From a virus, in IMG/VR virus record IMGVR_UViG_3300045988_120747, positions 1 to 27,355 of that record: DNA of 27,355 nt; one strand, given 5' to 3'. Below the pieces are notes generated by a model. It saw only the letters and a list, made by a program, of their open reading frames with translations. It was not told where the DNA came from and made no database searches. The translations under genes were made by a program, and so were the position numbers. Positions 1 to 27,355 of this stretch are shown here, piece by piece; positions within the stretch are counted from its first letter, which is position 1, and every line of letters begins with the position of its first letter.

Positions 1-99
1 CTGAGCGCCGAGCAGTTCACGGCGCTGATGTCTGAGGCAATGGCAGCCTTTGAGGCCGGGCGCAAGACCACGGTCGAGGTCGAGCCTTCAAAAAAAAAC
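1..99. repeat. Terminal direct repeat copy 1, an exact duplicate of 27257..27355; overlap of a circularly closed contig
   Basis: Read directly: bases 1-99 (ctgagcgccgagcagttc...gagccttcaaaaaaaaac) recur base-for-base at 27257-27355. The repeat lies inside a CDS, not at a physical genome end. Confidence 0.95.
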
Positions 100-126
100 G
101 AGGTCAGCCGACCCGAAACAGAGTAG
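1..126 (+). CDS. 3' end of the tail assembly chaperone (gpG-like) gene that starts at 27014 and continues across the circular junction; stop TAG 124..126
   Basis: Frame 1 is open from base 1 (LSAEQFTALMSEAMAAFEAGRKTTVEVEPSKKNEVSRPETE*). Bases 1-99 duplicate the end of the 27014 ORF in the same frame. Confidence 0.8.
   Translation: MSAEQFTALMSEAMAAFEAGRKTTVEVEPSKKNEVSRPETE
90..99 (+). other. Slippery run A9-C (tcA AAA AAA AAC): candidate programmed -1 ribosomal frameshift site of the chaperone G/GT pair (second copy at 27346..27355)
   Basis: Nine consecutive A then C in the zero frame near the end of the chaperone ORF. It contains both A_AAA_AAA and A_AAA_AAC heptamers. The -1 frame is open downstream. 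Confidence 0.65.
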
Positions 127-260
127 AAATCAATCTGGCTTGGTATCTCTTCTATGGCCGGATGCTGAATATGAGCAGACAGGAGATCATTAACACACGC
201 TACGGCAAACATGACAGTAACTGCCCCGACATCGATGCGCGCCCTGCTGGGCGGTACTGA
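96..260 (+). CDS. -1 frame extension (gpT-like part of the chaperone GT fusion), apparently cut short
   Basis: After a -1 slip, frame 3 reads K-RGQPTRNRVEINLAWYLFYGRMLNMSRQEIINTRYGKHDSNCPDIDARPAGRY*, with stop TGA at 258..260. It has no start codon or RBS of its own and lies directly after the major tail and chaperone genes. Confidence 0.55.
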   Translation, partial: KRGQPTRNRVEINLAWYLFYGRMLNMSRQEIINTRYGKHDSNCPDIDARPAGRY

Positions 261-1668
261 GGGCAGCGTACTCGACACGTACCGCGGCGAATTCTTCTTC
301 ACACACTTCCTCACGCAGCTGCTTACGTCACGCGGGCAGAACCGCGGCGTAGTCATACGCTACGGGAAAAACCTTATAGACCTCCGGCAGGAGGAGAACA
401 TTTCCAAGATGTACACCGGGGTATATCCGTATTACGTCGACAGCGAGACCGGAGAGATAACCCAGCTGCCCGACAAAATTGTAGCTGTCCCCGGCACATT
501 TGACTTCATCAACATCCTCATGCTGGACGTCTCGGGAGACTTCGACAGCCCGCCAACCGCGCAGCAGCTTATTCTCAGAGCGCAGAGCTATATCAACGAC
601 AACAATTTAGGAATACCGACCGTCTCCATCTCACTGAGCTATCAAGACATTGCCAGATTGATGGATTCAGCAGCGCCGCCCGAAATGATCAAGCTGTGCG
701 ATACCGTCACGGTCATTTATGAGAAGCTCGGCATTGAGACCACAGCCAAGGTCACGGAAACAGAGTACGATGTGCTGCGCGACAGGTACACTTCAATCAA
801 CATCGGTGACATCCGCGCGAACATTGCTGACACCATATACAGCAACGCGCAGGCGGTCGAGCAAACCGCTATTGACCTCCGCACCGAGACAGGCAAGGCA
901 ATAGCCAACGCGACGCAGCTCATCACGGGCACCAAGGGCGGCAACTTCGTCTTCCAGTTCAACTCCGACGGAAAGCCGATGGGCTTTTCCATCATGGACA
1001 CCGACGATGTGCTGACCGCAACCAATGTATGGCGCTTCAATCTCGGCGGCCTCGGGTACAGCTCCAAAGGCTATAACGGGCCGTTCGGGACAGCAATCAC
1101 GCAGGACGGTAAGATCGTTGCCGACTTTATACAGGCGGGCGCGCTATCCTCGGAGAATGTCACTGTGGGTGGGTTCACGCTCTCCGCGAGCTCACTCAGA
1201 AACGGCATGACGGCGCTCGACGACACAACGCATGACGGTGTGTATGTCGGGCTTGACGGCATAGCGCTCGGCAAAGGCGCATTCAAGGTTGACAAATACG
1301 GCAATCTCACTGCCACCAGCGGCAAGTTCACCGGCAGCGTCTACGCTTCCAGCATCCTGACCGAGGCCGAAGAAACCGGAGCGGGCTACATCGAGGGGAA
1401 TCAAGTTGGAGACTATACACTCTCCGGCGGCAGTGGCGGCAATCTTGCATATGACACAGTTGCCCCGGGAAACAACGACTCAACACTCAGCGGTTATGTC
1501 TCTCGCGGGACCACCGCATACGGGCAGTGCAACGGCGGGAATATCAGCAGCAATTATATCAGCGTTAATTCTCTGGCGGCTGGCGCACTCGGCATCGGCG
1601 GGCATGACTGCTATTTAGGGACACTATCGATTAACGGGATATCACACAATGTTGTTATGTGGGAATAA
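211..1668 (+). CDS. Tail-tip protein (Tal; Prophage_tail / phage minor structural protein family), N-terminally truncated
   Basis: Motifs ALLGGTEGSVLDTYRGEFFF, RGQNRGVVIRYGKNLIDLRQEENISKMYTGVYPYY, NVWRFNLGGLGYSSKGYNGPFGTAITQDGKIVADFIQAG are typical of Firmicute siphophage Tal proteins. From memory the first motif is internal in full-length members. There is no RBS before ATG 211. Confidence 0.8.
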   Translation: MTVTAPTSMRALLGGTEGSVLDTYRGEFFFTHFLTQLLTSRGQNRGVVIRYGKNLIDLRQEENISKMYTGVYPYYVDSETGEITQLPDKIVAVPGTFDFINILMLDVSGDFDSPPTAQQLILRAQSYINDNNLGIPTVSISLSYQDIARLMDSAAPPEMIKLCDTVTVIYEKLGIETTAKVTETEYDVLRDRYTSINIGDIRANIADTIYSNAQAVEQTAIDLRTETGKAIANATQLITGTKGGNFVFQFNSDGKPMGFSIMDTDDVLTATNVWRFNLGGLGYSSKGYNGPFGTAITQDGKIVADFIQAGALSSENVTVGGFTLSASSLRNGMTALDDTTHDGVYVGLDGIALGKGAFKVDKYGNLTATSGKFTGSVYASSILTEAEETGAGYIEGNQVGDYTLSGGSGGNLAYDTVAPGNNDSTLSGYVSRGTTAYGQCNGGNISSNYISVNSLAAGALGIGGHDCYLGTLSINGISHNVVMWE

Positions 1669-1686
1669 TCCCCGAAAGGAGAAATT

Positions 1687-1935
1687 ATGACAGTAGAAAC
1701 AGCCGGAAAATCTTTTGAACTTAAACTCTACGGGCAAATCGAGGAAAACAAGCTGTCCATAGAGTTTGTAGGCACATTCACCGATGCGATCCTCTACCTC
1801 ACGAGCGGGCATCTTGACATAAAGATGAATGACGACCGCACACGCACGTACGACGGATTCACATCAGCTGTATCGGTTCAGCGCGGACTGAAACCCAACT
1901 ATACGAACGTCGTTCTTGAGAGGGTGACGGCATGA
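1687..1935 (+). CDS. Hypothetical tail-associated protein (82 aa)
   Basis: ATG preceded by aaaggag RBS, lying between Tal and the fibre genes. No recognisable domain. Confidence 0.6.
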   Translation: MTVETAGKSFELKLYGQIEENKLSIEFVGTFTDAILYLTSGHLDIKMNDDRTRTYDGFTSAVSVQRGLKPNYTNVVLERVTA

Positions 1936-2111
1936 AACGGGAAGAAAGACTCAAGGCCGTCCGCCGGACACTCGAAGAAATCGACGTGCGCGGCAGAGGC
2001 AACATCGATAAAATGCTCGGCTGCATGATGATGCTCGATCAGATTATAGCCGAGGAGTCGCGGCCTGCACAGGAGGCGAAAGATGAAAGTAACATCTCAG
2101 ATAACGGTTGA
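1932..2111 (+). CDS. Small hypothetical protein (59 aa; below the ORF-track cutoff)
   Basis: ATG overlaps the upstream stop (gcATGA). Translation: MKREERLKAVRRTLEEIDVRGRGNIDKMLGCMMMLDQIIAEESRPAQEAKDESNISDNG*. It overlaps the next gene by 29 nt. Confidence 0.45.
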   Translation: MKREERLKAVRRTLEEIDVRGRGNIDKMLGCMMMLDQIIAEESRPAQEAKDESNISDNG

Positions 2112-3306
2112 CCTGCTTCACCCCAATGTGGCGACGCTGGTTTATGCGAAACAGGCCGACCAGCAGAGCCGCTTTATCTCTGCCGCATTGCTGGAGGGGT
2201 CGCAGCCATGGACACCCCCGACGGGTGCGCTCACCGCTGTAAGGTACCGGAAGCCAGACGGAACTATAGGCTGGTATGACACGACCGAGAACAAGGCCGC
2301 AGCCGTCACCATGAACGGCAACGTCGCTACGATCCAGCTTGCGGCACAGGCGCTGACCGTGAGCGGGGATGTGTATATCGAACTTGAGTTTTACACGCAG
2401 AGCGCCGAAAAGCTTTCAAGCTTCGCATGGGTGCTCGCTGTCGAAGCAAGTGCGGTAAGCGACGGCGAGATTGAAAGCTCGGATTATTTCAATGTTCTGG
2501 CCGAAACGCTCGCCGAGATAGTCAAAGCAATCCCTGACATCCAAAAAGCCAGCGAATATGCTCAGGCAGCCGCACAGTCGGCAACTCAGGCAGCAAACTC
2601 GGAAGCAGCGGCTGAGGCATCTGAACAGGCGGCGGCAGCTTCGGCAACGCAAGCGGCTGAATCCGAAGAGAATAGCGCAACTTCGGCACAAAACAGCAGT
2701 CAAAGCGCCGCAGCGTCGCAGACTTCCGCTGAGGCGGCGGCAGCAAGTCAGCAACTCGCCGCCTCAGCAGCGCAGACAGCAAGCGCTTCCGCTGCTTCGG
2801 CGGCCGAGTCCGAGGAGAATGCAGGAGAGTCGGCGCAGAACAGCGAAGCATGGGCAGTTGGAACCAGAGGCGGACAGGCCGTACCTGCTTCCGACGAAAC
2901 CCACAACAATAATTCAAAGTATTGGGCGCAGCAGGCCGCTGCAGCGGCTGGCGGCGGCGTGATAACGTTCAACGGACGCAGTGGCACCGTGGTGCCAGCA
3001 AACGGGGATTACACCCCCGAGATGGTCGGCGCAGCTCCCGCAATAAAAACGGCAACAGTCACGCTGCCGGTCACATCGTGGACGGGCAGCGCATCACCGT
3101 ACTCGCAGACGGTCACGATCAACGGCGCCACAGCGAATAGCCGTATTGACATTGATCCCGACACCACTGTTATGAACGGAGCAATGGATGGCGGCTACGG
3201 CCTTGTATTTGGCAACAACGCCGGAACTATCACCGCTTATGCAGTCGGAGATAAACCCACTGCGGCAATCACCGTGCAGGTGAGCATCACGGAGGTGACA
3301 GCATGA
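2083..3306 (+). CDS. BppU-N-like baseplate/tail fibre protein with an Ala/Ser/Gln/Glu-rich fibre shaft
   Basis: The N-terminus (ITVDLLHPNVATLVYAKQADQQSRFISAALLEGSQPW) resembles the BppU N-terminal domain. The central low-complexity repeats SATQAA(N/E)SE..., then SEAWAVG....NNSKYWAQQA, are typical of phage fibres. AGGAGG RBS. Confidence 0.7.
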   Translation: MKVTSQITVDLLHPNVATLVYAKQADQQSRFISAALLEGSQPWTPPTGALTAVRYRKPDGTIGWYDTTENKAAAVTMNGNVATIQLAAQALTVSGDVYIELEFYTQSAEKLSSFAWVLAVEASAVSDGEIESSDYFNVLAETLAEIVKAIPDIQKASEYAQAAAQSATQAANSEAAAEASEQAAAASATQAAESEENSATSAQNSSQSAAASQTSAEAAAASQQLAASAAQTASASAASAAESEENAGESAQNSEAWAVGTRGGQAVPASDETHNNNSKYWAQQAAAAAGGGVITFNGRSGTVVPANGDYTPEMVGAAPAIKTATVTLPVTSWTGSASPYSQTVTINGATANSRIDIDPDTTVMNGAMDGGYGLVFGNNAGTITAYAVGDKPTAAITVQVSITEVTA

Positions 3307-4310
3307 GTGAGATATTCGGCAACGGCATCATGGGCGGCGGGGGACTGACTAACTCAAAGCTTGCCCTCGCCAACGCGCAGGCCGCAGATGTACGCAGCGG
3401 TAAAAAGTTCTATGCCGGAGACAAACAGATCAAGACCGGCGCCCTTGCCGACGTTACGCAGGCCACGCCCGCAATAACGGTCGACGCTGCTGGGAAGATC
3501 ACCGCCTCGGCCACACAGGCCGCGGGCGTAGTCGCCGCCGGGACTAAGTCCGCAACGAAGCAGCTGCCAGTTCAAGCGGCGAAGACTGTAATTCCATCGG
3601 CATCCGCCCAGACCGCCGTCGGAGAGGGTGTATTCACGACCGGGATCGTCACCGTCGCCGCCGTCTATGCTGTGATCGACGTGACATACCCCTCGGGGAG
3701 CGTCTGCACCTGTTCAAATGGCAGCGTGACGCTGACAGCGAAGGATACCACCGGTAAAGCGATATTTGTTATCCCCTCCGCCGGAACGTGGACGGTCACG
3801 GCGGTCAGCGGCAGCAAGAGCACGAGCAAGGCCGTGAGCATCACAGCTGAGGGGCAGGTCGAGACCGTGGAGCTGACGTATGGGCTCTATATCTTTAAAA
3901 ATGGATCGGGGCTGACGTCCGGGTACTCAATCAAGAGCAACAGCATGATTTCTGCGCCGACAGTTTCAGGCGACACAATCAGTTGGTCTGGCAACTCCAG
4001 CAGCGGCGGCGTAGCATTCTATATCGACCCCGCCGTCGCGTTGAGTGGCTATACAAAACTGTGTTTCGATTTTGAGTGCTCATACAACTACGGCGGGAAC
4101 TACGGCATGGGATTTGGCGTCGGCACAGATGCCGCGGCCTCCACTACGATCAATAATACTAACTGGACTGCCAAAGTTACCAGCACAGCGCAGGGCACAA
4201 TTGCCCGGAATACGGTGCAGTGCGATATATCGGCGCTGACAGACTCGGAGTATATTAAAGTCGTAGGATCATATTCTGCCGGCGAAATCTATAACATCTG
4301 GCTTGAATGA
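3303..4310 (+). CDS. Putative tail fibre / receptor-binding protein
   Basis: ATGA overlap with the upstream fibre gene. The N-terminal motif ANAQAADVRSGKKFYAGDKQIKTG is common in gut Firmicute phage fibre proteins. The C-terminal half is Gly/Ser/Thr-rich and looks beta-rich. Confidence 0.55.
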   Translation: MSEIFGNGIMGGGGLTNSKLALANAQAADVRSGKKFYAGDKQIKTGALADVTQATPAITVDAAGKITASATQAAGVVAAGTKSATKQLPVQAAKTVIPSASAQTAVGEGVFTTGIVTVAAVYAVIDVTYPSGSVCTCSNGSVTLTAKDTTGKAIFVIPSAGTWTVTAVSGSKSTSKAVSITAEGQVETVELTYGLYIFKNGSGLTSGYSIKSNSMISAPTVSGDTISWSGNSSSGGVAFYIDPAVALSGYTKLCFDFECSYNYGGNYGMGFGVGTDAAASTTINNTNWTAKVTSTAQGTIARNTVQCDISALTDSEYIKVVGSYSAGEIYNIWLE

Positions 4311-4321
4311 GGGGGCGCAGC

Positions 4322-4621
4322 ATGACAATCTACATAGACAGCGATTATAAATGTTACGTCTCCGCATCTGACGGACGCAGAGCAATTGAGGTTAACGACT
4401 TCAATGGCAAATGCCCGGAATGGATAGAAAGTTACCGCTTCGTCCCCGAGGGCGAGACATGGACGCGCGAGGACGGAGAGGTGTTCACGAACATGGCAGC
4501 GCCGTGGAAGGACTTGGGCGAGGCTTACGCGGCGCAGACGGCGTACGTGGCGGCGCAGAATGCGCAGTACGAAGCGGCTTTATCGGAGATAGAGGTAGCG
4601 CTGGGGGTGAATGCTGAATGA
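4322..4621 (+). CDS. Hypothetical protein (start moved to the second ATG, which has an RBS)
   Basis: gaggggg RBS lies 6 nt before ATG 4322. Product: MTIYIDSDYKCYVSASDGRRAIEVNDFNGKCPEWIESYRFVPEGETW... This type of small protein recurs after fibre genes in Clostridia phages (recollection). Confidence 0.6.
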   Translation: MTIYIDSDYKCYVSASDGRRAIEVNDFNGKCPEWIESYRFVPEGETWTREDGEVFTNMAAPWKDLGEAYAAQTAYVAAQNAQYEAALSEIEVALGVNAE

Positions 4622-4746
4622 CGATAGAAGAACGGAAGAATGTCATCCTTGCCAAAATCGCGGAAATAAAGCAGGGTGGAACTGATGAGGAAAAGCAGGA
4701 CATGCAAAACGCCTTGAACGTGCTGGGGGTGACGGTCAATGAGTAA
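4618..4746 (+). CDS. Micro-ORF (42 aa), hypothetical
   Basis: ATGA overlap with the upstream stop. Product: MTIEERKNVILAKIAEIKQGGTDEEKQDMQNALNVLGVTVNE*. Confidence 0.4.
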   Translation: MTIEERKNVILAKIAEIKQGGTDEEKQDMQNALNVLGVTVNE

Positions 4747-4906
4747 AGGCAAATGGACGATAGCTGCGGAGGAAGTAGCCGCCGACACCAAGACCGCACT
4801 GCAAACGGTTTATGACGCGTTGAATCAGGGGCAGCAGAAGAAGATACTCAAGGACGCTCGGGTCAAGGCTCTGTTCGACCGGTACGGCGTGGAGTATACG
4901 GAGTGA
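4739..4906 (+). CDS. Micro-ORF (55 aa), hypothetical
   Basis: gggggtga RBS. Product: MSKGKWTIAAEEVAADTKTALQTVYDALNQGQQKKILKDARVKALFDRYGVEYTE*. Confidence 0.45.
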   Translation: MSKGKWTIAAEEVAADTKTALQTVYDALNQGQQKKILKDARVKALFDRYGVEYTE

Positions 4907-4921
4907 GGAGGTAACTGAGTA

Positions 4922-5023
4922 ATGGACGACGATAAGACCGACAGCGGTTTGCTGACGGAAGATGCCCAGGAGAGTGTAGACCCGACAGGGTGGCTGCTCT
5001 CAAGATTTACGACAGTAACATAA
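4922..5023 (+). CDS. Micro-ORF (33 aa), hypothetical
   Basis: GGAGG lies 10 nt upstream of the ATG. Product: MDDDKTDSGLLTEDAQESVDPTGWLLSRFTTVT*. Confidence 0.3.
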   Translation: MDDDKTDSGLLTEDAQESVDPTGWLLSRFTTVT

Positions 5024-5036
5024 GGAGGAAAACCAG

Positions 5037-5357
5037 ATGAAAGCAATGCTATCACAGCCGATGAACGGCAAACCCGAAGAGGAAATTGTAGCAACGCGAG
5101 AGCGGGCAATAGCCGCGCTTGAGAGCAAGGGCTACGAGGTAGTGAACACACTGTTCACGGATGAATGGTACAGCGACGCAAAATGCAAGGAACGCGGTGT
5201 CGTCAATATTCCGCTGTTGTTCCTTGCGAGGTCTATAACGAACATGAGCCTTTGCCATGCGGCGTATTTCTGCAAAGGATGGAAGAATGCCAGAGGCTGC
5301 ATACTCGAGCACGCTGTCGCCAAGGCTTACGGCCTGACCATCCTTTATGAGGAGTAA
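5037..5357 (+). CDS. DUF4406-like protein (nucleoside 2-deoxyribosyltransferase-like fold)
   Basis: aaggagg RBS. The pattern SQPMNGKPEEEI...GYEVVN...CHAAYFCKGWKNARGCILEHAVAKAYGLTI matches my recollection of the DUF4406 family (PMxG ... GW..S/ARG...E). Confidence 0.55.
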   Translation: MKAMLSQPMNGKPEEEIVATRERAIAALESKGYEVVNTLFTDEWYSDAKCKERGVVNIPLLFLARSITNMSLCHAAYFCKGWKNARGCILEHAVAKAYGLTILYEE

Positions 5358-5362
5358 TCATC

Positions 5363-6070
5363 ATGGGAGTTATAGACAATGCAGTGACCCGCGCGCTGGA
5401 GATAGCGGCGGACGACAGCCACGGCTACGATCAGGCCAACCGCTGGGGGCCTGACTACGATTGCAGCAGTCTGGTGATATCCGCGTTTAAGAAAGCCGGA
5501 GTTCCGCTCAGCTGCACTTACACGGGCAACATGCGCGGAGATATGCTGCGCTGCGGCTTCGAGGACGTGACGGGCAGCGTCGACCTCAGCACCGGCGCGG
5601 GGCTTGAGCGCGGCGACGTGCTCTTGAACCACGTGCATCACACCGCCCTGTATATCGGCGGCGGACAGCTCGTGCAGGCAAGCATCAACGAATATGGCAC
5701 TACGACCGGAGGCCGGACCGGCGACCAGACCGGGCGCGAGATATACACGCGCGGATACTACAACTATCCGTGGGACTGCGTACTGCGCTACACCGGGGCA
5801 GAACCGGACACGGTGCCGGCCACAAAGAAGCCGACACGCTATGTCACTGTCGAGCTGCCCATGCTGGAGGACGGCCAGACCGGCGTGGTTGTTGCGATGC
5901 TTCAGGCGGCCTTGAAGTATCTTGGCTATGATCCTAAGTGGATCGACGGCGAGTTCGGAACCAGGACGCGCAATATGCTCATGGCCTATCAGGCGGAGCA
6001 CGGCCTTGAAGCTGACGGCATCTGCGGCGCGGCCACGTACAAGAGCTTGATAGGAGGTGGACAGAAATGA
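5363..6070 (+). CDS. Endolysin: NlpC/P60-type cysteine peptidase plus a C-terminal PG_binding_1 domain
   Basis: Catalytic-type motifs are YDCSSLV (Cys) and HHTALYIGGG (His). The C-terminus LQAALKYLGYDPKWIDGEFGTRTRNMLMAYQAEHGLEADGICG is a classic peptidoglycan-binding repeat. Confidence 0.9.
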   Translation: MGVIDNAVTRALEIAADDSHGYDQANRWGPDYDCSSLVISAFKKAGVPLSCTYTGNMRGDMLRCGFEDVTGSVDLSTGAGLERGDVLLNHVHHTALYIGGGQLVQASINEYGTTTGGRTGDQTGREIYTRGYYNYPWDCVLRYTGAEPDTVPATKKPTRYVTVELPMLEDGQTGVVVAMLQAALKYLGYDPKWIDGEFGTRTRNMLMAYQAEHGLEADGICGAATYKSLIGGGQK

Positions 6071-6154
6071 CGAAAATTCTGACATGAACCGGCGCGGCAA
6101 GTAACTATATGCACGAAAAACCATGATTTTTGACAACATGAAGGAGAAACAAAA

Positions 6155-6652
6155 ATGAATGCACCTGAAAAAGCCTTACAGTTCAAGGCATGGATCGTCG
6201 CAGCTATCGCATTCCTCACAGCATTGTGGGGCTGGGTAGGCTGGGCTGTAATAATCTGGGTCGCCTGTATAGTCCTCGACTATGCCACGGGAACCTGGGC
6301 CGCGAAGAGCGCCGGGGACTGGTCGTCCGCCGTAGCGAGAGCGGGACTGTGGCACAAGCTGGGCGAGATCGTCGCCGTGCTTGTGGCGGCGCTCTGCGAT
6401 ATAGCAATTAGTGTAATAATTAACGGTGCCGGCATAGACATCGGCATAACGTTCGGGACGCTCATCACGCCGGTCGTGCTGCTCTGGTACATAATAACAG
6501 AGCTCGGCAGCATCGTCGAGAACGCTGGAAAGCTCGGCGCGCCTATCCCGGAATGGCTTAAGAAGTGGCTCAGAAATTATAAAGACAAGATAGATTCAGA
6601 TCACGAGCCACCCGTTGAAATAATCGAGTCGGAAGAAACTCAGAACGAATAA
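6155..6652 (+). CDS. Holin (phage_holin_4_1 / LL-H-type family)
   Basis: Several transmembrane helices. The motifs DYATGTWAAK, GLWHKLGEIV and ELGSIVENAGKLGAPIP are typical of this holin family. It lies next to the endolysin. Confidence 0.85.
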   Translation: MNAPEKALQFKAWIVAAIAFLTALWGWVGWAVIIWVACIVLDYATGTWAAKSAGDWSSAVARAGLWHKLGEIVAVLVAALCDIAISVIINGAGIDIGITFGTLITPVVLLWYIITELGSIVENAGKLGAPIPEWLKKWLRNYKDKIDSDHEPPVEIIESEETQNE

Positions 6653-6703
6653 GCAACACGCGCCGCGTGCAGTCGAAGGCTTGCGTACCTACGCGGGGGT
6701 AGC

Positions 6704-6728
6704 AACTGCTTCCAAAATGGAAGCAGTT
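6704..6728. other. Perfect 10-bp-stem hairpin in the holin-integrase intergenic region (candidate attP region 6653..6770)
   Basis: aactgcttcc-aaaat-ggaagcagtt. It is flanked by an imperfect inverted pair gcgtgcag (6666..6673) / ctgcaccc (6736..6743). Confidence 0.5.
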
Positions 6729-6764
6729 ATATAGGCTGCACCCGCAGATACAAAAGAATAGAGC

Positions 6765-6805
6765 AAAAAAGAACCGAGCGGGTTATTCCGCTCGGCTCTT
6801 TTTTT
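6765..6805. terminator. Bidirectional rho-independent terminator shared by the lysis operon and the integrase
   Basis: A6 - ccgagcgg - gttatt - ccgctcgg - T7. The integrase stop codon (6783..6785) lies in the loop. Confidence 0.75.
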
Positions 6806-8393
6806 GCCTCGGCAGACTAAAGCAAAGTAGCCCACCATTGATAATAATTCTTGGTACCGGTGGAGCGACACCCGGAATTATTATCAATCCTATTTCGGGG
6901 TCGTCCCAATCTGTATTAAAGTCAAATGTTCCGTCCGGTTTCGCATCCAGCAGCGTCCAGACCCTTATTCTGTCCTTGCCGACCTCTACCCGGACAACTA
7001 CGCTCAGAAGAGCGGGAATATCGTTCGCGGCGACCTTGAGCAGCTCACGGAGCCTGTCCTCGGGGATCGTCGTGCCCTGCGCCTGGTTATGCAGCGTTGT
7101 CATTTCACGGTCGTTCTGCGCCTGCTCGGCCTCCAGCGCGTGAACCGTGTCAATCAGGGACTGACTGTGCATACCGGCAAGCACCGCGCTCATGGCGGCG
7201 TCGAGCTGCTTCTTTATCTCGGCCTGCCGGTCAAATAGGGCTTTCATGCGCATAGCCGTCTGTTCCTGAATCTTCCCGCGCTCCTCGCGCAGTATACAGA
7301 TAAGCCCGTCGACATTCTCAGGGTTCCCGAGCATATTTTTGATAGCCTCGGCAATCATGCGTTCAAGATCGTCAACCTTGATAGGCATATTGTCACAGGT
7401 TTTCTTTCGCTTCTTCTCAGAGCAGGCATAGTAATAATACCCACCCTGCGAGCACGTCACGGACATTGAGGCCTTGCACTCCCCGCAGAACACTTTCCCC
7501 TTGAGCGGGTACTCCCTGACTCTCACAGGCCGTCCCGCCTGCTTGCGTTTGTTTGCCATAAGCTTCTCCTGTACTATATCCCAAGTTTCCCGGTCGACAA
7601 TGGCCGGTATCATGTCCTCCATGCGCATCACCGTAGACGCGACAGCATGACTGTTCCGGCTGCCGTCCGGGCGCTTCTGCGTCCGTCCATAGGTCAGCAC
7701 GCCGATATACTTCTCGTTCTTCAGTAGGTCGTGCAGACTGTTAGACCCGAACGTGCCGCCCGACTTCGTGCGCCGTCCCTCGGCGTTGAGCCGCTGGATG
7801 ATCTCCCGATAAGACCGCCCGGCGGCATAGTCCCCGAAGATGATGCGCACCGTCTCGGCCTCAGGCTCGCAGACCTCGATCCTGCCGTCGATGACGACAT
7901 ACCCGAGCGGGGGCACGCCGCCGGTATACTTCCCCTGCTCAGCCATCCAGCGCATTTTCTCACAGACCTTTTGCCGGGTCTGCAAAACCCACATCTGATT
8001 CATAAGTGCCATGCCACCCTCTGACATGAACGTCGCAGGGTCGCGCAGATCGCCGCCGATCATCGGCTGAGTCACTGATACCACCCGGACGCCAAGACGC
8101 TCCAGACGCTCACGCAGAGTGAACCACGCGGTCATTTTGCGAAACATACGGCTTTGATCATAGATAACGACCGTGTCCGCGCCGCCCTCCGAGAGCAGCC
8201 GCATCATACGGTCAAACTGCGGCCGGGTCTCTTTCATGCCGCTGACAGCTTCATCCGCGAACACATCCAGCACAGGGAGCCGCTGCCGGTCGCACCACTC
8301 GCGGCACCTGCTGACCTGAACCTCGATACTGTCGGCATCCTGCCGGTCGGTCGAGAACCGGGCAAGGATATATGCCCCGTGAGTTAACTTCAT
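6783..8393 (-). CDS. int: Large serine recombinase (integrase)
   Basis: N-terminal resolvase motif YILARFSTDRQ, a recombinase domain (GGVPPLGY, YREIIQRLN), a zinc ribbon (CGEC...YYYYACSEKKRKKTCDN) and a C-terminal coiled coil. Confidence 0.9.
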   Translation of the reverse strand: MKLTHGAYILARFSTDRQDADSIEVQVSRCREWCDRQRLPVLDVFADEAVSGMKETRPQFDRMMRLLSEGGADTVVIYDQSRMFRKMTAWFTLRERLERLGVRVVSVTQPMIGGDLRDPATFMSEGGMALMNQMWVLQTRQKVCEKMRWMAEQGKYTGGVPPLGYVVIDGRIEVCEPEAETVRIIFGDYAAGRSYREIIQRLNAEGRRTKSGGTFGSNSLHDLLKNEKYIGVLTYGRTQKRPDGSRNSHAVASTVMRMEDMIPAIVDRETWDIVQEKLMANKRKQAGRPVRVREYPLKGKVFCGECKASMSVTCSQGGYYYYACSEKKRKKTCDNMPIKVDDLERMIAEAIKNMLGNPENVDGLICILREERGKIQEQTAMRMKALFDRQAEIKKQLDAAMSAVLAGMHSQSLIDTVHALEAEQAQNDREMTTLHNQAQGTTIPEDRLRELLKVAANDIPALLSVVVRVEVGKDRIRVWTLLDAKPDGTFDFNTDWDDPEIGLIIIPGVAPPVPRIIINGGLLCFSLPRQKKSRAE

Positions 8394-8410
8394 ATGACAC
8401 CCTCTTTCAA

Positions 8411-8440
8411 AGCCCTCGGCATATAGCCGGGGGCTTTTTC
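8411..8440 (+). terminator. Hairpin plus T-run, oriented for the + strand (antisense to the flanking genes)
   Basis: agccctcggc-atata-gccgggggct followed by ttttt. The stem is 10 bp, with one G-U pair on the + strand that becomes a mismatch on the - strand. Confidence 0.45.
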
Positions 8441-8444
8441 TTTA

Positions 8445-8849
8445 TCAAAGGCCGAGCTGCTGCTTGAGCGCGTCCTGAAGCACCTGCGAGAAGTTCATAT
8501 TATGCTCCAGCGCGGCAGCGTTGAGCCATGCGGGGAGCGTGACAGTGCGGTTGACGGAGCGGTTGACACGCGCCTGACGGATGGAGGGCATATACACATC
8601 CACCAGCACCGCGCGCTCATTCTCGCTGAGTTGAACGGCATTAAGACGCGATGGAGCGGGAATGTCCTCCCCGTCCTCCTCAAGACCGAAGAGGGTAATG
8701 CCCAGCAGTTCACGCGCGGAGAGCAGGGCGTCATCATCATCAACGCCGCTGGTGGCCACATCCAGATCAGGAAACATGACGGAAATCTCTTCGCCGGGCT
8801 CATATGAGAACACGGCAGGATAAATATAACGATCCGGTTTTTTCTTCAT
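8445..8849 (-). CDS. hicB: HicB-family antitoxin with a C-terminal ribbon-helix-helix-like DNA-binding tail
   Basis: YIYPAVFSYEPGEEISVMFPDLDVATSGVDDDDALLSARELLGITL is a typical HicB N-domain. The C-terminus reads RTVTLPAWLNAAALEHNMNFSQVLQDALK. It lies directly downstream of hicA. Confidence 0.85.
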   Translation of the reverse strand: MKKKPDRYIYPAVFSYEPGEEISVMFPDLDVATSGVDDDDALLSARELLGITLFGLEEDGEDIPAPSRLNAVQLSENERAVLVDVYMPSIRQARVNRSVNRTVTLPAWLNAAALEHNMNFSQVLQDALKQQLGL

Positions 8850-8884
8850 TCAAAAAACTCCTTTCGATAAGGGAGAGCGGGGGC

Positions 8885-9082
8885 TCACCTGAATTTGAGC
8901 CCCGACTGTCTCTCTATGCTGTCCAATGTCTTGCGTGGGATGTCCTTGCAAGGGCTTTTGACTGTCACACGGCCGGGTTTCGTCGGATGCTTGAACTGAT
9001 GATGACTTCCGACTATGTTCACTTCATACCAACCGGCAACGATCAGAGCCGTGATGACTTCTCTTGCTGAGTAGCTCTTCAA
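8885..9082 (-). CDS. hicA: HicA-family mRNA interferase toxin (TTG start)
   Basis: LKSYSAREVITALIVAGWYEVNIVGSHHQFKHPTKPGRVTVKSPCKDIPRKTLDSIERQSGLKF is the HicA signature. AGGAGGG lies 6 nt before the TTG. The ORF-track ATG at 9133 would fall inside the promoter. Confidence 0.85.
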   Translation of the reverse strand: MKSYSAREVITALIVAGWYEVNIVGSHHQFKHPTKPGRVTVKSPCKDIPRKTLDSIERQSGLKFR

Positions 9083-9104
9083 CTGTATCCCTCCTGACAA
9101 TGTT

Positions 9105-9133
9105 ATTATAACAAATATAATTATATTTGTCAA
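9105..9133 (-). promoter_or_regulatory. hicAB promoter: TTGACA-17 nt-TATAAT
   Basis: The minus strand reads ttgacaaatataattatatttgttataat, with both hexamers at consensus and a 17-nt spacer. It lies a few nt upstream of the hicA RBS. Confidence 0.75.
9111..9130. promoter_or_regulatory. Perfect 20-bp palindrome in the promoter spacer, overlapping the -35 hexamer by 3 nt (likely HicB operator)
   Basis: acaaatataa|ttatatttgt is its own reverse complement. Confidence 0.6.
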
Positions 9134-9154
9134 CAGAAACTTGCGGCGCGGAGA

Positions 9155-9733
9155 TTATTTCTTTTCCTGCCACATGGCAACATCGGAGCGGACAGCGATA
9201 CCGACCACAACAAGCGTGGCCAGGATGAGCGGCGCGAGCGCCACAACAAAGATGCTTGTGCCGGTGCTCTGGAACAATCCCGCGTCTTTTACGGATGCGT
9301 CGAAGATCATATAGGCGATGAGGGCGCACACCAGCAGTACACAGACGGCCACAAGCGCATAGACCATGGGGCGGTATGAAGAAAAGCGCTTATCCTTTTC
9401 GGCGTCCAATTCCTCCAGCCGCCGGATGTCCCCGGCCTGCCTGACATTCTCCAATTCGAGCTGGTGTATGCGCTTGGTCAGCTCGGAGACGTCCTGCGGC
9501 TCTCTGAGACCGCACAGCTCATCAAGCGACAGGCCGAACAGGTCGGCAATAGCTGCCTGCTCGAACAGCTTCGGGTTGCAGGCAGTTCCGGCGCTCTGCG
9601 TGGCTATGGCGGAGTAGCTCACGCCCGCCGCCTCGGACAGATCATTGAGGGACATGTGATGCTCACTACGGGCGTCGGTTATCTTGCTGTTGTACGCATC
9701 AAAAAAGGGCTGCAAACGCTGATAAGGTGTCAT
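9155..9733 (-). CDS. Membrane-tethered XRE-family HTH protein (HTH - coiled coil - 2 TM helices)
   Basis: HTH region: MSLNDLSEAAGVSYSAIATQSAG...IADLFGLSLDELCG. Coiled coil: IHQLELENVRQAGDIRRLEELDAEKDK. Hydrophobic helices: MVYALVAVCVLLVCALIAYMIF and IFVVALAPLILATLVVVGIAV. Confidence 0.7.
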   Translation of the reverse strand: MTPYQRLQPFFDAYNSKITDARSEHHMSLNDLSEAAGVSYSAIATQSAGTACNPKLFEQAAIADLFGLSLDELCGLREPQDVSELTKRIHQLELENVRQAGDIRRLEELDAEKDKRFSSYRPMVYALVAVCVLLVCALIAYMIFDASVKDAGLFQSTGTSIFVVALAPLILATLVVVGIAVRSDVAMWQEKK

Positions 9734-9895
9734 TTCTTATCTTATCCTCCCAGAAAATTTTCAGATTCCGAAAACCGGGAAACACGATTTAGCAGAAAAT
9801 GACCCGGCTTGTCAGAAACAGACGTGGACATTATCATGCTGCGTCTGCTACCATATAGGCGTAGCAGACAGTCAGGGGCAGACATTTGTTATAAA

Positions 9896-9927
9896 GCCCC
9901 GGCAAAGGCGGGCACCAATGCCGGGGC
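9896..9927 (-). terminator. Hairpin 7 nt after the stop of the 9934..10665 gene
   Basis: gccccggca - 14 nt - tgccggggc. On the minus strand it is followed by tttataa. Confidence 0.45.
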
Positions 9928-9933
9928 GGTCTA

Positions 9934-10665
9934 TTAAGTACGATAATCGAAAACAATGCTTCCGTCAAAAACAAAGTATATCGCGGTCTCATTCTCAAAC
10001 GTTATATAGAAATCACTGCGGATCATTGCCCCGAAAGAATTTTGCGCGTCGACGTAGGAACTCACCCAGAATTGGCCGTCTCTCTTATCAATACGCCAGC
10101 CCTGCTGCGGGTCATACCACTCGCCGGGAAACTCGGCGGTACTGGGAGCTTTGAGAACGGATTTAACAAGATCCTCCGAAGCGGTTATGTACTGAATGGC
10201 TTCTTCTGTGGTAGGGAGAAGATCAAACGGCATCTGCTTAATTTCTCCGTTGTCATAAAAGACCATTGTGCCGGAATAAATCTTTGAAACATCATCACCG
10301 GAGAAAACAACACTGAAAGTATATCCCTCCTGTGAAAAATACGGCGCACCATCTTCCCCGATAGAAAGCTTGCCCGCGCTGAGACCTAAGTCCGTACATA
10401 GTGACAGCATATTTTCGGCTTGCGCAAGAGTGAGATCGTTCTCTTCGGCGTATATTTCTTCAGAACTCTTTACGGCTTCCGGAGTAGGCGCAGCATCGGA
10501 ACCGGCGGCAGTAGTATTATCGGTCAATGCACCCTTGATGAAGAGGACAAGGCAAATAAGCAGACCGAGGAGTATTTTCTTTTTAGGCTTTTTGTTGAAC
10601 AAGCGAATGATAAGCCATATCAGCAAAACAAAGAAAACGACGAATGAAAATATTGACAACCACAT
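9934..10665 (-). CDS. Membrane-anchored protein of unknown function (moron); 2 N-terminal TM helices plus an extracytoplasmic domain
   Basis: Visibly more AT-rich than its surroundings. GGAGG lies 9 nt before ATG 10665 (the ORF-track start at 10701 has no RBS). N-terminus: MWLSIFSFVVFFVLLIWLIIRLF-KKPKKK-ILLGLLICLVLF. The C-terminal motif is APSTAEFP...VDAQNSFGAMIRSDF. Confidence 0.7.
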   Translation of the reverse strand: MWLSIFSFVVFFVLLIWLIIRLFNKKPKKKILLGLLICLVLFIKGALTDNTTAAGSDAAPTPEAVKSSEEIYAEENDLTLAQAENMLSLCTDLGLSAGKLSIGEDGAPYFSQEGYTFSVVFSGDDVSKIYSGTMVFYDNGEIKQMPFDLLPTTEEAIQYITASEDLVKSVLKAPSTAEFPGEWYDPQQGWRIDKRDGQFWVSSYVDAQNSFGAMIRSDFYITFENETAIYFVFDGSIVFDYRT

Positions 10666-10712
10666 TCCATAAAACCTCCACGTCAAAGAGTTGCCCTGCA
10701 AATATGAACATT

Positions 10713-10741
10713 ATATTAACACCATTTCAAGATTTTATCAA
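10713..10741 (-). promoter_or_regulatory. Candidate promoter of the moron gene (TTGATA-17-TAATAT with TGn extension)
   Basis: The minus strand reads ttgataaaatcttgaaatggtgttaatat. It lies about 40 nt upstream of the RBS. Confidence 0.4.
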
Positions 10742-10793
10742 GGAACTATATACTCGGTAGCATATAGAAAAACGCGAAAGGAGTTTGAGCACT

Positions 10794-10904
10794 TTGACCA
10801 AAAACGACGAAGAGCGGGAGATTCTGAAAGCAGAGATCATTAAGCTGCTGCGAAACGCGAGCATATCCGACCTGCGCGCGGTCTATATCTGGCTGACTAC
10901 ATAG
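10794..10904 (+). CDS. Micro-ORF (36 aa, TTG start), hypothetical
   Basis: gaaaggag RBS lies 10 nt upstream. Product: LTKNDEEREILKAEIIKLLRNASISDLRAVYIWLTT*. It ends just before the bidirectional terminator. Confidence 0.3.
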   Translation: MTKNDEEREILKAEIIKLLRNASISDLRAVYIWLTT

Positions 10905-10917
10905 CAAGGCACCCAGC

Positions 10918-10960
10918 AAAAAAAGGAACCCGAATCATCACGATTCGGGTTCCTTTTTTT
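10918..10960. terminator. Bidirectional rho-independent terminator
   Basis: A7 - ggaacccgaatc - atcac - gattcgggttcc - T7, a perfect 12-bp stem. The repressor stop codon (10938..10940) lies in the loop. Confidence 0.85.
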
Positions 10961-11330
10961 CTGCCTCGGCAAGCACGTCGGTATAGATTTTTTCAAGCAC
11001 CTGCCATTCGGGGCCGTCAGGCTCATACCGAAGCAGGACGCGCACGGCGCGCCGCGCGAGGCTGTCAGGCCTGCCGTTCATAAGGCGCTTGAGGTTACGG
11101 GCAAGCTCCTCGGATTCCTCTTCCGGGCGGAACATCTCACCGGCTCCGGTGCGCAGCCATATCTCATTAACGCCGAACTCGCGGCAGATGGCACGAATGG
11201 TCTGCTCACTGGGGTTATTCTTCCCCACTTCGATTGCGCTGACTGAGGAAGCTGTTATACCAATGCGCTCGCCGAACTTTTCGAGCGTTAACCCTACGCT
11301 CTTACGCACGGTCTTAATACGGGTGTTCAT
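10938..11330 (-). CDS. CI-like repressor, XRE-family HTH
   Basis: MNTRIKTVRKSVGLTLEKFGERIGITASSVSAIEVGKNNPSEQTIRAICREFGVNEIWLRTG is a classic HTH_3. aaaggtgg RBS lies 8 nt before ATG 11330. The gene is divergent from the early operon. Confidence 0.85.
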   Translation of the reverse strand: MNTRIKTVRKSVGLTLEKFGERIGITASSVSAIEVGKNNPSEQTIRAICREFGVNEIWLRTGAGEMFRPEEESEELARNLKRLMNGRPDSLARRAVRVLLRYEPDGPEWQVLEKIYTDVLAEAEKKEPES

Positions 11331-11354
11331 TGGGTACACCACCTTTCAAGCAGG

Positions 11355-11383
11355 AGTATAAGGGTGAGATTGAAAAAAGTCAA
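11355..11383 (-). promoter_or_regulatory. Repressor promoter (TTGACT-17-TATACT)
   Basis: The minus strand reads ttgacttttttcaatctcacccttatact, directly upstream of the repressor RBS. Confidence 0.6.
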
Positions 11384-11396
11384 GAAATTTTTCAAT
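11369..11396. promoter_or_regulatory. Inverted repeat (operator-like) overlapping the repressor promoter
   Basis: attgaaaaa - 10 nt - tttttcaat. Confidence 0.45.
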
Positions 11397-11413
11397 TAAA
11401 GCGAAAATAGCGC

Positions 11414-11442
11414 TTGACATTTCGACTAAAACGAATTATACT
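11414..11442 (+). promoter_or_regulatory. Early (lytic) promoter TTGACA-17-TATACT
   Basis: ttgacatttcgactaaaacgaattatact, about 55 nt upstream of the first early ORF. Confidence 0.65.
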
Positions 11443-11495
11443 TCATTTAAGCTGAAAAACAAATCAACTGCAACATGAAAAGGAGATGGGGAAAG

Positions 11496-11654
11496 ATGAT
11501 GACTTTTGAGGAAATGAAAGAATACTTACTGGCCGAGCTGAAAGAAGAGCGCGAGAAGATGCTCAAGAAGCAGGGGAGCAATTACTCCTACATCTTCATG
11601 CTCTGCAATGACATGGGGCTTATAGACCCGGCAAAGGAGATGGGGGAACGATGA
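11496..11654 (+). CDS. First early ORF (52 aa), hypothetical; no HTH seen
   Basis: aaaggag RBS. Product: MMTFEEMKEYLLAELKEEREKMLKKQGSNYSYIFMLCNDMGLIDPAKEMGER*. Confidence 0.45.
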   Translation: MMTFEEMKEYLLAELKEEREKMLKKQGSNYSYIFMLCNDMGLIDPAKEMGER

Positions 11655-11779
11655 GACGCGAACAGCTGTTTGATACGGCGCACGAAGCCTTTACTTTTCT
11701 GAGAAATTACACAAAGCATGGCTGGCTCGGCTACGTCGAGCGGGTCGGTGACAAGTTCAAGCTTGTCATTGCTTGCTGA
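11651..11779 (+). CDS. Micro-ORF (42 aa), hypothetical
   Basis: ATGA overlap with the upstream stop. Product: MRREQLFDTAHEAFTFLRNYTKHGWLGYVERVGDKFKLVIAC*. Confidence 0.4.
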   Translation: MRREQLFDTAHEAFTFLRNYTKHGWLGYVERVGDKFKLVIAC

Positions 11780-11793
11780 GAGGAGAGAAAGCG

Positions 11794-11979
11794 ATGAACA
11801 TACCACGGATAGCGTTCTACACATTAGGCGTCGTGCTGATTTCAATTGCGGCCGTTAATCTCATTCGCGCAACGGTCGAGCTTGCTAAAATCGGCGAGTG
11901 GGGCGCTGTGCTGTTTGCAGCTGCGACATTTGCATACATTGCGCTGGGGACATACGTCAAGTTTTCAAGCGGCAATTAA
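11794..11979 (+). CDS. Small membrane protein (61 aa, 2 TM)
   Basis: gagaggag RBS. Product: MNIPRIAFYTLGVVLISIAAVNLIRATVELAKIGEWGAVLFAAATFAYIALGTYV. Confidence 0.55.
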   Translation: MNIPRIAFYTLGVVLISIAAVNLIRATVELAKIGEWGAVLFAAATFAYIALGTYVKFSSGN

Positions 11980-12100
11980 GAATGTGATTGAATGAATTTC
12001 AACAATTTATAACCTTTAGCACTTACCACAACAATCACCCCCTTTCCCGCTGCATTATATCAGCTCCGGGAGCGGGAGACAACAAAAGGAGAACAACATT

Positions 12101-12271
12101 ATGAGCGATCAGGAAAAAAGAGCCATGCGCCTTGAAATGGCCGAGAAGATAAGCAATCTGCCGGATGAATATGTCCGCACCCTGCTTGACCGTGCAACCG
12201 GCGCAAAGGATATGTACGACATGATGTGCGGGCAGCAGCCCGCACCCGCAGCACAGGAGGCGGGGAGATGA
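12101..12271 (+). CDS. Hypothetical protein (56 aa)
   Basis: aaaaggag RBS. Product: MSDQEKRAMRLEMAEKISNLPDEYVRTLLDRATGAKDMYDMMCGQQPAPAAQEAGR*. Confidence 0.5.
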   Translation: MSDQEKRAMRLEMAEKISNLPDEYVRTLLDRATGAKDMYDMMCGQQPAPAAQEAGR

Positions 12272-12561
12272 CGCGGAAACGCTTTGTCAAGCTGCTTATG
12301 AGCAGCGGCATGAGCCGAAACCACGCTAACGCCTACGCACGCCGGGCGGTCGAGCACTACAGCAGCTACGATGCAGCGAACGCGCAGGCCATCCAGCGAA
12401 CATTGACGGTCTGCGTCGAGGGTATAGAGTTGTTCAAGAAAATGCTGCTGAGAATATCTGACGTGATTGCCGACGTCATCCGGCAGGATGAAGAGCTTGC
12501 AGAAAAGTGCCTCACCGGTCTCGCTAATCGCTGGGGCGTGGAGGAGGGACAGCAAAAATGA
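12268..12561 (+). CDS. Hypothetical protein (97 aa)
   Basis: ATGA overlap and an aggagg RBS. The product begins MTRKRFVKLLMSSGMSRNHANAYARRAVEHYSSY... Confidence 0.6.
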   Translation: MTRKRFVKLLMSSGMSRNHANAYARRAVEHYSSYDAANAQAIQRTLTVCVEGIELFKKMLLRISDVIADVIRQDEELAEKCLTGLANRWGVEEGQQK

Positions 12562-12737
12562 TAGTAATGACCCGAACGGGCGAAGTCATTGCTCCACCCA
12601 TGCCGAGCGAGCCGCAGCGGCGTGCCGCGCAGCAGGATACGCTATGGGCGGAGGTGTTCCGGGCATACCTCCGCCGTCACCCCGAGGCGCTCGAAGCGCT
12701 GGAGGAGGGCACAGAATGTACAGGCACGTGCTGCTGA
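12558..12737 (+). CDS. Hypothetical protein (59 aa)
   Basis: ATGA overlap and a ggaggaggg RBS. The product begins MIVMTRTGEVIAPPMPSEPQRRAAQQDTLWAEVFRAYLRRHPEALEALEEG... Confidence 0.45.
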   Translation: MIVMTRTGEVIAPPMPSEPQRRAAQQDTLWAEVFRAYLRRHPEALEALEEGTECTGTCC

Positions 12738-12973
12738 AGGAGACCGGTACTGACCGGATATTGATAATGGAGAGCTCTGGGACGATTCAGGAACGGAAAG
12801 TCAAGAACTATCTGAAAGCCGGGTGGGAGCAGGTTGGCCAGATTGAAAGCCCTATGCACGATTTTGAGTTGACTGCCGGACTTACATCTGAGCTTCGCAC
12901 CAAGCATGAAAAAATCCTCAAGAACCTCATTCAGGCGGACGCTGCCCTGCGTATCGCCATGGGGCAAATTTAA
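12716..12973 (+). CDS. Hypothetical protein (85 aa)
   Basis: ggaggaggg RBS before ATG 12716. Product: MYRHVLLKETGTDRILIMESSGTIQERKVKNYLKAGWEQVGQIESPMHDFELTAG... The upstream part of ORF-track 12467..12973 overlaps better-supported genes. Confidence 0.55.
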   Translation: MYRHVLLKETGTDRILIMESSGTIQERKVKNYLKAGWEQVGQIESPMHDFELTAGLTSELRTKHEKILKNLIQADAALRIAMGQI

Positions 12974-12988
12974 TAAGGAGATGGAGTA

Positions 12989-13255
12989 ATGAGCACAGGG
13001 ACAATGTGCCTGCTTATATCGGTGGGCGTTCTGATCCTCGCGATGATCTACTTGGATATCGTCGACGAGCGGTGGGCGAAGATCAAGGAACTTGCGGAGG
13101 AGCAGGGCTGGGCAGACCCGGCCAAGGTACAGGAGCTGGATAAACGCCCGCGCAGCCGCGCCGCGCACCGCCGCGGCAGACCGGCACCGGCGCCGGCAGC
13201 GATGGACGCAGAGTATTTTACCATGCCCGATGGCGAGAGAGTGAGGCGCAGATGA
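12989..13255 (+). CDS. Small membrane-anchored protein (88 aa)
   Basis: aaggag RBS. N-terminal TM helix: MCLLISVGVLILAMIYL. Confidence 0.55.
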   Translation: MSTGTMCLLISVGVLILAMIYLDIVDERWAKIKELAEEQGWADPAKVQELDKRPRSRAAHRRGRPAPAPAAMDAEYFTMPDGERVRRR

Positions 13256-13491
13256 ACAAGCCCATTTACACCATGACGGACGCAGAGCTTCAGGCTGAGA
13301 ACGACCGTCTGCTCCGCGAGAATGACCGTCTCTGCAAGGCGCTTGCCGACATGGCCGAGGAGAACGCGGAGCTGCGCGCCAAGTATGACGGCATTGTGTT
13401 TGCCATAAAGGCACTCCAGAAAAAGATCAGAGAGGAGGAGAAGAGGCATGCCGGAGGAAGAAAGAGCGGTGCCGGAGCAGGAAGAGTTTAA
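13252..13491 (+). CDS. Coiled-coil protein (79 aa), hypothetical
   Basis: ATGA overlap. Heptad-like sequence: TDAELQAENDRLLRENDRLCKALADMAEENAELRAKYD. Confidence 0.55.
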   Translation: MNKPIYTMTDAELQAENDRLLRENDRLCKALADMAEENAELRAKYDGIVFAIKALQKKIREEEKRHAGGRKSGAGAGRV

Positions 13492-13699
13492 GCTCCGCTC
13501 CTGCAAGCATAAGAACTGCAAGTACCGCGCCACCAGCAACAACGCATACGGCGTGTACAACTGCGACTATGCTCTTGTGACCGGCCACACCCGCGCGGCG
13601 CAGCACCCCCTCGACAAGCGCCAGCCTGCGGACTGCATGCTGTACGAGCCGCGCACCGGCAAGAAGCCACGGCGTAAGCCCTTTGTACAGACAGGATGA
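13448..13699 (+). CDS. Cys-rich small protein (83 aa), hypothetical
   Basis: gaggaggag RBS. Cys pattern: CKHKNCKY....YNCDYALVTGHTR....C. Confidence 0.55.
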   Translation: MPEEERAVPEQEEFKLRSCKHKNCKYRATSNNAYGVYNCDYALVTGHTRAAQHPLDKRQPADCMLYEPRTGKKPRRKPFVQTG

Positions 13700-14010
13700 A
13701 GATGAGCACCAAGAAGAAAGAGACGTTTCGGCAGTATATAAGCCTGTGCCCCGACCACTACCGGAGATTCGACACCAAGCATTACCAACTGACCCACGAA
13801 GCAGACAACAGCAGCTGCGCATTTTGCGGACGCGCGGCAGCACAGTACAGTTTCATACCCCGGTACGTAATCCGGCAGCAGCGGCAGCGCAGCGCTCCAG
13901 CGCGCAGCCGCGACACGCGGGCACAGTACCGGGGAGACTGGAGGGAGTCAATATATGGAAACAACAATGACAGCAGCGAGCGCCCGGAAGAAGATGCCCT
14001 GCCCTACTGA
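13696..14010 (+). CDS. Hypothetical Cys-containing protein; the 3' part overlaps VRR-NUC and the true end is uncertain
   Basis: ATGA overlap. The product begins MKMSTKKKETFRQYISLCPDHYRRFDTKHYQLTHEADNSSCAFCGR. The last ~55 nt overlap the next gene, and the C-terminal third is Arg/Ser-rich and low complexity. Confidence 0.4.
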   Translation: MKMSTKKKETFRQYISLCPDHYRRFDTKHYQLTHEADNSSCAFCGRAAAQYSFIPRYVIRQQRQRSAPARSRDTRAQYRGDWRESIYGNNNDSSERPEEDALPY

Positions 14011-14371
14011 GGGAGTAGAACAGGCTACGCTATTCTCCTGGGCGTCAATGCGCACTTACTGGTACCCGGAACTGGCCTTGATGTTCCACATCCCGAACGG
14101 CGGGAAGCGGAGCAAGGCCGAGGCCGGGCGCTTCCGCGCCGAGGGAGTGAAGTCCGGCGTGCCGGACATCTGCCTGCCGGTAGCCCGCTGCGGCTATCAC
14201 GGGCTGTTCATAGAGCTGAAGCGCCAGCACGGGAACAGAGCCACGAAGAACCAGAACACATGGCTTGCCGACCTGCGCGAGCAGGGCTACGCCGCTGCCG
14301 TGGCCTACGGCTGGGAGAAGGCGGCACAGATCATCACAGACTATATGGAGGAAGAGTATGAAAATAAATAA
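13955..14371 (+). CDS. VRR-NUC domain nuclease (PD-(D/E)xK fold)
   Basis: EGVEQATLFSWA....HIPNGGKRSKAEAGRFRAEGVKSGVPDICLPVARCGYHGLFIELKRQHGNRATKNQNTWLADLREQGY. The D...ExK core and spacing are typical of VRR-NUC. GGAGGG RBS. Confidence 0.85.
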   Translation: METTMTAASARKKMPCPTEGVEQATLFSWASMRTYWYPELALMFHIPNGGKRSKAEAGRFRAEGVKSGVPDICLPVARCGYHGLFIELKRQHGNRATKNQNTWLADLREQGYAAAVAYGWEKAAQIITDYMEEEYENK

Positions 14372-14957
14372 GATTGCCGGTATCTGCAAGCGCGCCGGGA
14401 TGATCAGACTCTACGATGAGCACACCGGAGATATACAGTGGTGCGGCACGGATGCTGCTATATACCCGCTGTACTCTCTGCCGGTGCTTGACGGCAACAA
14501 TGTCGGCCCGGTGATGAACTTCTCCGACAAGGAGTTGAAGAACATCGTGGTCGAGCACGTGCGCATTCCTCTGCGCTACGACGTCAACGACACCGCCGAG
14601 GGCGAGAAGTATATCGGAGAGCCCATATTCCGGTTCGTTATAGGCAGCAATGTCTACAACGCCTACCAGCGTCCGGGAACGCTCGGTGTGCTGTTCATCA
14701 ATGCAGCGTACCTCAAGCCGCTGCTCGGCGGAGAGGATGACCCTGAACTATACCTCCGCAGCGAGAACAGTTTCACGGGCGAGTACATAGCCGTGAAGCA
14801 GGGGCTTATGCTTGCAGCAATCATAGAACCAGAGCTGGATATTCTGAGCGCGAGCCTTGTTAAGAACATCTTGGCATTTGCAAATGCGGTGCACAGCGAG
14901 ATCGACCGCATGGACGGCATCCCCGACACAGACCCGGAGACGGGCGAGATCGTATAA
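14358..14957 (+). CDS. Hypothetical protein (199 aa)
   Basis: ggaggaagagt precedes ATG 14358. The product begins MKINKIAGICKRAGMIRLYDEHTGDIQWCGTDAAIYPLYSLPVL... No domain recognised. Confidence 0.65.
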   Translation: MKINKIAGICKRAGMIRLYDEHTGDIQWCGTDAAIYPLYSLPVLDGNNVGPVMNFSDKELKNIVVEHVRIPLRYDVNDTAEGEKYIGEPIFRFVIGSNVYNAYQRPGTLGVLFINAAYLKPLLGGEDDPELYLRSENSFTGEYIAVKQGLMLAAIIEPELDILSASLVKNILAFANAVHSEIDRMDGIPDTDPETGEIV

Positions 14958-14963
14958 CGCGAG

Positions 14964-15842
14964 ATGGACAAAGAACAAACTGCAATGGAGCGGCTGCGGC
15001 TGGCGTCGGATATGTCGCTGCGCCTGTATCACCGTCCGCTGCTGCTGACCGACTCCGGCGGCAAGGACAGCGCCGTGATCTGCAAGCTCGCGGAGAATGC
15101 CGGAATCCCGTTTGAAATCGTCCACTCTCACACGACCGCCGACGCACCTGAGACCGTCTATCATGTCCGCATGCGTGCCAAAGAATACGAACTCAAAGGC
15201 GTTAGCTATACGATCCATTACCCCACGTATAAGGGCGAGCCTACAAGTATGTGGAAGCTCATACCCATTAAGCTCATGCCGCCGACACGGTTAGCCCGTT
15301 ACTGCTGCGCTGTGCTCAAGGAGACAACAGGCCGCGACAGGTTCATAGCGACCGGTGTGCGCTGGGCGGAGAGCACAGCACGGAAGAACAATCGCAGCAG
15401 TCTTGAAATAATCCACGCAGACCGGGAGAAGACCCTGCTGCTGAACAACGACAACGATGAAGATAGGCGGCTCTTCGAGACATGCGCGCTCAAGGGCAAG
15501 CGTGTCTGCAATCCTATCATCGACTGGCAGGAATCCGACGTGTGGGACTACCTCACAGATCAGCACGTCGAATGTAATCCACTGTACTGTGAGGGCTTGC
15601 GTCGAGTGGGCTGCGTTGGCTGCCCGATGGCGGGCAAAGCACGGAAAAAAGAGTTTGCCCGCTGGCCGAAGTTCCCGCAGATGTACATCAATGCGTTTGA
15701 CCGCATGCTCGCAGAGCGACAGCGCCGCGGCACGCTGGCCGGCTCATGGGGGATGGGCACTACCGGCGTTGACGTGTTCCACTGGTGGATGGAGGACGGC
15801 GTCCTGCCGGGGCAGTTCGAGATTGAGGAGGATGAACCGTGA
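14964..15842 (+). CDS. PAPS-reductase-family (adenine nucleotide alpha-hydrolase) protein, DndC/IbrA-like
   Basis: PP-loop motif LLLTDSGGKDSAV. A C-terminal Cys cluster: CNPIIDW...CNPLYCEGLRRVGCVGCPMA. Confidence 0.8.
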   Translation: MDKEQTAMERLRLASDMSLRLYHRPLLLTDSGGKDSAVICKLAENAGIPFEIVHSHTTADAPETVYHVRMRAKEYELKGVSYTIHYPTYKGEPTSMWKLIPIKLMPPTRLARYCCAVLKETTGRDRFIATGVRWAESTARKNNRSSLEIIHADREKTLLLNNDNDEDRRLFETCALKGKRVCNPIIDWQESDVWDYLTDQHVECNPLYCEGLRRVGCVGCPMAGKARKKEFARWPKFPQMYINAFDRMLAERQRRGTLAGSWGMGTTGVDVFHWWMEDGVLPGQFEIEEDEP

Positions 15843-16390
15843 CTGATATCAAGCCATTCCCGGATAAACTATTCCGCACAATCTACATAGATCCGCCGTG
15901 GCCAGAACGGGGCGGCGGCAAAATCAAGCGCGGCGCAGACCGGCACTACAACCTGATGTCTGTTGCTGAAATTAAGGCGCTGCCGATTGCCCGGCTCGCA
16001 GACCCTGACGGGTGTCACCTGTACTGCTGGGCAACAAACAATTATCTACCAGCCGCCATTGAGTGCGTGAAAACGTGGGGCTTTGAGTATGTAACAGTGG
16101 TAACGTGGATGAAAGACCGTCAAGGGCTTGGACAGTATTACCGCGGCTCCACAGAGCATTGCATATTTGCCACGACGAAGAAGCGCCTGCCATACAAAGT
16201 TTCTCCTGAAGGCAAACGCTGTCAGGGGAAAACGGGATTCTACGCACCAAAAACAATTCACAGTCGAAAACCAGATGAGATGCGCCGGATGATAGAGCTT
16301 GTGAGTTACGCACCGCGCATAGAGATTTTTGCGAGAGAACAATTCACCGGCTGGGATGCCTGGGGAAACGAAGTGGAGGAACTGACATGA
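15839..16390 (+). CDS. MT-A70-family N6-adenine DNA methyltransferase (GTG start)
   Basis: Catalytic motif IYIDPPWPE, plus LYCWATNNYL, TWMKD and HSRKPDEM. gaggagg RBS 7 nt upstream. GTGA overlap with the upstream stop. Confidence 0.9.
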   Translation: MTDIKPFPDKLFRTIYIDPPWPERGGGKIKRGADRHYNLMSVAEIKALPIARLADPDGCHLYCWATNNYLPAAIECVKTWGFEYVTVVTWMKDRQGLGQYYRGSTEHCIFATTKKRLPYKVSPEGKRCQGKTGFYAPKTIHSRKPDEMRRMIELVSYAPRIEIFAREQFTGWDAWGNEVEELT

Positions 16391-16695
16391 CATACGAAGA
16401 GATCATTGAAGCTCTGCGCGTTTGCGGCAGGGGAGAGTGCGACGGGTGCCTGACGCCTGAACAAGCGTGCGGCGCGCTGTGCACCGAGGCCGCATCCGCC
16501 CTTGAGAATCTGGTAGAACTGGCAAGAGAGAACAATAAGAGGGAGGACGAAGCAGAAGAGCATGCCGCGAACCTCAAGCATAACCTTGCCTGCAAGCAGA
16601 CGGAGAACAACATTCTGCGTTCAGAGCTGCGCCGCATGTTCCAGCTCTATGTAGCCGCGGAGATGCGGGCGGACACGGGCACAGAGGAGGATTGA
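16387..16695 (+). CDS. Hypothetical protein (102 aa) with an N-terminal Cys cluster and a coiled coil
   Basis: ATGA overlap. The product contains CGRGECDGCLTPEQACGALC. Confidence 0.55.
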   Translation: MTYEEIIEALRVCGRGECDGCLTPEQACGALCTEAASALENLVELARENNKREDEAEEHAANLKHNLACKQTENNILRSELRRMFQLYVAAEMRADTGTEED

Positions 16696-16697
16696 CC

Positions 16698-16940
16698 ATG
16701 CCTATATACTACGAAGCCAAAGCATTAGAGCGGGCGATAGACACCGCACCGAGGATAACCCCGAGCACGAAGTCTGTGTTGAAGAAGATCATACGCAGCG
16801 CGCCGGTGGCGGATGTTGTTAAGGTGACCCGCTGCAAGGACTGCAAGCATTACATAGGGCTTGCCGAGTGTGAATTTGTAGGACATTTCAGCGGTGGCAC
16901 GGATTACTTTTGTGCTGACGGAGAAAGGAAAACAACATGA
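16698..16940 (+). CDS. Hypothetical Cys-containing protein (80 aa)
   Basis: gaggagg lies 7 nt before ATG 16698. The product contains RCKDCKHY...CEF....FCADGE. Confidence 0.55.
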   Translation: MPIYYEAKALERAIDTAPRITPSTKSVLKKIIRSAPVADVVKVTRCKDCKHYIGLAECEFVGHFSGGTDYFCADGERKTT

Positions 16941-17401
16941 GACTTACGTCAAATACTCCACAAGGTAATTTGGAACAGTCGCTGAATCTGTTCTATGCCA
17001 AAGACGGCGAAACGTGGGTGCGCGGATACGGAGAGAATGGCACAGACATCGCCCTGCTTGATTTAATGCGAAAGCTTATATGCCGATATATGGAACCAGA
17101 CGCGATTCCGGAAACCATGTCTGATGAGGATGTTATGTTTGCAATGGTGGATTGGCTGCATGGCGGAACCGATAGCATGGAGGGCGTGTTAGCACTTCTC
17201 TATCTTGCGGGGTGGGTATGCGCGGAGCTGCGCGAAGTCCTCAAACGCTTTGAGGACAAGGAGAACGCCAATGGCCGATGGGTTCCGTTCCACAGTCAGG
17301 CCGCGGGGAATATTTGGTACTGCTCTGCTTGCGAAATTGGATTTGCTGCACAGATGAAATACTGCCCCAACTGCGGCGCGAGAATGGACGGCGGAAACTG
17401 A
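16937..17401 (+). CDS. Hypothetical protein with a C-terminal zinc ribbon (154 aa)
   Basis: ATGA overlap. The C-terminus is YCSACEIGFAAQMKYCPNCGARMDGGN. Confidence 0.6.
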   Translation: MRLTSNTPQGNLEQSLNLFYAKDGETWVRGYGENGTDIALLDLMRKLICRYMEPDAIPETMSDEDVMFAMVDWLHGGTDSMEGVLALLYLAGWVCAELREVLKRFEDKENANGRWVPFHSQAAGNIWYCSACEIGFAAQMKYCPNCGARMDGGN

Positions 17402-17420
17402 GAATGGAGGGAAGTAGTAG

Positions 17421-17720
17421 ATGCGACCGATTGATGCCGACGCGCTCATAGAGAATCATTTCTCTGATGACCACAGGATAGCGCTTTCACATGCGGACAA
17501 GGTATGGATGCGCAAGATTATAAACGACTCGCCAACACTTGAGCATATCCCTACGCAGCACAGCCGCTGGTTTAGGCCTTATATCAGCTGGCTGCGACCG
17601 CTCAAAATCAAGAACCCGTATTGTTTTTGCTTGAACTGCGTGTATGCAGTAAAGGCAAAGAAGATAACAAAGTATTGCCCCGACTGCGGCGCGAAGATGG
17701 ATTTGGAGGCGGGTGTATGA
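17421..17720 (+). CDS. Hypothetical protein with a C-terminal zinc ribbon (99 aa)
   Basis: ggaggg RBS. The C-terminus is FCLNCVYAVKAKKITKYCPDCGAKMD. Confidence 0.6.
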   Translation: MRPIDADALIENHFSDDHRIALSHADKVWMRKIINDSPTLEHIPTQHSRWFRPYISWLRPLKIKNPYCFCLNCVYAVKAKKITKYCPDCGAKMDLEAGV

Positions 17721-18298
17721 AAGCAGTTTTAATCAGCATACGCCCGGAGTGGTGTGAGAAGATCGCGAGCGGCAAGAAGACAATCGAGGTACGGAAAACG
17801 CGCCCGAAGCTGGAAACGCCGTTAAAGTGCTACATCTACTGCACACTACCCAGGTACCCGCATGAGGACTTCATTGAAGCGGATTATCCGAAGCCACAGT
17901 TTTACGGCGGCGGAAAGGTCATCGGGGAGTTTGTATGCGACTGGATTTACCAATACTCATCGGCAGACCATTTATATGGTGTGGACATTTCTCACGAAGA
18001 CATGGCGCGTCAGTCTTGCTTAACAAGGAAGCAGATTGAAGCTTATGAACTGAAAAATGTTCCGGAAGAAGGATATGGCTATTTCGGCGTATTCGGCTGG
18101 CACATCTCTGGACTAAAGGTCTACGACAAACCGCGTGAGCTGAGCCGGTTCGTCAAGCCGTATGATGCCAAGGCATGTCCGAAGCCGACAGTGATAGAGT
18201 GCGGAGACTGCACGAAGTGTTATCTAAAGCGCGCCCCGCAAAGCTGGTGCTATGTGGAGGAGCAAAGAAAGGATGACAGCAGAAATGATAGCGTATGA
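17717..18298 (+). CDS. ASCH-domain (PUA-like fold) protein
   Basis: MKAVLISIRPEWCEKIASGKKTIEVRKTRPK is the typical ASCH N-terminus. ATGA overlap with the upstream stop. The earlier ORF-track start at 17621 lies inside the previous gene. Confidence 0.7.
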   Translation: MKAVLISIRPEWCEKIASGKKTIEVRKTRPKLETPLKCYIYCTLPRYPHEDFIEADYPKPQFYGGGKVIGEFVCDWIYQYSSADHLYGVDISHEDMARQSCLTRKQIEAYELKNVPEEGYGYFGVFGWHISGLKVYDKPRELSRFVKPYDAKACPKPTVIECGDCTKCYLKRAPQSWCYVEEQRKDDSRNDSV

Positions 18299-18428
18299 AT
18301 GTCGTTGGAATCAGGATGAAATCTGCACTAATGCAGACTGCCCCATGTGCTGTGATTTCTGCCCCGTGCCGGACACGCCGGACGTCTGCAAGCACGAGGA
18401 CAGATACGAGTTAACGTACGCAGACTAA
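18273..18428 (+). CDS. Cys-rich micro-protein (51 aa)
   Basis: ggaggagcaaagaaagg precedes the ATG. Product: MTAEMIAYECRWNQDEICTNADCPMCCDFCPVPDTPDVCKHEDRYELTYAD*. Confidence 0.45.
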   Translation: MTAEMIAYECRWNQDEICTNADCPMCCDFCPVPDTPDVCKHEDRYELTYAD

Positions 18429-18453
18429 CGAGATAAAGGAGAAAGGAAGACAA

Positions 18454-18846
18454 ATGACATACATTATCAATCCCATGTGGTTTTACTGGCTTAGCGTTGC
18501 AGACAAAATCTGCAGGGGCACTTGCTCGCTTGCTATTCTGCTGGCTATCTTTTCGGCTGCTGCATACATCGCGGCAGCGGCTCTCAAATTTAATGCGCTT
18601 GACGACGAAGGATTCGACAGAAAATGTTCTGCTTACATAGTCGGAGCCAAAGTGCAAAGAGTCGCGACCGTACTTGCTGTCCTTACTGTAATCCTGTTTG
18701 CAATTTCCGCTTTTATTCCATCGAGAGAAACGCTGATTGAAATGCAAATAGCGAGATTCGCTACGGTTGAAAATGCCGAGTGGGCATTGGACGCTGTTAA
18801 AAGCGCTACGGACTATATCGTGTCGGCAATAAAGGAGCTGCAATGA
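18454..18846 (+). CDS. Membrane protein (130 aa, 2-3 TM)
   Basis: aaggagaaagg RBS. Hydrophobic segments: CSLAILLAIFSAAAYIAAAAL and VATVLAVLTVILFAISAFI. Confidence 0.65.
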   Translation: MTYIINPMWFYWLSVADKICRGTCSLAILLAIFSAAAYIAAAALKFNALDDEGFDRKCSAYIVGAKVQRVATVLAVLTVILFAISAFIPSRETLIEMQIARFATVENAEWALDAVKSATDYIVSAIKELQ

Positions 18847-19184
18847 GTAAAAGCGGATTGCTCGCCCGGCAGAAGGCCGAACGCGAACTGTGGACGATTA
18901 AAGTGATCGCCTACACCGAGCAGCAGACGCTTGATGCGGTGTGCCTCGCACTCGCTGAGGGCTTCGGGTTCGGTGAGGAGCGGCTGAAGCGCTTCCACGA
19001 TGCGTTCAATGCCAAGTACGCGGAGATCCGCGAGTTGGAAAAGGGCGACACCAAGGATAACGAGTATGCCATTACCAAGCAGGAGGCCGCGCTCAAGGCA
19101 GCCTGTGGTAAGTACTATTCGCCTCGCGAGGTGCGATATGATATCAAGATCGTCACGCGAGACGGCAAGCAACACAAGTTGTGA
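18843..19184 (+). CDS. Hypothetical protein (113 aa)
   Basis: ATGA overlap. No domain recognised. Confidence 0.6.
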   Translation: MSKSGLLARQKAERELWTIKVIAYTEQQTLDAVCLALAEGFGFGEERLKRFHDAFNAKYAEIRELEKGDTKDNEYAITKQEAALKAACGKYYSPREVRYDIKIVTRDGKQHKL

Positions 19185-19207
19185 TAAGGAAGCATAAAGT
19201 AGATTGT

Positions 19208-19236
19208 AAGGTGCTGCCGGTCAGCGGCAGCACCTT
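19208..19236. other. Perfect 12-bp-stem hairpin (no T-run)
   Basis: aaggtgctgccg-gtcag-cggcagcacctt. Confidence 0.6.
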
Positions 19237-19269
19237 AGAGCCCACTTTGAGGCGGAGGATATTGAAAAA

Positions 19270-19295
19270 GCAAACGCGCGCGCACGCGCGTTTGC
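19270..19295. other. Perfect 11-bp GC-rich hairpin preceded by A5 (terminator-like on the minus strand)
   Basis: aaaaa-gcaaacgcgcg-cgca-cgcgcgtttgc. Confidence 0.6.
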
Positions 19296-19354
19296 GAGCT
19301 CGGTAAGAGCCTAAGTAATCCGCCATTCTTTATTTAGATAAAAAGGAGCGCACC

Positions 19355-20182
19355 ATGAAGGACGGATATTGGGTAGTCAGAACATACGAAGCCGGGCAGG
19401 TCGGCGAGAAGACGAAGTACTTCGTTCTCGGTGATCGCACCCGGCGCAACAGACGCAAGGAAGAATCCAGCATCAAGAAGCAGGAGCAGAATGAATACTC
19501 CACGAAGAAGCGCCTTGCCCGTCTCATCAATGCGAACTTTACACACGGAGATATCCTCCTCGGTCTTGACTACTCCGATGCATCATACAAGAAGCTCGAA
19601 CGCTCCGCTCGGAAAGCTGCCCCGGATTATGACAGCCTGCCCGAAGAGGATCAGCTGCGCTGCATCCGTGAAGCTGCCACCCAGGAGATGGCGAACTATC
19701 TCCGCAGGGTGAAGCGTGCTCTCGAAAAAGAATGCCGCGCCGATGAGCTAAAGTACGTAGCGATCACATCCGACATGGACGGCGACACAAAGGAGACCGT
19801 GCGCGTTCATCATCACCTGATAGTCCCGGCCTCATGCGAGCACATCATCCGCGTGAAGTGGGGACACGGCGGCACGTACTGCAAGCCCCTGAGCAAGCAG
19901 GAAGATTACCTGCCGATCGCCGAGTATCTGATAGCCCAGGTGCGCGGGACGCTCAACGCAAAGAAGTTCGTATCGTCACGCAATCTTATCCGCCCGCAGC
20001 CGAAAGACCGCGTAGCCGTGAGCGACGCCGAGATCAGAGTGCCCCGCAACTGCAAGCTCATTCAGCGTGCAGAGTATAAGCGCGGCGCACCTCAGTACAT
20101 CCGTTACATCCTGCCGGAGAAGAAAGCAGCAGACATAAGCAGCAGCGGCGGAGAGCCCGCCGCAGAAAGGAGCGAGACATGA
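19355..20182 (+). CDS. Possible HUH-superfamily (rolling-circle Rep-like) protein; otherwise hypothetical
   Basis: Three ordered motifs resemble Rep motifs I-III: DILLGLDY, TVRVHHHLIV (HUH-like) and YLPIAEYLIAQV (Tyr), followed by SSRNLIRP. aaaaggag RBS. The assignment is from memory of similar Firmicute proteins, not from a search. Confidence 0.4.
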   Translation: MKDGYWVVRTYEAGQVGEKTKYFVLGDRTRRNRRKEESSIKKQEQNEYSTKKRLARLINANFTHGDILLGLDYSDASYKKLERSARKAAPDYDSLPEEDQLRCIREAATQEMANYLRRVKRALEKECRADELKYVAITSDMDGDTKETVRVHHHLIVPASCEHIIRVKWGHGGTYCKPLSKQEDYLPIAEYLIAQVRGTLNAKKFVSSRNLIRPQPKDRVAVSDAEIRVPRNCKLIQRAEYKRGAPQYIRYILPEKKAADISSSGGEPAAERSET

Positions 20183-20520
20183 AGAACAAAAGCAACATAG
20201 TTCACGATCGACTTTGCACAGATTGCTACCGGAAGCTGGAGACGCTGTTCACCCTGCACGATATTCCGCCCATCCGTCAGCGCGGAGGCCGGGGCAAGTG
20301 CGGCCTGTGTGATTTCCGCGGGGAGCTGACAGAAATCGAGTACGACAGAGTGAAAGACAAGCGTTCACCGGAAGAGCGGGCGCGGCTGCGCGCGGAGCTG
20401 AACGCCCCGCCGAAGACCCGCGAGGAGATCAGGCACCGGGAAGAACCGGCGCCGGCACCGAAGGACTACGGATTCACGCAGCAGACGTTCCTCGACCTCG
20501 CCGCGATGGACAAGCTTTGA
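20179..20520 (+). CDS. Hypothetical protein with a CxxC...CxxC motif (113 aa)
   Basis: ATGA overlap. The product contains LCTDCYRKL....KCGLCDF. Confidence 0.55.
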   Translation: MKNKSNIVHDRLCTDCYRKLETLFTLHDIPPIRQRGGRGKCGLCDFRGELTEIEYDRVKDKRSPEERARLRAELNAPPKTREEIRHREEPAPAPKDYGFTQQTFLDLAAMDKL

Positions 20521-20537
20521 CAGGAGGGCGGGGGTAG

Positions 20538-20948
20538 ATGAGTAAAACGCGGTACAAGTGGTGGGGGTTTGTGAAATCTATCATCCGGGCATATCCGGCG
20601 CATTGCAGTGAACTTAAGGCGCTCCGAGCGCAAACGATCACGGCAAGATACGGGGCATCAACCGGGGGCAGCAGCGATACGCAGCGCACTGCGGAGTCTG
20701 TCGCGCTTCGAGAACTTCCACCTGAGGACATGCGCGAATATCGAGCAGTGGAGGCGGCGCTCCTGGCAACGCGCCGAAACTGCGCGACGGCTGCGGAGCG
20801 CACGAGACTTATCAGCATGGTTTTCTTCGAGCAGACGCACACCTTACAGGGCGCGGCGCTCGCCTTGAATGTGTCATACGGAACGGCCAAGAATTGGCAC
20901 AACGATTTTATCAAGCTCACGGCAAAAAAATACGGCCTGAATGTTTAG
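20538..20948 (+). CDS. RinA/ArpU-like late transcriptional activator (sigma-70 region-4-like HTH)
   Basis: The C-terminus TRLISMVFFEQTHTLQGAALALNVSYGTAKNWHNDFIKLTAKKYGL is a typical HTH of this class. It lies immediately upstream of the HNH and terminase genes. Confidence 0.6.
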   Translation: MSKTRYKWWGFVKSIIRAYPAHCSELKALRAQTITARYGASTGGSSDTQRTAESVALRELPPEDMREYRAVEAALLATRRNCATAAERTRLISMVFFEQTHTLQGAALALNVSYGTAKNWHNDFIKLTAKKYGLNV

Positions 20949-21177
20949 CCAAAAAAGCCGTGAACAAGAGGTATGATATATATGCTCAGAAAGCGGCGGG
21001 AGATGAAAGAACCGCCGTCAGACAGCTCATGGGTTCCATCTCGCCCATGGCGCGATTCTGTCTCCCGCGGGATTAAAATTATGAAATGCAGACACGATGA
21101 ACAATATCTGTCGCGCATGGCTGCCGGTATCCTTTGCCGACGATGCGGCCAGCGCTTCATAGATGACATGGCGTTGA

Positions 21178-21459
21178 ATGCCGACCGGTACAATGGACAT
21201 AACGAACGAGTACAAAACCGCACGATGGAAAAGAACCAGAGAAAAAATCCTGAGGCGTGATATGTATATGTGCCGAGAGTGCAGACGCTACGGCCGTCTC
21301 ACCGAAGCAACCGAGGTGCATCACATCAGGCACGCCGACGCGGCGCCTGAGCTTTTCTACACGGAGAGCAATCTCGTGAGCCTCTGCAAAAAATGCCACA
21401 ATAAGCAGCACCCGGAAAAAGCCAAAAATCGATCCAATTCCGATAGAGGGAAATATTGA
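21178..21459 (+). CDS. HNH endonuclease (packaging-associated)
   Basis: YKTARWKRTREKILRRDMYMCRECRRYGRLTEATEVHHIRH....NLVSLCKKCHNKQH. The start could be ATG 21178 or ATG 21193; neither has a clear RBS. Confidence 0.85.
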   Translation: MPTGTMDITNEYKTARWKRTREKILRRDMYMCRECRRYGRLTEATEVHHIRHADAAPELFYTESNLVSLCKKCHNKQHPEKAKNRSNSDRGKY

Positions 21460-21520
21460 TACCCCGCCCCGGTACGCGCGCCCGCGTATCGCGCGCGCTT
21501 AATGGCGGGGGTAGCTTTCT
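21460..21520. other. GC-rich nested inverted repeats between HNH and terS (candidate cos/packaging region)
   Basis: taccccgcc...ggcgggggta encloses tacgcg-cgcc-cgcgta and a gcgcgcgc run. It is the only such GC-rich structured non-coding stretch in the window. Confidence 0.35.
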
Positions 21521-21559
21521 CCAACTCTAAGGATTTTTACAGAAAGGGGGTAAACGCGA

Positions 21560-21919
21560 ATGACACGAAAAAAATGGCGGGAAGCCATATTGAACGATAT
21601 GCGGCAGCTCGACATAGATTCAACCGGGTTTGACATCACGATAAACCTTGCCGCCGATACGCTCTATGAGCTCGATCGGGCACGCACCGCATACAAGAAA
21701 AGCGGCTCTATCGCCGTGATAGAGCACACGAACAAAAACGGGAGCACCAACAAAGCAAAGAACCCGGAATTGACAATCGTCCTTGACCTCAAATCCAAAG
21801 CCCGTGAATTTCTGGCCGAGCTTGGCCTGACCCCCGCCGCACAAAAGCGGTTGACAAACGATGCCCCCAAAAAGGAGAAGCTCAGTCCGCTGGCCAAAGC
21901 GCTGAGCGAGATAAAATGA
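21560..21919 (+). CDS. terS: Terminase small subunit, P27 family
   Basis: About 120 aa. The pattern W......L.....G.D....L..Y......A......G.....TNKNGSTNKAKNPELTIVLDL..KAREFLAELGLTPAAQ is typical of P27-type TerS. It lies directly upstream of terL. Confidence 0.8.
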   Translation: MTRKKWREAILNDMRQLDIDSTGFDITINLAADTLYELDRARTAYKKSGSIAVIEHTNKNGSTNKAKNPELTIVLDLKSKAREFLAELGLTPAAQKRLTNDAPKKEKLSPLAKALSEIK

Positions 21920-23268
21920 GAGCAATCACCGGGCGGAATTGGGATGTGGTCCTTGAGTATGCCGAGAGCATACGCAGCGGCCGGAAATGCGCCTGCCCCG
22001 AGCTCAAGCAAGCGGTTGAGCGTTTCTTCCGAGACCTCGACGACCCAAGATATTACCTTGACCCTAAAGGCCCTGAGTTCTGCATTCAGATCATCGAAAA
22101 GACGATAGTCCACAAGCAGGGCGAGAAGCTTGACGGCACACCGCTTAGAGGAACACCGTTCCTACTGGAACCGTTCCACAAATTCATCATCTACAACGTC
22201 GTCGGGTTCAAACTGACAGGGACGGATGTGGCAAGGTATCACGAAGCCCTGATCTTTATCCCGCGAAAAAACATCAAGACCACCTTTGCGGCAAGCCTGG
22301 CATTCGCTCTATCACTATATTACCGCAAGAGCGGGAGCAAGTGTTACATCGTCGGTGCGGCGCTGAAACAGAGCTTGGAAAGCTTTGAATTTCTGGAATA
22401 CAACATCAAGCACATGGGCGAGGACGCCGCGAGCGGCGGGGCGGTAAAAATTATCAACAACAACAATGAGCATTCCTTAAGGGCGGAGCTGCCCGGCGGG
22501 GACGGCTCATTTTTCATTCAATCCCTCGCGGCAAACCCTGACGCGCAAGACTCACTGAACTGCAACCTTGCAATCTGCGATGAGCTGCACGCCTATAAAA
22601 AGCCGAAGCAGTACAACCTCTTCAAGGAAGCCATGAAGGCCTATTCGAACAAGCTTCTGATCGGCATCAGCACGGCAGGGGATAACGAGCAGATGTTCCT
22701 TGGACAAAGGCTGAAATACTGCCGCAAGGTACTTGAGGGGATAATCAGCGATGAGCAGCTGTTCATCTTCATGTGCTGTGCTCCAAAAGACCCGGAGACG
22801 GGCGAGGTGGATTTCACAAACCCGACAGTCCATGAGATGGCAAATCCGGCCTATGGCATCAGCATACGCCCTGAGGAGATTCTCAACGACAGCATTCAGG
22901 CGCAGAACGACTCACAGCAGCGCAAAGATTTCTTTGCAAAAAGCCTGAACGTCTACACAAATTCCATCAAGGCGTATTTCAACATTGATGAGTTCCGCCG
23001 GTCCGATAAAAAGTATGACTGGACGCTCGACCAGCTACGGCGGCTGCCGATCAAATGGTACGGCGGCGCTGACCTCTCAAAGCTGCATGACCTCACTGCC
23101 GCCGCCCTTGTCGGCAACTACAAGGGCGTGGATATCATCATCACGCACGCCTTTTTCCCGGTGGCTGTCGCCCACAGAAAGGCGGACGAAGATAACATTC
23201 CTCTGTTCGGATGGCAGGATGACGGATGGCAATTAAAGCAATTATGCTGCGCAAGCGCATCGAACTGA
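21916..23268 (+). CDS. terL: Terminase large subunit (Terminase_1 type), C-terminally truncated
   Basis: Walker-like region IFIPRKNIKTTFAA, LAICDELHAY, ISTAGDN, and the start of the nuclease domain (WYGGADLSKLHDLTAAALV). The ORF ends after ...PLFGWQDDGW plus 12 unrelated residues. At 450 aa it is short for a family I recall as well over 500 aa. Confidence 0.85.
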   Translation: MRAITGRNWDVVLEYAESIRSGRKCACPELKQAVERFFRDLDDPRYYLDPKGPEFCIQIIEKTIVHKQGEKLDGTPLRGTPFLLEPFHKFIIYNVVGFKLTGTDVARYHEALIFIPRKNIKTTFAASLAFALSLYYRKSGSKCYIVGAALKQSLESFEFLEYNIKHMGEDAASGGAVKIINNNNEHSLRAELPGGDGSFFIQSLAANPDAQDSLNCNLAICDELHAYKKPKQYNLFKEAMKAYSNKLLIGISTAGDNEQMFLGQRLKYCRKVLEGIISDEQLFIFMCCAPKDPETGEVDFTNPTVHEMANPAYGISIRPEEILNDSIQAQNDSQQRKDFFAKSLNVYTNSIKAYFNIDEFRRSDKKYDWTLDQLRRLPIKWYGGADLSKLHDLTAAALVGNYKGVDIIITHAFFPVAVAHRKADEDNIPLFGWQDDGWQLKQLCCASASN

Positions 23269-24908
23269 AAAAGGCCGAGCTTGCCCAGCACAGGGAAAGA
23301 GCAAAAGAGTTTGAAACTCGCAAATCCGACATCACCGAGGCAATCGGTGAGGCCACCACTGAGGAGGAGATCGACGCTCTCAATGAGGGCATGGATCAGC
23401 TTGAAACCGAGTGGAAAGAGCACGAGGAGACCGAAAATCGCCTCAGCGGCGAAATCGCGGCGCTTGAGCAGCAGCTCACCGAAGAGGAGCAGCGCGGCAC
23501 GCCGCCCATCAACAACCCCGAGAGCGGGGCAAATACCGAAAGGAGCAATCATATGACCACCACCATCAACATCCGTTCTCTGCCCTTTGGCCAGAGAGTA
23601 ATGGACGCGCTGCCTCGCCAGGAGCGCGACGCAATCATCGGGCAGGAGGATAGTAAAAACTTCCTCGCACAGCTGCGCAGCCTCAAGGGCGAGAAGCGCG
23701 GCGTCAGCGGCGGTGAGCTGACCATTCCTGTCGTATTCCTCGACCTCATCGCCGAGAATATGTACAGATACAGCAAGCTGCTCAACCGCGTCCGTGTGCG
23801 CTCTGTTACGGGCACCACCCGTCAGACCATCGCGGGCACGGTCCCGGAAGCTGTCTGGACGGAGATGTGCGCAGCTATCAATGAGCTGACTCTGGTATTC
23901 AACCAGACCACGCTTGATGGCTACAAGGTAGCGGGCTTCGTACCTGTCTGCAACAGCCTGCTGGAGGACAACGACGTCAACCTCGCAAGCTGGATCGTTG
24001 AGATGCTTTCCGAAAGCATCGGCCTCGCAATCGACAAGGCGATCCTCTACGGCAAGGGCGCAGCCAACAGTATGCCTCTCGGCATTGTAACCCGCCTTGC
24101 ACAGCAGAGCAAGCCCGCCGGGTACCCGGCTGCCGCCCCTGCATGGGTCGACCTCCACACCAGCAACATCCTCAAGATCGATGCCAGCAAGACCGGCGCT
24201 GAGTTCTGGGCAGCCCTCCAGATCGCGGCAGGCGCCACGTTCACCCGTTACAGCCGCGGTAATCAGTTCTGGGCGATGAACAGCAAGACCTACGCGCTTC
24301 TCAAGTCCAAGGCAATCACTTTCACCGCATCCGGTGATGTTGTAGCCAATGTTTACGGCATCCTGCCCATCGTGACCGGCGATATCGACATTCTGGAGTT
24401 CATCCCGGACGGCGATATCATCGGCGGTTACGGCGACCTGTACCTCTACGCCGACCGCGCGAGAATGACGATTGAGGAGAGCCGCGAGGTGCAGTTCCTT
24501 CAGGACAACACCGTATTCAAGGGCAAGGCCCGTGCGGACGGTACGCCGGTCGTTCCGGGCGCGTTCGTTGCGATTAATATCAACGGCAGCGAAGTTACCA
24601 CCGCAATGACGTTTGCAGCTGACACGGCGAACGACGCCGACCTTGATTCCCTCAGCGTCGGCACCGGCTCACTCAGCCCGGCCTTTGATGCGGCCACTCA
24701 GAGCTACACGCTCTCTACCACGGCGGCATCCCTCGCAGTCAACGCAGCGGCGGCACAGATCGACGCAAAGGTAGCGATTAGCTACGGCGGAAAGAATGTA
24801 GCCAACGGCGGCAACATTACCCCGACTGCCGGGGCGAGCACCCTCACCGTGACCGTGACCAATGGCAACGCGACCAAGGTGTACACCGTCGCGATCACCA
24901 AGACCTGA
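23226..24908 (+). CDS. HK97-fold major capsid protein with an N-terminal coiled-coil (delta/scaffold-like) region and a C-terminal cadherin-like/Ig-like domain
   Basis: The core motifs LTIPVVFLD, DGYKVAGFVPVCNSLLEDNDVNLASWIVEMLSESIGLAIDKAILYGKG, LGIV and FLQDNTVFKGKARADG are typical of the Phage_capsid family. There is no RBS before either ATG (23226 or 23244). Confidence 0.85.
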   Translation: MAIKAIMLRKRIELKKAELAQHRERAKEFETRKSDITEAIGEATTEEEIDALNEGMDQLETEWKEHEETENRLSGEIAALEQQLTEEEQRGTPPINNPESGANTERSNHMTTTINIRSLPFGQRVMDALPRQERDAIIGQEDSKNFLAQLRSLKGEKRGVSGGELTIPVVFLDLIAENMYRYSKLLNRVRVRSVTGTTRQTIAGTVPEAVWTEMCAAINELTLVFNQTTLDGYKVAGFVPVCNSLLEDNDVNLASWIVEMLSESIGLAIDKAILYGKGAANSMPLGIVTRLAQQSKPAGYPAAAPAWVDLHTSNILKIDASKTGAEFWAALQIAAGATFTRYSRGNQFWAMNSKTYALLKSKAITFTASGDVVANVYGILPIVTGDIDILEFIPDGDIIGGYGDLYLYADRARMTIEESREVQFLQDNTVFKGKARADGTPVVPGAFVAININGSEVTTAMTFAADTANDADLDSLSVGTGSLSPAFDAATQSYTLSTTAASLAVNAAAAQIDAKVAISYGGKNVANGGNITPTAGASTLTVTVTNGNATKVYTVAITKT

Positions 24909-24925
24909 TCTGAAAGGAGCTGCTT

Positions 24926-25210
24926 ATGACGAACGACGAACTGCTCACGATGCTGAAGTATAACCTCAACAAGACCGCAGCGGCGCAGGAGCCGTATCTT
25001 CAGCAGCTCCTTGAAGTTGCGGCGCATGAAATCCGCAGGGAGGGCATAAAAACCCTCTCTGCGGACAACCTTGATGACTGCAACCTGATCGTGATGTATG
25101 CGGCGTATCTGTTTCGCAAGCGCGCCGAGGACAACCCGGTCATGCCGCGAATGCTCCGATATGCCCTTAATAACCGCCTGTTTGCGGAGAAGCTTGGAGG
25201 CACGACATGA
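24926..25210 (+). CDS. Head-tail connector (gp6-like adaptor)
   Basis: gaaaggag RBS. LLTMLKYNLNKT......YLQQLLEVAAHEIRREGI....NLIVMYAAYLFRKR is typical of gp6-like connectors. It lies right after the capsid gene. Confidence 0.7.
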   Translation: MTNDELLTMLKYNLNKTAAAQEPYLQQLLEVAAHEIRREGIKTLSADNLDDCNLIVMYAAYLFRKRAEDNPVMPRMLRYALNNRLFAEKLGGTT

Positions 25211-25557
25211 CGCTTGACAGTGGCATCCTGACCGTGTGCAAGCTCAAGAACACAGCGGCAGCCGGGCAAATGCCGGTCATGCAGCTTGCACAGCAGTCGA
25301 CGCATTACTACGGTGAGCGGACCGTGGGCTATAACAGGCAGTACGCGGCCATGGGCGTGAATCAGCAGATAGATATGCTGGTACGCATATGGCAGGACAG
25401 AGCCGTCAAGATCGGTATGTGCGCCGTCCTCGAGGATGATTCACAGTACCGGATAGACAACGTGCAGCATCTGCTTGATAGTGACGGCTTGGAGGTCACA
25501 GACCTGACCTTAAGCGCGTTGGAGGAGTTCTATGATGTCTTACCGGGAACGCCTTGA
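25207..25557 (+). CDS. Head closure / head-tail adaptor (Phage_H_T_join-like)
   Basis: ATGA overlap. The pattern YYGERTVGYNRQYAAMGVNQQIDMLVRIW....YRIDNVQH, together with size and position, fits this family. Confidence 0.55.
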   Translation: MTLDSGILTVCKLKNTAAAGQMPVMQLAQQSTHYYGERTVGYNRQYAAMGVNQQIDMLVRIWQDRAVKIGMCAVLEDDSQYRIDNVQHLLDSDGLEVTDLTLSALEEFYDVLPGTP

Positions 25558-25861
25558 AAGTATCGGCACTGCACTTGCAACGGCGGTGCCGAACACATAT
25601 CACTACTTCCGCCCGAACCTCCAGCCCCCATTTTGCATATGGGCGGAAGAAAACGGGAGCAGCTTTGCCGCAGACAACAAGACGGTTGAGCACGCGCTCA
25701 CGGGCACTGTGGACTATTTCAGCAAGCAGGAATATGACCCGGCACCGGATGCCATAGAAAGCACCCTGAGCGGGTTAGGACTCATCTGGGAGCTGAACAG
25801 CGTACAGTACGAAGATGAAACCGAGCTTATTCACCATGAATGGACATGGAGTATGCGCTAA
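25532..25861 (+). CDS. Neck / tail-completion protein, family unassigned
   Basis: ggaggag RBS. About 109 aa, lying between the adaptor and the gp10-like gene. Confidence 0.5.
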   Translation: MMSYRERLESIGTALATAVPNTYHYFRPNLQPPFCIWAEENGSSFAADNKTVEHALTGTVDYFSKQEYDPAPDAIESTLSGLGLIWELNSVQYEDETELIHHEWTWSMR

Positions 25862-26367
25862 TGGCAACGATGAAGTTTACCGGCCTCGGCGAATACCTCA
25901 CGAAGCTCGGCGCGCTTGAGGGCGATGAGGAAATAATAAAGCGCGCCGTCTATAAAGGCGCGGCTGTGGTCGCAGATGCCATAAAAGCGGAGCTGGAGGG
26001 TTTGCCGACCATCACCAATGAAGAGGCCATGCACCGGTACAACTCACGAAACCCGTCGGCTTCATCTATGCAGTACATAAGCGAGCCGCAGAAAAAGGGC
26101 TTGATTGACGGTTTCGGTCTCGCCCCAATCGAGAACACCGAGGATTATATCAGCACCAAGGCCGGATTTGACGGCTACAACGGAGTAAAAACAAAGCGCT
26201 GGCCGCACGGTCAGCCCAATGCGATGATAGCCCGTGCTGTCGTGAGCGGGACGTCATTCATGCAGAAAAATGATTTTGTCGGGCGTGCGACGCGCAAGGC
26301 CAAAAAGGCAGCTGAGGCGGCCATGGCGAAATCACTTGACGACGACATAAAAAACAAAATGAAATGA
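25861..26367 (+). CDS. HK97 gp10-family neck/tail-completion protein
   Basis: TAATG overlap start at 25861. Size and the pattern ...AVYKGAAVVADAIKAEL....NAMIARAVVSGTSFMQKNDFV fit the family, as does its position before the major tail gene. Confidence 0.6.
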   Translation: MATMKFTGLGEYLTKLGALEGDEEIIKRAVYKGAAVVADAIKAELEGLPTITNEEAMHRYNSRNPSASSMQYISEPQKKGLIDGFGLAPIENTEDYISTKAGFDGYNGVKTKRWPHGQPNAMIARAVVSGTSFMQKNDFVGRATRKAKKAAEAAMAKSLDDDIKNKMK

Positions 26368-26377
26368 GGCGAATCAT

Positions 26378-27001
26378 ATGTCAGCAGCAGGAAAAGTCTG
26401 TACCGGCTTCTCACGCCCGTGGGTAGCCAAGTACAGCGCAAACGGCGGCACCGTCACATACTCAGGCGCTATGCAGCTTGCCCGCGGCGTAGAGGTCAAG
26501 ATCGACCCGGAAACCGCGGCAGACAATACGTTTTATGCCGACAACATGGCGGCTGAGAGCCAGGAGGGTGTTCTCACCGGCGGCACTACCACCCTGACGG
26601 TCGACGGCCTGTTCCGCAAGGCAGAGGATCTGATAATGGGTCTGCCTGAGACCAAGAGCAAGATCACAATCGACGGCAGCACGCAGGTCAGCGTTACGGA
26701 CTACGACGACGATATGAAGATTCCGTATATCGGGCTTGGCTTCGTCGTGCGGTATATGTCCGACGGTGTCACATCGTACAGCCCGGTAGTACTCACTAAG
26801 CTCCGCACTACCGCATCCTCGGAAGAATACGCCACGCAGGAAGAGGAAATCGACTGGCAGACAAAGGAGCTTGAAATGTCCATACACCGCGACGACAGCA
26901 CTAAGCACCGCTGGAAGCGCGTGGCGGACGATCAGGAGAGCGAAGACGCCGCCGAGGCCTGCATCAAGGCCATGCTCAACTATACAGAGCCGGGCGGCTG
27001 A
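26378..27001 (+). CDS. Major tail (tube) protein, phi13/TP901-1-like
   Basis: 207 aa, lying immediately upstream of the frameshifting chaperone gene. The patterns FYADNMAAES, LTVDGL and ATQEEEIDWQTKELEMSIHRDD resemble this family. Confidence 0.7.
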   Translation: MSAAGKVCTGFSRPWVAKYSANGGTVTYSGAMQLARGVEVKIDPETAADNTFYADNMAAESQEGVLTGGTTTLTVDGLFRKAEDLIMGLPETKSKITIDGSTQVSVTDYDDDMKIPYIGLGFVVRYMSDGVTSYSPVVLTKLRTTASSEEYATQEEEIDWQTKELEMSIHRDDSTKHRWKRVADDQESEDAAEACIKAMLNYTEPGG

Positions 27002-27013
27002 TAGGAGGCTGTT

Positions 27014-27355
27014 ATGATCATATTCGGCAAAGAACGCGGTTTTAGTTTCACCGTCGGTGCGTCCGTGGAGATTGCGGAGATGTGCCCTGACGGCGACCTG
27101 ACCAAGATTGAGAAGTTTCTCAGCGGCAAGTACGGCAGAGTGACGCGCAACGGCGCAAAGCTCATCATTGAGCTCAACAAGGCCTATGAGATGCAGCGCA
27201 GCTTTGAAAATGAGACCTACAAGCCCGAGCCCCTGACCATGGCACAGGTCATGGCACTGAGCGCCGAGCAGTTCACGGCGCTGATGTCTGAGGCAATGGC
27301 AGCCTTTGAGGCCGGGCGCAAGACCACGGTCGAGGTCGAGCCTTCAAAAAAAAAC
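27014..27355 (+). CDS. Tail assembly chaperone (gpG-like), 5' part; runs off the window end and continues at base 100 (stop at 124..126 after circularisation)
   Basis: taggagg RBS. The product MIIFGKERGFSFTVGASVEIAEMCPDGDLTKIEKFLSG...EVEPSKKN is open to the last base of the window. It is absent from the ORF track because it has no stop codon in the window. Confidence 0.8.
   Translation, partial: MIIFGKERGFSFTVGASVEIAEMCPDGDLTKIEKFLSGKYGRVTRNGAKLIIELNKAYEMQRSFENETYKPEPLTMAQVMALSAEQFTALMSEAMAAFEAGRKTTVEVEPSKKN
27257..27355. repeat. Terminal direct repeat copy 2 (identical to 1..99)
   Basis: Exact 99/99 identity, read directly. Confidence 0.95.

Follow-up and report, generated by a model that had tools for sequence, protein, structure and literature searches.

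The 27,355-nt stretch of viral DNA analysed here (the window) had been described as a circular element that keeps integration and packaging genes and cannot build a virion alone, which raises the question of whether it is a deletion derivative of a complete phage and, if so, whether it lives as a satellite-like or helper-dependent element. The window is MEGAHIT contig k99_73361 (record ena:ERZ27260652:k99_73361), in which positions 1–99 are identical to 27257–27355. A biological terminal repeat at this site was considered and rejected, because the 99-nt repeat is the assembler k overlap, and the contig is a circular de Bruijn path:

1–99, no strand: assembler overlap, closing a circle of 27,256 bp

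ERZ28666989 contains the same 27,256-bp circle as a scaffold of 27,311 nt whose ends overlap by 55 nt, and the circularity of the element was confirmed. Both deletion junctions, the wrap and attP were reproduced at 100% by the MEGAHIT k99 contig, the k55 scaffold and Logan k31 contigs, with all three assemblies probably coming from one sequencing run (Zeevi 2015, ERR1110315, stool) and therefore giving no independent biological replicate.

We compared the window with a parent-like genome, Logan ERR14036118_16388 (32,889 nt, ~32,858 bp), which is collinear with it and 99.87–100% identical (99.87% over window positions 3829–18392 and 10180–23229, and 100.000% over 23226–27355). Outside two deletions, A and B, the window is collinear with the full-length genome and shares its called ORFs wherever the two were compared, while the extra DNA of the parent encodes a TerL of 583 aa, a portal (PF04860), Peptidase_S78, a tape measure protein (TMP) of 720 aa, Dit (PF05709) and the N-terminus of Tal. 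The parent is a common temperate siphovirus of ~32.86 kb with human-gut Clostridia as hosts, cos packaging (HNH-TerS-TerL) and integration into a tRNA-Leu(CAA) gene, and the exact capsid protein of the window was indexed in 430 blocks. A full-length relative had been expected at 35–40 kb; one was found, but at 32.9 kb.

Deletion A comprises 2,225 bp and removes TerL residues 439–583, the portal (403 aa) and the S78 protease, all of which are carried by near-identical full-length relatives. Deletion B comprises 3,380 bp and removes the end of chaperone T, TMP (720 aa), Dit (235 aa) and Tal residues 1–137, the deleted genes being identified by Pfam hits and from near-identical full-length relatives. 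The features at the two sites are:

21916–23268, plus strand: truncated large terminase TerL, residues 1–438 of 583 followed by 12 out-of-frame residues
23226–23229, plus strand: junction A, a 4-nt ATGG microhomology that includes the start codon of the major capsid protein (MCP), placed by parent comparison
202–213, plus strand: junction B, with the breakpoint within ACGGC (202–206), a 5-nt exact microhomology inside a 12-nt imperfect one
211–1668, plus strand: fragment of Tal (tail-associated/Prophage_tail), residues 138–622 of the 622-aa parent protein

The ATPase domain of the window TerL is intact and its nuclease domain is cut by about half, covering only positions 6–155 of the 286-position nuclease profile, and neither a portal nor a protease was found in the window. 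No obvious RBS precedes the internal Met at which the Tal fragment starts, and the fragment matches positions 63–247 of the PF06605 profile and 150–590 of phrog_1067, with tblastn aligning the window from residue 135 to residue 621 of the 622-aa protein. TMP and Dit were likewise not found in the window. The losses listed in the preliminary description (TerL nuclease end, portal and protease; tape measure, Dit and Tal N-terminus) are thus those that the parent comparison gives, and this comparison agrees with a deletion derivative from which essential morphogenesis genes were cleanly lost in two independent events.

In the parent, inverted repeats lie at the left breakpoints of both junctions. 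A perfect 10-bp inverted repeat begins its 5' arm with the four nucleotides of junction A, and the left breakpoint of B falls in the loop of a hairpin with an 11-bp stem (DNA fold z -4.56). The joint chance expectation of the ATGG and ACGGC microhomologies is ~7e-5. The window arose by two separate deletions, each linked to microhomology and a hairpin, and probably through replication slippage or template switching. Proteins marking the junctions were found on the three assemblies only, the junction strings were absent from IMG/VR, and a search of JGI metagenomes with junction A alone returned one chance match. All assessable relatives were full length, 160 of 160 at junction A and 12 of 12 at junction B, and the absence elsewhere rests partly on exact-protein look-ups, which miss fragmented genes.

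HNH endonucleases are packaging accessories of cos phages, and one is among the packaging, structural and lysis genes that the window retains:

21262–21459, plus strand: HNH endonuclease (PF01844)
21470–21530, no strand: putative cos region, GC-rich and palindromic (CCCCGCC...GGCGGGG)
21560–21919, plus strand: small terminase TerS (119 aa; PF05119, phrog_361)
23226–24908, plus strand: MCP, intact (560 aa; PF05065)
24926–27001, plus strand: head-tail connectors (94, 116, 109 and 168/175 aa) and major tail protein (26378–27001), 100.000% identical to the parent
27014–27355, plus strand: tail assembly chaperone G, continuing across the wrap to 126 (circular ORF analysis)
1687–4310, plus strand: distal tail and fibre genes (82 aa, 59 aa, a 407-aa BppU-like fibre and a 335-aa fibre)
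5363–6652, plus strand: lysis module from profile matches, with an NlpC/P60-ELLD-PG_binding endolysin (5363–6070) and a holin (6155–6652)

The putative cos region is identical between window and parent and is backed by the contig ends of 19 of 80 IMG/VR relatives, which lie 384–413 nt upstream of the TerL start and cluster at ~21505–21530. The MCP is of HK97 type and has lost its native RBS; a delta-like coiled coil lies at its N-terminus and an Ig/cadherin-like domain at its C-terminus. Chaperone G carries an A9 slippery run at 27345–27353 (equivalent to 89–97), and by parent comparison the frameshifted chaperone T part ends at ~257, truncated by junction B. The distal tail and fibre genes are collinear with those of relatives, with fibre proteins at 2083–4310. 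The reported retention of HNH, putative cos and TerS, of capsid, connectors, tube, chaperone (G/GT spanning the wrap) and fibres, and of endolysin and holin was therefore upheld, as it was for the integrase, putative attP and repressor of the next group:

6783–8393, minus strand: large serine integrase (536 aa; Resolvase, Recombinase and Zn_ribbon_recom domains)
6852–6863, no strand: attP core TGGTACCGGTGG, inside the 3' end of int, with flanking imperfect inverted repeats at ~6838–6850 and ~6875–6887
8445–11330, minus strand: lysogeny/immunity block from profile searches, with HicB (8445–8849), HicA (8885–9082), a membrane-anchored HTH protein (9155–9733), a 243-aa membrane protein (9934–10665) and a cI-like HTH repressor (10938–11330)

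The att core was defined by comparing the window with the attL and attR sites of relatives found integrated (L190, L198, L199 and L200), in which the 3' end of a tRNA-Leu(CAA) gene (ARAGORN) serves as attB. As the window is uninterrupted across the core it is in attP form, i.e. an excised circle or a concatemer, which bears out the earlier reading of an excised circle.

Any recognisable replication module had been listed among the losses, and this did not hold: the early region is collinear, without a third deletion, and is followed by a putative initiator gene:

11475–19184, plus strand: early region of many small ORFs, collinear with the parent and without deletion, including VRR-NUC (13955–14371), PAPS-reductase-like (14985–15842), MT-A70 methyltransferase (15839–16390) and ASCH-like (17717–18298) genes
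19355–20182, plus strand: putative replication initiator (phrog_3584 'replication initiation protein', E 5.7e-46)
20538–20948, plus strand: HTH protein of 136 aa, sitting where a late-gene activator would

The early region is 99.87% identical to L167/L185. The putative initiator, found in all full-length relatives, contains the motif VRVHHHLIV and has a weak match to PF23343 REP_ORF2-G2P that falls short of the family cut-off (E 0.0045), and it is possibly of HUH/rolling-circle type. The 136-aa HTH protein had been called RinA-like, a name that reflects gene position only; family searches gave no family match (best HTH_23, E 0.011). For Rep, the late activator and cos, function is predicted here from homology or position only.

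We therefore put a probability of about 75% on the window being a genuine, very recent double-deletion derivative of the common ~32.86-kb temperate siphovirus, a sporadic, sample-private defective ('cheater-type') genome and not an established satellite lineage. From its gene content, such a genome is predicted to integrate and excise, to keep immunity, to replicate, to have its cos recognised and to lyse its host cell, and is predicted to be unable to make proheads or tails or to complete cos cleavage. Cell-to-cell spread would require the morphogenetic proteins of a full-length relative; at 83% of the parental length the genome would fit a cos-phage head, and helper-assisted packaging is possible. 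In the single stool sample the deletion alleles were dominant at both junctions and the DNA was in attP form. Judged from assembly behaviour, neither an isogenic full-length helper nor an integrated copy was detectable in the run, because both junctions and attP are crossed by unbranched k31 contigs; the co-occurring full-length relative that had been proposed was thus not detected in isogenic form.

That a non-autonomous genome should dominate as free DNA counts against this reading. One tentative account of how it persists is an active helper-dependent mini-phage (defective-interfering or hitchhiker), packaged from the intact cos into heads and tails of a full-length relative and spreading as virions. 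It agrees with the retention of cos, TerS, HNH, the replication gene, immunity and integrase, and with the genome length, since lambda-type cos packaging tolerates a genome of 83% of parental length. Free attP-form DNA also dominates, with no integrated copy in the k31 contigs; human guts very commonly contain full-length relatives whose structural genes are identical, and Logan contig breaks hint at other related sequences sharing short stretches in the sample. Against this, no helper was detected and k31 contigs pass both junctions unbranched, the element was seen in a single sample, no genes for interference or hijacking were gained, and the assemblies run through cos, while the contigs of 19/80 relatives end there. 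An isogenic helper would moreover be homoimmune and would therefore have to be a co-resident prophage.

An equally tentative reading is that the window is a dead-end defective prophage or infection product, which on induction or infection excises, replicates to high copy and lyses the cell unpackaged; the sequenced DNA would then be circular and concatemeric, either inside cells or free. Genes predicted for excision, replication and lysis look intact, no helper is visible, and cos is spanned at k=31, 55 and 99, which is what a truncated terminase that never cuts it would produce. This reading needs a lysogen reservoir, yet a k31 contig crosses 6852–6863 without an attL/attR branch, and free copies would have to heavily outnumber integrated ones.

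The linkage of A and B on one molecule comes from short-read assemblies only, with the junctions 4.1 kb apart, and a collapsed mixed population, in which the deletions lie on different molecules and assemblers took the majority allele at each site, is unlikely. No single read or k31 contig joins the junctions (L082 carries only A and L174 only B), but none of the three assemblies has a surviving full-length branch at either one; each deletion allele must therefore be strongly dominant, and by the pigeonhole principle most molecules carry both. A plasmid-like episome, in which the phage group or mutant persists extrachromosomally through HicAB and a Rep protein with virion genes dispensable, is very unlikely: HicAB and a Rep-like gene are present, and all 15 contigs with the exact window integrase are in attP form with none >50 kb, but integrated full-length and remnant relatives are known at tRNA-Leu, no partition genes were found in the window, and the genome organisation is that of a typical temperate phage. 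Least probable is an assembly or library artefact (chimeric join), since, even with all evidence probably from one sequencing run, the junctions are identical at three k values (31, 55 and 99), a 4–5-nt microhomology is far below any k used and so makes a graph misjoin impossible, two rare chimeras would not both be the sole path, and microhomology with hairpins fits in vivo slippage; the assembler misjoin raised in the preliminary description thus falls away.

Among known systems, the double-deletion derivative resembles defective interfering or 'cheater' genomes (poliovirus DI PV1 and Flock House virus double-deletion DIs; PMC8635385), which are complete viruses that have lost trans-complementable structural genes through internal deletion, keep cis elements and replication functions and can have a retained middle segment flanked by two deletions. 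Reports of DI genomes are rarer for phages than for viruses of animals and plants (PMC8635385). The window differs from them in that its parent is a dsDNA tailed temperate phage, and in being only 17% shorter than the parent and known here from one sample and from sequence alone. Among defective interfering or 'cheater' deletion genomes are also the f1 miniphages. With phage satellites (SaPI/PICI, capsid-forming PICI, P4 and PLE) the window shares an integrase, its own replication initiator, TerS, HNH and cos, and the inability to form virions alone. Unlike them, it is 27 kb long with most structural and lysis genes still present, has no hijack or interference genes and is not a recurrent lineage; with 99.9–100% identity to a complete phage, no genes gained and one sample only, the term 'satellite-like' is not supported. 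The parent type is that of HK97-like cos siphoviruses with an HNH-assisted terminase, in the order HNH-TerS-TerL-portal-S78 protease-MCP(PF05065)-connectors-tube-G/GT-TMP-Dit-Tal, from which the window lacks six functions, wholly or in part.

Cryptic or decaying integrated prophages have likewise lost essential morphogenesis genes by deletion, and they include a 9.1-kb remnant (L198–L202) from the same phage group as the window. This remnant is integrated at tRNA-Leu, has at least three large deletions and recurs in at least five samples; it represents true decay, in contrast to the window, which is in attP form, was seen once and has all other ORFs intact, so the claim that the window is unlike a decaying chromosomal prophage stands. 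One TerL breakpoint of the window coincides within 4 nt with a breakpoint of this remnant.

The first and last 99 nt of the window match exactly, and since this length equals the final k of the MEGAHIT assembly from which it was taken (contig k99_73361 of ENA ERZ27260652; k 99), the repeat marks the closure of a de Bruijn path into a 27,256-bp circle; a biological DTR was ruled out. The circle was also present in a second assembly (ERZ28666989 scaffold_262, ZEEV15-1_SAMEA3646699; 27,311 nt, which is 27,256 + 55) and, from run ERR1110315, in at least four Logan contigs built at k=31; identity to the window is 100% throughout. The k99 MEGAHIT contig, the k55-overlap scaffold and the k31 Logan contigs agree exactly at junction A (L082), junction B and the wrap (L174), attP (L170) and cos (L187), junctions A and B being the sites where two deletions closed. 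These three assemblies very probably derive from one run or sample and represent read support, not biological replication. The preliminary description had kept an assembler misjoin as an alternative, which is contradicted by junctions that are identical at k31, k55 and k99, and by microhomologies, too short for a misjoin, and hairpins that a de Bruijn graph could not have produced at any k used. The junctions are therefore no artefact.

The k31 Logan assembly breaks up the 27-kb circle into at least seven contigs, with breaks at 3479, 5816, 14731, 17783, 21543-21562, 23628 and 26971, and these positions do not coincide with variant boundaries of the fetched relatives. A 20-nt overlap between L187 and L082 suggests a shared ~40-nt node at the start of terS, and the breaks may reflect another phage in the sample with short stretches in common, or unrelated phages that share the mosaic early module.

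Hundreds of relatives of the window are found in IMG/VR, and eight of these, with 96-99.9% DNA identity, are full length at both deletion sites. The best comparator, which we refer to as the parent, is Logan contig ERR14036118_16388 (32,889 nt, or about 32,858 + 31), with 99.87% identity to window 3829-18392 and 10180-23229, and 100.000% identity to window 23226-27355. Against this genome, deletion A removed 2,225 bp, with window 23229 joined to 23226, and took TerL residues 439-583, the portal (PF04860, 403 aa) and the Peptidase_S78 protease. Deletion B removed 3,380 bp near window 202-213, and took the C-terminal part of the chaperone T domain, the tape measure protein (TMP, 720 aa), Dit (PF05709) and Tal residues 1-137. 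The losses noted in the preliminary description (TerL nuclease end, portal, protease, TMP, Dit and the Tal N-terminus) are thus located as two segments that are present in full-length genomes. Outside them the gene-length lists of window and parent are the same, with no further decay, and the sum 27,256 + 2,225 + 3,380 = 32,861 compares with about 32,858 for the parent. The window is thus derived by internal deletion from a complete 32.86-kb genome to which it is otherwise collinear and 99.87-100% identical. The endolysin of the parent (L167 12239-13029) is shortened to 188 aa and has no PG_binding_1 match, while the window carries the usual 235-aa form, so the ERR14036118 genome is not its direct ancestor.

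Using Pfam, PHROG and NCBIfam scans together with the gene calls attached to the look-ups, we mapped the window as follows.

Features of the window (minus-strand features are marked)
211-1668, fragment of Tal
1687-4310, genes for the distal tail and fibres
5037-5357, DUF4406/deoxyribosyltransferase-like gene
5363-6070, endolysin
6155-6652, holin
6783-8393, minus strand, large serine integrase
8445-9082, minus strand, HicB and HicA
9155-10665, minus strand, two membrane proteins, one a membrane-anchored HTH protein
10938-11330, minus strand, cI-like repressor
about 11.5-19.2 kb, early region, oriented rightward, whose genes include VRR-NUC, PAPS-reductase-like and MT-A70
19355-20182, protein of 275 aa that matches PHROG 3584 'replication initiation protein' (E 6e-46) and, weakly and across an HUH-like motif, PF23343
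20538-20948, HTH protein of 136 aa that matches no family and is placed where a late activator would lie
21262-21459, HNH
21560-21919, TerS
21916-23268, TerL, its ATPase domain whole and its nuclease domain cut down to the first half
23226-24908, HK97-type capsid protein
24926-26367, four connector genes
26378-27001, major tail protein
from 27014 over the wrap, G/GT chaperone (A9 slippery run at 89-97)

The same scans detected no portal, protease, TMP or Dit in the window, which also contains no tRNAs. With these genes absent and TerL and Tal truncated, functions for autonomous virion production are lost, which bears out the earlier claim that the element cannot build a virion alone. The claim that a replication module is also missing did not hold, as the early region is collinear with the parent, the Rep-like gene at 19355-20182 is intact, and what was taken for a missing module is simply the normal content of this phage family. 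A third deletion, in the replication region, was ruled out by the same collinearity. A PDB sequence search with the Rep-like protein returned noise only, and the label of RinA-like activator given to the ORF at 20538-20948 found no support for a RinA/ArpU assignment in the profile scans. The A9 run at the end of chaperone G (89-97, equal to 27345-27353) falls inside the assembler overlap and is likely the G/GT programmed-frameshift site. Residues 475-559 of the major capsid protein (window 24650-24908) match a cadherin/Ig-like C-terminal domain (PF12733, E 0.0035), which may be a decoration domain fused to the capsid protein.

Both junctions carry microhomology, ATGG at junction A, which includes the capsid start codon, and ACGGC at junction B, which lies inside a 12-nt imperfect match; random joins would show 4 nt or more at one junction together with 5 nt or more at the other with a joint probability of ~7e-5. 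In the parent, the junction A ATGG opens, as its first four bases, a perfect 10-bp inverted repeat (ATGGTTGACC, 17 nt, GGTCAACCAT), at a site of unexceptional fold energy (z -1.0), and the left breakpoint of junction B is in the loop of a hairpin with an 11-bp stem (z -4.56, reached by 0 of 200 shuffles). Microhomology and inverted repeats together suggest that replication slippage or template switching in vivo could have made both deletions.

Following up an odd 471-aa portal homologue (P0002), we came upon an integrated remnant, 9.1 kb long, of this phage family, represented by five contigs (L198-L202) from at least five samples with host DNA on both sides, and inserted at tRNA-Leu(CAA). It retains int-HicBA-repressors, a few early genes, a 148-aa TerL C-terminal ORF, a portal::tube fusion, a 55-aa ORF, endolysin and holin, the 471-aa fusion joining portal residues 1-379 to the tail-tube C-terminus. 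This remnant is a classical decaying prophage, and its inheritance has probably been vertical. Its breakpoint in TerL ('AT', L002 6460-6461) falls where junction A has its left breakpoint ('ATGG', window 23226-23229, equal to L002 6460-6463), both being at the 5' foot of the same perfect 10-bp inverted repeat. The chance of such a coincidence is ~0.004 by rough estimate, and the inverted repeat in terL may be a deletion hot spot.

Comparison of the window with the ends of this remnant and with an integrated full-length relative (L190) defined the att core, TGGTACCGGTGG, at window 6852-6863, with imperfect inverted repeats on both sides, and attB as the 3' end of the tRNA-Leu(CAA) gene. This places the putative attP of the preliminary description. 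The core is uninterrupted across the three assemblies, and since the window and k31 contig L170 run straight through it, the molecule is in the attP form. There is no branch at the att core in the k31 contigs, and an integrated copy was thus not detected in ERR1110315. The last ~27 codons of int (window 6783-6863) contain the att core, so that integration extends the int ORF into host DNA; the gene calls give it 542 aa in L199 and 558 aa in L200, each truncated where the locus stops. For a serine integrase, the 3' end of a tRNA-Leu gene is a somewhat unusual target.

The putative cos could likewise be placed, as contigs of 19 of 80 IMG/VR relatives end 384-413 nt upstream of the TerL start, equivalent to window ~21505-21530. 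These ends, from many independent relatives (L005, L008, L009, L015-L021 and others), cluster within ~25 nt a short way upstream of terS, beside a GC-rich palindrome (CCCCGCC...GGCGGGG) in the HNH-TerS spacer (window 21470-21530), and are probably the cos cohesive ends. The cos/TerS region of the window (21400-21600) is identical to that of the parent, and cos is crossed by all assemblies of the window's sample.

No full-length branch survives at junction A or B in any of the three assemblies, which requires strong dominance of each deletion allele, and most molecules are accordingly expected to carry the two together; no k31 contig of ERR1110315 links the two junctions. Among 153 billion indexed gene positions, the junction-marker proteins (truncated TerL, 450 aa; Tal fragment, 485 aa) occur on exactly these three assemblies. 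The junction A and B strings are absent from IMG/VR, and the single match to the junction A string in JGI metagenomes was a chance, unrelated 22-mer coincidence in a 395-kb contig. Across all fetched loci, those from other samples were full length wherever assessable (160/160 at A and 12/12 at B). The double deletion is thus private to one sample.

The window is a real and recent genome, not autonomous, that derives by two deletions from a complete temperate cos siphovirus, as the preliminary description had proposed in part, and was present as free attP-form DNA and as the dominant allele in one stool metagenome. From its gene content it should still be able to integrate, excise, repress, replicate and lyse, whereas without portal and protease it would form no proheads, without TMP, Dit and the Tal N-terminus it would form no tails, and with half a nuclease domain it would be unable to finish cos cutting. 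Lambda-type cos phages have a length tolerance for packaging, and at 83% of parental length the window would fit a helper's head. With a defective-interfering (DI) genome it shares the first three criteria, namely deletion origin, retained cis elements and non-autonomy. At sequence level the cis-acting packaging and replication elements are kept, with cos/TerS identical to the parent and the Rep-like gene and early region intact.

It is possible, if doubtful, that this genome was being packaged by a helper in a DI-like manner, and about equally so that it was a dead-end replicating circle. No helper is visible in the sample, as the k31 contigs of ERR1110315 pass both junctions unbranched; this applies to an isogenic full-length helper, and a divergent one would escape this view. 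The portal cluster comprises 447 member sequences in all samples together. A dead-end circle would agree with the contigs that run through cos, which are compatible with uncut DNA, but some full-length relatives also assemble through cos, and no lysogen reservoir is visible. The most far-reaching interpretation, to which we assign a probability of 0.25, is that of a natural DI ('cheater') tailed temperate phage genome in the human gut. Here, two slippage deletions, one at a recurrent terL hairpin hot spot, would have taken only trans-complementable head and tail genes, with cos, replication, immunity and integration kept through both; the deleted genome, at 83% of the parent, would still be packageable, and would then have outgrown its helper until it dominated the free phage DNA of the sample.

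A cryptic chromosomal prophage has in common with the window inactivating deletions in essential phage genes, but sits between attL and attR, whereas the att core of the window is uninterrupted. The further suggestion of a satellite-like element fails, as the window is 99.9-100% identical to a complete phage, has gained no genes and has its junctions in one sample only, unlike PICI/SaPI/cf-PICI/P4-like satellites, which are distinct recurrent lineages with their own gene repertoire. No families for hijack functions (capsid redirection, packaging interference or helper-sensing derepression) were found in the Pfam, PHROG and NCBIfam scans, and the gene content is a subset of that of the parent. 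With no repertoire of its own, no hijack genes and no recurrence, the window does not qualify as a satellite of the PICI/SaPI/P4 type; it is a defective deletion mutant of a phage, a kind already known.

Phages yield fewer reports of DI genomes than animal and plant viruses do, which may be due to sampling bias, and Flock House virus DIs show double deletions on both sides of a needed middle segment (PMC8635385). The window provides a concrete, read-supported candidate for a rarely reported phage DI genome in public data, and now that the parent genome, attP/attB, the cos region and the exact junctions have been worked out, packaging and helper presence are testable from one public run. Were it only a dead-end mutant, it would be an ordinary replication-slippage product of little further consequence. 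For viral catalogues there is a warning here, since a metagenomic viral contig labelled 'circular, complete' can turn out to be a defective mutant without portal and TMP.

The full-length relatives carry HNH beside TerS/TerL, Phage_portal, Peptidase_S78, PF05065, G/GT, TMP, Dit and Tal, as in an HNH-cos HK97-like temperate siphovirus, while the window holds only part of that gene set. The exact capsid protein is indexed in 430 blocks, and among the matches listed 10/10 carry TerL583-portal-protease...TMP-Dit-Tal622; the parent is a widespread human-gut phage. A megablast of 25 kb against 50,697 GenBank phage records gave no match to a cultured relative. Against GTDB representative genomes, the best TerL matches (78-80% identity) were in MAGs of various Clostridia and other phyla. 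One relative phage (TerL identity 78%) is on a 23.6-kb contig of a 'Helicobacter pylori' isolate assembly (L084, NZ_JAHXLB010000019.1), probably through contamination, and similar doubt attaches to matches in Collinsella, Gastranaerophilales and Cyanobacteria MAGs. The host is thus resolved only to gut Clostridia bearing the tRNA-Leu(CAA) attB. Among phages with identical capsids (L175-L184) the TMP length varies (642, 694 or 720 aa), with the TMP region of L177 called as two ORFs of 642 + 83 aa. The early module (window 11475-20520) is highly mosaic when compared with L203, L204, L206 and L208-L210; the exact MT-A70 protein and small ORFs beside it also occur in phages whose packaging and structural modules are very different (Terminase_6N/SPP1 portal, P22 portal), and some relatives have Tad2-like (anti-Thoeris family) or Lar genes that are absent from the window.

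Follow-up and report, generated by a model that had tools for sequence, protein, structure and literature searches.

A circular contig of a human-gut temperate siphovirus, very probably made defective by two microhomology-mediated deletions in its tail and head modules

The DNA analysed here, a stretch of 27,355 nucleotides that we call the window, falls into a familiar class, that of defective prophages or phage deletion mutants: a common 33-kb phage is present here in crippled form, and the tail is not of a new type. Assembled as a complete circle, it is very probably the defective descendant of a temperate HK97-type siphovirus of human-gut Clostridia, this host group being itself the probable one. 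In all likelihood two recent microhomology-mediated deletions turned a temperate siphovirus of about 33.3 kb into the present element of 27,256 bp. One of them, deletion A, lies in the tail module and the other, deletion B, in the head module, and each was recognised by comparison with closely related intact phages.

The circular contig and its genes

The window is the ENA contig ERZ27260652:k99_73361, which was assembled with MEGAHIT at k = 99. Its positions 1..99 are identical to 27257..27355, and this 99-bp terminal overlap is the assembly overlap at k = 99, which shows that the contig represents a circle of 27,256 bp. The same sequence was found in a second assembly as scaffold_262 (ERZ28666989 ZEEV15-1_SAMEA3646699), which is 27,311 bp long and 100% identical to the window. 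This scaffold is linearised near window position 11438 and passes uninterrupted through the ends of the window, so the circle is confirmed. In the window and in the intact circular relative IMGVR_UViG_3300045988_104297 (L017 + L165), linearisation is such that the terminal overlap ends at the A9 slippery run of G/GT (window 90-99); independent assemblies are probably opened at this one site by a bubble that the length of the homopolymer causes in their graphs.

The main features are collected in Table 1, and the gene map further includes HTH regulators, HNH, TerS, TerL, four connector genes, an endolysin and a holin. A Shine-Dalgarno core match of at least 4 nt precedes 49 of the 53 called genes, and everywhere outside the two deletions the gene lengths equal those of the relatives. 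Scans of the window with Rfam and for tRNAs and repeats gave nothing relevant to the junctions.

Table 1 Features of the window that bear on the two deletions
Feature	Position	Strand	Remarks
Slippery run AAAAAAAAAC	90..99	+	A_AAA_AAC in the G frame (93-99), A9 run 90-98; -1 frameshift site making G-T; same sequence in an intact relative
Truncated T extension, -1 frame	99..260	+	36 native residues and 17 foreign ones (Tal DNA out of frame); TGA stop 258-260
Tail-module deletion junction	202..206	+	5-bp ACGGC microhomology; from nucleotide alignment with relatives
Tal without residues 1-137	211..1668	+	485 aa; start codon is internal Met138; no Shine-Dalgarno
BppU-like baseplate or fibre protein	2083..3306	+	Downstream of Tal; retained
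Large serine recombinase (integrase)	6783..8393	-	Intact; 99% identical in relatives
Replication initiation protein	19355..20182	+	phrog_3584, E 5.7e-46; retained
Truncated large terminase	21916..23268	+	Residues 1-438 of 583 and 12 foreign ones; C-terminal 145 aa of the nuclease domain lost
Head-module deletion junction	23226..23229	+	ATGG microhomology; 2225 bp missing; 12/12 relatives
Major capsid protein	23226..24908	+	560 aa, intact; 99-100% identical to 10 IMG/VR relatives
Major tail protein	26378..27001	+	207 aa, intact; phrog_88, E 1.5e-19
Tail assembly chaperone G	27014..27355, continuing 100..125	+	122 aa, intact; equals the 122-aa gene in L006, L007, L009 and L012

Some further features of the map were observed in passing. 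Beside the integrase, the minus-strand interval 8445-9082 contains two adjacent genes, one with a HicA toxin domain (PF07927) and an unannotated one of 134 aa, which is possibly the antitoxin. The early region carries a PAPS-reductase-like gene followed by an MT-A70 methyltransferase (14985-16390). The capsid protein consists of an N-terminal region of about 160 aa, an HK97-type Phage_capsid domain from residue 163 and a C-terminal Ig/cadherin-like domain, the match of this last domain (residues 475-559) being weak.

The tail module compared with intact relatives

At the intact loci L006, L007 and L012 the genes for G, T, tape measure, Dit and Tal stand in canonical order, and the same loci have TerL, portal, S78 protease and capsid. 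What lies between G and Tal in L006, L007, L009 and L012 is the T extension, a protein of 694 or 720 aa and a protein of 235 aa; the large one is the tape measure (phrog_58, 1.3e-59) and the small one is Dit (phrog_33, 1.3e-32; Pfam Sipho_tail, PF05709). Alignment with these relatives showed how the tail module of the window was joined. The left parent reads ...ACACGCT ACGGC GAAATGTG... in codons 35-36 of the T extension, the right parent reads ...GGTCACC ACGGC AAACATG... in codons 135-136 of Tal, and the window across 202-206 reads ...ACACGCT ACGGC AAACATG..., with one copy of the shared ACGGC. All 13 close relatives that cover the tail region have 3301, 3315 or 3379 bp between the two ACGGC copies, and the size varies because the tape measure has two forms. 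This segment encodes the end of T, the tape measure, Dit and Tal 1-137 in the relatives, and the window is accordingly without the final 33 codons of T, the complete genes for tape measure and Dit, and the first 137 residues of Tal. When the relatives' tape measure, Dit and Tal 1-137 were used as tblastn queries, the window gave no match (best E 0.5, and 2.0 for Dit), and an intact relative gave E values from 1e-93 to 0. Two components of a functional siphovirus tail module, the tape measure and Dit (Sipho_tail), are thus missing from the window, and remnants of the genes deleted at either junction were found nowhere else in it.

The original prediction, made from the window by itself, had been an internal deletion of the end of T, the tape measure, Dit and the N-terminus of Tal, and this core claim stands, since 13 of 13 intact relatives carry the segment. 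It had also argued that no ORF exceeds 560 aa and hence that there is no tape measure candidate; the longest ORF is indeed the 560-aa capsid protein. Its breakpoint at 205-230 was right in lying just upstream of ATG 211, but the actual junction is at 202-206, and the segment that the window lacks has 3.3-3.4 kb, where an insert of 4-7 kb had been expected in relatives. It had further noticed that the -1 extension turns into unrelated residues and stops at 260, which we saw as 17 out-of-frame Tal codons with the stop at 258-260.

G and the slippery run are intact, with the G frame ending at TAG 123-125, and the T domain that would complete a G/GT chaperone with programmed -1 frameshift is incomplete. 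From the A9 run the -1 frame reads RGQPTRNRVEINLAWYLFYGRMLNMSRQEIINTRYG and then KHDSNCPDIDARPAGRY. In the intact relatives the T extension has 69 aa and continues ...RYGEMCDMISCFAIYNGATPAKKKKSWSIEEALQLR; of these the window keeps 36, so that the native residues end in ...EIINTRYG and the unrelated ones follow. The minus strand under 127-330 contains no ORF of at least 50 aa.

On the other side of the junction, the 485-aa product corresponds to residues 138-622 of the 622-aa intact Tal (P0001), with 481 of 485 residues identical in a gap-free alignment, which means that the N-terminal domain is not complete. The predicted loss of about 100-150 residues was therefore close to the actual 137, and the reported lack of a ribosome-binding site before ATG 211 was also correct, for none is present in the upstream sequence (TAACACACGCTACGGCAAAC), in a window where nearly all other genes have a Shine-Dalgarno core. 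The product matches Prophage_tail PF06605 with 53.7 bits (cut-off 31.3) over residues 20-209, and it matches phrog_1067 at 1.8e-74 and phrog_5555 at 1.6e-60. It had been proposed that the missing columns of the Pfam model would reveal the truncation, but this comparison is not diagnostic, since full-length Tal (622 aa) likewise aligns with Prophage_tail over columns 63-247 only. The evidence for truncation comes instead from the near-identical full-length relatives and from the PHROG profiles, which the Tal of the window enters at positions of about 141-158. In a protein search, the homologues that are 90-100% identical to the 485-aa product were almost all 620-622 aa long, and one cluster had 403 member sequences; the exceptions in length were P0004 (522 aa) and P0015 (327 aa). 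P0004 belongs to what looked like a second damaged Tal in L009 (5456-7338, 81 + 522 aa), where the split proved to be a run of N in the scaffold and no mutation. The best GenBank matches to Tal come from Ca. Heliusvirales phages at about 40% identity, and their Tal begins 136-138 residues before the first residue in the window.

The N-terminal domain of Tal is the part expected to form the ring under Dit. In the lost stretch there are 33 positions that are invariant among 14 homologues with identities down to 35%, and by this alignment the deleted N-terminus is the most conserved-looking part of the Tal family. A PDB search with the single Tal sequence gave no match, and one with the 14-sequence Tal profile gave only 9m7n Gp16 over Tal positions 299-480, which does not address the N-terminus. 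For the intact Tal, AlphaFold2 with an alignment of 17 sequences gave an unusable model (mean pLDDT 37).

The relatives themselves vary in this region. Their tape measure occurs in two forms in otherwise near-identical phages, 720 aa (L006 3004-5166) and 694 aa (L007 7216-9300), and in a tblastn comparison the 720-aa form was about 50% identical to its counterpart in a relative with the 694-aa form, suggesting an exchange of modules within the tail operon. Farther downstream, the BppU-like protein and the next protein have 407 and 335 aa in the window (2083-4310) versus 561 and 320 aa in L007 (12284-14928), and the DNA identity between window and relatives falls after about window position 2650-3030, as would be expected for swapping of receptor-binding modules. 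In L008 (positions 1-195; ZEEV15-1_SAMEA3664643 scaffold_13958), an ORF that we take by eye to be SpoVA-like runs in frame into the final 17 codons of Dit, and an intact Tal of 620 aa follows directly; the fusion may have arisen in assembly, as a chimera at a shared FTGG-coding stretch, or be a further rearrangement of this phage.

The head module and the age of the deletions

A second deletion of the same type had been missed by the original prediction, which was right about the tail module. At 23226-23229 the sequence ATGG is common to codon 438 of TerL and to the start codon of the capsid gene, and exactly 2225 bp are missing by comparison with all 12 relatives that cover the head region. 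On its right side deletion B thus ends precisely at the start codon of the capsid gene, a tidiness that the ATGG repeat explains. The lost segment contained the last 145 residues of TerL, the genes for the portal (403 aa) and for the S78 prohead protease (198 aa), and the ribosome-binding site of the capsid gene. In the Pfam search the TerL of the window stops at column 155 of 286 in the nuclease model, and the capsid gene follows directly, with neither portal nor protease between them. TerL is full-length in the relatives (573 aa as called on their contigs, 583 aa from the start codon used in the window), and they have a portal (PF04860, 1.4e-55) and an S78 prohead protease (8.1e-45); of these last two genes no remnant was found in the window. 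Of the full-length TerL, portal and prohead protease expected in an autonomous HK97-type head and packaging module, none is present here. With the protease gene deleted, the precursor of the capsid protein could not be processed.

In one close relative, L020 (IMGVR_UViG_3300045988_116404, 39,910 bp), TerL homology begins only at about TerL residue 118 and is preceded by about 4.3 kb of unrelated DNA (positions 1-4322) with GC-rich repetitive sequence and a 258-aa ORF. Possible causes are an insertion into TerL, a rearrangement and a misassembly.

The intact relatives are about 33.3 kb long, so the window has 82% of the intact genome length. The complete circular relative IMGVR_UViG_3300045988_104297 (33,479 bp) is colinear with the window through the structural genes and otherwise differs only by the usual mosaic replacements in the early region. 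Protein identity between the window and intact relatives reaches 100%. The window is shown by this comparison to be the derived state, because both junctions leave truncated, out-of-frame remnants of conserved genes. Both deletions appear to be recent, because no other decay is visible: the other genes have kept their lengths, and the capsid protein is 100% identical to that of several relatives. Outside the metagenomic relatives, no near relative was found among GenBank phages, the best DNA match having 66% identity over 18% of the query; among the GTDB species-representative genomes the best capsid identity was 69%, and no host or integration site was identified there.

Origin of the element and comparison with known systems

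Each deletion lies between short direct repeats of which one copy is retained. Illegitimate recombination of this sort is well established in phages and bacteria, and two independent events between very short direct repeats would have removed the internal segments. In deletion A, ACGGC in T codons 35-36 would have been joined to ACGGC in Tal codons 135-136, with 3.3-3.4 kb lost; in deletion B, ATGG at TerL codon 438 would have been joined to the ATGG that starts the capsid gene, with 2225 bp lost. Among random breakpoint pairs in an intact relative, microhomology of at least 4 bp occurs in 1.8% and of at least 5 bp in 0.6%, so the joint chance of both microhomologies is about 1e-4. The mechanism may have been slipped mispairing in replication or microhomology-mediated joining of broken ends. 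The deletion event as such is biologically ordinary.

As far as can be judged from its genes, the element should be unable to package DNA or to build heads and tails on its own. With the TerL nuclease truncated and the portal gone, neither DNA cleavage nor packaging would be expected; without the protease, heads would not mature; and tail initiation and length determination would fail with tape measure and Dit absent, T truncated and Tal deprived of both its N-terminal domain and its ribosome-binding site. It should still be able to integrate, excise, replicate and lyse, because the serine integrase, the regulators, the replication initiator, the holin and the endolysin are intact. Its expected state is that of a persisting prophage which remains capable of excision and replication, and this would account for the circular assembly.

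Other explanations were weighed against this one. The contig comes from a short-read metagenome assembly, and another scaffold of the same cohort's assembly set (L008) looks chimeric, so the joins might be artefacts of assembly or library preparation and the real genome intact. We consider this extremely improbable. Three different assemblers, working at k = 31, 55 and 99, gave contigs that cross both junctions, namely the MEGAHIT contig k99_73361, scaffold_262 of ERZ28666989 (where k = 55 is implied by the scaffold length) and the Logan contigs ERR1110315_7731 and ERR1110315_27295 (k = 31). At each junction the two parents have no more than 4-5 bp in common, much less than the shortest k-mer used, and the window has no repeat of at least 20 nt, so a k-mer misjoin is excluded; a chimera by assembly would call for a repeat as long as the assembler's k-mer or for a join seen by one assembler only, and we found neither. 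The deleted 5.5 kb are, moreover, absent from a contig that closes on itself. It is also unlikely, though less so than an artefact, that the junctions are real and present in a minority of the molecules, with an intact sibling dominating or co-existing and the assemblers giving out the shorter path. Deletion variants arise constantly in replicating phage populations, and the short Logan contigs of ERR1110315 (2.1 and 3.8 kb) hint at graph complexity or low coverage. However, each of these contigs crosses its junction without a break, the assemblers at all three k values traverse both junctions, and two of the three assemblies close the circle; an equally or more abundant intact path would branch and break contigs at the junctions, and no contig ends at either of them.

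The three assemblies probably derive from one stool sample of one cohort, as their naming and their 100% identity over 27 kb suggest, and so their agreement is technical rather than biological replication. The exact truncated Tal and TerL proteins were found only in these three assemblies, which share one sequence, and IMG/VR contains neither junction k-mer, so that nothing indicates spread or persistence. An 18-mer across the junction had 11 matches in JGI metagenomes, all of them unrelated chance matches. These observations bear on the possibility that the element is a mini-phage which depends on a helper, much like a defective-interfering genome or a satellite, and is packaged in the virions of an intact sibling. 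In favour of this are the retained genes for HNH, TerS, replication initiation, integration and lysis, the circular assembly and the frequent occurrence of intact siblings in human gut samples; a genome of the reduced length might, moreover, still fit a cos-type head. Yet the element is known from one sample only, no helper is evident in the same assemblies, it keeps genes for capsid, connector, tail tube and fibre, for which a streamlined satellite would have no use, it has no hijacking genes, and the out-of-frame debris at both junctions is typical of accidents; we therefore judge a helper-dependent life very unlikely. In this very unlikely reading the circle would have arisen naturally as a parasite of the phage from which it descends and would have kept replication, TerS, HNH, the packaging site and lysis; it would be packaged by its intact siblings and spread in the gut at their expense. 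Two accidental deletions in a temperate phage remain the reading that we prefer.

For viral catalogues the element is a reminder that circular "complete" viral contigs can be non-viable. This circle is without six essential functions (the nuclease end of TerL, portal, protease, tape measure, Dit and the N-terminus of Tal), and neither catalogues nor annotation based on gene order should read such contigs as unusual head or tail architectures. The canonical tail order of siphoviruses such as SPP1, TP901-1 and lambda is major tail protein, G/GT chaperone, tape measure, Dit and Tal. The intact relatives have this same order (major tail protein of 207 aa, G of 122 aa with its -1 T, tape measure of 694/720 aa, Dit of 235 aa, Tal of 622 aa). 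The window keeps the major tail protein, G, the slippery site and the C-terminal 485 aa of Tal, but differs in its truncated T, in the absence of tape measure and Dit, and in a Tal without its conserved first 137 residues, and such a module would not be expected to work as a tail-initiation complex.

Spontaneous deletions between short direct repeats are known from classic studies of T7, T4 rII and lambda, including the lambda-dv plasmids. Like those mutants, the window has its breakpoints in direct repeats of 4-5 bp a few kb apart, with one copy kept. The laboratory deletion mutants that persist have usually lost non-essential DNA, whereas the window has lost essential genes, and its persistence must therefore depend on lysogeny, episomal replication or a helper. 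Phage satellites (PICI, cf-PICI, P4-like) likewise bear an integrase, are smaller than a phage, have a partial set of virion genes and need a helper for packaging. The window was rejected as a member of this class, because it does not belong to a conserved lineage such as defines the PICI and cf-PICI satellites, has no interference or hijacking genes and retains most of its phage genes; to our knowledge, the missing set of portal, protease, tape measure and Dit matches no described satellite layout. The literature that we found on comparable cases consisted only of generic prophage papers.

The closest likeness is to cryptic or defective prophages that arose by internal deletions, such as the cryptic prophages of E. 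coli K-12 and the skin element of B. subtilis. Like them, the window is a temperate phage genome minus essential morphogenesis genes, with the integrase, the regulators and some of the structural genes kept. Unlike them, it assembles as a free circle and not inside host DNA, and it looks like a very early stage, with two clean deletions and no other pseudogenes. It offers a base-pair-resolved snapshot of the first step of prophage decay, taken in an uncultured gut phage lineage that has many intact siblings and before any other damage has appeared.

Follow-up and report, generated by a model that had tools for sequence, protein, structure and literature searches.

A circular genome of a gut temperate siphovirus with deletions in its head and tail modules, probably a packaging-defective mutant

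Introduction

Defective or cryptic prophages and laboratory deletion mutants of temperate phages, among them derivatives of lambda such as lambda-dv, have had essential morphogenesis genes removed through illegitimate recombination between very short homologous stretches. They keep the immunity, replication and lysis functions, as does the viral genome described here, a stretch of 27,355 nucleotides from IMG/VR (IMGVR_UViG_3300045988_120747), the whole of which is called the window below. Related head genes are found in Bacillus phage BV1 ('Bacillus phage 1') and in the Streptococcus suis Javan prophages, whose capsid proteins are 42-47% identical to that of the window from residue 1; the genes for the large terminase subunit (TerL) of BV1 and of Geobacillus phage GBSV1 are about 67% identical to that of the window at the DNA level. 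In BV1 and five Javan prophages, the records in which the annotation beneath the match reveals it, a head maturation protease is encoded directly upstream of the capsid gene. Unlike the HK97-type modules of Firmicutes siphoviruses, that of the window has had its protease and portal genes deleted.

We consider the window to be, with a probability of roughly 85%, the complete circular genome of a recent, sample-specific, packaging-defective deletion mutant of a gut temperate siphovirus. Its parent is a widespread HK97-like temperate siphovirus of the human and pig gut, and the mutant is an ordinary one rather than the bearer of a new kind of head module.

Truncation of the large terminase gene

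The small terminase subunit gene, terS (21560..21919, plus strand; Pfam Terminase_4, E=4.7e-12), is intact and occupies the identical gene position in all intact relatives. It is followed by a TerL open reading frame of 450 aa (21916-23268, plus strand), whose product ends in FGWQDDGW-QLKQLCCASASN before the stop codon. Residues 1-438 (21916..23229, plus strand), which span the whole ATPase domain and the N-terminal half of the RNase H-like nuclease domain, are 100% identical in amino acid sequence to the corresponding part of the 583-aa TerL in the relative L004. The match to the intact protein runs to W438, and similarity at the DNA level to the TerL genes of isolated phages also ends at 23230. 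What comes next, according to the translations and the frame offset calculated from the coordinates, is the 12-residue tail QLKQLCCASASN and a stop (23230..23268, plus strand). Because the capsid frame starting at 23226 and the TerL frame differ by an offset of 2, the tail represents capsid DNA translated in the wrong frame, which confirms the proposal of an earlier note on this DNA.

The Pfam profile TerL_ATPase (PF03354) is matched over positions 1-177 of 178 (E=3.9e-18), showing that the N-terminal packaging ATPase domain is complete. The profile TerL_nuclease (PF20441) is covered over positions 6-155 of 286 (150 of the 286), while an intact relative covers positions 6-281; a complete RNase H-like nuclease domain with its three catalytic acidic residues is absent from the TerL of the window. 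In the HK97 TerL nuclease the catalytic residues are D302, D388, and D471 (PMC9410871). When these residues were mapped via alignment to the HK97 TerL structure 6Z6D, D386 of the window TerL was found to be the retained equivalent of D302, while the equivalent of D388 (D472 of the intact TerL) is deleted together with everything downstream, so that two of the three catalytic aspartates are gone. The claim that TerL has lost its C-terminus, and with it the distal part of the nuclease domain, is thereby upheld: the family consists of proteins of 581-583 aa, and an end-to-end alignment with family members of about 450 aa was not seen. As judged from its sequence, the TerL gene of the window is a truncated remnant.

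The 2,225-bp deletion in the head module

Alignment to the relatives L004 and L008 places the first deletion junction at 23226..23229 (plus strand), where 2,225 bp are missing at the 4-bp microhomology ATGG, common to the TerL codons G437/W438 and to the capsid start (ATG G). Breakpoints at 23229|23226 were obtained by blastn in 20 relatives with 96-99.9% nucleotide identity to the window, namely 10 of 10 close IMG/VR relatives and 10 ENA/Logan contigs; in the relative L186 the two flanks of the junction are 99.83% and 99.93% identical to the window. Near-identical genomes with collinear flanks thus carry extra sequence exactly at the junction, the relation expected between a deletion mutant and its kin. 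In the earlier note about 2-2.5 kb of additional DNA was expected in relatives between 23220 and 23245, and in every relative examined the segment measures 2,225 bp. It encodes the C-terminal 145 aa of TerL, a 403-aa portal protein (PF04860), and an S78 prohead protease (PF04586). Reading this extra DNA as an insertion in the relatives (an intron, an intein, or a homing element) was rejected because it encodes the essential portal and protease as well as the rest of the nuclease domain.

The intact order of TerL (581-583 aa), portal (403 aa), S78 protease, and major capsid protein (MCP) is kept in more than 150 related loci and was confirmed from open reading frames and Pfam matches. The distance from the TerL start to the MCP start is about 3.5-4.0 kb (median 3,501 bp) in all of the approximately 150 related loci with both genes, a count that leaves out loci cut off inside TerL; a distance of 1,310 bp occurs only in the window's own contigs.

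The window itself holds neither of the two missing genes, as had been claimed. With the relatives' own proteins as tblastn queries, neither the portal nor the protease gave a significant match in the window (E at least 0.5 for both), and Pfam and PHROGs scans of most other sizeable open reading frames, including every one longer than 220 aa, returned neither protein, nor were homologues found among the unassigned ones. The prohead protease (S78/U35) and portal that lie directly upstream in all relatives are therefore absent from this head module. The C-terminus of TerL also had no significant tblastn match in the window; its best one (73 aa, 30% identity; E=0.002 for the fragment and 0.03 for the full protein) falls inside the terS gene and was taken as chance.

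Two copies of a 9-bp repeat, CGGATGGCA, are present at 23208-23216 and 23223-23231 (plus strand), as noticed earlier with doubts about their relevance. Two matches in the window against 0.53 expected, a number reached in 10 of 100 shuffles, are not significant by themselves. Native TerL codons (F-G-W and D-G-W) account for seven of the nine bases, and capsid codon 2 supplies the last two of the second copy. The repeat was rejected as the recombination substrate, since the junction alignment shows that the 4-bp ATGG was used; it is a by-product of the junction and not its cause.

The capsid gene and its start

The MCP gene (23226..24908, plus strand) has an intact coding sequence of 560 aa, and 430 blocks of the assembly collection contain the identical protein. 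It belongs to PHROG 10 (major head protein), has the HK97 fold with the Phage_capsid domain (PF05065) at residues 163-451 (E=5.8e-35), and carries a C-terminal Cadherin-like/Ig-like domain. The long N-terminal arm that had been described does precede the Phage_capsid domain; it is charged and delta- or scaffold-like, and it is kept from residue 1 in the relatives and in the isolated phages.

A capsid start at either 23226 or 23244, without a ribosome binding site (RBS), had been suggested. In the intact relatives AAAGGAG stands 8 nt upstream of the ATG equivalent to 23226, which identifies this codon, and not that at 23244, as the native start. On its right side the deletion ends at the capsid start codon, hence the native AAAGGAG has been lost from the window; a weak AGGA at 23216-23219 (6-nt spacer) has been left there by chance, and so the suggested lack of an RBS is nearly, though not strictly, true.

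The 3,379-bp deletion in the tail module

The second deletion junction (202..206, plus strand) lies at the 5-bp microhomology ACGGC, and 3,379 bp are missing there, with breakpoints at 213|202 in 10 of 10 close IMG/VR relatives and in 10 ENA/Logan contigs. Missing with it are the tail chaperone's frameshift extension, the 720-aa tape measure protein, the 235-aa Dit (Sipho_tail), and residues 1-138 of Tal. What is left of the latter is an N-terminally truncated Tal-like tail protein of 485 out of 626 aa (211..1668, plus strand; Pfam Prophage_tail), corresponding in tblastn to Tal residues 139-626 with 99.6% identity; its open reading frame starts at an internal Met, has no RBS, and is out of frame with the upstream remnant. 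Both junctions look random, are out of frame, and have destroyed RBSs. The idea that both deletions end at start codons, which would suggest a non-random or engineered process, was dropped, as it is true of junction 1 only: the ATG at 211 is an internal Met codon of the 626-aa Tal gene. In the earlier note no link had been drawn between the head junction and either the tail-module deletion or the circular phage-form topology.

Genome topology and host

The last 99 bp of the window (27257..27355) are an exact terminal direct repeat of positions 1-99, an assembler overlap, and the contig is therefore circular, with 27,256 bp of unique sequence, i.e., some 83% of a parental genome of about 32.9 kb (approximately 32,860 bp). 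A large serine recombinase, the integrase (6783..8393, minus strand; Pfam Resolvase, Recombinase, and Zn_ribbon_recom), converges on the holin gene (6155-6652), so that the genome has the phage (attP) configuration; the relatives and a Logan contig of run ERR1110315 show this contiguity as well. No host DNA or flanks (attL/attR) that would mark a cryptic integrated prophage are present in the circular window. For a dead-end prophage remnant, a packaging-dead genome in the attP form that lacks a host junction is slightly unusual.

Genes for an integrase, repressor-type regulators, a replication initiator, a HicAB-like pair, and lysis have been kept. Wherever the remaining genes were compared with those of the intact relatives, they proved undamaged and nearly identical. 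That an otherwise undecayed genome should carry two separate large deletions is mildly coincidental; in a phage inactivated by the first deletion the second would be neutral. Genes for an HNH protein, TerS, and TerL are present in this HK97-like phage, a set typical of cos packaging. A Firmicutes host is suggested by the lysis genes and by the nearest isolated phages. A search of GTDB genomes with the integrase gave a sole match, a 3.4-kb contig in a 'Bacteroidaceae' MAG bin, and this host assignment was rejected because the contig is too short to be trusted.

Occurrence of the deletion alleles

Both junctions recur in Logan contigs of run ERR1110315, where L002 and L185, the latter spanning junction 2, pass them unbroken, unbranched, and with 100% identity. 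The window, these two contigs, and an ENA scaffold of sample SAMEA3646699 agree at 100% across the junctions, a support at the assembly level, as the ENA and Logan assemblies likely derive from the same reads; the ENA contig is 27,311 bp long, and thus its terminal overlap differs from the 99 bp of the window. The truncated 450-aa TerL and the 485-aa Tal were each found in three contigs, the two listed in either case being the ENA scaffold of SAMEA3646699 and a Logan contig of ERR1110315.

The 22-nt string across junction 1 had no genuine match in IMG/VR, the JGI metagenomes, or the GTDB representative genomes, and the 30-nt string across junction 2 had none in IMG/VR. The lone JGI match to the former, in a 395-kb contig (L163) with nothing else in common with the window, lies inside an unrelated open reading frame reading LLDDGWQLKRS and shows no further similarity, so it was discarded as a chance 22-mer. 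The deletion alleles were found in one sample only, and no comparable deletion was seen in about 150 related loci or in the 10 listed contigs with the same capsid protein.

Origin of the genome and alternative explanations

Two illegitimate, microhomology-mediated deletions have struck the late operon of the parental phage. The first, at ATGG, joined TerL codon 438 to the capsid start codon, with loss of the portal, the S78 protease, and the capsid RBS; the second, at ACGGC, cost the phage its tape measure, Dit, and the N-terminal part of Tal. Short repeats most likely gave rise to both through replication slippage or end-joining. The resulting element would no longer be able to cut cos, build a portal vertex, mature its capsid, or build a tail, and for these reasons would not be an autonomous phage. 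Since the integrase, regulators, replication initiator, and lysis genes are kept and the assembly has the attP form, this defective variant of recent origin most likely remains able to excise and replicate, or is maintained outside the chromosome.

It is very improbable that the true genome is intact and that the junctions are chimeric joins made by an assembler, a scaffolder, or PCR template switching. The variant is indeed unique to one sample, and the ENA record is called a 'scaffold', but there is no N in the window, and both junctions are found in at least two differently built assemblies, as seen from the differing terminal overlaps and from Logan being another pipeline. Moreover, no assembly k-mer is nearly as short as a microhomology of 4-5 bp, which means that junction-spanning k-mers would have to exist in the reads, and random chimeric reads would not beat a well-covered intact path twice and still close the circle. 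A natural compact head module, working without a portal and protease of its own or with a short or split TerL by means of unrecognised genes, would be suggested only by the absence of the portal and protease genes from the window. Its likelihood is practically nil, and the comparison with the intact relatives refutes it: near-identical genomes hold the missing genes exactly at the junction. In addition, the last 12 residues of the TerL frame are encoded by capsid DNA in the wrong frame, the nuclease has lost two of its three catalytic Asp residues, and no candidate replacement open reading frame was found in the window.

The deletion mutant could also be a helper-dependent miniphage, i.e., a defective-interfering genome or incipient satellite in the attP form, packaged by the cos machinery of an intact relative. 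The genes for TerS, HNH, capsid, connector, and lysis, and presumably cos, are kept, there is no other lesion in the remaining genes compared, and a packaged miniphage would explain why a circular assembly and attP contiguity are found in the same run instead of an integrated remnant. Cos phages such as lambda package roughly 75-105% of their genome length, and the 27,256 bp of the window make up 83% of the approximately 32,860 bp of the parent. This reading is nevertheless unlikely, given a single sample and no comparable deletion in about 150 related loci, and the random-looking, out-of-frame, RBS-destroying junctions bear nothing adapted for helper hijacking. The unbranched Logan contigs would also argue against a near-identical intact helper at appreciable coverage in the run. 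If true, it would offer a snapshot of a satellite beginning from its own helper, and read data showing an intact helper alongside would turn the window into a modestly interesting in vivo example of a defective-interfering phage genome.

With the window read as a deletion mutant, a 'complete circular' genome that passes as high-quality by virtue of its terminal repeat is a non-viable variant, and its head module should not be mistaken for a natural architecture in annotation pipelines or in studies of gene content. It is a clean, base-resolved example of deletion mediated by 4-5 bp of microhomology in a gut phage, with near-parental sequences at hand for comparison, and it indicates that a defective genome can be abundant enough, in the phage form, to be assembled into a circle.

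Comparison with known systems

Like PICI, cf-PICI, and P4-like satellites, the window is sub-genomic and non-autonomous, has its own integrase, and encodes some packaging and capsid proteins. Unlike them, it bears scar-like out-of-frame junctions and no recognisable hijacking genes, was found once, and, instead of forming a distinct lineage, is collinear with a complete phage, from which its sequence hardly differs; the distinct, recurrent lineage with a helper-exploiting gene repertoire that defines satellites is not seen here. From cryptic prophages it differs in being a circular attP molecule and not a chromosomal remnant with host flanks, and from lambda-dv in having kept most of its genome.

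The closest resemblance is to the intact members of its own uncultured gut phage lineage, such as ENA ERZ857959 NODE_454_length_52728, IMGVR_UViG_3300029885_000029, and IMGVR_UViG_3300045988_104297 (33.5 kb), with 96-99.9% nucleotide identity over the shared sequence. They have the identical capsid protein, identical TerL residues 1-438, and the same gene order, and some also share the serine integrase and the attP-form layout; unlike the window, however, they contain the 2,225-bp segment of the head module and the segment of about 3.3-3.4 kb encoding the tape measure protein, Dit, and the N-terminus of Tal.

Head-Module Deletion

The window represents, with a probability of about 0.85, a variant of a common gut temperate phage that two microhomology-mediated deletions have left defective in packaging, head, and tail. 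The first lies between the genes for the large terminase subunit (TerL) and the capsid protein. The ORF at 21916–23268 encodes 450 aa, its translation ending in ...DIIITHAFFPVAVAHRKADEDNIPLFGWQDDGW-QLKQLCCASASN before the stop codon. The TerL_ATPase domain is complete (Pfam profile 1–177 of 178), and the TerL_nuclease domain covers only profile positions 6–155 of 286; PHROGs likewise identifies a terminase large subunit, with matches stopping at residue 438. The TerL and capsid frames differ by an offset of 2, so the final 12 residues of the truncated TerL result from out-of-frame reading of the capsid gene, which bears out the earlier note.

No ORF resembling a portal or prohead protease is present in the window, and tblastn with the relatives' portal, protease, TerL C-terminus, tape measure, and Dit proteins gave no convincing match (E of at least 0.5 for portal, protease, tape measure, and Dit), in agreement with the absence noted earlier. 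The TerL C-terminus query matched 73 aa within the TerS gene (30% identity, E = 0.002), which was taken as chance.

The intact form of the module is widespread. The identical 560-aa capsid protein occurs in 430 blocks of a public assembly collection, human and pig gut samples included, and in all ten places shown the gene order is HNH, TerS, TerL (583 aa), portal (403 aa; 387 aa as called in one contig), Peptidase_S78 (198 aa), capsid. In ten out of ten IMG/VR contigs 96–99.9% identical to the window the alignment breaks at 23229 and restarts at 23226 with additional DNA in between, and an identical break is found in ten ENA/Logan contigs; the flanks of one 52.7-kb contig, ERZ857959 NODE_454, are 99.83% (left) and 99.93% (right) identical to the window. 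The predicted relatives, with about 2–2.5 kb separating 23220 from 23245, thus exist: 2,225 bp is absent from the window, comprising the TerL C-terminus, portal, and protease. In L004, an intact relative, this DNA encodes the final 145 aa of TerL, which extend the nuclease match to profile positions 6–281 of 286 and confirm that the window lacks the distal part of that domain, followed by a portal (PF04860, E = 1.8e-55) and a Caudovirus prohead serine protease (PF04586, E = 2.7e-45). Both genes are also found in about 150 more distant loci. Setting aside those truncated within TerL, the two gene starts are about 3.5–4.0 kb apart (median 3,501 bp); a spacing of 1,310 bp is confined to the window's own contigs. 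DNA similarity to TerL of isolated phages (Geobacillus GBSV1, Bacillus phage 1, Ruminococcus gnavus phages) also stops at 23230.

At the breakpoint the intact TerL gene reads ...GAT GAC GGA TGG / TTG ACC ATG... (D D G W L T M) and the intact capsid start reads ...AAAGGAGTCAATT / ATG GCA ATT AAA, while the window carries ...GATGACGG ATGG CAATTAAA; ATGG (23226–23229) is the sole overlap between the two parental sequences. The 9-bp repeat CGGATGGCA does occur at 23208–23216 and 23223–23231, as reported in the earlier note, which left its relevance open, but it was rejected as a recombination substrate: CGGATGG is native to TerL twice, in F-G-W and D-G-W codons, and the CA after the second copy comes from capsid codon 2, placed there by the deletion. 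Nor is the repeat significant in itself (2 matches in the window versus 0.53 expected; 10 of 100 shuffles reach 2).

The ORF at 23226–24908 encodes a 560-aa HK97-fold major capsid protein (Pfam, PHROGs), with the Phage_capsid domain at residues 163–451. The right-hand edge of the deletion is exactly at the capsid start codon, and of the two starts considered previously, 23226 and 23244, the former is therefore native. The native ribosome-binding site, AAAGGAG, 8 nt upstream of the start in intact relatives, is deleted, in line with the missing RBS of the earlier note; all that precedes the gene is a fortuitous AGGA at 23216–23219. The C-terminal extension (24650–24908, residues about 475–560), conserved in relatives, has a weak Cadherin-like/Ig-like match (Pfam E = 0.0035, below the gathering score), a beta-sandwich of the decoration type fused to the major capsid protein.

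The catalytic centre of the HK97 TerL nuclease consists of D302, D388, and D471, with an auxiliary beta-hairpin followed by K463 (PMC9410871). Intact TerL was aligned to this protein (PDB 6Z6D, chain numbering offset by 10 from native). With the offset applied, D386 of the window TerL (in WYGGADLS) corresponds to D302 and is kept; the D388 equivalent, D472 of intact TerL (in GHDR), and those of the hairpin, K463, and D471 all lie past the residue-438 breakpoint. The remnant therefore keeps just one catalytic residue of the three and roughly half the fold, and its nuclease activity is presumably absent. Even apart from this loss, it has no docking partner, the portal being absent.

Tail-Module Deletion

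A second scar is located at 202–206, where 3,379 bp is absent relative to all close relatives and ACGGC is the microhomology common to both sides. The intact order is a 122-aa chaperone-like ORF with a short extension, a tape measure of 720 (or 694) aa, a 235-aa Dit (Sipho_tail), and a 626-aa Tal (Prophage_tail). What is lost is the extension of the chaperone-like ORF, the tape measure (720 aa), Dit, and Tal up to residue 138; ...CGCTACGGC in the extension is now joined to ACGGCAAACATG... inside Tal. The resulting 485-aa ORF (211–1668, Prophage_tail) corresponds to Tal residues 139–626 (tblastn), begins at an internal Met, has no RBS, and differs in frame from the upstream remnant. Just before the stop of the 122-aa ORF (start 27014) lies a run of nine A, TCAAAAAAAAAC (87–99 and 27343–27355), which looks like the programmed-frameshift slippery site of G/GT-type tail assembly chaperones; in intact relatives a 45–48-aa ORF, cut by the deletion, stands between the chaperone-like ORF and the tape measure.

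Genome Organization and Topology

Bases 1–99 are identical to 27257–27355, an exact terminal direct repeat, and the window is therefore a circularly closed assembly of 27,256 bp unique sequence. Adding 2,225 and 3,379 bp gives a parent of about 32,860 bp, consistent with the relatives' contigs of 31.5–33.5 kb. Distal tail genes (Prophage_tail/Tal, BppU-like, others; 211–4621) are followed by endolysin and holin (5363–6652), a large serine recombinase (6783–8393, minus strand), a HicB-like protein with repressor-type regulators (8445–11342, minus strand), early genes including VRR-NUC, PAPS-reductase-like, MT-A70 methylase, replication initiator, and HNH (12–21 kb), TerS (21560–21919), the truncated TerL, the capsid gene, head-tail connector genes (24926–26367), the major tail protein (26378–27001), and the chaperone-like ORF running from 27014 across the circular closure. 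The HicB-like antitoxin (8445–8849, minus strand; weak Pfam match below the gathering score) adjoins a 65-aa HicA_toxin-family ORF (2357–2554 of contig L197) immediately upstream of the integrase, and the pair could serve as an element stabiliser. The VRR-NUC nuclease, PAPS-reductase-like, and MT-A70-type DNA methyltransferase genes at 13955–16390 may form a DNA-modification or anti-restriction cassette.

The convergent holin and serine-integrase genes (within 6652–8393) are separated by about 130 bp, probably attP. They are also contiguous in Logan contig L200 of the same run (ERR1110315), in IMG/VR relatives L165 and L166, and in every contig shown with the exact integrase, all below 50 kb and free of host flanks. 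This is the phage (attP) arrangement, so the defective genome is seen as an excised, replicating, or packaged circle or concatemer and not as a chromosomal remnant. Contigs of 52–214 kb carrying the same capsid gene suggest that integrated relatives exist.

Origin of the Variant

The truncated TerL and the 485-aa Tal are each found in three contigs, two of which are an ENA scaffold of SAMEA3646699 and a Logan contig of ERR1110315. The length of the ENA scaffold, 27,311 bp, implies a terminal overlap unlike the window's; Logan contigs L002 (2,086 bp) and L185 (3,765 bp) span junctions 1 and 2, respectively, uninterrupted and at 100% identity. That both junctions are an assembly or library artefact is thus very improbable: the assemblies are concordant, the window contains no N, and microhomologies of 4–5 bp are too short to make joins in a k-mer assembler, so that reads presumably span both junctions. 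The unbranched Logan contigs further argue that no near-identical intact allele is abundant in that run. Neither IMG/VR nor the GTDB species representatives contain the 22-nt junction-1 string, and IMG/VR lacks the junction-2 string as well. The sole match to the 22-mer in the JGI metagenomes, a database at whose size it is not specific, lies inside an unrelated ORF (LLDDGWQLKRS; positions 243–264 of the 395-kb contig JGI10211J34971_10000001) and is chance. No further lesions were found in the flanking genes compared. In all likelihood this is a real and recent variant, private to a single sample.

A genuinely portal-less head module has practically no probability left, being refuted by comparison with the intact relatives; the apparent TerL-capsid fusion point is a scar and no architecture. 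Somewhat less improbable than an artefact, yet still unlikely, is a helper-dependent hitchhiker, either defective-interfering or an incipient satellite: a size of 83% of the parent and the phage-form topology would permit it, but the variant is unique, its junctions are scar-like, and there is no evidence for a helper. The favoured reading is that two illegitimate deletions hit a common gut temperate phage, leaving a derivative that keeps integration, regulation, replication, and lysis functions, most likely still excises and replicates or persists extrachromosomally, and by itself is unable to make virions. A terminal-repeat "complete" viral genome can, it should be stressed, be a non-viable deletion variant, and the window would score as complete despite its missing essential genes.

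Deletion derivatives of temperate phages arising by recombination at very short homologies have long been known, and the present one is of that kind. In the parent, TerS, TerL, portal, and S78 protease genes together with a capsid bearing a delta-like arm make up a standard HK97-type head cassette, which Bacillus phage BV1 and Streptococcus suis Javan prophages also have.
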